From Convolutriloba macropyga (taxonomy: Eukaryota), in contig NC_134476.1 in NCBI RefSeq assembly GCF_964194025.1, forward strand, positions 11,966,001 to 12,030,000: a stretch of 64,000 nt of DNA. Reading direction: 5' to 3'. Positions 1 through 64,000 of the stretch are shown here, piece by piece. The position numbers and the translations under genes were made by a program. The notes beneath the pieces are model-generated. The model was not told the origin of the DNA. It made no database searches and saw nothing but the letters and a program-made list of their open reading frames with translations. Every line of letters starts with the position of its first letter. Within the stretch, counting starts at the first letter, position 1.

Positions 1-3000
1 CATTCTCCATAATTTTAGGCATTTTTTTGTCTTACTTACTTTTATCACATTACTGTCAGGTCAGAAATCAAATTTTTCTTTTGTCTTTGTTTGTTGTTCT
101 TAGTGTAATTGTACAAAAAAAATCTGGATTGTGATTTTAAATGACTTTCAAGCTCAATTTTTTAAAGAAAAACATAGACACACTTTTCAACATTGCCCAT
201 TTTGTTCGTTTCTGTCTACGTGTTACCTAGTCTCGATATTCAGAGGTTACAGATCACGTTATCGGTGTTCAACAAAAGTAAAATTGATTTTTTCTTATTT
301 TTTACGGAGCATATTATGGTTCGAACGATTTCGACACCATTTTCTCGCAAACTTTTATTTGAATTTTTGTTTTTTGTCTGTATTTGTTGTTGGGGTTGTC
401 TGAAACATTTGCCAACGCAAAACTGACATACCTGAAAAGTTTCTGCAAACAGTTTAGCCAATGCTATTTCAAACATTTCATCCCACGTTTTTGTGGTTGT
501 CGAAGGATTGTTTCCCATTTTTGAAAACCAAATTTTGAAAAATAAATATTAGAAAAACCAATAACTGTGAACAAAAATTGCTATTGGTCTTTTCCAATTC
601 AAATGCACAAGATTAACTTAAGTTATATTTTTTTATTCGCTGAGAGGAAGCAATTATTTTTTAGAATTAAATTTTGCCAACAAATAGCTCCTCTCGTGAA
701 TGTTAATTAAAAAGTATTCACTTGTCATCAATTACAAATTAAAATCAACATTTTAATCGTATATGACACATTTAATTGAATACTTTAGTTCGATCAAACA
801 TTTCAATTCTATCAAACATGGAGATTTTGAATTCGATTTTACCAATTAAAGGTGACATCTTTCACAAATACTTTCTTCAACTGTCAATCGAGAAGTGTCG
901 GTTTGTTTGAATTTACATTTTTCAATCGGAAGTCATCGAGAATAACATTTGCTGACGACTTTGACACTCGTAACTGCCTGCCTATTACTTCATATTTTGC
1001 GATACGTTAATTGCTTCCTCCCACAAAATATAATTACTTCAATCACGCGGATGGTTTGGCAAAATAAATCGTAATTTTGTTTCAATTAGGCCAAGTTAAG
1101 CTGCAAAAAAGGTTGGGTCTCTTTATCATTATTCTGTACCTGCAGGGTTTCCACCAATCAGATTTGATTATATCTAGATAAGTTTCTACTTTTGGAGAAA
1201 GGATTTTCAGGCAAGGAAAACACTGCAAGTATTATGAAAAACCTACACATCAGATACTCCGATTCTACGATTTAAACTATTTTTATGAAGTTGTCAGACT
1301 GCTTAGAATGATGAACTTGACCTAAACAAACTCTAGCCTCAGTTCTAGAAAATTGTTTTAGTTAGTGTACAGGATAATTAATTTATTTCTCCGATTTGTA
1401 AAAATGTTTGTTGAGTTTTTGCCGACAATCCATTTGTAATTTTTTTAAATTTTAACCCGGATTTGCGTGTTTCTACCGTACACTAGATTGCTCAATTCCT
1501 CAATTAGTGAAAATAGGCTTTGAGAAACTAACTCTGTTTTTTGTACAAAATTTCTATCACTTAAGAAATTCGTCCTCTGCAAAAAAGATAGAGAATATCA
1601 AAATGAATTTTATTTTCAAAGACGCTTTAGTTAAACTAATAAATTACTACGTTCATTTACAGAAACAAGACAAGATAGCAAGTAGTTTTAACGCTGAAGA
1701 ATGAATTTTGCTTTATAAAGCAGAGTTTTACCTGACCAAATGTCTGTCTGTGTCTTAATTAATTTTGAATAATTTTTCAGGCTTTAATCATCCTGCTCGT
1801 CACGTGGTTTACGTGCTAAAATTATTCTCACAAAACGATTTAAAAAAAGTTGAGAAAAAGGCGATCAGTGACAGTAGCAATAAATTTTGCTGGTCATGCT
1901 ATTCCGATTCTACTGTTTAAATTGCCCCTAAATGCACCGTTCAATTACTAAGCCGGTTATTATTTTCGTCTGGTGAGTTTCACTGCTGGTCTCCTGCAGA
2001 CTCTGCCCGTCAAGCCTTTTAATTGTTCCGGTCCCTCTTGAGCGGGAAGGAACTATATACTCAAATGGGTTTTTTTTGTTCAGTCAATTTTGGCGGATCG
2101 ATATATTCATCGTAGAGAGTTGAGACTGGTATCATTAGAAAGCTTGTCCAGCGTAGAATATGGAAATAAAAAGATTTTTTTAATTTTCGTTTTCTACAGG
2201 GAGTTATCGAGGATTAAATTTTGAGAAAATACAGGTGAGATTTTATTCACATTTTTTGGAATTTTTGACTAAAACTTCGCCAATTTTAATAAAATTTGTT
2301 TTTTGTTTTAGAAAGTGTTGTTGATTTTTATTTGTAAAGACAAAAAAAATTGTACGATATTTTTATTAATTTTTTGTCAAAAAAGTTGGCTAAATATTTC
2401 AAAACTAAGACTTTTTCAGTAAAAACAGCACGAAATAAGTTTCTTTAGTCCAGATTGATTAAATTTACAGGAAGTACAGACCCAATCAGCACTAAAACAA
2501 TCTTTGTAGACTCAAAGGGAGGCTTTTTCTATTTCAAATTCCGTTGAGAGTGCTCTGTAACTAAAACTTCACCGTTTTTTGCTAAATTTATTCAAAATAA
2601 ATTAACGATATCTATAACATTTGAATAATTAAGTGTTCCTAATGGACAAACAAAATTAGCGAGACTAGTTTTGGTCCAATCTTGGACTGGTATATTTCAA
2701 AAAAAAACTTCGGTTATTAATCAGTCGGTCTTCTTTGTAAAAAAAACTCGATCATTTCTACATTAATTAAGTAACAGAACATTTAAAACCAAAGCTCACT
2801 AAGGACAGTTTCAGTTGGCTTCCTAATTAGCTCCACATTATTGTATCTAGTTGCTTACTTGAAAGCTTATGCTCATTTTGACTTTTAAAAGTATTTGATT
2901 TTTAAATAAACAAGGTTTTATTAAAGTTGCCTCTATTTTTCTCTTACTTTGGTCAACTTGTAGCTTATAGTCAGCAGTGAAAGAATGCTTCTATTGAAAT

Positions 3001-5060
3001 CAAATTTAATCAATTTTGTGGTTTAACGCCTTAAGTTATGGTTCTCTGGATATGATACTACTAGATTTCACATTTTTTTTAAAGTTTTTCGGAATTTTCC
3101 AATTTTTCACTTTTTCTAGTTTTATCATATTATCACGTTATTGACAGTTCATTTATCACAATATGTGCCTTTAAAAAAATTACAATTGATAAAACTTAAA
3201 TCTTTGAAGATATAGATTATGATTTTATCGGCTTCGTCACTACTTTCTCCAAGAATTGATTTGAAATTTTTAAATTTTGTCTTTAACTGTCGTTTTTACA
3301 TTCTCTTTTTAGCCGTATGAAATTTCCGGTACAATGACCCGGTTTCATTGGTTTTTCATGGACGAATAGATGAGCCGACATTCTGATATTAGTAGATAGC
3401 TGATGGCTTTCATAACTCTGAAAACAATTAATTTCCAATTAAAAAAAAACACTTTTTAAATTCGCAATCTTGTTCCTTTTACTGTCTGTTCGTTATCTAG
3501 TCTCGTTAATTACAGGCCAAATATGACATTATTGTTGCCAAAAGAAGGGTACCAAAGGGTACTGGTGTCACACAATCTAAGGTTTTTGGAGAATTCGTTA
3601 TGAATTTAGTGGCTTCGACACAGGTTCTTCAGAAGAGAAAGTAAATTAATTTATGATTTTGTCATATTCGACGTTTTTGTAGACATAAGACATATTCGGG
3701 ATAATTGTGATTATCCGGGGCTTCGGAAGAATAAACGAACCGATTTAATTATTTCATTCTGTATTTATTGGCGTTCATGTATTTGGAATTTTTTTTTTCG
3801 AAAAAAATTGAAGTGTTACTTTATTTTGCAATTTTTTCAGTTTTTTTTCTTCCTGTTAACTATCTTCGTTCATGAGAGGTCACATAATCAAAGAGTGCAA
3901 TCAAAAATATTTTGATGGCCATAGTATGGCTTTACGGTTTCGAAAGCGTTTTCTGTCAAGCTTTATTCGATTTTTTGCTTGTTCTCTAATTGTTGTTCTT
4001 TTTGTAACCGCATTAAAAACTAAAACCAGCAGTTCTTAATTCCTTGCATAAAAGCATTGTAACCGTACATCTATGGGATTTTTGTTGGTTTCTACTGATT
4101 TTAATCACTTTGAAACTAATTGTTTTTAAAAAAATAAGCGAATTTTTCAAGCTTACTGTTTTTGTTCTTTATTGTCTAACTGTTACCAATAATTTTCCAT
4201 GACCAGTCGCATATCTTTTCTGGTTAATTACAAGTTTTTTTGTTTAATATCAGTTTCATCCGACGCAATTTTGACTTTGTTATTAAGTTTTGTTTTTTAA
4301 AACGGACATGAAGTTTTTGATGTAGTTAATTTTTGTTGTTCTTGTTTGATTTTGCTGTTCATTTTGACTCGCTTTCTCAATATTTGCAAATCTCATCAAT
4401 CGAATGCACCATTTTTACTCCATCGCTAAGTTTTTTGCTTTGAGGGCTATCTTTTCGTTCTTACACCAATTTTTTTTTTTAAAAATACCTGAATTTTTGG
4501 GTTTCTCTATGTTCCTCATTTGGCAGACAATCATGCCAAAATTGTGGATGAGTGGGTTCGGAACCTTATGTGCAATCGCACTTTACCGATTGGCATTTTT
4601 GTCTCTATAGCTTGACACAAGACATATTTGCTTTTTTGCTGTTTTTGACCAACTAAACGATGTTGCCTTTTTCAGCAATTTGGTTTGCTGCCGATTTTTC
4701 AAATTCGGCTAATAAATACTCTGTAAGAAAACTATTCACATTGAGATCAGCACCGAGGTTAGCGAAAAAGTTTTCTTTGATCGACAACTTTTTTTCTGCG
4801 CATGGCGTTACGGTCAGCGTTTTTTTTTTTTCAAGCGATAAGTGATTGCGTGTTATTGCTAATAAGTCATTGAGGTCTGTACTGCCTGGTGTCAACTTTC
4901 TTGCGTTAAAGTTTGCACACCAAAATGTTTTTGATATTGGAAAAACTTTCTCCGTGGCTGATCTGTCCCCCAAAAACTGCATACGTCGTTTTCTTAGAAC
5001 TTCAAAACACATAATTCACACAAGGTGGCAAGTGGGTTGGACTTCAATTTCATTCCCTGT
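1..5060 (-). mobile_element. Older diverged copies of family X, abutting the LINE 3' end
   Basis: Homology blocks as above; internal repeat 170..280 similar to 3440..3545; strong strand skew typical of decayed coding sequence. Confidence 0.5.
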
Positions 5061-5361
5061 TTAAAATCTAATAATAATAACAATAAATTGTTCTCAAGTA
5101 TGTATAAACAAACAACATTGTTCAATGAGGTTTACATATACATACTCAAAAGGTCATCAAAAGGCAAAAAAACCTAGTCGTGTGATGCCTTTGGGAAGCA
5201 GTTTGTTAGCAAATAGGGGTGGGGGTAGGGTGTTGATATTGGTTTGTTTTTAATGTTTAAATAGATTGAGTGACAGCAAGTACACGTGAGGAAACAGTTG
5301 AGTTTTTGTAAAAGGATAAAAATAGAAAAAAAATATTGTTTTAGACAATTGCTCAAAAAAA

Positions 5362-7251
5362 CTAATAAAAAAGTTCTATGATATCATTTACTTGTATAAA
5401 ATTTTCAAGAAAAGTATGGTGGTGTATATTAATTCCAGATTTGTAGCAACTCTTTATAAAGTGAACATATTTTGAGTCGAAATTAAGTATATAATTTAGC
5501 AATTTCCTTATTCTTATTCCAATTCTCTTTGGGTTGATACCAGTAAATTGATTGCTAGGTTTTAGTTTCTTACTTGTTGTTCTTTTCTCATCTAGCCTCA
5601 CAAGCTCTGAATCCTCAATAAACCTGTTAAAAACTTCATTTTTATGTTTCCGCCTAATCATTTTGGTTAAAAATTTTAAAAGCTCATAAATATGTAGTTC
5701 TTTCACCAGGAAGATTCCATATTTTTCCCGTTCGTTCGCTGTTGATTGATGACTTTGTTTCCTGAAAATAATTCGCGAATTTTGTTTAATTTTCACTTCG
5801 ATAAACTTCAGGCTTGTCTTGCTTGCAGTTCCGTAAATAAGCACTCCATATTGTATAACCGGTTGAACAAAAGACTTATAAACTAAAACTAATTGTTTAA
5901 TGCTCAATATAAACCTCAGTTTGTAGAACAATCCCGTAAATTTGGTCAATTTTGCAGCGACGCTATTTATGTGTTTTTTGAAATCCAATTTGTTGTCCAG
6001 CAAAACGCCTAGATACTTTACTTCGTTGCTCTTTTTAAGGGTTGCATTGCTCAGTCTTAGAACATTCAGCATAGTTTTAAAACCTAAGATTAGATTAATC
6101 GTTTTTTCAAAATTGAGCGTCAGTTTGTTATCGCTTAAGTATAGGCCGATGTTGTCAATATCACTTTGAAAAAGAACTTCATTTGCACTTTTTTTTGACT
6201 GCAGAGCAGTATCGTCGGCATAGAGCGTTATTGTAGAGCAGCTGCATTGTTGTCTGATGTCATTGACGTATATGATGAAAAGTAGTGGTCCTAAAACTGA
6301 ACCTTGCGGCACGCCAGACGTAACAGTTCTTGGACTCGTTCTTGCAGCACCATATCTAAGAACTTGTTTTCTGTCAGATAAGTAAGATTTCATAATTTCA
6401 AGTATTGGGCCTCTCAAACCTATGTTAGCAATTTTTTTAAGTAGTAAATTATGATCAACCGTGTCAAATGCCTTTTTCAAATCTAGAAACAAACCTATCG
6501 AGCACTTTGGCTGGTTTTCTAAAGTGTCCCTAGCGTTTTCAACAAAATGCGCTAATGCATCAATTGTTCCTCTTTGTCGTCGGAAACCATATTGATTTGC
6601 ATCCAGGAGTTCAAAAATTTCCAAAAAATTAGATATTTTGTTGTACAGAAATGTTTCAAATACTTTTGCAACAGTTGGAAGTAGAGAAATTGGTCTGAAG
6701 TTAGATGGTTCCTGGACATCACCACTTTTATGTACTGCTACTATAATAGCTTCTTTCAGGCAAGGTGGAAAACTTCTTTCATCGATACATTTGTTGATTA
6801 ATTTTGATAGTATTGGCACAATTACCAATTCGAGTTTCTTCAAAAAAAAGTTGTTAAGTTCAAAGCAATCTGTGCTATATTTGGTTCGCATTTTATTTAT
6901 TATTTCCCGTACTTCCAGCGAAGTGGCCCTGGTTAGACGCATTGATTGTACACTAATACTACTGCTTTTAGAAATATTCTCACTTTTAAACTCAAAATTT
7001 GATGCTAAGGTTTTACCAACTGTAGAGAAATAGTCTATGAATTTATCAGCTGTCTCTTTATTGAGCCTATCTTGCGATGCAACTTTGCCTTTTAATCTGC
7101 TAATGCAGTCAAAGAAAGATTTAGAGTTTTTCTGACCATCTGCATTCATTAACCGCTGATAATACATTTCCTTTTTTCTTCTGATCAGTTTTTGCAGCTT
7201 GTTACGTAGTGCATTGAATTTGAGTTGATCGTTTTTGTCTTTCGTTCTCAT
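5362..7251 (-). CDS. LINE ORF2 reverse transcriptase portion (629 aa open segment)
   Basis: NFRPISLLP, QYGFR, FLDLKKAFDTVDH, GVPQGSVLGPLLF, LYADD, VKYLGVLLD. Confidence 0.93.
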   Translation of the reverse strand: MRTKDKNDQLKFNALRNKLQKLIRRKKEMYYQRLMNADGQKNSKSFFDCISRLKGKVASQDRLNKETADKFIDYFSTVGKTLASNFEFKSENISKSSSISVQSMRLTRATSLEVREIINKMRTKYSTDCFELNNFFLKKLELVIVPILSKLINKCIDERSFPPCLKEAIIVAVHKSGDVQEPSNFRPISLLPTVAKVFETFLYNKISNFLEIFELLDANQYGFRRQRGTIDALAHFVENARDTLENQPKCSIGLFLDLKKAFDTVDHNLLLKKIANIGLRGPILEIMKSYLSDRKQVLRYGAARTSPRTVTSGVPQGSVLGPLLFIIYVNDIRQQCSCSTITLYADDTALQSKKSANEVLFQSDIDNIGLYLSDNKLTLNFEKTINLILGFKTMLNVLRLSNATLKKSNEVKYLGVLLDNKLDFKKHINSVAAKLTKFTGLFYKLRFILSIKQLVLVYKSFVQPVIQYGVLIYGTASKTSLKFIEVKIKQNSRIIFRKQSHQSTANEREKYGIFLVKELHIYELLKFLTKMIRRKHKNEVFNRFIEDSELVRLDEKRTTSKKLKPSNQFTGINPKRIGIRIRKLLNYILNFDSKYVHFIKSCYKSGINIHHHTFLENFIQVNDIIELFY

Positions 7252-8235
7252 AAAATTTTGGTATTGTTGTCGCTTCTTGGTATTTAGATGTCTTTTTCGT
7301 TGTCAATCCACAATTTTTTATTTTTTGTACCTTTACAAATTTTTGTAGGAACAAATTTTTCAACACATTTATTCAAGAGAAACTGAAAAATTTTCATGGC
7401 TTCTTCAGAACTTAATTGATCAAGTGTTAGTTCAAACTTCTGTAATTCATGTTGCATATAAAACTGAAGATTAATAATTACGTTTGAATCATTAAGTTTT
7501 GTCCACATTTTAATCATACAATCATCATCATTTTCTTTTTCTGAATGATTCAATTTGTGTCCCGAGAATCCAAAAAAGAGCGTTTAATGATCTGTTAGCG
7601 TAGTTTGTGACACTTTCAGATCAATTTTTACGTTGGAATACACGGCATCAAAACAAGAATTACTAGTCTTTGTTTCTCTAGTGCAGTTCGCATTTTCTGC
7701 ATAATGCAGGTCAAAAGACAGCAAGGCCTCTTGCAATGTTTTTAACTTTGAAGAAACGGTGTGATGATTTATATTGAAGTCACCACATATAACTGACATA
7801 CAGTCTTCCGGAATAAAAACTTTCTCAAAATGGTTTCCTAAGCTTGTCCTTAGTTTTTCGTTGGACGTGTTTGGTTTGACGTATATTGTAGTTAAAAAAC
7901 TTTTAAATTATTATAGCAAAATTTCAGTGTCAAAATTTGGCACTCATTGCTGGTGTTTTTGTTCACTGTTTCAAACTTTATTTTATTTTTCAGAAAAATA
8001 CCAACTCCTCCACCTCGATTTCGCTTTACACCCCTACTGACTGTGACGATTTTTTGATAACCATCCAGTTGCCAACAAAGAGTGTCATACTCTTCATTTA
8101 TCCATGTTTCTGTTAAGCAGACGGCTAAGGGTAAACTATCTAAACTGTTTACTAGAATTTGAAGCTGATTTAAATTTTTGTATATAGATCTTATATTTTG
8201 AAGCATGAAGAGCTTTTGCATTTTGTTGTACTAAA
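7252..8235 (-). pseudogene. LINE ORF2 N-terminal AP endonuclease and linker, broken by stops and frameshifts
   Basis: Three ORF pieces (7892..8221, 7584..7799, 7284..7553) carry the APE motifs and linker. They are not all in one frame and none is in the RT frame. Confidence 0.85.
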
Positions 8236-9020
8236 ATGATATGTACAAGTGGAAGAAAAGTGGGACGACCATTGTCTTCAATGGATTGTAGCAGCAAAAT
8301 TTAAAGTGTTAGCGGATATGACGTTAGAGTTAAAACAACTCTGGTTACCAGAGTAAAAAACTGTTTTTTCGAAAAAATAGCTAAATCGTAGACATAATGT
8401 ATTTTTTTTTGTTAAAATATTTAAAAATATATAGCCTAAAAGGAGAAAAAAAACAAGAAAACGATGAGAAAAAAATAAAAAAAATTTTCTGCTAAAATCA
8501 TGTATTTGGAGAAAGTTTACAAGTTTAACAACTTCAAGCGCGTAATCGCAGCAATCAGTTGATATACTTGATTTATCTTGGGTGATCCTGTTTTCACATT
8601 GAGAGAAATAAAAAGAAACGACATCTTCGAATTTAAATAGGCGTTTTATCGCAGCCATCAAATCCGATGTGCGAACAATTTCTTTTTTCATTGATTTTTG
8701 GTCGTAATGACGCGTAATCGCAGTCAGCTACTATATTTCACATTTAAATATTTATACAATTATCTTTATATATTTATATTTATATGTGACGCGTAATCGC
8801 AGTCACATTTTTTTGTTTTACAGTAAATCAGAATTAATCTAAATCAATTTAAAAAAAAGAAGAAAAATCTAGAAATTTTGACGTATCTAATTGAATACTT
8901 TTCTTTTACGGGGCCTCAAAATAGGAACTGCTTCCCAAAAATGCCAATAGGATTAGAATAACATTAGCACAAAACAAAAATATTTTTTAATTTGTTCACT
9001 AAACGTCTTTGTTTTTTTGT

Positions 9021-9794
9021 TCAGTCAGCACTTAAAGATTTTTTTGAAGTCAGGCGACTTCTCTCTGTCATCATCAATTTTGTCGTCATCGTCAAGGCAG
9101 TATTTCCTTTTTGGTTTTCTCGTTTGATCGGGTTTTTGACATTTTCAAGATCGCTAATTTGATTGATGTTGTGATAGCCAGTATCATTGTTGTTTCGCTT
9201 CACCAATACAGATACGGAACAATTTTTTGTCGAAGTATTGAAACCCTGTCTATTTGCCTCAGCCCTAAGTTCAGCTTCAAACTTTGGTAGTCGTTCATTC
9301 AAGAAAATAGGTTTTTTATTCAGGCTGTTTTTTGCAGTTTTTAACTTTCGTCTTGCACCAAACACTCTGTCTTTCTCGTCGAAATAGACAAACTTGCAAA
9401 ACACCGAGTCATATTGATCTCCATTAGCAGTTCCCGGTAAAATATGGCATGCTTTTATTCTGTTCTCAGTGAGATTTATTTTCAGAAAATCGCTAAAAAA
9501 TCTCAAGGTATTTTTCAGTACATTTTTGCTATCTCTTGGATCGAAAGGCGGATTGAAGATAATTAGGCAGTCTTTGCTCGTGTCCCTCTCTTGTGCTCTG
9601 AGGCGCTCATTCATATCAAATTGCATTTTTTCAAGATTTTTTATTTTACTTTCCTGTTCTTTGTTTTTTGCGATCAAACCTGTGACCGAATTCTGCAATT
9701 GATCCACCTGCTTCTTCAGTTGACTTGATTCACCCTCCATTTCCATCCAGCTGTGAGTCGGGTCAAAAGTTAATTGTAACAAGGATAAATACAA
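9021..9794 (-). CDS. LINE ORF1 (coiled coil + RRM-like/CTD)
   Basis: Heptad-rich N-terminus (LKKQVDQLQNSVTGL..), CLIIFN, CHILP, FCKFVYFDEKDRVFGARRKLK, IFLNERLP; lies upstream of ORF2 on the same strand. Confidence 0.8.
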   Translation of the reverse strand: MYLSLLQLTFDPTHSWMEMEGESSQLKKQVDQLQNSVTGLIAKNKEQESKIKNLEKMQFDMNERLRAQERDTSKDCLIIFNPPFDPRDSKNVLKNTLRFFSDFLKINLTENRIKACHILPGTANGDQYDSVFCKFVYFDEKDRVFGARRKLKTAKNSLNKKPIFLNERLPKFEAELRAEANRQGFNTSTKNCSVSVLVKRNNNDTGYHNINQISDLENVKNPIKRENQKGNTALTMTTKLMMTERSRLTSKKSLSAD

Positions 9795-11295
9795 ACTTGT
9801 AAAGAATACGAATAAAAAAGAGAAAGAGGAACAAAAATCCGCAAATTAACTGTTAATTATTAGACAATGGCCGTTCCCAGTTCTTACACACGAGCTGGGT
9901 ACATAGTAGAAAACTAGTGTTTTAATATAGAAATGATTATGCAAACACGTTATTAGATTTAGATATGCTAGTGTTGAGTTGGTTCTAAACGTTCAAGTTT
10001 TTGTTCATAAAGATGCACGTTTAATGTGCTATTGAAGGCCAACTTGAAAGAAAGAAAGCGCAACTGTTCTTGAAAAGCGCAACTGTTGTTCTGAATACTT
10101 TTTAGAACAATACTAACAATAAAAATGACCTCACTATCTATTTCCTCTCACAAGCCAGCTATCGTCCAGAACAATGTTCAGTAATTGGTCAAACGAATTT
10201 TCCATAATAATAGTTATCTATTTAATAAGTTTATCACAACAATTAGGCTAATCTGATGTTTTTCCTTCGTTTCTCTGTTTCATGCCGCAGCATAATCTAA
10301 AAACTATTCATAAACTAAAAGCAGGTCAAAGACACAATTTCCAAATTTTTGGATACAGCTACAATTAACGAAGCAGACCATTTTGGCCGAACAAGAGGTT
10401 TCCATTGAGGTTCTTTAATTTCAGCTTCGATAGTGCACTGATACTCGATTATCAATTGATTATTTAGTTACCAGTTTTGCGGGAAGTGCTCCAAATTTCG
10501 ACACTTGATGATCGGTCGCCTGAATTTGAAACCTCGAGAATTGACTATGTCGGTTTATTAAATGAAGGCTTCGAAGCGAGCTCATGATCTACATAGTGCT
10601 AGAAAGTTGTTGAATTTATAAGCCCAATTTGAAACATTTTTATTCTTTGAATAGAATGGAAAAGAAAATTGTGCCACCATTTCTTCCCACTAGTTAACCG
10701 AGAAATAGGATAATCAATTTCTATTGCCGTTACTTCTAATTTGCGATCTTGCTCACGCCGTTTTCATTCCGATGGTTGATGTTCTATTTCGAGTACGTTC
10801 TTTTCGATTTCTAGCTCTTGCGCCTTTCTCTCAGACCGTGCCTGTTTGATTCGCAGTGTTCTTTTGAATTTGATATCCCTATAGCTACTCACCTCTTCAC
10901 GCCTTATGTTTGCAGATAGCTTATCCAAAAACGTTTTCGGTATTTCGTCCATTCATTAATCCTCCTCTTAGCTTCAAGAAAATAGGTTGTTTGTTTGGTA
11001 GTTCTCACTAACCCATCTTTCAATGAGCAATTGATTAGCGTTCCTTTGCTCTGCATTTATTCATTAGCTTGTTTTGGAACATGTGCGCAAAACAATTAAT
11101 TTTCGATTTCATTCTGCACTCTGTCGCTCGCATCAAATGATCATCAACAAAATTTTTTTCGGTAAAGTGCAAAGTTGTTTCCACGCTGCATGTGCATGGA
11201 GATAATTGTCCTGCTTTTTGCCTTCATTTGCCGAGATGCATTTGCCTGCAAGGCTAGTAAAACCATTGTCTTTTCAAACTATTGTAGAAATGGTA

Positions 11296-11298
<3 letters not shown>

Positions 11299-11340
<42 letters not shown>
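11299..11340. repeat. (AG)n microsatellite
   Basis: Direct read. Confidence 0.98.
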
Positions 11341-11342
<2 letters not shown>

Positions 11343-11389
11343 AGGAGAATTTCCACTGAAAATCAAGAATCTTGTAAACAGGTACATCT

Positions 11390-12137
11390 TTGAGACTCAA
11401 TTTTTGCGGCATTATTTTTTGCAGAAAATGAGTCTCGCAGATGTTGCTTCGCACTTTCGGCATGAGTATTGCTCAACCTACTCACAAATTTTGGTCATAA
11501 TAGTTGAATTTAGCTTTGAATTTGAAGAAAATTGCGACAAAATTAGAATGGCTGTGCATATAGTAATTCTTTTTTGATAAGTAAAAAGATTGGCTTAGCT
11601 GTACCTTTTTTATGAAACTTGTGATTTTGGCATGAACTTGGTTTTCCTCTAGCCAATGCTACCTAGTTGTTGGCAAAAATCACATCTTTTTTGACGCAAA
11701 CATCGTCTCTATAGAATGCCGTAAATTTTTTTAATTCAGGGATCTTCGTTTGAAGGTTGTTAAAGATTTTGTGCTAGATGTTAGATTAAGTAAGGCACGT
11801 TACACACTAAAAATGCGTCATTAGGCAAAGCTATCTTTTGCTCAAATCACTATGAAGCTTTACAGCGCAAAAACATAACTTCATAAAACTAAATCTCCGT
11901 TACAAGTTAGCACTGATAGCAGCCCGAACCTAAAACTCAGTGACAATCAGTTTTGATTCCTAACGATTTCACAGAATTTTTAAGATTCAGTACTGATTCA
12001 GAAGGATTTCAGAACCAACTGTAGAGTGATTTCTGAATTTGAATTTCTCGGAATCAGAACAAAATTCAGACAACATTTGGTGTTCTCCTGAATCGGAAGA
12101 CAAGTCAGAATGAATCACTCACTTAGCTCGTACATAT

Positions 12138-12195
<58 letters not shown>

Positions 12196-13380
12196 GCACT
12201 TGCAGTGTTTACAAGAGTTCAGTCCAAGTCTCCAACAATCTTTAGTCGTGATATTCAACTCATTGATTAATATTTTATGTAAAAATCAAACATTGGTTAG
12301 CAGATTCTGTCGTGTTGACATTTGTATCGTCTGACCTAAGAAACTCAACTCACTTTATTGCAATGCTTTTGAGGAAAAGAAACAGGACTTACGGTTGGTT
12401 CATGTCACTGGCTATTATAAAACTGCAAACAGTGAAAACATTTTTTTTCGCAATCTAGAGAAACTCAAAATGTTACAAATATTGTCACAACAATACGGAT
12501 CCCACAGAATCCCAAAATATCGGTTGACCGATCACTGCGAGAGGTTGTACTGATAGTCGCCGATTTGAACAACGAAAAAACCAAATTCATAGCAATAGGC
12601 TGTCCTAAAGCAAAATGCGGACACATGTTCGCAAAAAATGGGTCTCGAAGATAATGCTTCGCACTTTCGGCAAGAGTTTTGTCCAGCTTGCTCATAAAAT
12701 TGGGTCAAACAAATTTTTTTTATTGTAACTTTTAAACTATGAAAAATGCGACAAATTTACAAATTTTAATTCGTAAAAACTGTGGTATGTTGAGCTATGA
12801 TTTTATTGTAAGAATGGCTGTTCACATAGCACTTTTTTTAAGTAAGTATTGTGGTTGGTTTAGCTGTATTTTTTTACAACACTTGTGATAAATTGCATTG
12901 AATTGTGTTTTCCTCCAGCGCCTGCTAGGCAGTTTTGGGCAAACTTTACATCTTTTTTGACCCAAAAACCGTTTCTATTAAATGCGGTATTTTTTTTATT
13001 TTCAGGGATCTTCGTAACTAAGTGTTTAAAAAGTTTGTGCTTGATGTTAAATTCAGTAAGGCAGGCTACACACTAAAAAAGCGTCATTAGGCAAAGCTAT
13101 CATTCGCTCAAATCACTATGAAACTTTACAGCGCAAAAACATAACTTCATAGAACTAAATCTCAGTTACAAGTTAGCACTGATGGCAGCCCGAACCTAAG
13201 GCTCAGTGAAAATCAGTACTGATTCAGAACACTTCCAGAGAAAATTCAAGTTTCAGTACTGATTCAGAAGAATTTCAGAACCAACTAAGAAGTGATTTCT
13301 GAATTTCTCAGAATTAGAGCAAAATTTAGAGAGAATATTCAGTATTCTGAATCAGAAGATAAATCGGAAGTGATCAGTTA
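11390..13380. repeat. Diverged tandem duplication (~11390..12118 vs ~12630..13380)
   Basis: Shared blocks such as GCGTCATTAGGCAAAGCTATC..CTCAAATCACTATGAA..TTTACAGCGCAAAAACATAACTTCATA; a third partial copy lies at ~15010..15150. Confidence 0.85.
12145..12192. repeat. (TA)n microsatellite
   Basis: Direct read. Confidence 0.98.
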
Positions 13381-13468
13381 TTAATCTCTGAATATGTCAA
13401 ATTCATTTGAAATGTGACCTGAATTAGACTCTGACTCAGTACTGAATTTTCTTTTGAGTTAGGTACGG
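13189..13468. mobile_element. 280-bp foldback MITE-like insertion
   Basis: Ends CCCGAACCTAA/TTAGGTACGG, flanked by CAG on both sides; internal inverted TCAGTACTGATTCAGA/TCTGACTCAGTACTGA; absent from the paralogous site at ~15156; truncated copy from 11923. Confidence 0.7.
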
Positions 13469-14468
13469 CAGATTTTGTAACCGAGCATAGACTGATAAAA
13501 TATCAACTATTTCAGTTGTAAAACATTGACTTTAACAATCAATCAAGCTAAGCGTTTGAGTTGTCAGCCTAATTTAGTATCATTTTTGTCACAGATGCCC
13601 TTGGTTAGTTTATTCAGCACGCTTGCTAACTTTGAGTTAGAACTTCTAAAGCCGCCGAAGGGTGATATATAAATACCCTGGTCGAGGCCTCGGCCTATTA
13701 AAAAAACATCTTTGACTGATAGCAGCCTTGATAAAAAATTAGCTTGACTTATTAAGTTGTCCACTAACTTAATAAGTTGGGCTTAAACTAAAACTGTTGT
13801 TTTCGATTTTGTCTCGAAAATAAACGATGTCTTGGATCGTGTAATCAAATAATTAAAATTACACTCAACCCCCCCTCCTCGTTTGTGATCACTTTGAGTC
13901 CAGGCCTCGACTAAATCATTTCGATTCTTTCGAACAAAAATCGATCAAATATGAGCTATGAGCGATATCTCTTTTTTCAGCACTGAATATAGTACGTCAT
14001 TGGCGAGATATCATTTTTTGGTCATTCAACAAAAGTTTGTACATAACAAAATTAGTGACAGTTTATTCAGGATAAATTCAAACAAGTTTATATATGCGCA
14101 ATGGAGATATTGAAGAATTTTAAATTCAACGCCAGTGAAAGGAGTTAGAAGATGATTAGTTAGAAATGCCCCCTACCCGGCCAGGTGTTATATGACCAGT
14201 TATAATTGATATTTTGAGTATATAATTTTTTTGATGGTACATAGTAATTGTTGACTGTATTATTCAGTTTGCCTCGTTTCGAATTGGAATCTACAAAAAA
14301 AAACAGCGAAAAAACAAGCATTTGTTTGTTCTCACTTCACAGGTTTACGATCCGAAAAATTTTGTTCACGGGGGTCGGGGGCATTCGGGTTATTTTTGCA
14401 AACTTTTGTGGAGAATATAGTTTGTATTCTCTGGTACCATCATTCTAGGTATGGTCTGGTGACATTAT

Positions 14469-14528
14469 TCAGATCCATTTGAAGGCGACGATACTGATCA
14501 GGGCAAAAACAGAGAAAGGAATTATTAG
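14469..14528 (-). pseudogene. Orphan copy of the gene B GPI-signal coding end
   Basis: Translates LIIPFSVFALISIVAFKWI* versus PVILSTVFALFSITASRWI* in gene B. Confidence 0.65.
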
Positions 14529-15727
14529 TCTAATTAGTTGAACCTTCGAATTATTAGGAATATTATTACAGATTTAGCTATGTATTATTTTGAGGAGTTG
14601 TAGCGGGTTCAGCTATTTTTTTGTGAGAGTTGTTGGGGTTTTAAACATAAATTCCAAAAAATTTTGTGATAACTTTGATAGTTTTATCTATGAATCTTGA
14701 ATAAGAAATATGGCGTCTTTAGCCATGAAGTGTTAGTCAAAAATTTTTTTAGATTTTAGCCAAAATAATATTGAAAAATGCGGTGGATTTTTGAAAAATG
14801 CGGTGAATGAAAAGCTGTGAACTCTTTCAATAAAATTGGTAATGGGTTTATCGATGAATTTATTTAATAAGAGATTTTATCATTTTGGCTTTTTGCTAAA
14901 TTCGCAGAAGTTTTTATATTCGAACCATGTAACCATCTGGCTATGAAATGAGGTGTAGTTTTTCCTTTCGAGTGATCCTCTTTGGAAAGTGGTTAAAAAG
15001 TCTGAGTTAGATGTTAAATTCAGTAAGGCACGTTACACACTAAAAAGGCGTCATTATGCAAAAGCTATCATTCACTCAAATCACAACAAAATTAACAGCG
15101 TAAAAGCATAACTTCATCGAACCAAATCTCAGTTACAACAAATTAGCACTGATAACAGATTTTGTGACTGAGCACAGATTGATAAAATATCAACTATTTC
15201 AATTTTAAAACGTTGACTTTAACAATCAAGCTAAGCGTTTGAGTCGTCAGCCTACTTTAGTATCAATTTTGTCAGAGATGCCCGTGGTTGATTTATTTCT
15301 GGCACGCTCACTAACTTTGAGTTAGCACGTCTAAAGCCGCTAAATGGTGAGAGATGAGTTACCTTTGTCGAGGCCTCAACTTATAAAAAGACCATCCTCA
15401 ACCATTAATTTCAAAGACCATTAATTCAAAAGTTGTCCTAAAAACGTTGTCTTCGATTTTGGCTTGAAAATGAACCCCCCCCCCCCCCCCTCGTTTGACT
15501 TTGTAGGTCTTCGCATAGAGTCGAGTCCTCGACAAAAGTAGAATTTTGATACTTCTGAATGGGCAATCGGTCAATTATGAGCTATGAGCTATATATCTCT
15601 ATTTTCAGCACTGAACAGTGCGTCATTGGCGAGATATCATTTTTTGATCAGTAATCAGTAAAATTACTTGCCTTAAGTTTGTACAGAACAAAATTAACAG
15701 TTTATTCAGGATAGCTATAGACAAGTT

Positions 15728-15918
15728 GGATCTATTCTGTTTTGCTCCCCCCCCCCCCCCCCGACCAGCTCAGTGGGCTTTTATGTTTTATGCCCCCCCC
15801 CCCCCCCCAGCAGGCGCACGCGCTATCTTTTTACATAGTAAAGTGCTATATAACAACATAAAATTTGTAACTGGGGGGCGTAAAAATCACTGGGGGGAAG
15901 GGGAAACAGAATAGATCC
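15728..15918. mobile_element. 191-bp MITE with 15-bp perfect TIR and 8-bp TSD (Merlin-like GG termini)
   Basis: TIR GGATCTATTCTGTTT/AAACAGAATAGATCC; TSD GACAAGTT at 15720..15727 and 15919..15926; empty site (AACAAGTT once) in the paralogous copy at ~14081. Confidence 0.9.
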
Positions 15919-16236
15919 GACAAGTTTATATGGGGAAAAGATTTTAAAGTTCAACATCAGTGAAGGGGGTTACAAGGTTGTTATTTCAAACTGCCCCCAC
16001 CCCGCCCCAGTGGAATATGACTAATTATAATTGATAATTTGTGTGAAATATTTTATGATGGTACACGCTAATTATTGATTGTAGTAGTAGGTCATACAAG
16101 CATTCGTTTGTTCTCACAGGTTTATGAACCCAAATATTGTTCACCAGAGGGGGCGAGGACAGTTAGGAAATTAGTTTTTCAAGCTTTTAGTGCAGTAAAT
16201 AGTTTATCCCTTCTGGATATGTTCTGCTATCATCGT

Positions 16237-16847
16237 TCAGATCCATCGAGAGGCAGTGATACTGAACAGGGCAAAAACGGTGGAAAGAATTACTGGAAAA
16301 GTGTCCACGGAGGGTTTGACGGCAGGACTTCCTTGTGTAGTCCCCCCAACGGTACCACCTACCTGCACTGTCACCATGAGATTGGCCGGATCTCCAACGC
16401 CAAGACTTGTGGCAATAGCTGCAATAGTGGGTGGCAAAGCGGCTACATGGCTCAGGTATGCGTTCTGGACATCAGCGTTACTGAAACCAAATCCAGGGGG
16501 ATAGGTAATGGTGAACACCATCACGGCCATCTCTGTGTTCCGCTTGGCTCGTCTAGACGAGCCGCTGCTCTTCCGGAGAGTGCTAAGACATTTCCCCCTG
16601 TCCTCAAATTTAGCGCAAATTGCGTCCATAACACTGTTGACATTTTGTCTCTCTGGACTCGTTTCGTTGTCATATTCGGCCTTGTATTCGGCGAATGCAT
16701 CTTCCACAGTCGCAACGTCTCCAGAGAGAAGCCCATTGCAGTCGTCTGTCTCGCACAGAATCATGTCACCTGATGCGTTGTAGCCGGACATTTCGGCAAA
16801 GTCCTCCACATCGGCTCCAAAGTACATTTGGGTATACATGTCGATTT
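16237..16847 (-). CDS. Gene B exon 3 (CxxxxCN, second domain, furin site, GPI-type tail)
   Basis: GC-rich ORF 16237..16839 extends to the GATTAG acceptor. ILCETDDCN, AICAKFEDRGKC, SRRAKR, hydrophobic C-terminus. Confidence 0.85.
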
Positions 16848-19800
16848 CTAATCACACAATTCTCTTGTCAGATTTATGTAGGAAAATATAGCGAGTGAAA
16901 AAGAAATGGTGAACTACAGCAAACTTTTTGGGCAACCCAGGATGACGTGCGCGACCAAAACCGACCCTGATCAGACCGACTTGGGACGCCCACGGGGGGT
17001 AAACCGCGACCGCTCCACAGAGCCTAAAAAAAACTTTGTCCAAAAAAAACTTTCTATTTCTCGAAGTAAGTACCTCACAATCAAATTTCCCGCATCCGGA
17101 AATTTGAAAACAAACCCAACTTTTAAATTTAAAAAATTTAATCCCTGGCTACAAAGTTCTGTGAACACTCAAAAACGCCTTCACTGAAACTTCGTACCTT
17201 ATTTCACTAGTTTCACCAAGATTATTTTAAATTGATTCGTTTTTGAATTGTTTGAATTGTACTATATTAAAAGCGATTTAGCATCTACTCTTTGGCTAAT
17301 TGCTTGATATGTTACCATTTAACGCTCTTGGGTTCAACAAAGACGCTCGGTAATGTGCGTTCTTACATAATGTTCCGACCCCGCTCATCCACGTTATTTA
17401 ATTGACAAATCAGGAATAAATAGAAAACCTCCGAAAAAATCACATATCGTCTAACAAACAACTGAGTGAAAAAAGTGCTGGTTTAGAGGGCCGATGATAC
17501 ATGCCATTAATGAGAGTACTCGACAAGACAAACGTAAAAATCGAATACTAGGAAACGTTAATGGCGACCAAAATTCGATGTCTGAATTATAAAAGAAAAC
17601 TTAATAACAAAAAAGAATACGGAATCAGATAAAACCTGAATTCAACAAATTAATGTGTACTTCAGCAGATAATATATGAGACCTCTCAATAATGGGACTC
17701 AGTAAGAGGTCGACAAAAAGCGAAACGGGCAAAGTTCAAATATAAGTTTCTATTTTTGAAAACAACAAATTTCACTTTGACTAAAACCAATAAGTATCAA
17801 CTCGACTCATTCGGAATGTTAATTTAATCTTCATGGTAAGCAACTAAGACCTGTCTCAATCAATAATATGTCAGATGGCTACAAAAAGAACGGAAGAAAC
17901 AAAAAAACCATTTAAAATTTTAAAAACGAAACCGTTGTCGTTCATGAATAACCCTAGTTGTCGTGAATTGTGCATCTTTTCGACGCCAATTGTGCCACTA
18001 CATTAGCTTAAAGATGTGACGGCAGACAAAAAAAAATCAGAAATGGACAAACACTCAAAAATTAGAGTATTTTTGCAAAAATGCGTAGCTCCAAAGTCAA
18101 GAAACAATCAGTTGAATATAAAAACCATTAAAAAGACTAGATTAGAAGAAAGACGATAAGACCTTGCTTCACTAAAAAAAGGATGCTACCCGTCAAAATG
18201 AAACATTTCAAAATGAAACAAAACCAGATTAACTTGAGCCTCTCAGAAAGCAAGTTGTGCTTCTTAATATTGAGACTGAATCATAAGACGACAAAAAGAC
18301 AATAAATAACGACAGAACTCAAAATTTCAAAAAGTTTATCGAACCCACAGTTTTGAATCCACTAGAACTATAAGACATTGAAAACCACTAATAAATTAAA
18401 ACTAACATGGGTTCAAAATTTTTGGTGCTTTGATATTCCTCGATTTTAACTGGGTCTTCTTTGTAAAGGGTCTTTGTTGAAAAGTCAACAAAAAGAATCA
18501 GAAATTATATCGAGAACTCACAAGCTTCTTTTAAGACTCTTAAGGCTCTACACAAAACTAATTCCTAAGGCTTTACAGACATAAGTCAAAATTATAATCA
18601 ACACCAGAAACTGTATTTGGAGCAAAAGGAAAATGATGAGCCCTGTCAATAATGATGAGCCCAGGTTTAGTTAGTTGCTGACGACAACGAGAAAAAAATT
18701 GAAGTACAAAAATAATTTCATTAAAAATTACTCTTAACGTCTTCAAAACTGTTAATTATAGACTAGAATCAGTAAAAAATAAACAAATTTTTCATAGAAG
18801 CAATAAAGGTCATATATGCGCCATAAAATGCGCCGTGTGATAACAAAAAGCAACAATCAATGGAAAAAGAAAAAAAGTGCGAGAACTTTTGGGAGAAAAC
18901 GAAATTTTGCAGACATTAAAACTATAAGGTTCTCACTAAAATTTTTAAAAAGACTTTTTTTTCCTCTTTTCACAATTGGAGATGTCCTTAAAGCAATAAT
19001 TTGAACAATTTAAAAGTTAACAATCTCAAATATATGTAAACCTTAAAAAATAACAAAACTTTTAGGAATTGTCGCAGTAAGAAGGCCAAGAAACTATTAG
19101 TTGAATAGAAATCTTCTTGAAGAGGAGTTCCAATTCACTTGGAATAAATGTTGCCCTGTATGGATTGAGACTAGGCTATATGTGGTCACAACTAAGCGGA
19201 CATTTTTTTAAAAAACAAATAGATTCAAAGTCAAAAGAGGACTTACTTAACATCTGAAAGCATTGTTAGGTTCACATATAGCTCTTGAAAAAACCAATTG
19301 TATCACTGATTAATAAGTCAAAGTCATGAGGCTGCATGAAGTATGGCAAAAGAAGGCAAAATAAAATAAACAAAAAGTTTATGAAACATATAGGCAAAGC
19401 CATATAAAATACGAGTTTTACTCTGAAGACAGAATGGTTTTTGGCCTCACTTGGAAGAAAAAAGGATCTTTTTTATTTGGGCCCGGGTTTTAAATCATTC
19501 TTGTGAGTAATCAATAAAAAAATAATTTTTTTTTGAAAAGGACCACCCCCCCCCCAAATAAAAACCGAGTATTTATTGATGGGAAGAATCCAAGATGAGT
19601 CCAAACCTAGCCCTGATTTGCTGCTTGTCCAGCAAAACTTATTATTATTCCATATGTTTGCAAATTAGATCAAATTGTAAAGGAAGTAACTCAAAAACAA
19701 AAATAATTGATGTATTTTGCATAAATTTTAAGTTAATTGTTTGGAAAGCCCGCCAAGTTTTAAATCCAGAGGACTCCCAGAGCAATTAAAACTACAAATA

Positions 19801-22800
19801 TTTTTTGAAGAGTTATTGAAGATATTGGCAGCAGGTATTTGATCTTTACTTTTGCATATTTAAACAAAGTGACACTGAGAAAGGCGTATTTGGAGACATT
19901 TTTGTTTAAAAAACATTGAAATTCGAAAATTATAGCCGAAGTTTTCACCAAAAGACAAAGGTAAAACCAACCCACAAGCCTCCTTCGACCCCAGTAGTAA
20001 CACCAATAACGTTGTTGTTAACAATTTCATCAGTTCGTAGCAAAAAGAAAAAAAACTTTGGTCAAGAAAAACGAAAAGTGTTAATGAAAACAACGGAATT
20101 CCGTCTATTATTCACAAAAAGCAAAAAATTGAACCTCGATAATTCCCTGTAAGAAAAAAAAATCTTTTTGGTTTTCTTTTCTACACTTGACGGGGTTTTC
20201 TAATTATACCAGTTTTAACTCTCTGCGATGAAAACATTGATCGGCCAAAGTTTTCCGAACAAAAAAATGTGAGTATAGAGTCGATCCCCCCCAAGTGGGT
20301 CGGTACATTAAACATAGAATGATATCACTATCATGAAATCAAATGTAGTCTAAAGCTCCACTACACGGGCTATTGGTTTTAATTGTACACAAGTCACGCT
20401 AAATGAAGGTTGAAATGACTAAGGCTTCCATTGCAAACTATTTTACTTATCATTGATGCAAACAACTGCTGGTATTTTTGAAAAAGTTTAATCTTTATTA
20501 AAACACTTTCCTTTAAAAAATCTGATTAGCTAGTCTTTCATTGTTTAGAGAATGGGTTAAAGGTTAAGCTTGATTAGTTTTGTCTTTTTATCAATCAATT
20601 AAATTACGTCGATAAACAGAGTAGCACCTAACTGAAAAAAAGTGGGGTCAAAGAGTGGCTGAAAACATTTTTTGTTTTAACCTCAACATAGCACGTATAT
20701 TTCTTGATCCTCCAAAATACCAAACAAAAGGGAGCTGATAAATTTGAGTAGTGTTCTAAAATGCACTTATTGTCTTGGGTGGGCAAAACTTATGATCTTT
20801 CCAGCTATTTTGTGCGGGGGATAAAAACTTGTTAAAAAGTCACATTTTTGTGAAATTGTTAAAAAATTTGTAAAAACTTAAAAATTTCTGGCGGTCCATA
20901 ATATTCATTTCAAAGTTTAATTTTTCTTAAACACTTACTTAGTCAAAAAAACTATTCATGGTTTTTTAAAAAGTATGTAACTGAGTTGCCTTTTCCTTAT
21001 TTCAATCTCTTGATAACTTAATGTAATATATCGTAAATAAAACGAAAGTCAAAATTTGGTGGTTTTAAGCCGACATCTGATTTTATTTGATGATTTAATT
21101 GACCATTTGTAATGCCAGAGCAGTGAGTGTGGGTAGATAAAAAACTAATAAAAATTGAGTGCCAGGGCTCCACATTGAGAAATATTGTGTCTGGTATGGA
21201 ATTTGCAGCGTCAGAGGTAAAAAGGAAGCAACTTTGCAGAGATTAAGGATGAAATATTCGTATGAAAAGGACAAAATAAATGCTGAAAACAATATGAATT
21301 GTTCCATAAAAGTGCTGGAAAAGTGTTTGAAAGCGTTCAGTAAAGCGATTCATACAACCAGTTTAAATGACGGGAGAATGAACACTTGTGTTTTTTTAGA
21401 GTAAAAATGGTTATTTTTGGACAATTTTGTGCAACAGATTTCCACAAAAACAATTCCATTATGCAAATATTGTTTTGCATTGAAAATGACAACAAATGTA
21501 GGCTGTTAAATTGCGTAACACAAGATGTTTGAGTTAGAATGCAAATGTGAACACGTAACATAGTGTAAAACTTGGGGAAAATTATAGAAAATGACAAAAT
21601 TGTAACCTGAGAAACTGATGTCCGACTGAACCCTACTGCGCAACTTTGGCAAAATGATAGAATGAGCAGACTTTTTCCCTCACATATTCTAAACTAAGTT
21701 TTTTATGAAGTAAATTGTGTTTTTCCTACTTTAATAAACAATTTTCCTCTTCTGTTTTTGTTCTCCTATTGTTTTGATAGCACTAAAAATAACTATCGCT
21801 GTATGTCTACAGTGTGCTTCTATTTTTATCGAACCTGGATTTATTTTGCCTACCATTGATTGGTTGAAAACTGGCTGAAGATTAATTTTTTACTGTTACA
21901 TGTGACAATATATGTTTTTGATTTTTTGTTCAAAAGTTTTGGTCTCGGCGTTTGTGATTGGCTGGCCGAGTTTTAGGAACTATTGTCTACTACATGCGCC
22001 AAAAATGTTTCTTTCATTAGCATTAAAAATTCAGTGTGGTCGTATCCGCTTTCTTGATTGGTCAATCGAGTTCAAGCTTTATTGCCGTCTTGCACCTGTT
22101 TAAACAAGTGTTTTTTATTATCAATGACAAGGTGTAGTCACAAGTTTGAGTTCGTGTTTAAAAAGTGTTATGTCGTCCTCTCACGATCACTTTGATTTTT
22201 ATCACAATATCGCATGTTCAATGGAATGTGTATATTGTTTACTATGCATAAATTAAAACTACAGTGAAAGCAACAATTTAATTTCAAGTGGAATAGGTTG
22301 CGTTGAGACTAAAAACGAATGAAATGTTAGGCTACATAAAGCGAACAAAAGACACAAACAAAATAATTTCCAATCTAGAAGATCCAAGAAACAAAAGAAA
22401 CAATGTCTTTAATTGAGCTTTAGAAGTCGATATCAAGTGTTCGTTTCTTTGGAGCAAAGCAAAGGCTCAATGGTGGCGTCTCAAGACTGCTTCTGGCAAT
22501 TAGGGAAACTTCCGCTACCTCGGGAATTGAGGGAGCTGACGTTGAATCTGGTAGAGGCGAAGTTGCCTGAGTCATAATGCCTGGACATTCGGGGCTGGTT
22601 GGCATCCGCCAAAAAGTCTCGATAGTTTCTAGTTGCCTCCAATAGCCCTCCTGATTTTCGATTAGAGGTCCCTCTTTGATTTCATAGACATATAGAAATT
22701 TCCTTACATTTTCATCTATCGTCTCTGGACTGAAAACAATTTCTCTTACGTAGCCGGTAACATGATTGATCGTGTACTGTGCTCCTTTAATCAGTCCCTT

Positions 22801-25800
22801 CTGAAATCTGCATGATTGGATGTAGTCAAAAATTACATTTGGTAGCGCCATGTGGTTAATTGTAATCCACTCATTGTCCTGCAGCTCTTGTTTAACAATA
22901 ACGACTTTCTTTTTTTTGTAAAATTCATTTGCTATTTTTCTCAAATCGGGATTGGCCCCTTATTTCAGAAAAATTGCCGCCGAAGACATGTTCAAACTTG
23001 GAAGACAAGGTTGCTGTTAAAGAATTGTTGTGGTAGGTTATCAAATCGTAGAAACTTTTGGTAAAATTTTTCTATATAATCAAAATATAAAACAATTTGT
23101 TCTAAAACAAACAAATTTAGTATCAATCTATATAAACTGTGCTCTGCTAGTTTTTGCCACTTTGTGCATGCGAATTGAAGTCAAGTTTTAAAAATAATTA
23201 ACTTGTTAACAATAGAGAAGAAAGAGAAAAAGAAATGATGAAAGACTGTGAAAAGACTTTTATTGTTTGATAGTAATTAAAATTTAAAAAATCAAAACTT
23301 GTTAAGTTAGTCTGTCACTATTATTAGAATGACAAAATCTTATTCCCTCGTTGTTTAAGGATTGTTAATAATGAATGGTTTTCATAATAGATTGTTCAGA
23401 GAAAACCATTAAAAAGTTCTTTTGGTTGCATTTTGATAAGTAAAAAAGACTTGGCATTCATTTTGATCTATCAATTGTTTGTAGAAACTGTTTGAAAAAC
23501 ATTCACTAGAAGTACTAATCCATTTCAACATCTTATTCTGAAAAGTCAGTAAGATTCAACTATTTCCTGCCAGCAAGAGAACACTTTAGCGAGTTGGACT
23601 GCTCTGATCATGATATTGCTCTAAAGTTGCGTCCGTGTGGAATTCTAATTGCAATAGTGAACCTCTAATTGATTCACATTTTACCAGAAAAACTGTGCAT
23701 ACAGCCAACACAGAAATAAACATCATTGCAATATACTACATTTTCATAACCATGTCATTGCTGCTGTGGAGCAACTACCACAGTCGTTCAAGGATACTTC
23801 TAAACCATATACAATACCGTGTCTCTTCACTTGTTTTCAACTGCAAATTCTCGGGTCTTCTCGAACAGTGCGTTATGGCAAAAGCCTGGAAAAACTTCAG
23901 TCAGTTACAACGACCAGCCCAACCTAAATTGTTCAAATTCTAAAAAAAATTTAACAAATGTCAAAAGGATAAAGACAGTGGATGTTTAAACTCAAACTAA
24001 CTTTTTAAGAACTTGTACGATTGATAATTTCTATATCATTTATAATGTTGGTCTGTAAGGTGAGCTTTCCAAAGTACTTTATATATTGAATAGTGGCTAT
24101 GAATGTTTGCATGCTGACAGTAGTTAGACTTTAAAAAATTTAATATGGAATTGAAATCTTTTATTTAAAGTCGTGTTCTTTTGTCGTTGAAGAAAGAATT
24201 GACCAAAAGAGTTAAATAAAATTGTCAGAGCATATGATTAGCGAGGCGTAGCAAATAATTATCGTTCAAATTCATTATCGAAGGTTTTGAGTTGGCTTAA
24301 GTTTGAGTATTTGAGTTTCTTCCTTTTAAAATCGTATCAAACGGCAAAACAATATTCGGTAGTTTTGTATTGAGATTCCAAGCTGATCTGCCACCTAAAC
24401 TTTTCTCTGTGCAGCAAAAGAACCATTCAATGACTTCCGGCATGTTGCAACGCTGAAGCACTGACTATAATAAGACTATGACTCCCTCACTTGTTAGCTT
24501 TTTGGAAATTGTTTGCTGCAAAAACTCTTTAAAAAATAATTCCAATGAATACAATTTCAAAACAAAAAGCGTATTTCATCTTTATCCACTGGTGGGGTAG
24601 GTGATAATGTAGTTCTTTGTCACTTTTCTTCCGGATTAACATAAAAAGTTGAGCTTTTTCGCTCAGAAATAAAGTTTCTACGTTGAGTGCCAAAACTCCG
24701 TCAAATGTTAGTTGAAAGGATTTTGAGCAATTCATAAGTTCTGGATGAAAAAATTATGAGAAGCCTATTGCATTGAAGTTAAGTCAAAAACTAAAACAAA
24801 CTGGTTGGCACAATTGCTCAAAATTATGCGCTGCCCACCTTTGTCAAGAAAATCCAAAGCTTCAAGAGCATTGAAGTAAATGCGGTGGTTAAATCTAGCT
24901 GAAACCGCAGTTCCAACAAAAGATTAACAGTTTTTTTTACAAAAAAATTGGCTCAAATTGATTTTCTGGTAGTGAAAAGGACTAGTGCTATTAATTCCAA
25001 GGTATGCTTGATTTGCTTCCATTGCAATTATCATACAACGCACTGGCAAAAAATGTCCTAATAGCTCCAACTTATTATTCCAGTTGTAGCTAAAAAAAAC
25101 CTTCGTGGCAATACTTCTGGATATTGCCACAGGTGGATAATGCTATTGAAACACGGCAGGTGTTTTTAGTAGAGTTTTTTCAATTTCCGTCAAAACATGA
25201 TCCGCTACTGTTATTTTTCTAACGTACCGATTAGCTTCAATTACTTTATTTTTGTAATGTTTGTTCAAATGGGAAAATACTGTACAAATATTTTGTAGAC
25301 CTAAAAGAAATTCACAAAGTGACAACACAAAGAAAATCTTCATCACAAGTTATCACAAACATAACTCGTCAGCTTTCTAAAAAAATAGTTTTCCTGAGAG
25401 TTAGCTAAACGAGTTTTTCTGGCCGCAACGTCAATCGCGCAACCATCCGTTCCGTCAATTTTAGCTGGTTCGTCCTCATAAAAAAAATCCTGAAAAACTA
25501 GTTATTTGTTTCTTGCAGTTTTTCTAGACAACACTTCAATTTAATTGAAAGCTTTGTTTGCCTTGTTTCCTTTTGTGTAAGAACTTTTAACACTATTTTA
25601 ACGCAGATACAGTGCGTTCTGTAAAAAAACAATGTAGAGCGTTGTTGCTTAAGTATGGCGCGTCTGTGTTTGCAGCGTTAGTGACTGTCCTGCAATCGCC
25701 GTCATTGTTTCGGGAGATTTTTTATTTAATTTCAAACAGAAGTTTATGTAAACAGATGAAAAAGTTTCTGTCGCCCAAAACTTCAAGCTCAAGCTGTGGA

Positions 25801-28800
25801 CCGTCCATGGACAAGGAATATGATTGTCAAACTTTTAAAGTAAAAGCATTGTCAAGAATAATCAGCAGGAAGCTCTTTTTCAAGGAAATCAGGTGTGGTT
25901 TCTGTTGCCTCTGCTGGCAGTAAAATTAAAAACCATTTTGAACATTAGAAAGAAAATTTGAGCAACTGCTCGTCAAAGCAACTTCTTACTAACTCCTTGG
26001 TTTGGTTTATCAACGTTGGTTTTCAATTTAAGTATTCTTCATGTTTTTGATTCGCCCACTTGTGTCCGTACGGTTTTTTTGAACAGTTGATTTTATTGCC
26101 TGTTTTGGATATTTTTCTTTGTAACTACCTCTGCCAGCTCAACAACTGCTTGAACAATTAGTTCACGTCCAATCTTTTTTACTACAAGCCAAAAAATTCT
26201 TCTTGCAATTGGCAACGCGGCTTTGCCAATACCTGCAGCTAAAGCCCCAAATTCAATACCTCATTAGCGACAGTGTCCGGAAATGTATGGTGACACTGAT
26301 TGCTGTTGATAGTAGGCTTCTGTCTAGTCGATCTTTTTAACATTCAAAGTCAAAATAAGCTTTTCTGTTCCAGCGAATGGAACTAATTATCCGGTTTCTG
26401 TACGCAATTGAATTTGAATTGAGTGAAATTTTTTTGACAATAACTTTTTGTATATCAACAATTCTGTGTGTTGGCTCGATTTCGCAGGGGCTACAGTTTT
26501 TCAGGGGTTGTTTTGAATCCATGACTCGGATAGGAGGAGCGTTAGTATCATCTACGTATTAATACTCAATTATGTTAACGTAAACAAAAATCACTTGCTT
26601 CCCTGCAGACAAATAAAAAGGATAATCACCAATGAAAGTTTTTTCTTCGTCATCTGCCATGGTCAGACTTTCAAAGTGTCTAACATGTTTTCTTCAATAT
26701 GATAACGAGACCCATCCTTAAAAATATTGAAACCTAGTATGCATGAAATTTTGTTATCCGGAAAAGTAATTTTTCCGTTTTAACCGAAAATTAGGAGAAA
26801 AACTCCATTGATTTTGTTGAATTGATAGTCAAAATTAGGTATTCCGGTAGCTGTTTTTAAGGATCTCAAAAAATGGTCATGACTTCCATAGTAACCAATT
26901 CCAATGATACCTTGTTCTCCGTATGTTCTGGAGACAGCTTCTAAAAGAATATTTTTCTCATAAAACTTAAGGCCTTCAGAAGGAAATCTCTTCAAATCAA
27001 TTATGTTCGTTGATTTATTTTTGACCGGAGTTTCACCTAGTGTAACTCATTAATGCGCATCTAGATTAATCTCTTCATTGACACAGAGTCCCGAAAGAGC
27101 CCTTAACTTCTGTACCAGCATCTAACAACAGCCTTTTAGTTCGCTTATTTTTTTTAATCATTTTCTTGAAGGCATCGACTGTTGTTGCTGCGTACTTTAA
27201 TTTAAATGATTGGACCCGTAGATAACGTGAGAGACAGTCAACCGCAAGCAACAAGTATTCTACATCTTTGTTCTCTTTTGCTAGCTTATCCACAATAGCT
27301 AAGTCTAGCAACCAAATTCGTCTACGTAGGCAATAATTTTCAGTGTTGGATTTTTGTTCTATACTTCGTATGCTTTGTGTGGGCATTTCTGCTCTCCAGA
27401 AACAAATTCACTCTACTTCAAATTTGTGCTTTTTTGTAGTTTTCCTACGCTTCCGTATGCTGCAGGACCTTTTGTATATATTATCTCGAGTAGTTTTTTT
27501 CCATTCATCAAAAGAGACCCAGTTTTTCTCCTCCTCCTCCTAAGTTCTGTTTTCCTTTGAAGTTCGGAAACCACTTCAGGCATCTACGGATTGCTCTATA
27601 AGTAATTGGCTGATATTTTGTGCTTGATTCTTTTTGGCGAAATAGTTCTCTTTTTAGTTTTTCGTTTGGTAATTCTATGAATTCCTTTCTAGATCGCAAT
27701 TTTAGCGTTACTGTTGATCACGAAGCTTTTTTTTAATGTTTGAAGCCTCTGGAATCTTGAAATAATCTGAATTCCTTTGTTTTTCAGTTGGTTACTGCAA
27801 ATCACAGGGAAAAATGGGATCATTTATTCCTGTTGCTGCTCCGTCAACAATGAGCTTTTTGGTTTCGTCTCTAACAATTTTTCTGACTCTTTAATGAGGT
27901 TAAATAATTTTTCCGTCGTGGCGCTAGCAGGTTAAGATTTTGAAAATTTGGCTCCTATTTTTAACTCAGTGGGATGAGTTGTTTCCCTTGTATCCAAAGG
28001 TTCCAGGTATTCATTTTTTCATTGTTAGTGTTTTCATATGGTCGCATACGACTCAAAAAAGAAAATTGAGCAGCTGTATGATGATTTCTGGGATCATTTA
28101 CAGTTTGTAAGGAATATGGTTGCTCTTTCATGAACTGATTTTTCGGTATCAAATTAAATTTTTCAGCAGTAGACATGGTTTAACTCAAATGGATGAAACA
28201 AAACTTAATAATGAGTTGAATTAGTTCGGAACCGGTTGTTTCTAGTAAAAGCGCTTGTCGTTTATCCATTGAAGAAGTTTTCTTGATAATACCTTCAAAT
28301 ATGTGTCTGTATTTTTCTAAACCTCTTGGTTTCACTCTAACATGACTCAGTAAAATTCTGTGACGGCATTCACATAAAACCAGTATAACATCACAATCAC
28401 AACTACGTATATAATTCCTTAACTGTTTTGGTTGTAAATACCCCATTTGCTTAGCTACAGACAATTTTTTCTCTATCATTGTTCAGATGGGTTAATTCTG
28501 CTTTATCAAATTGAAGATAGAACAATGTAGGACCTGGCTTAGTAACATTTCAACAGTATCGTGAACAATTAGAATTTTTTGGATCAATATCGATAAGCAA
28601 ATGCCCAAACCGTTCGTTCGTTGCCAATTGATAGCAATGCTTTAAAAATATAACAAGTTTTAACAGCTTGCCTAAAAATTCGACTGGTCAAATATTGCCG
28701 GCTGATTTGGACAAAATGTTGTGTTGCGTTCAAGTCTATTGTAAGAGACCAGTTGCTCTGTTGACAAAACTCTGCTTTATATAAATACCATTATTGTTTT

Positions 28801-31800
28801 TCTGACACCCTGCAGTGGCCAACTTAACAAATTCTTTGTCATTATAAATTTCTTCGCAGGATTCATCGATTATCAAAAGAAAGTTTGCAAGGCTATTCAA
28901 AAATTCTAAGTTAGCATACTTTTTGAAAACAACTCCAATTTTTTCCTCATTTTGATGTATACTTGTTGCATTGCCCGGTATAAAAAATTAATGTGTTTAA
29001 ATTTTTGGTAAAAATTAATTCAACTCAACATTTTGAAAACTGACTCTGCTTTGCCACATTCTGATGGCCCTACAACGGCCATGAAAACCTATCTTGAGTA
29101 GATATAAATTTATGCATAGTCTTTGGTTGGGTGAAATACGTCCAATTAAAATTGACAATATGGGTATCCAAACTGAAGTTTCTTCCCAATTTGATTTTGA
29201 CCCTGTTAATTCAACAATGCAAATTGATATTAGCAGTCATATATCAAACATTTGCACAAAAAATACATGTTTTGACGATGGCAAAGTTGTTTAATTACAA
29301 AGTTTCCCCAGAAAATCTGCTACTACTTACTTTTTCAAAAAAAAAATTCTTCTACGACAGCATCAATTGTTACTCCCTCTATCTCATAAAAATACGAAAA
29401 TTTGTTGAAATAATATAAAAATGATATCAGTTTAAATAAAAGAACTCAAGAATTAATTGTTTGTACAAAGCTCTGCAATTGATTGACATACGAAAAACTC
29501 AATATTTCCTCTAAGTACTTGTATATGAAATTCATGAGCGATTATATATTTCATTCCGCAAATGCCGATTTATTCTTGCTGTCTTATAATTTTCAATATC
29601 AATTTCAGAGTATTGAAAAAGCCCTTAAGTTCTGTACCAGCATCTACCCACAAATTTAGGTTTCTTATTTTTCACCCTTGTTTCATGAAGGCATCGCCTG
29701 TTGATCTGGCGAACTTTATTTTTAACAATTTGACCGGTAGATAACGTGAGAGACAGTCAACCGCAATCAACAAATACTCTACATCTCTGTTCTTTTGTGC
29801 TAATTTATCCAATTGAGTAAAGTATAGCGACAAAATTTTTGTTTATGTGGTACGCAATAACTTTCAGTGCTGGATTTCTTCCAATTTTTCTTATGCTTTC
29901 GGCAAATTCTTTGTCATTATAAATTTCGTCGCACATGTCATCGATTATCAAAAGAAAGTTTACAAGGCTATTCAAAAATTCTAAGTTGGCATAATTTTTG
30001 AAAACAACTCCAATTTTTTCCTCATTTTGATGTATATTTGTTGCATTGCCCTGTATAAAAATTTATTGTGTTTAAATTTTGGGTAAAAATTAATTCAATT
30101 CAACATTTTGAAAACTGACTCTGCTTTGCCACATCCTGAAGGCCCTACAACAGCCATGAAAACCTATCTTGAGTAGATATAAATTTATGCATAGTCTTTG
30201 GTTGGGTGAAATGCGTCCAATTAAAATTGACAATATGGATATCCAAACTGAAGTTTCTTCCCAATTTAGTTTTGACCCTGTTAATTCAACAATGCAAATT
30301 GATATTAGCAGTAATATATCAAACATTTGCACAAAAAAATACAAAATTTGACGATGGCAAAGTTGTTTGGTTCCAAAATTTCCCAGACGATCTGCTACTA
30401 CTTACTTTTTCAAAAAAATTTCTACAACAACATCAATTGTTACTCCAACCATCTCAAAATAATATGAAAAATTGTCGAAGGAATATAAAATTGATATCAA
30501 TTTATATAAAAGAACTCAAGAATTAATTGTTTGTACAATGCAAAGCTCTGCAGTTGACTGATATACGAAAAAAATTAATTTTTCCTCTAAGTACTTGTAT
30601 ATCAAATTCAAGAGCGATTAAATATTTCATTCCACAAATGCCGATTTATTCTTGCTGTCTTATAATTTTCAATATCGATTTCAGAGTATTGAAAAAGCCC
30701 TTAAGTTCTTTACCAGTATCTACCCACAAATTTAGGTTTCTTATTTTTCACCCTTGTTTCATGAAGGCATCGCCTGTTGATCTGGCGTACTTTATTTTCA
30801 ACAATTTGACCGGTAGATAACGTGAGAGACAGTCAACCGCAATCAACAAATACTCTACATCTTTGTTCTTTTGTGCTAATTTATCCAATTGAGTCAAGTT
30901 TAGCGACAAAATTTTTGTTTATGTGGTACGCAATAACTTTCAGTGCTGGATTTTTTCCAATTTTTCTTATGCTTTCGGCAAATTCTTTGTCATTATAAAT
31001 TTCATCGCACAAGTCATCGATTATCAAAAGAAAGTTTACAAGGCTTTTCAAAAATTCTAAGTTGGCATACTTTTTGAAAACAACTCCAATTTTTTCCTCA
31101 TTTTGATGTATATTTGTAGCATTGCCCTGTATAAAAATTTATTGTGTTTAAATTTTGGGTAAAAATTAATTCAATTCAACATTTTGAAAACTGACTCTGC
31201 TTTGCCACATCCTGAAGGCCCTACAACGGCCATGAAAACCTATCTTGAGTAGATATAAATTTATGCATAGTCTTTGGTTGGGTGAAATGCGTCGAATTAA
31301 AATTGACAATATGGATATCCAAACTGAAGTTTCTTCCCAATTTGGTTTTGACCCTGTTAATTCAACAATGCAAATTGATATTAGCAGTAATATATCAAAC
31401 ATTTGTACAAACAAATGCAAAATTTGACGATGGCAAAGTTGTTTGGTTACAAAATTTCCCAGACGATCTGCTACTACTTACTTTTTCAAAAAAATTTCTA
31501 CGACAGCATCAATTGTTACTCCATCCATCTCAAAATAATATGAAAAATTGTTGAAGGAATATAAAATTGATATCAATTTATATAAAAGAACTCAAGAATT
31601 AATTGTTTGTACAAAGCAAAGCTCTGCAATTGACTGATATACGAAAATATCAATTTTTCCTCTAAGTACTTGTATATCAAATTCAGGAGCGATTAAATAT
31701 TTGATTCCACAAATGCCGATTTATTCTTGCTGTCTTATAATTTTCAATATCGATTTCAGAGTATTGAAAACGCCCTTAAGTTGTTTACCAGTATCTACCC

Positions 31801-34800
31801 ACAAATTTAGGTTTCTTATTTTTACCATTTTCATGAAAGCATCGGCTGATGTTCTGGCGTACTTTGATTTCAATGATCTGACCAGTAGATAACGTGAGAG
31901 ACAGTCAACCGCAACCAACAAGTACTCTACAACTTTGTTCTTTTGTGCTAATTTATCCACATGAGTCAAATACTCAAAATTAAGCCAACTCAAAACCAGA
32001 ACTCAAAATTCAGTGTCGGTTTTTGAATTTGTATCGCGCAAGTGATGTTTGGTTACGAATTTCCTTCGATAATGAATATGAACGATAATTATTTGCTACG
32101 CTTCGCTAATTATATGCTCTGACAATTTTAATTAACTCTTTTGCTCAATTCTTTCTTCAAAGACAACAAAAGAACACGACTTTAAATAAAAGATTTCAAT
32201 TCCATATTAAATTTTTTAAAATCAAACTACTGTCAGCATGCAAACATTCATAGCCACTATTCAATATATAAAGTACTTTGGAAAGCTCACCCTACAGACC
32301 AACATTATATATAATATAAAAATTATCAATCGTACAAGTTCTAAAAAAGTTAGTTTGAGTTTAAACATCCACTGTCTTTATCCTTTTGACATTTGTTAAG
32401 TTTTTTTAGAATTTTAACAATTTAGATTGGGCTGGTCGTTGTAACTGACTGAAGTTTTTCGAGGCTTTTGCAATAACGCACTGTGCGAGAAGACCCGAGA
32501 ATTTGCAGTTGAAAACAAGTGAAGAGACACGGTATTGTATATGGTTTAGAAGTATCCTTGAACGACTGTGGTAGTTGCTCCACAGCAGCAATGACATGGT
32601 TATGAAAATGTAGTATATTGCAATGATGTTTATTTCGGTGTTGGCTGTATGCACAGTTTTTCTGGTAAAATGTGAATCAATTTGAGGTTCACTATTGCAA
32701 TTAGAATTCCACACGGACGCAACTTTAGAGCAATATCATGATCAGAGCAGTCCAACTCGCTAAAGTGTTCTCTTGCTGCAGGAAAAAGTTGAATCTTACT
32801 GACTTTTCAGAATAAGACATTGAAATGGATCAGGACCTCTGGTGAATGTTTTTCAAACAGTTTCTACAAACAATTGATAGATCAAAATGAATGCCGAGTC
32901 TTTTTTACTTATCAAAAAGCAACCTAAAGAACTTTTTAATGGTTTTCTCTGAACAATCTATTATCAAAACCATTTACTATTAACAATCCTTGAACAACGA
33001 GGGAATAAGATTTTGTCATTCTAATAATAGCGACAGACTAACTTATCAAGTTCTGATTTTTTAAATTTTAAATACTATCAAACAATAACTGCGATGCTAA
33101 TTGCATTCTCTTTTCAGCTTACTATACAAAAAGTTAAACTTCAAAATTTGTTGTTTTCTGACTGGCTAAGATAAAAACCAAATATATCCAACCATTAAGG
33201 CTTATATGACAAGTGTAGTTTTGAGCTATTGTTAGGAGCAACACAGCTAAACATGTAGAAAAAACAATCCAACACAAATTATCTTAACCTTCATTTCTTG
33301 CATACTGTTTGATTACTCACAAAATCCAAATCTTTGCTCGACAACTGAAACTTTAAATTGTTTCCAAAGTCTTTTCACAGTCTTTCATCATTTCTTTTTC
33401 TCTTTCTTCTCTATTGTTTACAAGATAATTATTTTCAAAACTTGACTTCAATTCGCATCCACAAAGTGGCAAAAACTAGCAGAGCACAGTTTATATAGAT
33501 TGATACTAAATTTGTTTGTTTAAGAACAAATTGTTTTATCTTTTGATTATAAAGAAAAATTTTACCAAAAGTTTCCACGATTTGATAACCTACCACAACA
33601 ATTCTTTAACAGCAACCTTTTCTTCCAAGTTTGAACATGTCTTCGGCGGCAATTTTTCTGAAATAAGGGGCCAATCCCGATTTGAGAAAAATAGCAAATG
33701 AAACTTAAAATGGAACTAAAATGGAACAAAAAAAGAAAGTCGTTATTGTTAAACAAGAGCTGCAGGACAATGAGTGGATTACAATTAACCACATGGCGCT
33801 ACCAATTGTAATTTTTGACTACATCCAATCATGCAGATTTCAGAAGGGACTGATTAAAGGAGCACAGTACACGATCAATCATGTTACCGGCTACGTATGA
33901 GAAATTGTTTTCAGTCCAGACACGATAGATGAAAATGTAAGGAAAATTCTATATGACTATGAAATCAAAGAGGTACCTCTAATCGAAAATCAGGAGGGCT
34001 ATTGGAGGCAACTAGAAACTATTGAGACTTTTTGGCGGATGCCAACCAGCCCCGAATGTCCAGGCATTACAACTCAGGCAACTTCGCCTCTACCAGATTC
34101 AACGTCAGCTCCCTCAATTCCCGAGGTAGCGGAAGTTTCCCTAATTGCCAGCAGCAGTCTTGAGACGCCACCATTGAGCCTTTGCTTTGCTCCAAAGAAA
34201 CGAACACTTGATATCGACTTCTTAAGCTCAATTAAAGACATTGTTTCTTTTGTTTCTTGGATCTTCTAGATTGGAAATTATTTTGTTTGTGTCTTTTGTT
34301 CGCTTTATAGAGCCTAACATTTCATTCTTTTTTAGTCTCAACGCAACCTATTCCACTTGAAATTAAATTGTTGCTTTCACTGTAGTTTTAATTTATGCAC
34401 AGTAAACAATATACACATTCCATTGAACATGCGATATTGTGATAAAAATCAAAGGAATCGTGAGAGGACGACATAACACTTTTTAAACACGAACTCAAAC
34501 TTGTGACTACACATTGTCTTTGATAATAAAAGACACGTGTTTAAACAGGTGCAAGACGGCAATAAAGCTTGAACTCGATTGACCAATCAAGAAAGCGGAT
34601 ACGACCACACTGAATTTTTAATGCTAATGAAAGAAACATTTTTGGCGCATGTAGTAGACAATAGTTCCTAAAACTCGGCCAGCCAATCACAAACGCCGAG
34701 ACCAAAACTTTTGAACAAAAAATCAAAAACATATATTGTCACATGTAACAGTAAAAAATTAATCTTCAGCCAGTTTTCAACCAATCAATGGTAGGCAAAA

Positions 34801-37800
34801 TAAATCCAGGTTCGATAAAAATAGAAGCACACTGTAGACATACAGCGATAGTTATTTTTAGTGCTATCAAAACAATAGGAGAACAAAAACAGAAGAGGAA
34901 AATTGTTTATTAAAGTAGGAAAAACACAATTTACTTCATAAAAAACTTAATTTAGAATATGTGAGGGAAAAAGTCTGCTCATTCTATCATTTTGCCAAAG
35001 TTGCGCAGTAGGGTTCAGTCGGACATCAGTTTCTCAGGTTACAATTTTGTCATTTTTTATAATTTTCCCCAAGTTTTACACTATGTTACGTGTTCACATT
35101 TGCATTCTAACTCAAACATCTTGTGTTACGCAATTTAACAGCCTACATTTGTTGTCATTTTCAATGCAAAACAATATTTGCATAATGGAATTGTTATTGT
35201 GGAAATCTGTTGCACAAAATTGTCCAAAAATAACCATTTTTACTCTAAAAAAAACACAAGTGTTCATTCTCCCGTCATTTAAACTGGTTGTATGAATCGC
35301 TTTACTGAACGCTTTCAAACACTCTTTCAGTACTTTTTTGGAACAATTCATATTGTTTTCAGCATTTATTTTGTCCTTTTCATATGAATATTTCATCCTT
35401 AGTTTCTGCTTTCTTTTTACGCCTGACGCTGCAAATTTCATACCAGACACAATATCTCTCAATGTGGTGCCCTGGCACTCAAGTTTTATTAGTTTTTTAT
35501 CTGCCCACACTCACTGCTCTGGCATTACAAATGGTCAATTCAATCATCAAATAAAACCAGATGTCGGCTTAAAACCACCAAATTTTGATTTTCGTTTTAT
35601 TTACGATATATTACATTAAGTTATCAAGAGATTGAGATAAAGAAAAGGCAAGTCAAATACATGCTTTTTATAAAACCATAAATATTTTTTTTTGACAAAG
35701 AAAGTGTTTAAGAAAATTTAAACTTTGAAATGAATATTATGGACCGCCAGAAATTTTTAAGTTTTTACAAATTTTTTAACAATTTCACAAAAATGTGACT
35801 TTTTAACAAGTTTTTATCCCCCGCACAAAATAGCTGGAAAGATCATAAGTTTTGCCCACCCAAGACAATAAGTGCATTTTAGAACACTACTCAAATTTAT
35901 CAGCTCCCTTTTGTTTGGTATTTTGGAGGATCAAGAAATATACGTGCTATGTTGAGGTTAAAACAAAAAATGTTTTCAGCCACTCTTTGACCCCACTTTT
36001 TTTCAGTTAGGTGCTACTCTGTTTATCGACGTAATTTAATTGATTGATAAAAAGACAAAACTAATCAAGCTTAACCTTTAACCCATTCTCTAAACAATGA
36101 AAGACTAGCTAATCAGATTTTTTAAAGGAAAGTGTTTTAATTTATAAAGATTAAACTTTTTCAAAAATACCAGCAGTTGTTTCCATCAATGATAAGTAAA
36201 ATAGTTTGCAATGGAAGCCTTAGTCATTTCAACCTTCATTTAGCGTGACTTGTGTACAATTAAAACCAATAGCCCGTGTAGTGGAGCTTTAGACTACATT
36301 TGATTTCATGATAGTGATATCATTCTATGTTTAATGTACCGACCCACTTGGGGGGGATCGACTCTATACTCACATTTTTTTGTTCGGAAAACTTTGGCCG
36401 ATCAATGTTTTCATCGCAGAGAGTTAAAACTGGTATAATTAGAAAACCCCGTCAAGTGTAGAAAAGAAAACCAAAAAGATTTTTTTTCTTACAGGGAATT
36501 ATCGAGGTTCAATTTTTTGCTTTTTGTGAATAATAGACGGAATTCCGTTGTTTTCATTCACACTTTTCGTATTTCTTGACCAAAGTTTTTTTTTCTTTTT
36601 GCTACAAACTGATGAAATTGTTAACAACAACGTTATTGGTGTTACTACTGGGGATAAAGGAGGCTTGTGGGTTGGTTTTACCTTTGTCTTTTGGTGAAAA
36701 CTTCGGCTATAATTTTCGAATTTCAATGTTTTTTAAACAAAAATGTCTCCAAATACGCCTTTCTCAGTGTCACTTTGTTTAAATATTCAAAAGTAAAGAT
36801 CAAATACCTGCTGCCAATATCTTCAATAACTCTTCAAAAAATATTTGTGGTTTTAATTGCTCTGGGAGTCCTCTGGATTTAAAACTTGGCGGGCTTTCCA
36901 AACAATTAACTTAAAATTTATGCAAAATACATCAATTATTTTTGTTTTTGAGTTACTTCCTTTACAATTTGATCTAATTTGCAAACATATGGAATAATAA
37001 TAAGTTTTGCTGGACAAGCAGCAAATCAGGGCTAGGTTTGGACTCATCTTGGATTCTTCCCATCAATAAATACTCGGTTTTTATTTGGGGGGGGGGGGGG
37101 GCTGGTCCTTTTCAAAAAAAAATTATTTTTCTATTGATTACTCACAAGAATGATTTAAAACCCGGGCCCAAATAAAAAAGATCCTATTTTCTTCCAAATG
37201 AGGCCAAAAACCATTCTGTCTTCAGAGTAAAACTCGTATTTTATATGGCTTTGCCTATATGTTTCATAAACTTTTTGTTTATTTTATTTTGCCTTCTTTT
37301 GCCATACTTCATGCAGCCTCATGACTTTGACTTATTAATCAGTGATACAATTTGTTTTTTCAAGAGCTATATGTGAACCTAACAATGCTTTCAGATGTTA
37401 AGTAAGTCCTCTTTTGACTTTGAATCTATTTGTATTTTTAAAAAATGTCCGCTTAGTTGTGACCACATATAGCCTAGTCTCAATCCATACAGGGCAACAT
37501 TTATTCCAAGTGAATTGGAACTCCTCTTCAAGAAGATTTCTATTCAACTAATAGTTTCTTGGCCTTCTTACTGCGACAATTCTTAAAAGTTTTGTTATTT
37601 TTTAAGGTTTACATATATTTGAGATTGTTAACTTCAAATTGTTCAAATTATTGCTTTAAGGACATCTCCAATTGTGAAAAGAGATGAAAAAAAAGTCTTT
37701 TTAAAAATTTTAGTGAGAACCTTATAGTTTTAATGTCTGCGAAACTGCACAAAATTGTCCAAAAATAACCATTTTTACTCTAAAAAAACACAAGTGTTTC

Positions 37801-40800
37801 CTCAATGTTCATTCTCCCGTCATTTAAACTGGTTGTATGAATCGCTTTACTGAACGCTTTCAAACACTCTTTCAGTACTTTTTTGGAACAATTCATATTG
37901 TTTTCAGCATTTATTTTGTCCTTTTCATATGAATATTTCATCCTTAGTTTCTGCTTTCTTTTTACGCCTGACGCTGCAAATTTCATACCAGACACAATAT
38001 CTCTCAATGTGGTGCCCTGGCACTCAAGTTTTATTAGTTTTTTATCTGCCCACACTCACTGCTCTGGCATTACAAATGGTCAATTCAATCATCAAATAAA
38101 ACCAGATGTCGGCTTAAAACCACCAAATTTTGATTTTCGTTTTATTTACGATATATTACATTAAGTTATCAAGAGATTGAGATAAAGAAAAGGCAAGTCA
38201 GTTACATGCTTTTTATAAAACCATGAATAGTTTTTTTTTGACAAAGAAAGTGTTTAAGAAAATTTAAACTTTGAAATCAATATTATGGACCGCCAGAAAT
38301 TTTTAAGTTTTTACAAATTTTTTAACAATTTCACAAAAATGTGACTTTTTAACAAGTTTTTATCCCCCGCACAAAATAGCTGGACAGATCATAAGTTTTG
38401 CCCACCAAAAAAATTTGGCATAAATTTCACAAGTTTTTCTCAACGCACAAAATTTGGAAATATTTTAGTTTTTGTCCCCCATAAATTTGAGAAAATTTGT
38501 AAAGTTTTTGTCCTCCCGGCACAAATCGAGAAAACTTTTACAAGTTTTTGTCCCTCCGGCAAAATCGAGGGACAAATTTTTTGACACCCAAAAAATGCAC
38601 CGCACGAATCGTAACGGTGTGGTACGTCCCCACCCGCGACAAAATGTTTTGGTCGATTGTTCACGGGTCACTTCCCCTGTGACAATACGCATTTTAGTAT
38701 ACTAATAATTTGTTTCGAATAAAACTGAACAGAGAAAGAGTGAATTTTTGAGATACATTCAGTCTGGCTACAAACGATTTTATTAGTCCTAATTATCAAA
38801 AAGTTTCCTTCAAAAAGTAGCTCGTAGAAAACAGGAAAACAAAAAAGTTACCCGTGCTTGCATTAATTTTTAGAATTAAGAATTTGGTGAGAGATGACAA
38901 CACTATTAATAGCTACAATTAAACTATAACAAAAGATAGTTCTACTAAATTAATTCAAAATTTATTATTTGATTCCATGCCATGAATGGTGCCGACTGAA
39001 ATAATCACCCTCATCATCAGTACTCGCTGTGTAATAAACTTTAAAACTTTGTTGTGTGAGATCACATAAAAAATCGCTTTTTGGCATTCAAGTTTTCGAA
39101 TTGTCCGGACACGCGAAAAAATGGCAATTACATGAATTTCTCCGGTTGGGCATTGTTTTCTGTTTGCTGTTCCAATGATACATGTCAACGTGTACATTAG
39201 GCAGAAATGAAACACAACTGTACTGGTAAATAATTGCATAAATCTCCCTGAAATTGTTTTGCGGTTCTAATTAAGCCCTAATTGCTGATTGGCACCCAAT
39301 GATAGTTTGGATCACGAGGAAGTCATTATATTTATTCAAGAAATCAATAAAATTCAAACGAGTTTCCAATAGCATTTAATGGCAAGTTTTAAGCTAAGCA
39401 TACATATTTTTCAGGCGGATCAGACCAGAATTTATTGGGACCAATTTTCGTTAGACAATCAAATTCTTTGTACAGTTTTCTAGGAAATATCTTATAGAAA
39501 CAAATTACATTGCGCTGGCTGTAGAATTCAAAAAAGGACTATTTCTTGCCAGGAATCAAGTGACCAACTAAAAGTTCTCATAAAAAGATGGCCCAATTTT
39601 TAAATAAAACTAGACACAAAAAGTCGCTATTTTCAAAACTGTCGACTTTGGCTGTCTAGCTTTTTTAAAAATTTTAATAAGTTATAAGTTTTTATGTTTT
39701 TTTAATGTTAGTTTTGCAAGTTTTATTACTGCAATTTTAGGAAAAACATCCAGTAAAAACTAACTAGGCTCAAGTTCCGCGGCTGTCATGTTGCCATCCG
39801 GATCTTGGAAGAACTTCTCGACGCCCCCCAACACAGTGCAGGCCAGGTATTCTGCATCGTGGGTCTGTACTTGCGGGTCGTCCTGTCTCAGTGTGAAATA
39901 CATTGAGAAGCAGGGGGTTCCGGGCACCGTCAAATCCATTCCCTGCCCAGCTGTTACGGCCTCAGCAGTGCATGAACTCATTCCTAATCTGTCCATGAAT
40001 GCTGCCGAGTCGTCAAATTGGTACATGTACATGCTCAAGTTGGCACTCATTCCCAACTTGCCTAAAATCATAAATTCCTTGGGTCATCATTTGGCGTCAG
40101 GACAATTTACCCAATTTCCCGACTTTACCCAATGCCATTATACCGAGTGTCAATATGCCCAACCTGGCTGCCGTATTACCCAATGCCATTTTGCCAATGT
40201 TAACTTTGTTTTACCCTGTCGTTAAAATTACCAGAATGACTATTTTGACATAAAACTGCTCGTGGCACTTGATATGAACTATGTATCATTAAATACTGCT
40301 TGTCATGCTATTCTAACTTCACTGCTTAATTTGGCCTTGAATTGATTTGCTATTAGAGAAGCGGAAAAAAATCGAAGGTTAAAGGTATACTATCTCTGTA
40401 CAAATTGTTCCAAATTTCTGATTCATGCTATCCACATTTCTCAAAATATCTTAAGCAAAAGGCCATTTGTTTTCCCAAAAGTGTGAACCTTTAAGAAACC
40501 TGCATTACAATCTAATATCCGAAAACAAAAAAGAATATAAATAAAAGCTGCCACAGACATTGGTGAATTTAACTCAGGGCACCAACTAACTGGGCAGCAG
40601 CTAAATTTTTACTCAAGTATATTCAACTTTTCTCCGTCATTGATCATGACTGCTGTTAGAATTTCGATCAAACTATAGTCTTGAACTTAGTTAGATTTAT
40701 TAAAAAGAAAGTTTAACTTACCAGATTAATAAGACATGAGCAAACTGATTCTAGTCACAAAACTTTTATGAACGAATCGTCAATAAATGGTGCTTAGAAT

Positions 40801-42448
40801 CAATTTTCGGTTCAAACTGATGAATCTAGATTACTATTATTAGAGAGATTATTGGATGTAAAATTTTCCCAGCGTGTATTGAATGCTTATGATACTACCG
40901 GAAATGTGAATGAACTCTTGGGTGTCAATGCATACTATCTATGGTATCCCTCGCAACTAATTTCTAGGAAATTTGCAGAAGCAAACCATATTGCGTAACC
41001 GTTGCGACCACTGCTAAAAATCATGGTGCTAAGATTAGTTTTGTATCTTGACTTTCTTGCACTGATAATGGGTCATTTTTGAGCAGCTAATTTTTTAGCC
41101 TTTTTTCATCCCCAAAATCAAATCACCACCTTGATCTAATAATCAGATCTCTCCTGTAAATCTCTGAATTCTAGTGTAAAATATCATTTTTGTCATTCTC
41201 TCATTTTTGAGAAACTATTTTTCTACTTAGGTAAAAACGCTTTTTATTCCGCTCGAGAAAAATCCATAACCCAACAGCTGCAGTTTCAAAGGAGCGATCA
41301 ATTCTAAGTATGCAAACGTTGCGGTGACGGGCCAACAGAACGGAAGTAAAATAGATCGGAAAGCATGAATAAGTGAGAGTAGATCGAAAATTGTTCTTTA
41401 TTCTCACTGGCTGATATGTGCTAATTGGAAGCTGACGTAATTTTGCCGTATTTGATCATGTTTTGCAAACTATATGGCTATTCCTTAGGGGCTTCTAGGA
41501 CTTAATATCAAACTATTACAACAAAGCAAAATATCACGACCGAACATGTAATTCGCTGTAATATAGGTGAGCACTCAAACCTGATGGGGCAAAGAGCGAA
41601 TTCGATAAATTAAATTTCGATCCATTGTCCCAATAATTGCTTCGATCTGCAGGTCTTTTCGATCTGTTGTCCTAGAACGAAATATTATTTCAGGCAAACT
41701 CTCAAATTCGAATGCTTTTAGTTATAACCCTTTATACAGATTTTCCCGTTGCCTTCAAAAAAGATTTTCCATTTGACAAAATCCAATTTAATTTTTAATC
41801 AGAGTCTCTAACACGCAAGCTTTGTGAGCTAACCTCTACAACTTGTCTTAAAGTCTCAAGTTTGGTCATATCTTATAACGCATTCTCTCGTTCTTTTTTG
41901 ATGCTCCAGTTTTCATATCAATATCCAATTATACTTTAAACAAGCACAGCTTTTTATCAAGCTTATCTCATGCACAATTTACATTTGGTTCTTCTTTCTG
42001 AACCCAAGAGACACAATGTCCGTACGGTTGGGTGAACAGAATAACTTCTTTAATCAAATCGTTAAGTTTTATGATTTTTCGACTTCTTGTTGCCTTTTCC
42101 GTTCTTAAGTTTTGTATTTAAATGTTTACGTTTTCGTTACCTTTCAAAGAATTTGTCGAAAGTCATTTTAAGTTGATGAATTTGTGTATCATGTATTACT
42201 TTTACACTGCCCGGATTGGAACTTGAAGAGAATGGGTAAGATAAGGGTGTATCTAGCTGTTATGGTGCGTGGGGGGGGGGGGGGGGTTGTCACTAACCAA
42301 GTAGCACACTCAGTGCCGTTTGCTGCCAAGTTGCAATTGAGCTGCAATTCATGCATGAGATACAGGATGTCGGCGTCTGAGCATTCACTTGGGGTACACA
42401 ACTCAGCAACCCGACAACGAGCACCACAACCAAAACCCACGACTTCAT
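16237..42448 (-). CDS. Gene B: predicted GPI-anchored secreted protein, 352 aa; Ly6/uPAR(three-finger)-like Cys domain plus furin-site domain. Exons 42448-42298, 40061-39765, 16847-16237
   Basis: Splice junctions, all phase 1 and in frame: CTTG|GTTAGT at 42298; ATTTTAG|GC at 40061; CCTA|GTTAGT at 39765; GTGATTAG|AA at 16847. Exon lengths 151+297+611=1059 nt. Signal peptide MKSWVLVVVLVVGLLSCVPQVNA, CISCMNC, PGTPC, LCETDDCN, RRAKR and hydrophobic C-terminus (PVILSTVFALFSITASRWI). Exon-by-exon colinear with gene A. Confidence 0.8.
16870..20780 (+). mobile_element. Unclassified decayed interspersed element (family X)
   Basis: Reverse-complement homology with ~2040..4620 (17345..17435 vs 4495..4600; 17565..17645 vs 4245..4325; 20120..20295 vs 2040..2222). 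Confidence 0.55.
18909..24314 (+). repeat. Left arm of ~5.4-kb inverted repeat
   Basis: Reverse-complement match to 31967..37740. Mirrored ORFs: 19595+/36853-, 21912+/34541-, 23635+/32406-, 22420-/34039+. Confidence 0.95.
22420..22944 (-). CDS. Uncharacterised element-borne ORF (174 aa) in the left arm; its mirror at ~33680..34224 (+) has a premature TGA
   Basis: Longest open frame in the arms; Ser/Pro-rich tail ending PKKRTLDIDF. True start uncertain. Confidence 0.45.
   Translation of the reverse strand: MRKIANEFYKKKKVVIVKQELQDNEWITINHMALPNVIFDYIQSCRFQKGLIKGAQYTINHVTGYVREIVFSPETIDENVRKFLYVYEIKEGPLIENQEGYWRQLETIETFWRMPTSPECPGIMTQATSPLPDSTSAPSIPEVAEVSLIARSSLETPPLSLCFAPKKRTLDIDF
24200..24570 (-). 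pseudogene. Polinton adenain-like cysteine protease pseudogene
   Basis: RVFAANNF..IVSASALQHAGSH*MVLL (degenerate GxHW)..ADQLG. The PTQNQNSK.. segment is retained only in the right-arm copy (~31985..32060, + strand). Confidence 0.6.
24600..25880 (-). pseudogene. Polinton major capsid (double jelly-roll) pseudogene, internally deleted
   Basis: N-terminal SMDGPQLELEVLGDRNFFICL; middle IEANRYVRKITVADHVLTEIEKTLLKTPA; C-terminal LVFDLTS..HPELMNCSKSFQLTFDGVLALNVETLFLSEK. Confidence 0.8.
26050..26325 (-). pseudogene. Polinton/adintovirus small YYxxQ..QxGxG amphipathic protein remnant
   Basis: EAYYQQQSVSPYISGHCR**GIEFGALAAGIGKAALPIARR..KKIGREL, located between penton and major capsid. Confidence 0.6.
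26337..27000 (-). pseudogene. Polinton minor capsid (penton) pseudogene
   Basis: SAGKQVIFVYVNIIEY*YVDDTNAPPIRVM matches the penton FVYxxIxExQxVGDxxxPLLR motif. Confidence 0.7.
27075..27510 (-). pseudogene. Polinton retroviral-like (rve) integrase, truncated
   Basis: YTKGPAAYGSV N-terminal motif; IWLLDLAIVDKLAKENKDVEYLLLAVDCLSRYLRV..TVDAFKKM..LLDAGTEVKG. Confidence 0.88.
27508..28176 (-). pseudogene. Disrupted Polinton ORF between the small ORF and the integrase
   Basis: MSTAEKFNLIPKNQF.. begins immediately after the previous stop and breaks into fragments ending near 27540. Confidence 0.4.
28180..28479 (-). CDS. Small Polinton-type ORF downstream of the ATPase (99 aa)
   Basis: Open ORF with IRSCDCDVILVLCEC..ILLSHV..LEKYR pattern resembling the small conserved Maverick ORF usually next to the ATPase; positional support. 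Confidence 0.5.
   Translation of the reverse strand: MIEKKLSVAKQMGYLQPKQLRNYIRSCDCDVILVLCECRHRILLSHVRVKPRGLEKYRHIFEGIIKKTSSMDKRQALLLETTGSELIQLIIKFCFIHLS
28490..29117 (-). pseudogene. Polinton packaging ATPase (FtsK/A32-like) pseudogene
   Basis: FMAVVGPSECGKA (GPSGCGKA in the repeat copies) Walker A, LLIIDESCEE Walker B, GIYIKQ..TIDLNAT, YQLATNERFGHLLIDIDPK; frameshifts and stops. Confidence 0.85.
28828..31966. repeat. Tandem array of three ~1075-bp units (starts 28828, 29903, 30979), each an ATPase 5' half plus an integrase fragment
   Basis: CAAATTCTTTGTCATTATAAATTTC recurs at 1075/1076-bp spacing; triplicated ORFs (MSRYKFMHSLWLGE.., MPIYSCCLII..). Confidence 0.95.
31967..37740 (-). repeat. 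Right arm of inverted repeat (~5.8 kb; extra ~65 bp near 32000..32062 and ~280 bp at ~33089..33365)
   Basis: Mirror of 18909..24314. Outer end ...TAATGTCTGC at 37740; inner end TCAAATACTCAAAATTAAGCCAAC. Confidence 0.95.
37746..38406 (+). repeat. Direct duplicate of ~35211..35860 appended to the right arm
   Basis: Identical ORFs 35338..35619 and 37883..38164. Confidence 0.93.
38350..38710. repeat. Subterminal AAGTTTTTGTCCC-type short repeats and candidate Polinton terminus
   Basis: About six variants of aagttttt(g/a)tccc, then a GC-richer stretch ending ..GTATACTAATAAT, resembling a degenerate (ACT)n Polinton end. Confidence 0.45.
39765..40061 (-). CDS. Gene B exon 2
   Basis: TTTTAG acceptor and GTTAGT donor. 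LTVPGTPCFSMYF...LACTVLGGVEKFF aligns with gene A exon 2 LSYPGTPCTAMYF...LSCLALTGVENFF. Confidence 0.85.
40095..40225. repeat. ~15-bp minisatellite (TTACCCAATGCCAT variants) next to the gene B exon 2 acceptor
   Basis: Direct read. Confidence 0.7.
42298..42448 (-). CDS. Gene B exon 1 (signal peptide + CxxCxxC)
   Basis: ATG at 42448, hydrophobic leader, TPTSCISCMNC, GTTAGT donor. Matches gene A exon 1 (TPSACYDCITC). Confidence 0.8.
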
Positions 42449-44231
42449 TCGCTTCGCTGATTGGCTCCTTAGCACCTGTTTGCCCCATTGGACCAATCCA
42501 CAGCCAGCCCCCAAATTTCCATTCTCACCAGTCACGCTTATTCCCATCAAAGTATTGGACACAAAGTGAAAATTTTACTTATTAAGTTTTGGATATTATA
42601 GAAAATGTATAGCAATAAATAAGGACTCGTTAGAAGTAGAGCGAGAATGCGATCACCGTTTCCCGTCTTTGTTCACAAAATTATGGCTAAAAATGTGGTC
42701 AAAATTGGAACGCAAAGAACGTAATTGGGAAAATAAACGCAAAAGAAAGAAACTAAATTTTAAATGGAAATTGGGTTGTTTAATTATTTACCAATTATGA
42801 ACACAGGGAGTGCATTGTTGCCTAGCAGCCAGCTGGACATAGTATTTTACCACACTTTCCAGTTTATTTTTTCTTACCATAAAACTTCCATAGTTTTAGC
42901 CTCCGATTTCCTTCATTTTCCCCTCAATTTGGTCCATCTAAGCGCATGAACAGGTATTTGTTCAACACTTGTTCAATTATTAACCAAAATTTGCCAGTGC
43001 ACGAAAGCGAGGAAGCAAAAGTTCCATCATAGCTTGAAGGGGCATCCATAATTAATACCAAATTCCATTTTCAATTTTTCCTCTCGTTTCCAAATCCCAA
43101 AAAATTCATACATTTTCAGTATTGCCATTGTGAACATCTGGATAGCACTTAGCAACCGCAACAATGGTCAATATTGGTACCTCTGAGATAGTAAATAGAT
43201 AAACAATTGTTGTTATCAAACAGGTGTAAACTCTGTTGATTGCACTTTTGGTTACCAACACACTCACCAAAAGTAAACATTGCTCAAAATACTTTTTTTC
43301 TGTGGCTATTATTTGAACAGATCCACAGTTTCATGAAATATAAATGCTACTCAAGGTTTGAACAATTTCGCCCGCGTGGTCAAAGGGTCTATAGAGTTTC
43401 AAACCTTGTCGAAATTTTTAAAATGTTCCATGTTGTTTAAATGTTCCAAATTTTTTAAAATGTTCGAGAATGTTTCAGAATATTCATCGCCGCTGTTTGC
43501 AAACCGCACACAAAAAATCGTGCTTAGCGAGAAACAAAAAAAAGAAAAATTTACCGATTAAAAAGAAAATCTGAATTTATTAAAGTACTGACCTGAGGTG
43601 CTAAAATTCAAAACTTGGTACAGGTCATAAGAGCTCATTGAGCGAAGAAATTCATTAGCTGAATGAGGAAAAGAGAAAACATTTGAAGCAGCCGGAAAAT
43701 GTTATTTTTCAAGTTCATTTTTTACAATTGATGTTGTAAAAGCAAATGCAGAAATACGTTTTAAAACTGATATTTTAAAAACTGCTTTCTTATAACAGTT
43801 CATTTTCAATCAGAGTTATATATAATAGAAAAACGCGCTGTTTAGCAGATAATTAAAGGCTCAAAATTAAAACTTCAGGGCTTGCGTTTAAAAAGTGTAT
43901 TTAAAAAAACCAAAGTTAAAACGGATATTTGTCAAGCTTTGAATTCAAAAAGAGCTTCATTAATTAGTAGCCGTCATTATAGACAAATAAATGCCAATTT
44001 TAGCACATTAAAAGTTATAAAATGCACAAGTCAGGCTACAGTGAATATATCAGCTTCAATTTGAATCATAATTGTCTTCATTTTTATTTTTTACTGCGCT
44101 AAATCAAGCCCATAATCTTCATAGAAAGCAATTGCTAGCAATTTATTATAAAGAAAATTTCTACTCAAATATAAGGCGATCAAAACGGTTTGTGGTGTTT
44201 CGTTTTTGTTTGTGAATTAAGCTCTTTTTTT

Positions 44232-44851
44232 TCAGTTAAATTGTCGTGCGACAAACAGATAGAGAACCAAAACAGCGAGAGTGTAGGTTGCTGCAATTTC
44301 ATTGGCCCCCGAAGCTCCTCTCTCAATTGCGACCGTGGGCTCGGCATCGAACCCGCTGAAATCGTAAGTTCCGTCCAAAATGACCGCAGCCAAGGCAAGG
44401 ACATAAACAGCGACCAGATCTGCAGTGTTATAGCTAGTTCCCTGAATTGTCTCCGTGGCAACTGATGCCCTCGCTGACATCGTCTGGCGTCGGGACCTCT
44501 TGCTCGATGCAGCTACCGAGACTATGTCGACAAAGTTGCACGTTAAGGCACCCGGTAGTCGCTCGACCATAGCCTCACATAGCATCTCGAGCGCTCCTCG
44601 ACTGTTGTTATAAGCTGCAGAGTCCATGTCATTCATGTCAGCACTGTAAGTTCCAATCACGAACGAGATAGTGAACTTGTCGTTAGCGGGTGGCATGTTA
44701 CAGTTGTTCGAATCTGAACATAGGGTGAACCCGACGGTAACTGAGGTAACCGAAACTGCATCGCTCGAGGTCACCATTTTCAAGTCGGTTTGGAGAGCAG
44801 CACCAGTTACGGAGGCCAAAGCTGAAACAATGAAAAACATAATTATACGCA
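44232..44851 (-). CDS. Gene A exon 3
   Basis: TTCAG acceptor; CSDSNNCN, MLCEAMVERLPGALTC, KRSRR, GPI-type tail. Candidate AATAAA on the minus strand at 44142..44147. Confidence 0.85.
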
Positions 44852-47800
44852 CTGAAGGTCAAAAAAGTAATATCTAGTTCTATGAAGCACAAAAACTCGA
44901 TTTAAATTGATATTACACTAACTTGTAATCATAATTTGGAAAAGATTTTAACACCATTGATCCTCTACGCTATTGGTTTTTTCTGTTTACTGAGAAATTT
45001 TGATGGATTTTACCAACTGTGCATTTGAATTTGGGTATATGGTCAGCTAGTATTAAATCAATTTCGCAGTCAACGCATCAACTCACGTTCATACGTTCAT
45101 GGTTAGGCAACATCACTAGTGTAGTATATCTATTGTGTAAAAACAATTTTGAAATTGGCCACATCTGGTGTAATGTTGGAGTGAAAAGCTCTGCTAAAGG
45201 AAAAGTTTTTCCGAGAAGCGAACTCAATTCGTTAATAAAAAATATTGAAAAATGTATGTTGTCATCAGAGGCGAAGAGATAATTGTGAGCAACAAACAGT
45301 CAATTAAATAGTTGGTTAAAAAGACAAGAAAAACTTTCATCAACACTGTTTTTAGCTTTTGTTAAAATTAAAAAATTCTAAACTTATTGTCACAAAACTG
45401 ATTGTTCACGAACAGAGACACATAAATTATAATTTAACTTCAAAACGAAAACTTTTAGTCTACTATTGTCGGTAAAACTATAACTCAACTTTACAATTTG
45501 TTTGGTCAATGGTATTATACTCCGTCAACAAAGGTACGTTTAGTGCACAACTTCAACCCGGAGGTTGCTGGCGGGGCAAATCAGTGCTGATTCAGCCTAT
45601 AGACATTCTGTTTTTGTGGATATCCAGTACTATGCTTGTCACAGTTTACACAGGCTAGTCTTGGATCTTGAGTAATAATTACTGGGTGAAAAATAATATG
45701 TAGCGCTTAACTCCCGCAAACAAAGTTTGCTTTATATGCGATTCGAACTTTCGCGTGGGTAATTGTAACATTTAATTTGCGTAGCAAGTTGTAACCATTA
45801 AGCCACATGAGCTTTGTGGTAGTAGCCTACAAACTAGTTTAAGAAACATAACCGGGCGAAATGCTCTCGAACGACCGGTGAGCGGTTGGCTTCGTCAGTA
45901 GCTAGGCACGGTTTAGTGAGGCTAGCCTTACCTTATTTGAAGGGGCGTAAGTGAGCACAGCGGGGGGGGGGGCAGTGCAACGGGGGCTGATGGGGTGGAA
46001 AGAGGGGGGTGTCAATCTCCAAGAACCGCCCTTCGCACGATAAGTATAAGTCTCCAAAACAGATTCTATGAATCACATCCTCGAAGACTAGTGAACTGAA
46101 AGGCTCTAAGAGCACTTAATGCCCGCTGGGCGCTACCTGTTTATCCCGTTTTTGAGGACGAAAAGTCAAATTCGTCAGACCAAAAATTGGTCAAGAGAAA
46201 AATTGCATAAAAAAGACCGACAGGACTAATATAATTGCTACAAACTTCGTTTGAGAGCAATTAATAAAAAGTCTGTATACTACTTTAGTAATTACCAGTT
46301 ATAAGCTACAAAAGTATGACATTATTACGCCCAGACTTAATTTTGGGATAAGAGCAGTTTTCAGACAATACAGGATAAATTTATCCTGACCGAACCCTGT
46401 GAACTCAATATAATCATAAAGAAGATCAACTACATATAAAAAAACTTAAAATATTCTGGAGATGCAATATTTTAGAGCTGAATTAAGTTTTTATCTTGAA
46501 ATGTGCTGTTTCAACGTTGACATGCTCTGAGACTCAAGTGCAGGCACCTGCTAAGCTAACTGGAGCAGCCAAATACATAGCTAATTCATTGCTGTCCAAA
46601 TATATGACAAATTATAAATGCCGAAATTGTTCAGATCTTTTGCCGTGTTGCTCTGTCGGCTGAAGCAGAAAAATAGTTCGGAAGCAAAAAAAAAAATACG
46701 AAATCCTAATTTAAACTGCGCAAGTTGACAACTTCACGCTATACGAAGTTGAATTCACATACGAATGATTTTTTTTCTCTTAACTAAAGAAACTAAAGTT
46801 TTAATGTGAAAATTTTATACCCCGATGGTACTCTTCTAGAGTTGTCCTCTTAGAGGAAGGCAAAATCTTTAGAGAGCAATTAAATCTATACACTGTTTCT
46901 TAGAGTATCCATAATCCCATAAATGTGTGTAGATAGTCTAAAGAAATTACCTCCCTCTACTAAAACTATGAAAGGTTTTGCCAAAACAGAGATATCTGAA
47001 AAGAAATTTAGGTGTTTCCGATAATATCCTCCCACTTAATGGGTATGTAACGTATACCCCCTAAACGTTATTTTTTTACCATAATTGCGGATATAATATG
47101 AAGGACCCAGAAATTTAGGGGCCTTTGAGGTGAACTAACATTGCTGGCACTAAACAACCATTTTAAATTGGGCGATACTATAATAAAAACTCTGAGTTGA
47201 TAGAAAAATATATAATCTAACCGAGAGGATGACTCACCTCCATAAATCAAACAGTTTGAATATTTTTTGAGAAATGCACATATTAAAGCAAATCTATTTA
47301 GTTGGGACTTCTTAGAAAAAAATCAACTCTATATTTTCCATGGCTTGGAATGAAAATTTGAACCAAATATAGAAATACAGTTACCAACCCAGTTTGATTT
47401 CAAAAATAAGAGTCTAATTATTGCACTTTTGATGAAGCCAAAAAACTAACCGTTCCATTTTTATGTTCCCGTACTAACCGTCCCCCCCCCCCCCAATTAC
47501 GTTATGCACTCCCAATTATAGCACGTATGCCATTACATAATAAATCATTATGATAATATCATTGCACGTCCGATTGGGGGGAGGGGGAGGTGCAAAAATA
47601 TAAACCCACTAAGCTGGAGAAAGGGTGCACTTACCGAAAAGGTGTAAAAATTTCATCTAAATACAATTAACATATCAAATTACACATACCCAACGCATAC
47701 GCAGCTGCTGTAGTAGAATTTAGTTCACTGAGTGGTTTGAAAAAGTTCTCCACTCCAGTTAGAGCAAGGCACGATAGTTTCACGTCCTTCAGACCCGCAG

Positions 47801-49483
47801 AGGTGTCTGGACCGAAGGCATTGAAGTACATGGCCGTGCAAGGGGTTCCCGGGTACGATAGTGTCTCAGAAGGTGGGTTACCCGAAGTCGGACAGGCGTC
47901 CACCATCATTGGGAAATCGGGAGCATCCAACCACGAATTCAAATCGTTCGTATCCAGCAAGTTGCCTGAACACAACAGAACTCACAAAAAATACCCACTT
48001 TCGTTTTCAAAAGTAATTTGTGTTTTAGTCTGTACCGGAACCCCCTACTCCCGAGTCACCAAATTACTATCTTGATCTATGAATCAGATCTCTGGTAAAT
48101 CTCCTGTGAAAATTACTTTGCTATTCAATCAAATCTTGAGACAAACATTTTTCTATTTGAGTAAAAACCGCTTCCATTCCACCCGCGAAAGAGTCTTAAC
48201 TCAACATAAAACAGCTGGACAAAATTAAAAACAAAAAATACGCACAACAGACTCACTGATACGTAATAAAAACTAATTTTTCCATAATTAGTAACATTGC
48301 GTTTGCCTAAATTGAGTTTGATACTAAAATCTTCTTTGAAATGCAACGTTTTTCTAAACGTTAGGTAATTTTCATGTCTTCCCTTACATACTTATTAGGC
48401 AATGAAAAAATGCTTTCAAAATCGGATACCGATATTTTTATTCAAATTTTGAGAAACCAACCAGTTTGTTTGAACCAGAATTTTACTTGCAAACACATTG
48501 TGCTAATCATTACGCAACTGGAGATAAGCTAACGAACGTGGGTATCTCTTGTAACTTTTTCTTGTTATTTTTCTCGTTTCTCAGGGCTTCATCTCTCTGA
48601 TCGCGTTTGCATTGCATTATCAGTCACATAGCAAAGACATCAGACACATACTATTAACGGATTCTGAACATTTTATATCAATCCTAGCTAATCTTTTTAC
48701 TCGTCTTTGATATTTTAATCAAATTTGGCAGCAACATTTTACCTCCTGCGCAGGTAGTCTGTATAAAACAGTTAATAGTCTTACGACGGCTCATTTTTTC
48801 CGAGCGATCACATCAGTAAATCTGTTTCGTTAATATCCTTAGTGTAAATTAAGATTACATTTTTAAACTTAATCAGTTAAAGATGTTAGAAATGTTAGTT
48901 AAAAATGGCAATTTTGGGCAAGCGTTGCCGAAAAACTTTCTTCCGCTACGCTTTTTAACAAAAGTACTACTGTCCACCTTTACAGAAAGCAAGAATAATG
49001 GCCAAAAATGGTTTTTTAACTTGCAAAAAATCTCTTCTGATACGGTTTTAGCAAAAGACATACCTGTTTTCCGACAAAAAAAACGGATCAAGTATTTCCA
49101 TTATAGTTGTTTACAGGTGGCAATCACAATTTGCTCAAGAGTTTCTAAGAAGCTATACTGTTTTCATCAGCAATTTATTGTTCAAATCGCTGATATCCTC
49201 TATCATTAAATTATTTTTAGTAGAAATTTTTGTCAGTCAGTGTCGGCAAGAAATTCAAGATTCCTGAATGATAACTTTTTGAGATCTAGGATGTCAGATT
49301 TTTTCTCGCCAGATTTTACTTACTGAAAGCATCATTGAAAATAGCCGACGCTGCTGTGCCATTGCTGCACGTGATGCAATCGTAGCAAGCTGAGGGGGTG
49401 CTCCCAGCCTGGACAGATCCAGCGCTCAGAACCAACAAAACTGGCGCCCACTGCAGAAGACTCCTCGCTGAAAATGTTCTCAT
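44232..49483 (-). CDS. Gene A: paralog of gene B, 351 aa predicted GPI-anchored Ly6/uPAR-like protein. Exons 49483-49324, 47965-47690, 44851-44232
   Basis: Phase-1 junctions: TTCA|GTAAGT at 49324; GTGTTCAG|GC at 47965; TTGG|GTATGT at 47690; CCTTCAG|TG at 44851. Exon lengths 160+276+620=1056 nt. Signal peptide MRTFSARSLLQWAPVLLVLSAGSVQA, CYDCITC, PGTPC, LCSDSNNCN, SKRSRR, C-terminal TLAVLVLYLFVARQFN. Confidence 0.85.
45842..46268 (+). repeat. Dispersed repeat (AAACATAACCG..GAGAGCAATTAA family) with a ~200-bp internal insertion
   Basis: Colinear with 62868..63090 apart from 45922..46127; partial copies near 57070..57200, 58318..58440, 61088, 62337. Confidence 0.75.
47690..47965 (-). CDS. Gene A exon 2
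   Basis: TTCAG acceptor, GTATGT donor, homology to gene B exon 2. Confidence 0.85.
49324..49483 (-). CDS. Gene A exon 1
   Basis: ATG at 49483, signal peptide, CYDCITC, canonical GTAAGT donor. Confidence 0.8.
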
Positions 49484-51287
49484 TTTTTGCCCCCTCTCCC
49501 TTTGAGAGGGTTCTGCTATGGTTACTATTTTGACCATAGATTTAGATCTGATTTTGTCGAACTAAAAGCTACTTAAGCTTCTCTTAAATTATGTAAAAAT
49601 GATTAAATGCGTATTTTTGGCTATGATGGCTCATTATTTAATCAGAACCGGAAGTACTTTCCATTATTGCTAAGCGATGACCATTCAAGCACGTTTTCAA
49701 TTCTTTTCACGTGTCGCGTAAGATACATATACTTTGAACAATTTGTAACATAACCACAACATTGTCATATGTTTCCAAAAGCAATCTCTAAACATATTTT
49801 TCCTGACATTTTACCAGTTTCTTTAATAATTTAGACGATTTTTATGACACCCATTAAACACAAACTCGAAAATACTAATTTTCTTCATTTCAACTGGAAT
49901 TTTCTCAATTCACTTACTTTTGAGTGCTATAAACGTTACATTGGTAGTTTTGATTACTTTGCGTGCAATAATTTTTCCATTCCAATATCTCCAAAAACTG
50001 GAAAAATTGAACTTTGGATAACTGTAGCAAATCCAGCGTATAAATATTTCAAAGAGACCAGAAATTCTGTGCTCATTATTAATTAACAGAATTGGTAACA
50101 ACAACACAGAGATGGTTGCTTTGCCAAAATTATGGATAGTTTGTTCACCTGCCTTTTGTGATGGGAGAATCATTTCACTCTCATAGAAACAAAACTCCAA
50201 AGCAAACAAAAACAAATTCAGACTGTGTAAGAGTGTATTGCGAATCTTTCAGAATTCTCTACAATTAGTCTAATTCATAATTTATCAACTTCATCGTTAT
50301 CATCAACAATAACAACAGCAAAATAGCATTAATGTGAAAACCTCTGGAGAAAAATATTGGATAAGGCATGAGCAAAAATATGCAAATTCTTAAGTTTTCA
50401 AGTTGCTCAGCAACATTTTAACGAAATATCACTCAAAAAAATTTTTTTAATTGCTCCTAAAAAGGAAATTGCTTTGCAATGAGAAGTAACAATAATAATG
50501 GTAATTATAATCACCATTTGGTTCATTAGGTCCCGAGGTAGACTCGAACACTTAATTTATGGCGAATAATATATTCGGTTTGCACCTGAAAATTACATAT
50601 AATTTTACCCAAAGTCAAAATTCGCAATCTGCAAAAATACCCAAAGTAAAACGCAGAGTACTGAATACCCAATTATTATAAAATTATAGCTGGAGTCCGA
50701 CAAATTTAAAATCATTGTATAATTTTTGTGGTAGTATAACAAATTTGGTTCTTGAAACTTTGAGTAGCTTGCCATTGGATAAATTAATCCGACATCGTCC
50801 CAAAGCGAACCCCAAAGGAGCAATTAATATTTCAGCAATTAATATTAAGTATTGCCCCAACTGTTTAGTAGTAATTTTGATGACAGTCTTTCTGCTAAGT
50901 GGGAGAGAGTTAATTTACATCAACAAAAGAAGGAATTGCAATAAATAAATCTGTGTAATGGAAAATAGTTTGGGAACTAACTGCACACACTTTAGTAATG
51001 AATTAGTTAACTGGTTATTCTTCAAAGTTCTAAAAATTTATTTATTAACTAGATGGACAACAGCCCTACAATCTTTGTGTTGAGATCGCATTGATTTGCT
51101 AATTAATAGGCCAAAAAAAACAGACAGAAAGAGGACTCGTTTCTGTAACATGACAGCTTTTTTCTGACAAAGTCTGCACCGATTTTTCTTTGGATGCATA
51201 AATTCAAAAGCAGCGCTTTGAGTAGCTTACAAAGCCCCAGCTTAGTTGCCCAGCTGGCGTATAACTTATAGCCCCCTACTCCTACCC

Positions 51288-51318
<31 letters not shown>

Positions 51319-51814
51319 CTTCAAACTACTCCCTATACCTTAAAACACACCCCCAGATTTTTAAAATACCATAATGAGGGCTATTATTTCGTGGTCGGAT
51401 GAGATTCTATGAGATTGAAGATGGTTTACATGGCTTAATAAGAGAGGCGACTTTTCATGGTAACCTTTCTAATATATCTATGCAACGATCAATCAGGTAC
51501 AAACAATCAGTTTTAGCTGGTCATAGTCAACCGTGGGGAGACCGAAACAGTTTCAAACGCCGTAACTAATTTGCTCCAAACTCTTCCGATGTTAAACTAG
51601 GGTTTTGAATAGGGTGCTCTCGTTGGTGAAATTTTTTTGACAGTTTCGCAAATCGACAGCACAGTAGTAGCAGTGGCAGTTAACAATTTGGGTTTTCCAC
51701 TGGTTTATGCAACCCTTGTTCCGTCGAGTTGTTAGGATTTCTTCCAGTTGTTTTAGCTCCAATTGTTAAAGGATATGCGACGAACACGCAATAGTCCTGA
51801 CGACATCGTTTTTT

Positions 51815-54800
51815 TTACAGATTGAGAGCTCGTTTAGTGTGCTCGTATACGACGTATGAGATAGAGACAGCTGGGATAACTTTTATGAAGTTAGGAATGA
51901 TGCCTCTGTACAGTCCTTGTAATCCTTCTGTCTTCACAATGTGCATTGCCAACTGACGCATGCTCGGCTGACGTTTTTGCGATGCCGCTAAAACACGAAA
52001 GAAGCAAAAATTTGAAAAACTTAAGATTCTCGCTTTTCATACGAAATTCTGGCAGAATGATTATTATTATAAAACTGGCTTTTAAACAATGGTAAAAAAC
52101 AGAAAAACAACAATGGTGTTCATTTTCTGTTCTTCATTTTCAGCAGCCACGAGGCCGATTGCGCACATAGGTATGATCGAGTTAAGTCTAACAGAAACAA
52201 AATTTGCAGAAAAATGCAAAATAACTTCTGACATAATTTGCTTTGAAGCAAGAGAAAACTGAAGCAAATCTGTCCACGTTCAATTGGATACAATTTCACT
52301 GGACTTACTCTGGTCTTGCATCTTAGTTCTGAGAAGAGCGAAAGGGTAGCTTGCCAATTGACCACAGGACGAGGACACGGCTCCACAGAATAGAAGTACA
52401 CAGACTCCAGGGTTGGTATTGCTGTTATTGCTACTGGATTCCTGCTCTGGTTTAGTAGCGGAGGCGTTGTGAGAGAGGTAGCGGTATTTAAGCGTCTGCA
52501 ACAAATTGGAGATCAGTAATTTAGAAAACACTTCTTATTTAGGAGCACGCACAGATGTTTGAAATCTCTACGCAGATGCCGGTTTGAAATCTCTACGCAA
52601 CTTTATTTTAAGTCCAATTTAAAACAGCTGGCAGATAGCCGCAAAAAATCGAACGTTGTAACTTCACCCGCGTTCGGATTGAGTAAATAATGATAAAAAA
52701 TAGACAACCTCATTTTTTGTAAGTGTCCCACTGTCCCACAGTGTTGCAATAATGGGCCGTAGTTTAATTAGTTTCGCTAAAAATGGTAAACTCTGCTTCT
52801 ATGTTTGACGAAAATAAGCTTCATACTAATACCAGTTAGTGGTATACCCCAAGGAACTTTGATGACTTGATACACTCAGTCTTTATATTTTGTCTGCGTA
52901 TATTAGTCTCCGTATAATATATGTATCTGTTTATTCCATTTGATAATGTATCACTTTTTGACCTACCACACATTTGCGCAAACTTGCTGATGGCATACTA
53001 AATTCCCCTCAGTTGAAACAGCGAGTGGGGTAAGTAAGAAGTCAAACATGAAACTAGCGACTATAACTCAGTCAAGCGATCACACTTATTAAAAGCAACT
53101 TATGAATTTATTCCAGGAATTGCCGCCTTCACCAATTTTTGCTACTCCCAGCACACACCACTCTTTTAAAACAATGCAATCATTCAAAGTGAATCGGGTG
53201 TTCAGCAGGGTGATCCGGTGGGACCGTTATTGTTCTCCTTGACGTTACGGCCGATCATACAGAAGATCAAGACTTCAGTTCCGGATTTGGTACAGCACAC
53301 TTGGTACTTAGATGATGGGTTTATTGCTGGTTCTGAAGATCAGATCAAACAAACGCTTGAAATCCTAGCCAATGAAGGCCCCGAGAGAGGCCTAATCTTG
53401 AGAAAAGACAAATGTGAGCTGTGGTCAATTAAAGATTTACCCTCCATTGATCAGGCAGTAAAAAGGAATTTGGGAAACGGCTTTGAAATTCTGGGTGCTG
53501 CAGTTGGTTCAAAAGAGTTTGTCGCTTCTTGTTTGAAGAGGAGAGTTCAAAAAATTTTATCTATGCTGGATAATTTACATCACCTCAACGATCCTCAATG
53601 TGCATTGGGTATCCTTCGCTACTGTTTGGGAACTCCGAAACTAGTATACTCATTACGAACTAACACTCCATCAAACGAGATGCTCGAAGTATTGAAAAGT
53701 TTCGATGACGGCCAAAGAGAAGTGTTGGATCAAATTATTGGCTCAATTATTGATGATGACGCATGGCAACAGTCTTCCTTACCTATCAGTTTGACGGGAC
53801 TAGGCGTCAGACAGTCACAAGAGCAATACAAAAGTGTATTTGTGGGCTCAATTTTAGCCTCAGACGAGCTGGTGAACAAAATAACAAGTAGGCGTCCCTC
53901 AGAAAGTGACACTTTCAAAGAGTTACAACAGAGTCTGGAACAGTTCAATCTACTTTCGCACACGCAAAAGAAGATCCAAGAAGCACTTGATAAAGAAAAA
54001 CTTGCTGACCTAATAAGAAATCAATCGTCAACTAGGGAAAAAGCAAGACTCCAATCACTATGCCTGCCTCATTCATGAGCATGGCTTGCTGCGCCTCCAA
54101 TTCCCACTCTAGGTCTACACCTTTCGGCTAAGGAATTTCAAGTCAGTGTCAAGTACAGGCTCGGCATCGCGGTTTATGATCAAGAAAGAAAATGTCCTTA
54201 TTGTAAGTCAGGTACATTGGACACGTTTGGTGACCATGCAGTCGCCTGCCATGGAAGGGGAGATGCGATTTCAAGGCACGATAGAATTCGCGATCGCATA
54301 GCTTCTGCCTGTTCAGCAGCTAATTTGTCTCCAGTAATTGAAAAACGCAATCTCATTGCGGAAAACAACTCACGCCCAAGAGACGTCTATCTGCCTTGTT
54401 GGAAATCTGGCCAATCTGCTGCTCTAGACATAACCGTGACTTCCTCTCTGCAACCGAACATTATTTCTCATGCGGCAGAGAAGTCAGGCTATGCAATTGA
54501 AGCTGCCGAAGATCGAAAATATGCTCAGTATGAAAACAGTTGTGCTCAACAAGGAATTATGTTCGTCCCGCTGGCAATTGAAGTTTTGGGCGGTCTGTCG
54601 AGGACTCTGAAGAAGGCCTTATTGCGCATGTCGTTGTTAGCTGATAGCAGAAATTATCAGTCAGTGGGACAATCCATTGCCTTCGACAGAGCAATTCAGT
54701 CACTTTCTGTTGTCATCATACGAGGATCAGCTAGTATGCTGTTGTCGCGAGCTCGGTAGTTGAACGCAGCAATTAGTTGAACTGTCTGATAATCAGCGAC

Positions 54801-57800
54801 CCGATTGTGTGGGACGCAATGTGAAGATAACTTTTCCTAGACGCTTGTGTTGAGCTGAATCAATCTCTTGATGAATTAGAAACAAGCCCGAATTCTTATT
54901 GTACTCACCCAATGAGAGGGGAGTATTTTCGTAAGCAATGTAAATCAACAGGAGGGTACTTGAGCGCAGTTCATTAACGCGAGGAAATTAAAAAACGAGA
55001 GTTAAAAGGCTGAGGGAGAGAGGAAGAAATGTCAGAGATCGGAGATAACCTTAAGATTGGCAAAAAGAAATAATCAGCAAACATTTAAATTTTAGATCAA
55101 TATATACCAAGATTATTAGATAATGGAGACCATGCAGATTTAATTAAAAAGGAATTCCTGAAACAAAAAACTAAAGAGAAGAGCGCCTAAATAATATCTG
55201 TTTTAGTTAATGACAAATTAACTATCCAATTATTCAATAATTCAGGCTACAAAGACGTGTAAGTGTAGGTGACAAAGAAAGTGCAACGATAGGGATACTT
55301 CTCGGTAAATATGGACATAACAAGTGCAAATAATGAGGCAAAATTATAAACAAACGTTTTGACTAGAATTTTCTTGACATCAACAATATAACATCAAATA
55401 CCAGTAGATAACATAGCCGGCAAATTGTCGGAAAAAACCACCGATGACGCACATTGTGATTGAAACAAAAAACAGCTGGTCGATTGCCAGAAATTAGCCG
55501 CAATAGCTTCGTAGATCTGCAGTCTCAAAAAAACAGTAAAAAAGACAGACAAAAAAAATCGTCTTTTCATTGAAGACTGATATGTTATATTTTGATTAAA
55601 AATCTGTATAAGTTATTGCTGCCTCTATTAGCTGCTCTCAAATAACCTTCATTTAGAGGGACACACATTCACTTGACCTTTATCTCTTTGAATTAAAGTA
55701 ACGAAAAGTCAATTTCAAAGTGAGGAATTCATTTTTGAGAGTGAGGTAAGTCATATGTGGCCAAAAACTTTATTACGCAAATGAAAAAAAAATCACTCCA
55801 CTAAGAGTCAGAAATGACGTTACACACGCATTTCAGTTGAAATTGCATGAACGAATGAACAAAAAACAGATTTGAAGTGGCTGTGATGTCATATGGCCAT
55901 CACAAAAATTTTGATGAAATAAAAAAAAACTAAGAGAAAGCCAAAAATAGCCACAGCTATCGCTGTGCGGCTATTAAAAAAGAAGATAGAAATTTACTGA
56001 ATTTTTCCGTTCTTTCACTGTCAAAAAGTGTTCTAATATGGGGCGCAGTATCAGTTAGAATCCTAAACTATACTTAATTCAGCTTCTAAACCGAAACCTA
56101 TTTAGCTTAATACTAATAACAGCTAGCAATCGCTCTAATGAACTTTGATAACTTAATGCACTATGACTTAATGACAGGCTATTAATAGCACTAAAAACTC
56201 TCTTGTAGATAAATTCTCGGAGCTCCAAACATTAGTACGCCGGACGATATGCTTTCGACACGCGAGGGGTTGGCTTCGACTGTAGCTAGATATAAAGGGG
56301 AGGCTAGCCTCAGAGGATCAAGATAGAAGCTTCGCAAGGGGGCTAAGCGAGCCATAAGGGGAGGTCGACCAAACTTGCCAAAACATAACATCATTTCCTG
56401 GGCGTTCCTGAGTAAACTTTACAGAACCGTACACTTAGAGCCCAATAACTCTCCGAGAAAGCTGCTCAGTGACAATACCCGATGAAATCAATAACTTACA
56501 GTACGAAAGAACTTTTCCACAAACTGCAATCAAACGACTTTCATATCAGTTTAAAGTAATACAAAATGTGTGTTCCAGTGGAGACTTAGCTTTTCACCAC
56601 GCGATTGTCGGAACGATCAAGCTATCGTGAATACGTCTTTCGATGCCGAAACTGTCCAGTACAACTGCAGAAGTTTTATTAGACTTAAAGGTACATAAAA
56701 GACTGACGTCGGACTTTTTCCTCTCGAATGACCAGCGGAGACACTATTTCATAGTGCCTGCTTCAGCAGGAGGGCGGGATAATTGTAGCTGGCTTTAGCC
56801 GTTTGGGGCAATAACTTTACTAAGACTAAGGCTGCGATGTTATTAGAGCTTATAATAGACCTATTAGCATTTAAAATCAGAAAATGATACCGATTTCGGC
56901 GCACTTTTCAGTTGAATTTTAGCTGCAAATTATCGCCAATTGAGCTCATCTGAGAGAGTGAATTCGATATGAATGAAAGTGAAACTTAGTAGATCACTCA
57001 AAATCTCAATCACGCAAAAGTCACTCGAGAGCGATTGAAAAGGTTGATCATATTTTTCCCTTCCAAACATGTAAATTAATAACAATAAAACCGAAAGATT
57101 AAAGTTCACAAAATTGTTAAGCGAAAAATTTGCATCATAAAAAAAGACACACGTTTACAATAATTGCTATGAACTTCGTTCAAGAGCAATTAATAATCAA
57201 AATCATACATGAATATACTAATGAGCTTCTGGTTATTGATTGATATATTGGTAGTTGGTTTCATATAAATTTACCTCGTAGACCATGAGGTCAATTCCAG
57301 CGTAGGGTATGATACCAAGTGCATTTGGTATGTACCCCCTGTAGAACACCCTCAGTCCTCCTTCCCTGTACACTTTACTTGCACAGTCAACTATACTTGA
57401 ATATTCACCCGTCTTCCGTAGAACCATTTTAGTCTTCAGAACCTGTTTAAAAATTCACAATCAGATATTCAAAGAACTATCATTATAATTACTCTTCCAG
57501 AATAATCGCAAATTTCTATGGCCTTTTTGAAACTATTTCGGCATTAAAAATTACACTTCAATTACACGAAGTCTGCTAGCCTAGATGTTCAAGTCACCCC
57601 AATTTTGTTAAGAAACAAAGATTCAGTGTTGAGAAAAATCGAATAGACTAGGTAGACATCGTATAATTAATAACTGAAACAGTTGCTTGCGATTCGCGGA
57701 AAAATTTTTGGCCGGCTTGGAAAAGGGAGAGCAAAATATCCGGTCTAGGAACCCCCCACGGAAGAAAAAACAATTGATGTTAATAGTAAATCCCCCATGA

Positions 57801-60188
57801 AAATAATAAGCATTTGAGACACTGACGACTGCTATTAATAAACCCTCTGTAAACAATGAAATTCGGTCGTGATTATTTTGGTTGTGGTAGTTTCATAGAA
57901 GTTCCACGGGCCGCTAAGGCATGGACAGTGGCCACGAGGCACGGTCAAGTGATTATCATATCAAAGTTAATAGAACCAAATATCGAGGATTAAAAAAGGG
58001 GTGAAATGATAGGGGGGTAAAAAAGAAAGGGTGAAAAGTTGGTTCATCACAAATGATGCGCAGATCTTTCACAATCAAGTGCGGGGTTTAATTCCGTGTG
58101 GTTTTTTTCTGAGACCAAAATTAGGGCAATAATTTAGTACCTCTAATGGGTATATTGTGGTTTGGGCGCTGAGTCCTGCAATTGATCCAGCCACAAATCT
58201 CTGCTGAGCTGTGATGTCACTCTTGTCTCCCTTGATCAAATGCTTCATCTGCAAACACACAGAACACAATTAATATCCTGTAGATATGTAGCTCGCAACT
58301 TGCTTTCAACAATAGCCAAAACATAACCGGCCGAAATACGTCGAACAGATTCTCTTGAGCGACTAAGATTCGAGCATATTCGAGTAGGAAAATACCAAGG
58401 GGACTAAATCATTGCTACAAAATTTCTTTGAGAGCAATGAAATTATACTGAGTATTGTTCAAACAATCAACCTATAACCACCATTCTTTCGCAATTTTAC
58501 ATAAATTTCAAGTTTCCGATATACATTTTTCATCAGTTCCTTTCCTATCCAGTATGTTATGTCTGAACCCAGCACTCATTTTTATTCTGAAACTATTCTA
58601 ACATTTGGCTTTTAATAGTATGCGCAGAAGATCATATCAACAACCTGCCATTTATAGAAAGGAAACAAAGAAAGAATTAATTTCTCCTTCAACTAAAATC
58701 AAAGTAGACATTTCTAATTTCATAACAATAAACACAGAGAGTGACCCACTAGAAATTTGCCCATAATTTAAAAAGAAGCATAACCATGAACACAAACTAC
58801 TTCCAATTCTAAATGCACAGAATTGTATGGAACTTTGTTTCTAAGATTGTTCAATGCAATCTATTTACTAGCTGTATCACTTCATCTTACTATTGACCAA
58901 AAACTTTTATCACTATAAACGACAGCTGCATTACAAAACGATGAACCTTTTCATAAGTGAGGAATTTGATGGCAGACTCCGGGGCTATTTTGAGGACATT
59001 CAGTCCATTACCACGCCACAGTCCACTTAATCCGCCCTCAGACAACAACTGGCGCAGTCCTGAGAAAACTCCCAAGGGGTTTTTGGAGGAGGAATGCACC
59101 TGGAACATGAACAAGTATCATCTATAGGGTATCAAGTATCATTCTAACTCATTACATAACTAAATGAACGGGAGAGGGAAAATTTGTAAAATTTAATGTT
59201 TTAGCCTGTCATTTTGGATCGGTTCCTTTTTAAATCTGCTCTAAAAAGTATAGCGTTCATTTACCAATTTTGGTACATCCTTTGTCCAATATATCTTAAA
59301 GTTATTTAAGGTCATAAGCGTAAACGAAATGTAAGCACAAGCGTGAAAAGGTAAGAAATAAGAAACAGAAGTCCTCAAATAAGAAACAGAAGTCCTCAAA
59401 ACATCGATCGGCGAAAAAATCAGAACTAAAAAAAGCCAAAGTAGCATAAAGTTCCTAGCCCCAAATAAATCAGAGGGTTGGAGCAATAAGCTTAAAATTT
59501 CACATGAAGACGTTTGTGTGAAACGAGAATTGAATTAGGGCTTTTCTGTTATGTTGGTTAAAAATGAAAGCTGGTTTATAAAAGTTATGAGCGCAAGGCC
59601 ATTTTAAATGGTAATTTTGTGATAATTGTAGATCTATGCGATCAGCGTCGACCGGGATGTTCTGATTAGATGGACGACATCCATGTTGTCCACCAATAAT
59701 AGTCCGTTTTTTCGATCGGAACTCAATTTATCATACTTGTGGCCACGGTATGTACAAATGTTCATTCATTTCTTCCGTTTGAGACAACAAGAATATCATA
59801 ATTCATTCTTATAGTCACGTTTTTGAACAAATCAAAATTTTGCAACACTTAAAAATCAACTTTTTGCAATACTTGAAAATCAACTTTTTGCAAACCCTGA
59901 TATCAGCTATGCTTTAAAACCAAACAATCGCCATCTTTCAACATATATGGTCTATGTTGCATACAGTACATAAAGCCATCTTTAAATATCTAACATTCTT
60001 TTTTCTCCAATGACAAGGATAAAACTCACTTGTAAAAGGACTTTCAGTCTGTCTATAGGTGCTGTGCATGTCCTAGATACTGCACCAGCTGCCCCTCCAG
60101 ATATAAGAGTGTTCACCAGTCTCAAACCAGCCTTCTCCTGCTCCGGCAGCTCGTCTGGCACTCGCAAATCATCTCCAACGTCCAGATT
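51815..60188 (-). CDS. SCaMC: Calcium-binding mitochondrial carrier (ATP-Mg/Pi carrier, SLC25A23/24/25 family), 3' six exons: 60188-60030, 59099-58947, 58248-58141, 57442-57275, 52495-52309, 51987-51815. EF-hand exons not seen, probably upstream of the window
   Basis: [138 protein letters not shown]. All junctions are GT-AG and in frame. Confidence 0.95.
53065..54759 (+). mobile_element. 5'-truncated non-LTR retrotransposon with RT + CCHC zinc knuckle + restriction-like endonuclease (CRE-clade-like), antisense in a SCaMC intron, disrupted
   Basis: [78 protein letters not shown]. In-frame TGA at 54076..54078 (LPHS*AWL) joins ORFs 53218 and 54217; another stop lies near 53168. Confidence 0.9.
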
Positions 60189-60729
60189 CTGAACGGAAAA
60201 AAATCTCATCAAGTTAACTTCCCTGAACTCAATGATGACTAAAAATATAAGTTTACTAAATCGAACATAGCCGTCGCCTGAAAATAGCCGCGATAGACGC
60301 TTGTGGCCTTCCATGGAATTGAAACAACTAAAGAAATATGATAGACAGATTGACCACCAGTCCTTTAATAGACCACTAGACTTTTTGGGTTAGATTCGGA
60401 CTGTCAATTTTATGAGACACATACGCTCTATAAGGAACAAGCCGCAATAGAGCTTTTTCCAAAATAATATTTGAAATCCAAAACTCAAGACTAACACTCA
60501 AGAACTAGGGTATATAAGTTTGGCACTACTTAGATGCACAGTACTGATCTTTAACTAGTAATTTTCATAAAATTTGTGTAAGTGAGTTCAGGTCATTTTT
60601 TGAGTGAGGTAAGTCACGCAATTGACCTTAAAGCAGAATAAATGACTTCACGCACACAAATTTTAACTGCAAAGCAGTAAAGTCACTGGAATTGAAAAAG
60701 TCAGTGATCGCAAGAATAATCGATGGAGA

Positions 60730-62810
60730 TGACGAATTAAAAAACATAGCAGGACAAGTCCTGAAGTACAATTCAAAGAATTTTCAATGACAAAACAAAC
60801 AACTAGACCTAGAACGGACTATGATGGTTAAGAAAAGAATTCAATAAAAAATTGATAAAACAGTAAAAATCAAAATGAAATTGCCGCATGTGAACAAAAA
60901 ACCCCTAGCGAGAAAGCGAATTTTTGTTCAAACACCGTTTTCTCACTCTGATTTAAAATTAGAGCAAAAAAACTTCACGCTGCAAAACCACTCGCTATTT
61001 TGCTCCAATTCCTGTTTCGGCGCGACCAAAATCACTACTCCTTTTCAACTTCAAAAATCATGAAAATGTGTGAACAGATCTTAAAAAAACATAACCGGAA
61101 GAATTCCGGAAACGACTCGAAGGAGAAAATAGCCTACAGTTATGACTAAACAACTAGAGCAACTATTGTGAACCGTGAATCTCCACAAATAACATAAAAA
61201 GTCAAGGAAGAATAGAAACGGCATTCAAAAACAAATTGAACAAAAAACTATAAACTTAATTTTTTTAACTTGAGTTTTTTTTAATAGTACAAGAAAACAT
61301 AAAGCCGAACAAAGTTTCTTTGCAATTAAAGCAATGAAAAGCTTAAAAAACAATGGGCAAGTCATAATAGGCTAAGAAACTTATCTAAGATTTACAAAAA
61401 AAGACAAACTGCAAAAAAATAAGAAAAATGATTCAAAATTTCTCAATTTTTCTGTCAATTTTCCTTAAAAAAATGATAAATACCTAGAAAAATTTAGTCC
61501 ATCTTATTCTTTGGTATCTAAATAGTCCTTAAATAACAAGCTTCTATTCAAATCCCACTTGAAGATTTTTCCCACTCCAAAAAATAAGAAAACTGGTTTG
61601 AAAATTCTCAATTTTTCTCCAAAATTTCCCAAGAAAAAAATAATTGATACTAAGAGAACTTTGGTCAATTGGTAACCAAAAATATCTTAAGTAACAAGCT
61701 TCAATTCGATTCCCACTTAAAGCATTAAAACAAAAAACAGGCAAAAAATCATTAAATTTTGTCTAAAAATCAGCAAAACTGATCAAAAACATCTAAATTA
61801 GCATTTAACTCAAATTCCCATTTTGAAACGTTCAATTCCTATCGAAACAAGCCTAAAACTAATACATACAATATCATAATCAAACCCATAATTATCAAAA
61901 GTTGCAAAAAACTGCTTTTAAAAGCCGCAAGTGAACAAAAAAATTTCGCTCGCTAAGAGAAATTTTTTTTACACATTAATTTCTCGCTCTCTCAAGAACA
62001 GCGGTATGCACAAAAACCACTCTCTTTTCGCTCCGCTCTTCACTTTTGTTCAGCAACAAAATCACTCCAAATTTTCACGCGTTTCATTTCCCGCTTCAAA
62101 AATCACTACAATAAAATTGATTAAAAAAGGACTTCTCTCCAATACTCCTCTTCGAGTCGTAAAAAGACAGCGCCCCAATACAATTCAAATTCATTGAAAT
62201 TTAAAAAAATCTTAGCAGGAAAAATCCTGACGTACAAATCAAATAACTTTCATTGACTAAACAAAAAACTAGACCTAGAACGTACTATGAGTGAATTGGG
62301 GAAACCATTTCTAAAAAAATTATATCGAAAAAATAAAACATAACCGACAAAACCTCGGAAGAATTGCTCTCGAAGGACTAAAAAATTAATACAAAAAAAG
62401 AGAAATTCAAAGTCAATGTAGGAACAAAAAAACCAATAGCCAAAAATAGAAATTTGGTTTAAACAAGAAATTAGGCCTACAATGAACTGTGAATGGATTG
62501 GAAAATCATTTAGACAGAAGATCCGATCCAAAATATCGAAAAAACAGTAAAAAAATTAAAGTGAAATTGCCGCAAGTTAACAAAAAACCACTACCAAGAA
62601 AGCGAATTTTTGTTCAAACACCGTTTTCTCAATCTGCTTTCAACTTAGAGTGACAAAATTACCACTCGCCGCAAAGCCACTCGCTTTTTTGTTCCCCTTC
62701 TGGTTTCGGCGTGACCAAGATCAATACTCCGATTTGGCTTCAAAAATCATGAAAATGTGTGAACAGATCTTTAAAAAAACAGCGCCACAATACAATTCAA
62801 ATTCTTTAAA
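60730..62810 (+). repeat. Patchwork of direct repeats (60740..61090 vs 62205..62290 and 62543..62780)
   Basis: Shared GAAAGCGAATTTTTGTTCAAACACCGTTTTCTC, CTTCAAAAATCATGAAAATGTGTGAACAGATCTT, AACTAGACCTAGAACG.ACTATGA. Confidence 0.8.
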
Positions 62811-62867
62811 TCGTAAAAACAACGATGTATCCAATAATAGGCGCTATCGCTTCGCGGCTATTAATTA

Positions 62868-63090
62868 CTAAACATAACCGACTGACGTCGGGCGAATTGC
62901 TCTCAAACAACCGGTTGTCTTCGTCAACAGCTAGCCACGGTATAGTGACCTCGGGGCACTACATCTTTATCCCGTTTCTGAAGACGAAAGTCAAATGGGT
63001 CAGACGAAAAATCGGCCAAGCGAAAAATTGCATAAAAGAAAAAAAGGATTAATAAATTTGCTACAAATTGCCTTTGACAGCAATTAACAA
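62868..63090 (+). repeat. Second copy of the same dispersed repeat
   Basis: TTTATCCCGTTT.TGA.GACGAAA..GTCAAAT..GTCAGAC..AAAAATTGCATAAAA is shared with 46130..46215. Confidence 0.75.
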
Positions 63091-63249
63091 TGGTTTCCTA
63101 AAAAGTGCCTGTTAGATGAGTTACGATAAAAAACATTTCAACTATAACTCATTGATAATGAGGATCAGAGATGACACTACGCAAAGAAGATGACATTACG
63201 AAAGACATCAATATCTTAAGAACCAATTAATTGTCTCAAGAGACTATCC

Positions 63250-64000
63250 GGTATCCCTGTTTTCAGCCAGAAATGGTTTCACAGGCTCAAAGATCCATAC
63301 ATTTCGAACACACAAATTTTCCAAAAATTTGAAAAGTTGAAACTTTATCCTAAAATTTCTAAAACTGGAGTCATAACAAAAGTTGATGACAATCCCATTA
63401 ACTCTAGAAACTATGCAGCAGCTTATTATCAAAATTTGGAGGAGGTTCGAGCGCCTCTGTTGCCGGAAAAAAATCAACAACATGAAAAATTGCAAACATT
63501 TCAAAAAATTGCTTAAATTCGTGATATTTAAATCTTGAAGAACATTCCATTACATCTCTGAACCATGCAGTAATATATTATCAAACCTTAGAGGAAGTTC
63601 CGCCGCCCTTGATGTTAAAATCTTGCAAGAAACTCCATTTAACCAAAAAACTATTCAGTAACCTATTTTCAAACCCTAGAGGAGGTTCCTTGGCTCTTGA
63701 GGCTGAAAAAATTTAAAAAACTACAAAAAATTTCAAAAAACTTGAAAAAAGCAAGTTCTATCAAAAAAGTTGCTATAATTTGTGACATTAAAAAGTTTAA
63801 AAACTATTCCATGGCCATTAAAAATTTGTCAGTAACTTATTATCAACCCCCTTAGGATGTTTTCTGGCTCCTGGGTCTGGAAAGACCTGAATAAGGAAAA
63901 AAATGTCAAAAAATTTGAAAATTGCAAGTTTGTCAAAAATTGCTAAAATGCGTGATGTTAAAATGTTGAAACCATTCCATTACCACTAGAAACAATGCAA
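63250..64000. repeat. Degenerate tandem repeat running off the window end
   Basis: Recurring TTATCAAACC.TAGAGGA.GTTC..GC.C.TG, TTCCAT and CGTGA.ATT.AAA motifs at irregular spacing. Confidence 0.55.

Follow-up and report, generated by a model that had tools for sequence, protein, structure and literature searches.

A tandem gene pair of the acoel Convolutriloba macropyga encodes candidate lipid-anchored surface proteins with a furin-type site inside a predicted SEA-like domain

SEA domains are cleaved in a β-hairpin and the resulting fragments, with two strands each, stay non-covalently bound (PMC10556640). Furin processing takes place within the SEA-like domain of Notch, and in KIAA1549, where SEA-like domains are repeated in tandem, it is the domain nearest the membrane that contains the furin site (PMC13570299). 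Here we compare with these systems two genes, A and B, located in a 64,000-nt stretch of DNA from the acoel Convolutriloba macropyga (the whole stretch analysed, hereafter the window, which is devoid of N runs). The original prediction had described them as a hidden pair encoding GPI-anchored proteins with an expanded Ly6-like domain.

The six ORF pieces of this prediction were found at their expected positions on the minus strand, and both genes could be rebuilt from the window sequence. They are arranged head-to-tail and share the same plan of three exons; the four introns are all GT...AG and all in phase 1, with donor sites GTAAGT, GTATGT, GTTAGT and GTTAGT and lengths of 1358 and 2868 nt in gene A and 2236 and 22917 nt in gene B. 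In gene A (LOC142346041, minus strand), exon 1 (49324..49483) encodes the signal peptide and a CYDCITC motif, exon 2 (47690..47965) the PGTPC...C..GVENFF segment with the predicted core strands β2 and β3 of domain 1, and exon 3 (44232..44821) the final helix and strand of domain 1 together with C-x5-CN, all of domain 2 and the hydrophobic tail up to the stop codon. In gene B (LOC142345605, minus strand), exon 1 (42298..42448) encodes the signal peptide and a CISCMNC motif, exon 2 (39765..40061) the PGTPC...C..GVEKFF segment, and exon 3 (16237..16847) the closing part of domain 1 together with C-x4-CN, then domain 2 and the hydrophobic tail up to the stop codon. The 22.9-kb intron 2 of gene B (16848..39764, minus strand, GTTAGT...TTAG) is inflated by a palindromic repeat block of about 18.6 kb. 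Exactly the same exon junctions appear in the RefSeq models XP_075254640.1 (gene A, 359 aa, our label P0014) and XP_075253855.1 (gene B, 385 aa, our label P0009), which bears out the predicted splicing at canonical phase-1 sites. A and B are real spliced genes that are already annotated: the pair is not hidden, since RefSeq lists both products under the name "uncharacterized protein". The RefSeq starts are in-frame ATGs situated 18 codons (A; 49537, 54 nt upstream) and 33 codons (B; 42547, 99 nt upstream) before the methionines chosen originally. Counted from the latter, protein B has the predicted 352 aa; protein A is 341 aa long from its signal-peptide methionine with the proximal exon-3 acceptor of RefSeq at 44821, and not 351 aa, a length evidently obtained by choosing an AG 30 nt upstream of 44821 that adds VRIIMFFIVS.

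Overall identity between A and B is only about 21%. Their paralogy is nevertheless beyond chance, because the exon 2 pieces (44% identity over 43 aa, E 3e-10) and the exon 3 pieces (22% identity over 114 aa, E 8e-5) are similar and the ten cysteines of the mature proteins occupy matching positions (33, 36, 39, 78, 96, 119, 180, 186, 227 and 240 in A; 29, 32, 35, 81, 101, 125, 181, 186, 227 and 236 in B). In addition to these cysteines, A and B have in common PGTPC, GVExFF, C-x4/5-CN, R-x-x-R and a short hydrophobic C-terminus. A tblastn search revealed no third copy within the window. Four uninterrupted, colinear homologues with the same layout were found on transcript-like marine metatranscriptome contigs (P0002/L001, P0015/L002-L004, P0016/L005 and P0004); they are transcribed as colinear mRNAs. 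Ten cysteines, PGT.C, GVE.FF, C..CN and R-x-x-R are invariant throughout the family. The CxxxxCN motif that had been attributed to both proteins holds for B, which has C-x4-CN, whereas A and the homologues have one more residue at this point (C-x5-CN). No further homologue was detected among 1.84 billion representative proteins. An exhaustive HMMER search with an exon-2 profile returned two true matches; five long T/A/G-rich proteins of FN3 or PGTP-repeat type, also returned by this search, were rejected as compositional matches. Word-indexed homologue searches yielded only the self-match with exon 3 of B as query, and only the window's own fragments with a mixed alignment. Likewise, Pfam gave nothing other than sub-threshold noise for the six exon pieces and four full proteins (NCD3G, DUF5100, SecD-TM1), PDB sequence-profile searches that took the N-domain, the C-domain or the entire family as query gave nothing below E 0.3, and we found no paper on the LOC and XP identifiers or on SRR6233792. 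The family has thus no Pfam or PDB sequence match that would link it to a characterised relative, as had been anticipated, and so far it occurs only in C. macropyga and on unassigned marine metatranscriptome contigs. It is best explained as an orphan, lineage-restricted and fast-evolving family of which A and B are old tandem paralogues.

Both proteins start with a signal-peptide-like N-terminus, ending in VQA↓G in A and VNA↓Q in B. In their C-termini, small residues and a spacer precede a hydrophobic stretch of 11-16 residues, after which no more than 4-5 residues remain (..GASGANEIAATYTLAVLVLYLFVARQFN in A, ..GSPAVKPSVDTFPVILSTVFALFSITASRWI in B and ..SSAPSLKPF..LL..LLVFGILASKRC in the homologues). 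The set of features expected of GPI-anchored proteins is therefore present, namely a signal peptide, small residues at the omega site, a spacer and a hydrophobic stretch devoid of a cytoplasmic tail, both signals being called from hydropathy and by eye only. An N-x-T sequon falls in the same column in all members of the family. The predicted signal peptide and hydrophobic tail were thus recovered by hydropathy and eye in both proteins, with a tail that has no cytoplasmic extension and is compatible with a GPI signal. A and B are probably lipid-anchored surface proteins, most plausibly held by a GPI anchor.

AlphaFold2 (AF2) was run on protein B with an alignment of six sequences; of the five models, a single one was confident (mean pLDDT 71.6 vs 41-49 for the others), and it consists of two tandem β-α-β-β-α-β domains. 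In this one model, domain 2 of B is predicted with a pLDDT of about 90 and the order β170-180, α191-207, β212-219, RRAKR loop, β233-242, α250-262, α266-275 and β283-288. The same order of elements was obtained, at a pLDDT of about 50-65, in a separate low-confidence run on exon 3 of A. The SEA-like character foreseen for the second domain would fit this order, the membrane-proximal domain being modelled as β-α-β-β-α-α-β. Domain 1 is modelled, with only moderate confidence (pLDDT 60-70), as β-α-(insert)-β-β-α-β; helices 17-32, 46-53, 121-130 and 133-147 (about 49 helical residues) pack on a four-stranded sheet. The top PDB matches of the confident model in Foldseek are the two-domain ferredoxin-fold proteins 4hhu, 4ney, 2nyi and 1u8s (E 2e-4 to 2e-3, probability up to 0.99), aligned over about 230 columns with low TM-scores (0.2-0.33). 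None of the 50 Foldseek matches listed is a SEA, Notch-HD or dystroglycan structure; the low-confidence exon-3 model gave nothing significant, and a comparison with viral structures retrieved only small generic α/β proteins. On the strength of the single confident model, the best explanation is a fold of two tandem α/β domains, ferredoxin-like and SEA-like, a proposal that we regard as evenly balanced. Another possibility, which we consider doubtful, is that only the C-terminal half is SEA-like and that the eight-cysteine N-terminal region is a new disulfide-rich fold forced by AF2 into a generic α/β arrangement. The pLDDT of residues 1-160, only 46-75, the failure of four of the five models and the lack of any Pfam or PDB sequence relative are consistent with such a new fold, as is an hhalign test for internal duplication, which saw no similarity between the N- and C-domains (probability 0.1). 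Against it stand the regular order of predicted strands and helices, the position of the conserved hydrophobic motifs MYF and L.C..L.GVE.FF on predicted core strands, and the length of the alignment with two-domain ferredoxin-fold proteins.

The polybasic site reads K-R-S-R-R in A (44487..44501, minus strand; aa 253-257 of the 341-aa form) and R-R-A-K-R in B (16540..16554, minus strand; aa 248-252 of the 352-aa form). No full-length sequence departs from its R-x-x-R core (R60 and R63 of alignment A7), and the loop reads SSRRAKR↓N, SSKRSRR↓Q or NKRRRRR↓S. The original prediction was right about a conserved site and misplaced it after the second domain: in the AF2 model of B, the RRAKR loop has a low pLDDT and lies inside domain 2, between the two high-confidence strands β2 and β3. 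A conserved R-x-[KR]-R is thus predicted within an exposed intradomain loop, as in furin-processed SEA-like domains of the Notch HD type. Within domain 2, conservation is highest in the stretch directly following the site (AVIVFSLTFPP vs MAVMVFTITYPP). No cysteine is found downstream of the site, both members of the domain 2 pair being upstream, which precludes a disulfide link between the two chains.

From these features we propose, with a confidence neither high nor low, that A and B are furin-processed surface heterodimers, GPI-anchored and held together non-covalently, with two SEA-like domains. The signal peptide would direct the protein to the secretory pathway, where the conserved sequons could be N-glycosylated. 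Domain 1 would be stapled by its eight cysteines through putative disulfides and domain 2 by its additional cysteine pair, probably disulfide-bonded. A furin-type proprotein convertase would then cut at R-x-[KR]-R in the β2-β3 hairpin of the membrane-proximal domain. Since each fragment would contribute two strands to one sheet, the N-terminal chain of about 225 aa should stay docked on a lipid-anchored stub of about 80 aa. This docking would be non-covalent, as in the SEA domain of MUC1 and the heterodimerisation domain of Notch, and the outer part could be shed by force or unfolding. Alternatively, cleavage could release a soluble factor made up of the 225 N-terminal residues, A and B being pro-proteins whose GPI remnant only routes the precursor. 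This shed-ligand explanation, which we judge unlikely, agrees with the single and strictly conserved polybasic site and with the absence of a downstream cysteine, but the cut would fall in the middle of a domain predicted to be compact, with high pLDDT on either side. Furthermore, SEA-type domains with such a cut hold their fragments together (PMC10556640), and the conservation of the segment after the site is what one would expect of a strand in the domain core, not of a stub to be discarded.

The original reading of the N-terminal 160-170 aa as an expanded Ly6/uPAR domain with long inserted loops, carried by a cleavable SEA-like stalk that a GPI anchor attaches to the membrane, did not withstand these analyses and is in our opinion very improbable. 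It had drawn on the N-terminal C-x2-C and on the invariant C-x4/5-C-N that ends the eight-cysteine region, and GPI anchoring is common among LU proteins. However, UPAR_LY6, Toxin_TOLIP and QVR gave no Pfam match at E<=10 with any of the six exon pieces or with the four full proteins P0009, P0014, L001 and L002, nowhere do the proteins contain the adjacent CC doublet that belongs to the LU signature CC-x4-CN, and an LU domain is only half as long as the region in question. The structural check suggested at the outset also went against it: AF2 predicts long helices on a four-stranded sheet with a ferredoxin-like strand order instead of an all-β structure, the earlier AF2 run on exon 3 of A had already placed a helix at the supposed 'third finger', and three-finger proteins are missing from the top 50 Foldseek matches. 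A zona-pellucida-like module, whose precursors resemble the ten-cysteine proteins A and B in cysteine count and in the order of furin site, hydrophobic strand and GPI or transmembrane anchor, is effectively refuted by the predicted helices, the prediction being α/β and not two Ig-like β sandwiches, with no Zona_pellucida match in Pfam.

Returning to the proposed heterodimer with two SEA-like domains, its variable and fast-evolving outer surface suggests a role in recognition or adhesion. If the proposal is true, a tiny lipid-anchored protein that shows no sequence relationship to known SEA, Notch or mucin families has re-created the 'nicked but held together' design of SEA domains. This would provide one more instance from which to judge how frequently such a mechanically labile module comes about, and acoel biologists would gain a candidate fast-evolving surface marker. 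Of more immediate use, the Ly6 label is corrected and both genes are recorded as already annotated. At a more speculative level, and with a probability that we place low, A and B could be acoel-specific recognition molecules in which a GPI-anchored, convertase-nicked SEA-like 'breakaway' module bears a rapidly diversifying, disulfide-stapled outer domain. They might then serve in gamete, self/non-self or algal-symbiont recognition, and the patches of apparent dN>dS that the plankton homologues show in their outer domain would correspond to the binding surface. C. macropyga is a photosymbiotic animal devoid of much of the canonical immune signalling.

Among known systems, A and B resemble Ly6/uPAR proteins (CD59, Quiver/Sleepless) in being small secreted proteins rich in cysteine, with a GPI-type tail, an N-terminal C-x2-C and a last cysteine followed by an invariant asparagine. 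They differ from them by a cysteine frame of about 160 aa, compared with about 70-100 aa for LU domains, by the predicted helices and sheet, and by a further domain of 120 aa between the cysteine region and the anchor. EpCAM and Trop2 are small surface glycoproteins with a cysteine-rich N-terminal part, a C-terminal α/β domain classed as SEA-like and dibasic cleavage; EpCAM possesses a thyroglobulin type-1 domain, a transmembrane helix and a cytoplasmic tail, and is cut in the TY loop and not in the α/β domain. A and B, for which no sequence similarity to these proteins was found, are likewise small, with a cysteine-rich N-terminal part, a predicted C-terminal α/β domain and a putative basic cleavage site. 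As in canonical SEA domains (PF01390; MUC1, MUC16, enterokinase, agrin), their juxtamembrane domain is predicted to be β-α-β-β-α-β with the cut point in the β2-β3 hairpin (PMC10556640), but it has no Pfam SEA match, it contains an intradomain cysteine pair, and the autoproteolytic motif G↓S[VI]VV (G↓SVVV) is replaced by a polybasic convertase site. Unlike Notch HD and KIAA1549, A and B have no detectable sequence homology to these proteins and no LNR or EGF modules, their outer domain is cysteine-rich, and they are very small (about 300 aa when mature); their anchor is of GPI type, in place of a transmembrane helix followed by a signalling tail, which would leave no possibility of an output by intramembrane proteolysis. 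They share with KIAA1549 both the tandem arrangement of predicted SEA-like domains and the location of the site in the domain nearest the membrane (PMC13570299). As in both Notch HD and KIAA1549, the predicted α/β sandwich adjoins the membrane anchor and the convertase site lies within a domain rather than between domains, and the expected product would be a non-covalent two-chain protein.

The six ORF pieces of the original prediction were recovered at their positions, all on the minus strand, and with their flanks they assembled into two three-exon genes, A (exons at 49483-49324, 47965-47690 and 44821-44232) and B (42448-42298, 40061-39765 and 16847-16237). The exons are near 52% GC in an AT-rich window (~34% GC) whose 64 kb hold no run of N. 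All four introns are GT-AG and in phase 1, giving the eight canonical splice sites proposed, and their positions are equivalent in the two proteins, which have identical exon plans as predicted. Counted from the signal-peptide methionine, the proteins are 341 (A) and 352 (B) residues long; the 351 residues first assigned to A would need an AG lying 30 nt before the annotated acceptor of exon 3, unused in RefSeq. A chromosomal genome note has been published for C. macropyga (PMC13650328), and the ORF fragments share protein clusters with NCBI RefSeq proteins of this species (67.9-Mb chromosome). Gene A is XP_075254640.1 (P0014, 359 aa, LOC142346041) and gene B is XP_075253855.1 (P0009, 385 aa, LOC142345605), with exactly equal splice junctions. 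The sole difference lies in the RefSeq starts at upstream in-frame ATGs (49537 for A, 42547 for B), which add 18 and 33 residues, respectively, before the hydrophobic signal core. The pair was thus not hidden, both members being in RefSeq as just "uncharacterized protein"; a literature search on their identifiers found no paper. With these small corrections, the observation of the gene pair is confirmed.

Several features of the surrounding DNA were recorded. A homopolymer of ~15 C at about 42270-42290 (minus strand) lies near the start of intron 1 of gene B, beginning a few bases past the exon 1 donor (GTTAGTGACAA followed by the C run), and might interfere with splicing or with accurate sequencing. 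Gene B exon 3 was also assembled a second time (P0010 and P0012, on an ENA contig of 158474 bp); this copy has two amino acid changes, one of P to H and one, near the tail, of F to V, both non-synonymous, and is most likely the alternative haplotype. Intron 2 of gene B contains a large palindrome (19014-37634), whose two arms of about 5.2 kb lie at about 19014-24187 and 32163-37634 and are 94-99% complementary over most segments. Its 8-kb centre holds a 1076-bp unit in three tandem copies (28828-31943) and integrase-core (rve) fragments at 27078-27386 and 31724-31993; the palindrome may represent a foldback-type mobile element or an inverted duplication, or may have arisen as an artefact of assembly. 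The left arm carries a 174-aa ORF without Pfam match (22420-22944, minus), mirrored by a truncated copy in the right arm (34039-34269, plus); it may code for a protein of the repeated element. A 300-nt direct repeat with 100% identity (35261-35560 and 37806-38105) at the right arm's edge suggests that about 2.5 kb was duplicated locally very recently. An apparently intact reverse transcriptase ORF of 629 aa (5362-7251, minus; RVT_1, E 3e-38) and, upstream of it, a 257-aa coiled-coil-like ORF without Pfam match (9021-9794, minus) together resemble a non-LTR retrotransposon of fairly young age. A second retroelement remnant (53218-54759, plus) comprises a 286-aa ORF that covers the end of an RT domain, next to a 180-aa ORF without Pfam match. 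Upstream of gene A, an ORF that resembles an exon and codes for a mitochondrial carrier repeat (59982-60314, minus; Mito_carr, E 2.5e-7) is probably part of a neighbouring host gene.

Proteins A and B share about 21% identity overall, rising to 44% over 43 aa in exon 2 (E 3e-10), with similarity in exon 3 at E 8e-5 and 10 mature cysteines at corresponding positions. When 1.84 billion representative proteins were searched exhaustively (HMMER) with a profile of exon 2, two true relatives emerged, P0002 and P0004; five further matches (four FN3-rich, one PGTP-repeat protein) were rejected as compositionally biased. P0015 and P0016 came from pattern scans of metagenomes and a further word-based search. 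These four marine homologues lie on transcript-like contigs of 1.4-1.8 kb, from JGI metatranscriptomes, a Tara Oceans run and the Logan assembly of SRR6233792. Each encodes, in one unbroken reading frame of about 360 aa, the complete A/B layout: signal peptide, C-x2-C-x2-C, more cysteines, [PS]GT[PN]C, GVEKFF, C-x5-CN, two more cysteines, KRRRRR and a hydrophobic tail. Since homologues in another organism are colinear mRNAs, the exon order of A and B is independently supported. They are closer to B (35-36% identity) than to A (24-25%), so either the A/B duplication predates the split from that organism or A evolves faster. Both genes appear in clustered libraries as exon-3 fragments, which could likewise mask others, so C. 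macropyga could have more than two paralogues. Upstream in-frame ATGs are common to both C. macropyga genes and to P0015 and P0016; the latter two share a conserved leader of ~24 aa (MGF.K.GKIASSEKQQGRSCGVA) ahead of the signal peptide, at 135-250 in contigs L002/L003/L004 and 104-175 in L005. An alternative start codon or an upstream regulatory ORF is possible.

Among three plankton coding sequences dS was small (0.14-0.26), and dN/dS was 0.5-0.9 over the whole protein in all three pairs and 1.3-1.7 in the N-domain for L002 versus L001 and L005, showing that these homologues are fast-evolving. Replacements clustered in patches between conserved cysteines; with one-sided Fisher tests giving p = 0.047 and 0.25, this is no more than suggestive of positive selection.

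The Ly6/three-finger assignment failed every test applied: exon pieces and full-length proteins gave no match to Pfam UPAR_LY6, snake-toxin or QVR at E=10, and no three-finger protein was among the 50 PDB matches listed by Foldseek for the AlphaFold2 model of B. At the same threshold the same queries matched neither SEA nor Zona_pellucida, nor any Pfam family significantly. Profiles of the whole family, N-half and C-half found nothing among all PDB sequences, and the two halves showed no mutual similarity. Structures were predicted for gene A exon 3, from an alignment of two sequences, and for mature B, aligned with five relatives. The former was poor (mean pLDDT 48), with a clear element order despite low confidence: strand, helix, strand, KRSRR, strand, helix. 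For mature B the best model reached a mean pLDDT of 71.6 and pTM of 0.60; the remaining four scored only 41-49, so the fold rests on a single solution. In this model the membrane-proximal domain 2 (residues 167-290, pLDDT about 90) is predicted as beta 170-180, alpha 191-207, beta 212-219, a disordered loop with SSRRAKR, beta 233-242, alpha 250-262, alpha 266-275 and beta 283-288. This modelled element order is SEA/ferredoxin-like, with the polybasic site within the beta2-beta3 hairpin. Residues 1-160, the N-terminal domain 1, had pLDDT mostly of 60-70 and a predicted order of beta-alpha-(45-residue insert)-beta-beta-alpha-beta, in which strand 1 carries C-x2-C-x2-C, strand 2 PGTPC-MYF and strand 3 L-C-L-GVE, strand 4 ends with C-x4-CN, and the exon 2/3 junction falls within a long helix. 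The main alternative is that this N-terminal fold is something new, beyond the resolution of the shallow alignment. The best PDB matches of the B model were two-domain ferredoxin-fold proteins (4hhu, 4ney, 2nyi, 1u8s; ~230 aligned columns, E 2e-4 to 2e-3), followed by single ferredoxin-like domains, which supports a tandem two-domain arrangement of the modelled protein. TM-scores stayed low, at 0.2-0.33, and the 50 matches listed include no genuine SEA or Notch structure; the fold class is therefore backed, whereas membership of the SEA family is not.

Of the original prediction, the elements that concern a SEA-like domain, a furin site and a GPI anchor are plausible and have structural support. 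R-x-x-R is invariant across the family as a sequence motif, and the best-conserved stretch of domain 2 follows it directly (AVIVFSLTFPP / MAVMVFTITYPP), in keeping with a buried strand. Both domain 2 cysteines precede the cut site, so no disulfide would join the two predicted chains. One N-x-T sequon has been conserved throughout the family. At every C-terminus, small residues and a short spacer lead into a hydrophobic stretch of 11-16 residues, after which 4-5 residues complete the chain; this putative signal fits a GPI type better than a transmembrane anchor. The A and B products would most likely be small lipid-anchored, convertase-nicked two-chain surface glycoproteins of two alpha/beta domains, in a fast-evolving orphan family, a reading to which we give an even chance. 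Canonical SEA domains cut themselves in the beta2-beta3 hairpin, the same one in which the B model places the polybasic site, and stay assembled with two strands per fragment (PMC10556640). In Notch a furin-like enzyme cuts within a SEA-like domain, and of the three SEA-like domains of KIAA1549, the one nearest the membrane carries the furin site (PMC13570299).

What the first reader, a model, noticed from the sequence alone, without database searches (positions are those of the whole stretch)
16848..39764. Gene B appears intact across a 22.9-kb intron filled by a viral palindrome
Seen: exon 2 (ends 39765, phase 1) has no nearby exon 3. The only matching terminal exon is 22,917 bp away, joins in frame (ELEP-K-IDMYTQ) and gives a length within 1 aa of gene A, whose equivalent intron is 2,838 bp. 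No exon has a disabling lesion. Inference: the gene tolerated nested insertions, and pairing of the arms would shorten the effective donor-acceptor distance to about 4 kb, possibly helping splicing.
Basis: partly seen in the sequence, partly recalled or inferred. Interest (0 to 1): 0.7.

Follow-up and report, generated by a model that had tools for sequence, protein, structure and literature searches.

The report
Intact gene, Maverick-filled palindromic intron
In an acoel worm, a gene for a predicted cell-surface protein keeps three unbroken exons and is likely still spliced across a 22.9-kb intron that grew when a virus-like transposon landed in it and later mirrored part of itself; the mirror is real but probably a by-product rather than a splicing aid.

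Summary
Observation confirmed. Gene B (minus strand) has three open exons and a 22,917-bp GT-AG intron. RefSeq XP_075253855.1 (Convolutriloba macropyga) has the same ELEP-K-IDMY join, and a homologue on a 1.4-kb contig aligns across it without a gap. The intron is about 2.0 kb of host DNA, a 3.0-kb HINE-like repeat and one rearranged, polymerase-less Maverick/Polinton-like element (20747-38707, target duplication AATTTG). That element has decayed by about 10%, yet its arms differ by only 3.1% (inner) and 0.9% (outer). So the palindrome was made or renewed long after insertion, in two steps; the outer step copied 1.8 kb of non-viral DNA. Another family copy shows the same flank mirroring (1 of 8 readable). 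Intact exons and allele differences (5 silent, 3 replacement) indicate a live gene. No RNA data could be laid, so splicing is inferred. Arm pairing as a splicing aid is untested and not favoured: the stem base lies 2 kb from each splice site. 'Within 1 aa of gene A' rests on an acceptor that RefSeq does not use. The scan noted similar things elsewhere in this genome. Ordinary kind of feature.

The parts
42298..42448 (-). Gene B exon 1 coding part (signal peptide-like start, CxxCxxC); RefSeq opens the frame 33 codons earlier, at 42547
39765..40061 (-). Gene B exon 2 (phase 1-1; donor GTTAGT)
16848..39764 (-). Gene B intron 2, 22,917 bp: 17,967 bp Maverick-like element incl. duplicated target, 2,976 bp HINE-like repeat, 1,974 bp remainder
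16237..16847 (-). Gene B exon 3: last Cys pair of the Cys-rich domain, SEA-like domain with RRAKR, hydrophobic tail, stop
17336..20311 (.). Element Y: old, high-copy, non-coding repeat with short subterminal inverted repeats (HINE/Helentron-like, unconfirmed)
20741..20746 (+). Left target-site duplication AATTTG
38708..38713 (+). Right target-site duplication AATTTG
20747..38707 (.). One decayed, rearranged, polymerase-less Maverick/Polinton-like element; left end AGTAGT followed after 28 bases by loss of about 265 bases, right end ACTAAT (family ACTACT)
18905..24314 (+). Left arm of the palindrome: 18905-20746 non-viral (part of Y and host intron), 20747-24314 element-derived
31966..37744 (-). 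Right arm: inner part 3.1% from the left arm, outer part (mirror of 18905-20920) 0.9%
24315..31965 (-). Spacer, 7,651 bp: broken protease, putative capsid genes, integrase and ATPase on gene B's strand
28828..31972 (.). Three tandem units of about 1,075 bp holding ATPase and integrase fragments (91-96% alike)
37746..38707 (.). Outer remainder of the right terminal repeat; 37746-38409 duplicates 35211-35863 around the mirrored flank
49324..49483 (-). Paralog A exon 1 (RefSeq starts at 49537)
47690..47965 (-). Paralog A exon 2
44232..44821 (-). Paralog A exon 3 with the RefSeq acceptor (alternative AG gives start 44851)

Best explanation
Gene B has three open exons around a 22.9-kb intron made of host DNA, a HINE-like repeat and one broken Maverick-like element, and is likely a live gene spliced by ordinary long-intron splicing, with the palindrome probably a neutral scar of two later inverted duplications. 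Steps: (1) shown: about 2.0 kb of the intron is neither Y nor the element. (2) Shown: Y and the element are inserted; the element's 6-bp target duplication survives. (3) Inferred from divergence: the element has decayed here by roughly 10%. (4) Inferred: at about 1.5% per arm, a repair or replication template switch anchored in the terminal repeats made the two ends mirror images for about 3.5 kb. (5) Inferred from a mosaic terminal repeat: at about 0.45% per arm, a second switch copied 18905-20920 in inverted form into the right terminal repeat and duplicated about 0.5 kb of it. (6) Inferred: the gene stayed under purifying selection throughout. The pre-mRNA would be able to form a stem of about 5.4 kb; A-to-I editing or small RNAs are its likely by-products, not a needed splicing aid. 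The protein is predicted to be secreted and surface-anchored: Cys-rich N-terminal domain, SEA-like domain with a furin-type site, hydrophobic tail.
For: RefSeq protein with the same three exons and join. Homologue P0006 (354 aa, 1,382-bp contig) aligns at 40% with no gap at the join; P0008 cluster on 1.5-1.6-kb contigs is collinear too. No other family exon in the intron. Second allele has both exon ORFs open; 5 silent and 3 replacement differences, P=0.017 against a neutral 0.78 replacement share. Element versus natural copy L027: dN 0.14, 23 stops and 27 frameshifts in 4,011 bases; five other copies dN 0.035-0.053 with 6-16 lesions in about 5.1 kb. A neutral CDS stayed intact in 0 of 3,000 simulations at 8% and at 10%. 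Arms: 105/3,353 inner against 18/2,014 outer differences, Fisher p=2.4e-8. Terminal-repeat mosaic. Junction private to this copy, 2 of 40 scored matches. Copy on C12 has 502 bp of mirrored flank in place of a target duplication.
Against: No transcript across 39765/16847 was seen; the support behind the RefSeq model is not visible to these tools. At 1.2-2.2% divergence (the age of the arms) a dead gene would still look intact in 13-30% of simulations, so recent loss is not excluded by the open frame alone; the allele test rests on 8 sites from truncated tables. The intron is long for this genome: 0 of 37 adjacent-exon gaps in myosin genes exceed 14.3 kb. Its splice signals look weak (donor GTTAGT; 6 pyrimidines in 17 upstream of the acceptor) and it holds 37 AATAAA on the transcribed strand. 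The fresh element had terminal repeats of about 2 kb, so some pairing potential has existed at most times. The 10% age assumes decay happened at this site, not in a defective parent.
Confidence: 0.78

Rival explanations
1. Gene B is live and the paired arms matter: the stem loops out 18.8 kb, holds the transcript together past cryptic poly(A) sites and brings donor and acceptor within about 4 kb; the two duplications that renewed the arms were favoured by selection.
For: 49 perfect helices of 30 bases or more, 4,430 bases in all; a 1-kb piece has a duplex energy of -1,662 kcal/mol. Weak-looking splice sites, 37 AATAAA in the intron, 12 in the loop. Pairing was renewed twice as the original repeats decayed. 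PMC8052449 (passages) proposes that structure plus co-transcriptional splicing could rescue intronic cleavage, as a hypothesis.
Against: The stem base is 2,057 and 2,020 bases from the splice sites; PMC8052449's RNA-bridge screen used 50 bases. Arms carry 94 mismatches, 35 G-U changes and 15 indels including 278 and 67 bases. Similar events occur in other copies: mirrored flank in 1 of 8 readable copies, terminal repeats 0.3% apart in copy C7b. Pairing does not shorten the transcription time from donor to acceptor.
Confidence: 0.1
2. Gene B is silenced or truncated now: it survived the insertion, but the young giant stem or cryptic poly(A) sites end most transcripts in the intron, and the exons have had too little time to decay.
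For: An open frame is expected in 13-30% of cases after 1.2-2.2% neutral change. Exon 2 runs into a stop right after the donor (P0004). Poly(A) signals in the intron.
Against: RefSeq models the spliced form. Allele differences lean silent, 5:3, P=0.017. Both alleles keep open exons.
Confidence: 0.09
3. The palindrome or the long intron is an assembly artefact (fold-back read or mis-joined haplotypes).
For: Inverted duplications are a known long-read artefact (own knowledge). Outer arm divergence (0.9%) is near the allele divergence seen here (about 1-2%).
Against: No N in the window. Arms differ by 129 substitutions and large indels. The outer junction is in short-read contigs of 3 of 4 runs. 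Contigs of two alleles span the element-host junction at 38707. The target duplication brackets the whole element. Exon 2 and exon 3 ORFs are on record on contigs of equal length (162,843; 158,474) from another source.
Confidence: 0.03

Closest known systems
Vertebrate Mavericks/Polintons (Barreat and Katzourakis 2021, PMC8097293; passages seen)
   Same: Terminal inverted repeats, (AGT)2//(ACT)2 ends, 6-bp target duplication, integrase, packaging ATPase and protease; mostly degraded copies (96% in that paper).
   Different: No protein-primed polymerase in this copy or in 11 family copies; family 13-15 kb with repeats of 1.2-2.1 kb, against 402 +/- 276 bp in that paper; this copy has arms of 5.4-5.8 kb that include host DNA; capsid genes not confirmed.
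RefSeq LOC142345605 / XP_075253855.1 (Convolutriloba macropyga, uncharacterized)
   Same: The same gene model, letter for letter, including the join across this intron.
   Different: RefSeq starts 33 codons earlier and names no function; nothing seen here describes the intron's contents.
Long-range intronic pairings, RNA bridges and loop-outs (PMC8052449; passages seen)
   Same: Complementary regions within one pre-mRNA that could pair and loop out sequence; links to editing and intronic polyadenylation.
   Different: Those are short, conserved, and for bridges within 50 bases of an exon or binding site; these arms are kilobases long, young, unconserved and 2 kb from the splice sites.
HINE / DINE-1 non-autonomous Helentrons (PMC4067079; passages seen)
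   Same: Element Y is interspersed, non-coding, high-copy, with short subterminal inverted repeats.
   Different: The position of the 3' stem-loop and an autonomous partner were not established.
SEA-domain surface proteins (MUC16 SEA, TMPRSS6)
   Same: Residues 215-346 of the predicted model match a SEA domain best (1ivz, Z 8.8, rmsd 4.3, 118 aligned).
   Different: Tied with an M16 peptidase domain (Z 8.3); no Pfam hit for B; a basic RRAKR site stands where cleavage would be expected; a Cys-rich domain precedes it.

Membership tests
Maverick/Polinton | Terminal inverted repeats | tested here: met
   11 of 11 fetched copies have inverted repeats of 1.2-2.1 kb; the window copy has them, rearranged.
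Maverick/Polinton | (AGT)2//(ACT)2 ends | tested here: met
   Readable in 8 of 11 copies; window: AGTAGT at 20747, ACTAAT at 38702-38707, one mismatch.
Maverick/Polinton | 6-bp target-site duplication | tested here: met
   AATTTG on both sides in the window; perfect in 7 of 8 readable copies, the eighth has a mirrored flank.
Maverick/Polinton | Retroviral-like integrase | tested here: met
   Pfam rve above cut-off in 4 of 4 copies scanned; broken homologues in the window.
Maverick/Polinton | Packaging ATPase and adenovirus-type protease | tested here: met
   Pox_A32 in 3 of 4 copies (at or over cut-off in 2) and Peptidase_C5 over cut-off in 3 of 4; broken homologues in the window.
Maverick/Polinton | Major and minor capsid proteins | tested here: inconclusive
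   453-aa and 227-aa ORFs lie between integrase and protease; no Pfam, PDB-sequence or PHROG match, no match in four polymerase-bearing loci; not folded. The labels rest on position and size (recalled).
Maverick/Polinton | Protein-primed DNA polymerase B | tested here: not met
   A 940-aa polymerase ORF from this genome finds nothing in the window or in 11 copies at E<0.001 (it does find 4 of 4 polymerase loci); no Pfam hit among 53 ORFs of 4 copies. Filed as Maverick-like, polymerase-less, not as a canonical member.
RNA bridge / functional long-range intronic pairing | Complementary regions in one pre-mRNA | tested here: met
   97.6% matching arms in one intron.
RNA bridge / functional long-range intronic pairing | Close to the splice site or regulator it serves | tested here: not met
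   About 2 kb on each side against 50 bases in the screen of PMC8052449.
RNA bridge / functional long-range intronic pairing | Conserved across species with compensatory changes | not testable with these tools
   No related genome is held; within the genome the arms are private to this copy.
RNA bridge / functional long-range intronic pairing | Splicing changes when pairing is broken | not testable with these tools
   Needs minigenes or alleles.
HINE / Helentron (element Y) | Subterminal inverted repeats, no coding capacity | tested here: met
   TTCCGACCC near the left end and GGGTCGGAA near the right end in aligned copies, one mismatch in the window copy; no Pfam hit at E<=0.05 in its fragments.
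HINE / Helentron (element Y) | 3' stem-loop, T-rich target, autonomous Rep/helicase partner | tested here: inconclusive
   A short C-run/G-run hairpin overlaps the right repeat; partner and target not examined.
SEA domain (gene B exon 3) | Ferredoxin-like SEA fold or Pfam PF01390 | tested here: inconclusive
   Best fold match is a SEA domain, Z 8.8, tied with other ferredoxin-like folds; Pfam none for B, E 0.077 below cut-off for homologue P0013.
Ly6/uPAR three-finger domain (N-terminal domain) | Cysteine pattern ending in CxxxxCN and three-finger fold | tested here: inconclusive
   Cysteines in exons 1, 2 and 3, ending CETDDCN; resemblance recalled; no Pfam hit; this part was barely tested in the fold search.

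The most novel reading that the evidence does not exclude
A dead virus-like transposon became a splicing scaffold: as its terminal repeats decayed, two inverted duplications renewed a 5.4-kb RNA stem, and the host kept them because the stem carries gene B's transcript past cryptic poly(A) sites to its last exon; the same stem could also feed small RNAs against the element family (140 of its 2,024 perfect 21-mers match at least one of 11 other copies).
Probability: 0.1. Interest if true: 0.65.

Novelty: new member of a known kind. Interest (0 to 1): 0.27.

Why it matters
As it stands: a clean example of a host gene surviving an 18-kb virus-like insertion, and of terminal repeats seeding mirror duplications that pull in host DNA. 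It also warns that terminal-repeat identity can understate a Maverick's age several-fold (3% between arms, about 10% decay). If arm pairing proved necessary for splicing, it would be a natural test of whether long-range RNA structure lets genes tolerate large insertions.

Tried and rejected
No RNA holder listed for the exon 1-2 region; this says nothing on expression. Laying contigs of four runs showed no empty site, but contigs show presence only and the tables were cut; depth was not used as copy number. Word-index protein searches found no relative beyond the gene's own cluster and P0008. The Atlas held neither P0002 nor P0008. Folding P0002 without an alignment failed (mean pLDDT 36.7); with 14 rows it reached 62.6; Foldseek gave only generic ferredoxin-like matches. 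Rfam: 0 matches in 16000-50000. No ratchet-type AG-GT site by a strict pattern in the intron. The deaminase gene on C3 spans 52 kb between profile positions 45 and 145, but its middle exons were not found, so it gives no intron length. Rejected: palindrome as the element's native terminal repeat (junction private, non-viral DNA included); nested insertion (Y and the element are adjacent); another exon 3 in the intron. The order of the inner rearrangement (left copied from right, or internal inversion then right copied from left) could not be settled. Paper searches for 'long intron + inverted repeat + effective distance + splicing' (0 papers), for terminal-repeat-anchored inverted duplication (1 unrelated) and for Polintons in introns (1 unrelated) found no description of this case; the library is partial.
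Full report
Setting. The window is G000:C9:11966001-12030000 of a 1.18-Gb genome. A look-up of the exon-3 protein returned a RefSeq protein named Convolutriloba macropyga (an acoel worm) on a contig of 67,910,806 bases, the length of C9.

1. The gene. On the minus strand, exons 42448-42298, 40061-39765 and 16847-16237 join into 352 codons with no stop. Both introns are phase 1 and GT-AG; intron 2 is 22,917 bp; the join reads ELEP-K-IDMYTQ. Paralog A upstream has the same layout; exon 2 matches exon 2 (score 88) and exon 3 matches exon 3 (72), each above 300 of 300 shuffles. RefSeq XP_075253855.1 is this model letter for letter, with 33 more residues from an earlier ATG. I cannot see what supports that model; that it rests on RNA reads is an inference. 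Five outside homologues were found. P0006 (354 aa on a 1,382-base contig) aligns at 127 of 317 identities with no gap across the join, and the P0008 cluster lies on 1.5-1.6-kb contigs; these look like cDNAs. A profile of those five ranks the six exons of A and B first among 3,845 fragments in 84 kb, in order (B: positions 4-27, 24-112, 119-300), with none of 8 listed hits in the intron.

2. The protein. Signal peptide-like start, a Cys-rich domain whose cysteines lie in all three exons and end in CETDDCN in exon 3, then a domain holding RRAKR, then a hydrophobic tail. Pfam finds nothing. A model from a 14-row alignment has mean pLDDT 62.6, higher in exon 3. Its best fold match is a SEA domain (1ivz, Z 8.8, rmsd 4.3, 118 residues), tied with an M16 peptidase domain (8.3); homologue P0013 has a weak SEA hit (E 0.077). 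The three-finger (Ly6/uPAR) reading of the first domain and a GPI anchor are recalled resemblances, untested. If the first domain is one fold, exon 2 needs exon 3 to complete it.

3. What fills the intron. Element Y (17336-20311) is a high-copy non-coding repeat, 64-80% alike to other copies, with short subterminal inverted repeats, like HINEs as described in PMC4067079 (passages); this label is unconfirmed. The larger element runs from AGTAGT at 20747 to ACTAAT at 38707 and is bracketed by AATTTG on both sides. Eleven copies fetched from G000 are 13-15 kb with inverted repeats of 1.2-2.1 kb; 8 have readable AGTAGT/ACTACT ends and 7 of these a perfect 6-bp duplication. ORFs of 4 of the copies hit integrase, A32-type ATPase and adenovirus-type protease. 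These are Maverick features in PMC8097293 (passages). The polymerase is missing from the window and all 11 copies, and the capsid genes are assigned by position only. I therefore call it Maverick-like and polymerase-less. Without the two elements the intron is 1,974 bp.

4. The palindrome. Arms 18905-24314 and 31966-37744 differ at 129 of 5,404 sites, with 15 indels. Family copies read T-a-b-c-g-d-e-f-h-T; the window reads T-a-b-c-f(inverted) at both ends, around inverted e and d and three tandem 1,075-bp units; g and h are lost. The c|f junction occurs only in the two arms among 40 scored of 295 candidates. Inner arms differ by 3.0-3.3% in all three segments (105/3,353), outer arms by 0.9% (18/2,014; Fisher p=2.4e-8). 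The inner right terminal repeat is a mosaic: like the left one next to the mirrored flank, like the outer right one further in (26 substitutions private to the left copy, 3 and 3 to the others). That is what a template switch from the right repeat to the left flank at 18905, and back by homology, would leave. The junction is in short-read contigs of X1, X2 and X4, and contigs of two alleles span the element's right end, so it is not an assembly artefact.

5. Ages. The window copy is 14.9-18.1% from the 11 copies, which are 3.7-9.4% from each other. Against natural copy L027 it has dN 0.14 and dS 0.30, with 23 stops and 27 frameshifts in 4,011 bases; five other copies have dN 0.035-0.053 and 6-16 lesions in about 5.1 kb (one of 7 ORFs had no hit in the window, and stops near indels may be over-counted). 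The excess dN points to about 10% neutral decay. Two integrase fragments inside the copy differ at 58 of 288 sites, which fits. The arms are thus several times younger than the insertion, if the decay happened here. The copy on C12 has 502 bp of mirrored flank in place of a target duplication, so such events recur in the family.

6. Is gene B alive? A neutral coding sequence stayed intact in 0 of 3,000 simulations at 8% and 10% change, 0.9% at 5%, 13% at 2.2% and 30% at 1.2%. So B was under selection for most of the time since the insertion; the open frame alone says less about the time since the arms formed. For that, the second allele helps: 5 silent and 3 replacement differences in exons 2 and 3, P=0.017 against a neutral share of 0.78. 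Caveats: the difference tables were cut (156 and 178 rows not shown), exon 1 was not scored, and I assume the protein and contig variants are one allele (they share D to E).

7. Does pairing help? The arms could pair strongly (49 perfect runs of 30 or more) and 4,077 bases would lie outside the stem. Against a need: the stem base is 2 kb from each splice site, while the RNA-bridge screen in PMC8052449 used 50 bases (passages); the arms are young, private and eroding; similar events occur in other copies. For a possible role: the intron is long for this genome (37 adjacent-exon gaps in myosin genes, from 69 of 70 hits with one overlapping row dropped: median 2.3 kb, maximum 14.3 kb; 18 gaps with missed exons reach 22.4 kb), the splice signals look weak, 37 AATAAA lie on the transcribed strand, and terminal repeats gave some pairing from the start. 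PMC8052449 states the rescue of intronic cleavage by structure as a hypothesis. In the acoel Symsagittifera roscoffensis the mean intron is 2.5 kb and 61% of the genome is repeats (PMC9911081, passages). I put the scaffold reading at 0.1. Editing or dicing of the stem is a plausible side effect: three editase-domain loci exist, and 140 of 2,024 perfect 21-mers match at least one of the 11 copies.

8. Earlier notes of this scan (unchecked AI notes) describe, elsewhere in this genome, a polymerase-less Maverick with a folded terminus (e1-9909988), a Maverick in an intron (e1-9940790) and a one-off mirror duplication in a dead transposon (e1-8632890). None was found near this window or by sequence. 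Papers: passages of PMC9911081, PMC8097293, PMC8052449 and PMC4067079; search listings only for the rest; no supplements were read.

Verdict. The gene is already modelled in RefSeq and is likely live. The palindrome is a real, two-step rearrangement of an old Maverick-like insertion and probably neutral. New member of a known kind; interest 0.27.

Noticed in passing
G000 copies L016-L031, L048-L063: The element belongs to a high-copy family (525 candidates) of 13-15 kb with integrase, ATPase and protease but no polymerase between its ends; one small ORF has an H-Y-H motif and the terminus folds better than shuffles (z -4.05, though not as one long hairpin in this decayed copy). Unrelated polymerase-bearing elements are common in G000 (77 matches).
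   Followed up: partly
L051-L052, G000:C12 about 19985974-20001739: A family copy has 502 bp of mirrored flank (97.4%) instead of a target duplication: the same kind of event as in the window.
   Followed up: partly
copy C7b (L026, L027, L063): Terminal repeats only 0.3% apart in a copy 6.7-9.4% from the others: recent insertion of a sub-family or renewed repeats.
   Followed up: no
window 44821 and 44851: Gene A exon 3 has two in-frame acceptors 30 bases apart; RefSeq uses the downstream one, which aligns better with homologues.
   Followed up: yes
window 11418-16292: Old tandem duplications just downstream of gene B, including a decayed copy of B's last codons and 3' region at 14314-14524.
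   Followed up: partly
window 2018-4589: A second, reversed copy of element Y.
   Followed up: partly
G000:C11:51909356 (L014) and G000:C1928:11236 (L015): Exons like B and A exon 2: further distant paralogs; their other exons were not found in 20 kb of C11.
   Followed up: partly
window 5362-9845 (-) and 53170-54759 (+): Two non-LTR retrotransposons with reverse transcriptase (Pfam RVT_1).
   Followed up: no
window 59985-60389 (-): Exon of a mitochondrial carrier gene (Pfam Mito_carr).
   Followed up: no
window 46086-46268 and 40927-41276: Short repeats of very high copy number in A's intron 2 and B's intron 1.
   Followed up: no
G000 C8:46.90 Mb, C8:22.64 Mb, C3:66.62-66.68 Mb: Three loci with an adenosine-deaminase (editase) domain; which are ADARs was not determined.
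   Followed up: no
window 42297 and 39764: Both introns of gene B start with GTTAGT.
   Followed up: no

What the first reader, a model, noticed from the sequence alone, without database searches (positions are those of the whole stretch)
18909..37740. 18.8-kb quasi-palindrome of Polinton DNA inside a host intron: candidate long-hairpin dsRNA / small-RNA source
Seen: ~5.4 and ~5.8-kb inverted arms around a 7.65-kb spacer. These are not ordinary TIRs: the inner ends cut through the protease gene (left) and fuse to an integrase fragment (right), and the outer ~1.9 kb belongs to a different element family. Known: Polinton TIRs are usually under ~1.5 kb and non-coding, and long intronic inverted repeats are substrates for Dicer and ADAR. 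Inference: gene B pre-mRNA would fold into a multi-kb duplex of viral and transposon sequence, which could supply siRNAs against related Polintons under a host promoter, acting as an immune-memory-like locus.
Basis: partly seen in the sequence, partly recalled or inferred. Interest (0 to 1): 0.75.

Follow-up and report, generated by a model that had tools for sequence, protein, structure and literature searches.

The report
Dead Polinton with overgrown inverted arms
A decayed virus-like transposon (Polinton/Maverick type) in an intron of an acoel worm gene has had its terminal inverted repeats enlarged to about 5.4 kb by repeated end-to-end copying, the last round dragging in neighbouring intron DNA; it could fold into a long RNA hairpin, but nothing here shows that the animal uses it for silencing.

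Summary
The quasi-palindrome is real: arms 18905-24284 and 32063-37744 (5,245 matched bases, 97.7% identity), spacer 7,778 bp. The window is Convolutriloba macropyga chromosome OZ077307.1. The structure lies wholly in intron 2 (16848-39764, minus strand) of LOC142345605. Relatives about 80% identical carry an adenain-type protease and an rve integrase. This copy has AG...CT termini and a 6-bp target-site duplication (AATTTG), so the true element is 20747-38706. No protein-primed polymerase was found in any copy. Canonical copies have TIRs of about 1.9 kb; here two further internal segments are present in both arms (about 3.8 kb). The outer 1.9 kb is not another transposon family. It is left-flanking intron DNA, copied inverted into the right arm together with the left terminus and the duplication. 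That copy exists only in this haplotype, and its two copies are 99% identical. A sister contig, probably the other haplotype, has the 3.8-kb arms but not this extension. All recognisable element genes are broken. The arms could form strong dsRNA (58 perfect runs of at least 21 bp), but only 3.5% of arm 21-mers occur in four other copies. Best reading: a dead element whose palindrome grows by inverted-repeat template switching. The siRNA-source idea remains untested.

The parts
16237..16847 (-). Host gene LOC142345605 (XP_075253855.1, 385 aa), coding exon 3 with stop codon
   Evidence: tblastn of P0068; acceptor AG at 16848-16849; gene range from L007
16848..39764 (-). Host intron 2 (22,917 bp, GT..AG, phase 1), containing the whole structure
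   Evidence: exon lengths of 250+297+608 nt add up to 385 codons
39765..40061 (-). Host coding exon 2
42298..42547 (-). Host coding exon 1 (start codon at 42547)
18905..24284 (.). Left arm of the quasi-palindrome (flank-derived part + Polinton left end)
32063..37744 (.). Right arm of the quasi-palindrome
18905..20740 (.). Segment X': native left-flanking intron DNA that is duplicated (inverted) in the right arm; contiguous with the further flank in both haplotypes
   Evidence: no match in canonical copies; 0% of 21-mers shared with other copies
20741..20746 (.). Left target-site duplication AATTTG
   Evidence: same in the sister haplotype
20747..38706 (.). The Polinton/Maverick-type element as it stands (17,960 bp), 5'-AG...CT-3' type termini
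   Evidence: right terminus shared with L001, L002 and L003, after which the flanks diverge
38707..38712 (.). Right target-site duplication AATTTG
20747..22219 (.). Left copy of the canonical TIR (segment E'), lacking ~270 bp of subterminal sequence
22220..23651 (.). Segment D' in the left arm: in canonical copies this segment exists only at the right end
23642..24284 (.). Segment B in the left arm (native position, continues into the spacer); 10-bp overlap with D' at the junction
22423..22989 (-). g189-family gene, left-arm copy (broken: 1 stop)
33637..34221 (+). g189-family gene, right-arm copy (broken: 3 stops)
24228..24589 (-). Adenain-type (Peptidase_C5) protease gene remnant (broken); its 3' end lies inside the arm
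24750..27028 (-). Remnants of three genes of unknown function (g103, g130, g282 of L001), all broken by stops
27078..27411 (-). rve integrase remnant (about 40% of the reference retained, broken)
27488..28900 (-). Remnants of g191 and g190 (both broken by stops)
28828..31972 (.). Tandem array, ~2.9 units of ~1,075 bp, each an integrase fragment fused to the g190 3' region; its last unit abuts the right arm
31966..32707 (.). Segment B' (inverted extra copy of B, including the 3' end of the protease gene) at the inner end of the right arm
32698..35860 (.). Segments D and E (native right end) up to the end of TIR sub-segment E2a
35861..37744 (.). Inverted copy of the left terminus (35861-35891), the TSD (35892-35897) and 1.85 kb of left flank (X) embedded in the right arm; haplotype-specific
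37746..38706 (.). Second direct copy of TIR sub-segment E2 (E2b, to 38409) followed by the intact subterminal and terminal TIR sequence

Best explanation
This is one old, dead insertion of a polymerase-less Polinton/Maverick-type element in intron 2 of the Convolutriloba macropyga gene LOC142345605. Its terminal inverted repeats have grown stepwise by copying from one end to the other. Canonical relatives are ordered TIR-B-C-F-D-TIR, with TIRs of ~1.9 kb. In this copy the right-end segment D also sits inverted next to the left TIR. The left-end segment B also sits inverted next to D on the right, and F is lost. That gives ~3.8-kb arms, which both haplotypes share. Later, in the haplotype of the window only, the right arm acquired an inverted copy of the left terminus, the target-site duplication and 1.85 kb of flanking intron. 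This copy is bracketed by a direct duplication of a 660-bp TIR segment. That is the signature of an inverted-repeat-mediated template switch out of the right arm into the left arm, followed by a second switch back. The last step is shown by the sequence comparison. That the earlier two steps used the same process, and whether they happened in the chromosome or before integration, is inferred. The palindrome is most likely a neutral by-product of the instability of long inverted repeats. If the host intron is transcribed, it would fold into a ~5.2-kb imperfect duplex and may be diced or edited. No selected silencing role is indicated.
For: Element identity: the arm ORF has 66 relatives. Relatives L001 and L005 carry Peptidase_C5 (33.8 bits against a cutoff of 21.3) and rve (33.3 against 32.6). 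There is ~80% collinear DNA identity to L001, L002, L004 and L005. Bounds: the terminus is shared with L001, L002 and L003, and the 6-bp TSD AATTTG is on both sides in both haplotypes. Canonical TIR: 1,137 bp is seen in L001, and it is ~1.9 kb if it runs to the terminus. B lies only on the left and D only on the right in L001, L002 and L005, with identical breakpoints relative to all three. Sister contig ctg35043 (L006+L003): both flanks are homologous at 94-96%, it has the same long arms, and it has no X copy and a single E2 on the right. Coverage is 51x and 52x for the two contigs, and heterozygosity is 3.65% (PMC13650328). Dating: the X copies are 98.98% identical to each other but 96.3-96.5% identical to the sister's X. 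E2a matches E2b and differs from the left arm at 36 proximal sites. E2a then matches the left arm at 3 distal sites. Both window arms share a subterminal deletion that the sister's left arm lacks. Arm history: 31 informative sites group orthologous arms and 15 group the arms of one haplotype. A ~280-bp left-arm deletion is shared by both haplotypes. Decay: every recognisable gene is broken. Two assemblies agree on the arms.
Against: No read-level evidence could be inspected. The HiFi reads were ~10 kb (PMC13650328), so none spans the full 18.8 kb. That the sister contig is the other haplotype rather than a recent segmental duplicate is inferred from coverage and flank homology. The second junction of the last event has a 5-nt filler and only imperfect microhomology, so end joining cannot be excluded. 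The alternative order of events (an ancestral X copy lost in the sister by recombination between E2a and E2b) is less parsimonious but not impossible. 'No function' is an absence-of-evidence statement: no RNA data were available.
Confidence: 0.72

Rival explanations
1. Functional hairpin-RNA locus. The host promoter transcribes the intron and the arms pair into a multi-kb duplex. Dicer-type processing then yields siRNAs that repress related Polintons, giving an immune-memory-like function.
For: Both arms lie in one intron of a predicted host gene, and the 3' splice site is 2 kb beyond the distal arm. The full hairpin therefore exists before splicing can finish (inference). The duplex has 58 perfect runs of at least 21 bp covering 4,638 bp, the longest 424 bp. 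With up to 2 mismatches, 42% of arm 21-nt windows find a match in one of four other copies. A precedent exists in maize Mu killer (PMC3440606) and in Drosophila hpRNA loci (PMC10317233). Acoels are reported to lack major conserved immune signalling pathways (PMC12849515), which would raise the value of RNA-based defence.
Against: No expression or small-RNA evidence is available. Only 3.5% of arm 21-mers match four other copies exactly. The nearest non-allelic relatives of the arm gene are at most 76% identical in protein. About 34% of each arm is host intron DNA with no viral target. The arms cover the non-coding TIR, one small gene of unknown function and gene ends, not the integrase or most of the protease. 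Sister-haplotype arms have decayed to 93.8% identity, which does not look like maintenance. Excised intronic dsRNA is nuclear and in animals is more typically a substrate for editing (general knowledge).
Confidence: 0.08
2. The ~3.8-kb TIRs arose before integration. They would have formed during the element's own protein-primed, adenovirus-like replication, in which a damaged end is rebuilt from the opposite end. The element then integrated already carrying them, and only the flank-capturing step happened in the chromosome.
For: The element has intact-looking termini and a clean 6-bp TSD around the long-armed form in both haplotypes. Other copies also show internal duplications, such as three D segments in L002, so the family rearranges readily. 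End-to-end copying that lengthens terminal repeats is known for linear viral genomes (general knowledge).
Against: No other sampled copy (L001, L002, L004, L005) has the D'|B junction. The lineage is represented only by this locus among 66 relatives of the arm gene. No polymerase gene was detected in the family. The one datable extension demonstrably occurred in situ.
Confidence: 0.3
3. Assembly artefact: a chimeric or mis-joined palindrome produced from repeat-rich HiFi data of an ultra-low-input library.
For: The library was PCR-amplified ultra-low-input with ~10-kb fragments. Manual curation made 510 breaks and 798 joins genome-wide (PMC13650328). No single read can span both arms.
Against: The arms differ at 123 substitutions and 14 indels. 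A sister contig carries the same inner junctions with its own substitutions. Two assemblies of the reads agree base for base over the arms. The intron length is the same in both. The E2a/E2b/left-arm site pattern is an evolutionary signature, not a mis-join.
Confidence: 0.03
4. Two independent insertions of the same element in opposite orientation (head to head or nested) simulate a palindrome.
For: Self-targeting nested insertions are common for some transposons (general knowledge).
Against: Only one pair of outer termini and one TSD exist. The third terminus, inside the right arm, carries the left TSD and the left flank, so it is a copy of the left junction and not a new insertion. The unique spacer is collinear with one canonical copy.
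Confidence: 0.02

Closest known systems
Polinton/Maverick elements of animals and protists
   Same: Adenain-type cysteine protease and rve integrase in relatives, long TIRs, 5'-AG..CT-3' type ends, a 6-bp target-site duplication, and a size of 13-18 kb.
   Different: No protein-primed B-family polymerase, packaging ATPase or capsid gene could be recognised in any of five copies. Canonical TIRs are already ~1.9 kb. This copy has 3.8-kb arms that contain genes and, in one haplotype, host DNA.
Maize Mu killer (PMC3440606)
   Same: A partial inverted duplication of a DNA transposon including its TIR, proposed to be transcribed by read-through from a flanking host gene into a ~4-kb hairpin.
   Different: Mu killer matches its active target closely and is genetically shown to silence it through siRNAs. 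Here the arms are ~80% identical to other copies, the element family may not be active, and no RNA evidence exists.
Drosophila hairpin-RNA (hpRNA) endo-siRNA loci (PMC10317233)
   Same: Long inverted duplications of selfish-gene sequence that could give Dicer substrates.
   Different: hpRNA loci are dedicated transcription units with short loops and demonstrated siRNAs and targets. This one is an intronic palindrome with a 7.8-kb loop and no demonstrated product.
DUP-TRP/INV-DUP rearrangements mediated by inverted repeats (PMC4352052, PMC11293582)
   Same: One junction lies inside a pair of inverted repeats. An inverted inserted segment is bracketed by a direct duplication. A second junction has little or no homology. 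This matches the arrangement E2a, then the inverted left end plus flank, then E2b.
   Different: Those are large de novo human copy-number events between low-copy repeats. Here the inverted repeats are the TIRs of one transposon and the event is 2.5 kb.
Polinton TIR-derived repeats at C. elegans eri-6/7 (PMC11414722)
   Same: Polinton remnants and their TIRs restructure a host gene, and repeated TIR sequence in pre-mRNAs matters for RNA processing.
   Different: There 744-bp TIRs occur as direct repeats and enable trans-splicing. Here the arms are inverted, lie within one intron, and have no known effect on the host transcript.

Membership tests
Polinton/Maverick | Retroviral-type (rve, DDE) integrase | tested here: met
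   L001 integrase matches rve at 33.3 bits against a cutoff of 32.6. The window remnant 27078-27411 scores E 0.0055 alone and has 559 relatives, 50 of them at E<=1e-10. The full-length relatives P0103 and P0096 carry rve.
Polinton/Maverick | Protein-primed family-B DNA polymerase | tested here: not met
   No DNA_pol_B_2 or other polymerase hit on any called gene of L001-L005, on L001 proteins or on window pieces. The ~9.6-kb interior of L001 is tiled by genes of at most 351 aa. The family is therefore filed as Polinton-type but polymerase-less, possibly non-autonomous.
Polinton/Maverick | Adenovirus-type cysteine protease | tested here: met
   L001 2132-2557 matches Peptidase_C5 at E 3.5e-08, 33.8 bits against a cutoff of 21.3. 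A remnant is present at window 24228-24589.
Polinton/Maverick | 6-bp target-site duplication and 5'-AG...CT-3' termini with TIRs | tested here: met
   AATTTG lies on both sides in the window and in the sister haplotype. The termini begin AG and end CT. TIRs are seen in L001.
Polinton/Maverick | Capsid genes (double and single jelly-roll) and A32-type packaging ATPase | tested here: inconclusive
   No Pfam or PDB sequence hit for g351, g282, g191, g190, g130, g103 or g189. No Walker A motif was found. AlphaFold2 on the g189 family gave pLDDT 37, so no fold comparison was possible.
hpRNA / hairpin siRNA source | Long inverted repeat within one transcription unit | tested here: met
   Both arms lie inside intron 2 of a three-exon gene model with GT..AG introns. 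Actual transcription was not testable.
hpRNA / hairpin siRNA source | Small RNAs of Dicer size mapping to the arms and not the loop | not testable with these tools
   No RNA data are accessible. Only a poly(A) RNA-seq run is listed for the species in the genome note (PMC13650328).
hpRNA / hairpin siRNA source | Near-perfect complementarity to trans targets | tested here: not met
   3.5% of arm 21-mers match four other copies exactly, 20% match with up to 1 mismatch and 42% with up to 2. Only four other copies could be sampled at DNA level.
Inverted-repeat-mediated template-switch rearrangement (DUP-TRP/INV-DUP type) | Junction 1 inside the inverted repeats; an inverted segment bracketed by a direct duplication; junction 2 with microhomology or filler | tested here: met
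   E2a switches from right-arm-like (36 sites) to left-arm-like (3 sites). The inverted left end plus flank lies between E2a and E2b. Junction 2 has a 5-nt filler and nearby imperfect microhomology.

The most novel reading that the evidence does not exclude
The host gene's pre-mRNA folds the arms into a multi-kb duplex that is processed into small RNAs. These act, with mismatch tolerance, on the dozens of related Polinton-type copies in the acoel genome. The palindrome is kept long by arm-to-arm conversion because of that role. It would be an animal counterpart of maize Mu killer, directed at a virus-like element, in a lineage reported to lack much conserved immune signalling.
Probability: 0.07. 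Interest if true: 0.75.

Novelty: new variant of a known kind. Interest (0 to 1): 0.4.

Why it matters
The locus is a cleanly resolved natural example of how a transposon's terminal inverted repeats can grow into a large palindrome. It also shows how such growth can capture host DNA. Two haplotypes preserve the states before and after the last step, which documents inverted-repeat template switching outside the human disease loci where it is usually studied. It also shows that a 'long TIR' in an assembly need not be part of the mobile unit. If the hairpin were shown to yield small RNAs, the two haplotypes would offer an internal control. The flank-derived 1.9 kb forms a duplex in one haplotype only, which would allow a study of how new dsRNA sources arise from virus-like elements in an early-branching bilaterian.

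Tried and rejected
(1) Pfam on stop-to-stop pieces of the arms and spacer gave only one sub-threshold rve hit. The Polinton identity came only from the genomic context of relatives.

(2) I first read the thrice-repeated 660-bp TG...CA unit flanking 1.9 kb as an LTR-type retroelement, or as an insertion in the TIR. I rejected this once the sister haplotype showed that the 1.9 kb is flank DNA lying outside the terminus and the TSD.

(3) A search for the left terminus with up to 3 mismatches failed because the left terminus is more diverged. It was found through the sister locus.

I did not try it any other way.

(5) The host-exon search returned only the window's own protein. The cluster listing gave the species and the sister allele.

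(6) AlphaFold2 on the g189 family failed with pLDDT 37, so no fold search was run.

(7) PDB sequence searches with g351, g282 and the integrase gave nothing.

(8) The last two context look-ups, on full-length integrase relatives, landed on 2-3-kb contigs and said nothing about the polymerase. A viral-contig scan found one distant relative, with an integrase 30% identical, in a Polinton-like-virus/virophage-type genome with an A32 ATPase and an SF1 helicase. This is weak context only.

(9) Rfam found no known structured RNA in the intron.

(10) I ran no further search on the flank segment X. Whether X is itself repeat-derived remains open. One 190-bp stretch matches window 2018-2222 at 73%.

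Gene breaks were counted, not located.

Full report
OBSERVATION. The inverted repeat exists as described. The repeat finder and a self-BLAST place the arms at 18905-24284 and 32063-37744. A global alignment gives 5,245 matched bases, 123 mismatches (59 transitions, 64 transversions) and 14 indel events, or 97.7% identity. The spacer is 24285-32062 (7,778 bp). It contains a ~1,075-bp tandem array at 28828-31972. There are no N runs. No ORF longer than 179 codons lies in the region. Pfam on all stop-to-stop pieces of at least 45 aa from the left arm and spacer gave only a sub-threshold integrase-core hit at 27078-27407, minus strand.

WHAT THE DNA IS. The longest arm ORF (22423-22959, minus strand) has 66 relatives of ~189 aa at about 75% identity, all on long ENA contigs. 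Loci around these relatives (L001, L002, L004, L005) are ~80% identical and collinear with window 20775-35863. They carry an adenain-type protease (Peptidase_C5, 33.8 bits against a cutoff of 21.3) and an rve integrase (33.3 against 32.6). The right terminus is shared by the window, L001, L002 and L003, after which the flanks diverge. It ends at 38706 and is followed by AATTTG. The left terminus is more diverged and was recognised through the sister locus. It starts at 20747 and is preceded by AATTTG. The sister locus has the same 6-bp duplication on both sides. The element is therefore 20747-38706 (17,960 bp). It has AG...CT-type ends, a 6-bp TSD, a protease and an integrase, which makes it Polinton/Maverick-type. 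No protein-primed polymerase, packaging ATPase or capsid gene was recognisable in any of five copies. I therefore file the family as Polinton-type but polymerase-less, and autonomy is unknown. The integrase remnant has 559 relatives in the 1.84-billion-protein library. Two full-length relatives lay on contigs too short to show neighbouring genes. One distant relative, 30% identical, lies in a Polinton-like-virus/virophage-type viral contig with an A32 ATPase and an SF1 helicase.

HOST AND INTRON. The exon-like ORF at 16240-16851 (minus strand) belongs to a protein cluster that includes XP_075253855.1, LOC142345605 of Convolutriloba macropyga. The NCBI locus L007 (OZ077307.1) is 100% identical to window 6237-52547. 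The 385-aa protein maps to three minus-strand exons: 42547-42298, 40061-39765 and 16847-16240. Both introns have GT..AG boundaries and the exon lengths add up to exactly 385 codons. Intron 2 (16848-39764, 22,917 bp) contains the whole element and both arms. The spacer genes of the element lie on the same strand as the host gene.

IS IT AN ARTEFACT? The ENA contig ctg35099_51x, a separate assembly of the same project, reproduces the left arm without any difference. It reproduces the right arm, the embedded flank copy and the terminus with one indel in 20 kb, and it has the same intron length. A second contig, ctg35043_52x (L006+L003), holds the same locus at 94-96% identity with homologous flanks on both sides. 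The genome note reports HiFi reads of ~10 kb, hifiasm assembly, 3.65% heterozygosity and deposited alternate-haplotype contigs (PMC13650328). The two contigs are best read as the two haplotypes, although this is an inference. Reads of 10 kb cannot span the whole structure. Even so, the arms differ enough to be told apart, and the sister locus carries the same inner junctions with its own substitutions.

HOW THE ARMS WERE BUILT. The segments are named in L001 coordinates. E is the TIR (10773 to the terminus, ~1.9 kb; 1,137 bp of the left copy are seen before the locus edge, 96-97% complementary). B is 1536-2288, C is 2288-7744, F is 7744-8972 and D is 8972-10773. Canonical copies (L001, L002, L005) read E'-B-C-F-D-E, with B only on the left and D only on the right. 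The window reads X'-E'-D'-B-C-array-B'-D-E-X-E2-E3. Both arms therefore contain D and B, and F is missing. The D'|B junction overlaps by 10 bp and maps to the same breakpoints in all three canonical copies. The array|B' junction joins an integrase fragment to the 3' part of the protease gene. Two end-to-end copying events explain the pattern. In the first, the right end D-E was copied inverted onto the left, next to B. In the second, the left end, now including B, was copied inverted onto the right, replacing F. Both events predate the haplotype split, because the sister has the same junctions. The four arms show 31 informative sites grouping orthologous arms and 15 grouping the two arms of one haplotype. 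Both left arms share a ~280-bp deletion. In the E1 region the window's two arms and the sister's right arm are ~98% alike while the sister's left arm is ~90%. The arms have therefore diverged, with patches of conversion.

THE OUTER 1.9 KB. In the sister locus the left arm ends in the left terminus, and X follows it outward after the TSD. X is contiguous with the rest of the left flank in both haplotypes, so X is intron DNA and not part of the element. The sister's right arm has one E2 and no X. In the window the right arm runs as follows. E2a comes first. Then come the left terminus (35861-35891), the TSD, and X up to 37744, all inverted. Then come a 5-nt filler, a second E2 (E2b) and the intact terminal sequence. 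The two X copies are 98.98% identical to each other and 96.3-96.5% identical to the sister's X. E2a matches E2b and differs from the left arm at 36 proximal sites, then matches the left arm at 3 distal sites. Both window arms lack ~270 bp of subterminal TIR that the sister's left arm and the terminal copy after E2b retain. The most economical history has two steps. First, a subterminal deletion occurred in the left arm. Then a template switch ran from the right E2 into the left arm, copied outward through the terminus and TSD into 1.85 kb of flank, and switched back to the start of the right E2. This matches the junction pattern of DUP-TRP/INV-DUP events mediated by inverted repeats (PMC4352052, PMC11293582). 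The alternative is an ancestral X copy that the sister lost. That requires extra conversion events and is less likely.

STATE OF THE ELEMENT. All recognisable genes are broken when compared with L001's proteins (counts only).
- Protease: at least 1 frameshift and 5 stops.
- g103: 2 stops.
- g130: 4 stops.
- g282: 7 stops.
- Integrase: about 40% retained, at least 1 frameshift and 2 stops.
- g191: 5 stops.
- g190: 5 stops.
- g351: about 20% retained.
- g189: 1 stop in the left arm and 3 stops in the right arm.

THE HAIRPIN IDEA. Physically the arms would make a strong duplex, with 58 perfect runs of at least 21 bp covering 4,638 bp, the longest 424 bp. The 3' splice site lies 2 kb beyond the distal arm, so a complete hairpin can exist in the nascent transcript or the lariat (inference). 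Several points count against a defence role.
- About 34% of each arm is host intron.
- The viral part is TIR, one small gene of unknown function and gene ends.
- The nearest non-allelic relatives of the arm gene are at most 76% identical.
- Only 3.5% of arm 21-mers occur exactly in four other copies. With up to 1 mismatch 20% match, and with up to 2 mismatches 42%.
- The sister arms have decayed to 93.8% identity.
- Rfam finds no known RNA in the intron.

Nothing can be said about transcription or small RNAs with these tools.

COMPARISON AND VERDICT. The nearest functional precedent is maize Mu killer. It is an inverted partial duplication of a transposon, proposed to be read through from a flanking gene into a ~4-kb hairpin (PMC3440606). 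Drosophila hpRNA loci are a second precedent (PMC10317233). Polinton TIRs are known to reshape a host small-RNA gene in C. elegans (PMC11414722). This locus shares the architecture of those precedents but not their demonstrated products or their close match to targets. I rate it a new variant of a known kind: a dead Polinton-type insertion whose palindrome has grown stepwise and captured host DNA. Interest is moderate (0.4). The siRNA-source reading is a low-probability but testable possibility.

Noticed in passing
window 5365-9845 (minus strand): An apparently intact LINE-like retrotransposon. It has a 646-aa ORF with RVT_1 (E 7e-38) and an upstream 274-aa coiled-coil ORF. The chromosome assembly and ENA contig ctg35099 differ at 87 positions confined to 6822-10000, and are otherwise identical up to 26827. 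The two assemblies probably resolved this repeat or its haplotype differently.
   Followed up: partly
window 11418-16086: A block of diverged direct repeats (73-83% identity, spacing ~1.26 kb and ~3 kb) lies just downstream of the host gene's last exon. Nature unknown.
   Followed up: no
window 44232-49537 (minus strand): The neighbouring gene (359-aa product, L007 3011-8316) appears to be a tandem paralogue of LOC142345605. Its last exon ORF, 44235-44858, has similar composition, and a 43-aa stretch is 44% identical. Both proteins lack Pfam hits. LOC142345605 has an N-terminal signal-like stretch and a C-terminal hydrophobic stretch.
   Followed up: no
window 53170-54756 (plus strand): A second retroelement remnant: a 302-aa ORF with the C-terminal part of RVT_1 (E 1.5e-10), followed by a 226-aa ORF with a Cys/His-rich motif.
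   Followed up: no
window 28828-31972; L003 1041-8197: The spacer's tandem array (an integrase fragment fused to the g190 3' region) differs between haplotypes. The window has about 2.9 units of 1,075 bp. The sister has larger repeat units of roughly 2.2-2.7 kb, making its element 18,541 bp. The array is unstable.
   Followed up: partly
L002 7953-13145: Another family copy carries three tandem partial copies of segment D, the segment with the 189-aa gene. Internal duplication seems common in this family.
   Followed up: no
window 38467-38569 and 38610-38700; L001 12560-12660: The subterminal TIR holds a 39-bp tandem repeat (2.7 copies) and, close to the terminus, one or two copies of a short GC-rich palindromic motif conserved in L001 and L002. 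These could be protein-binding sites of the element's ends.
   Followed up: no
window ~42270-42297 (minus strand, start of host intron 1): A run of at least 16 C residues follows a few bases after the exon-1 splice donor.
   Followed up: no
L013 (IMG/VR UViG_3300018414_000119): A 16-kb viral contig with an rve integrase (30% identical to the integrase alignment), an A32-type ATPase, an SF1 helicase fused to HNH, and a GIY-YIG nuclease. It looks like a Polinton-like virus or virophage genome.
   Followed up: partly
window 51815-52547: The end of an EF-hand/mitochondrial-carrier gene (Mito_carr plus EF-hand Pfam hits on the 532-aa product) lies at the edge of L007.
   Followed up: no
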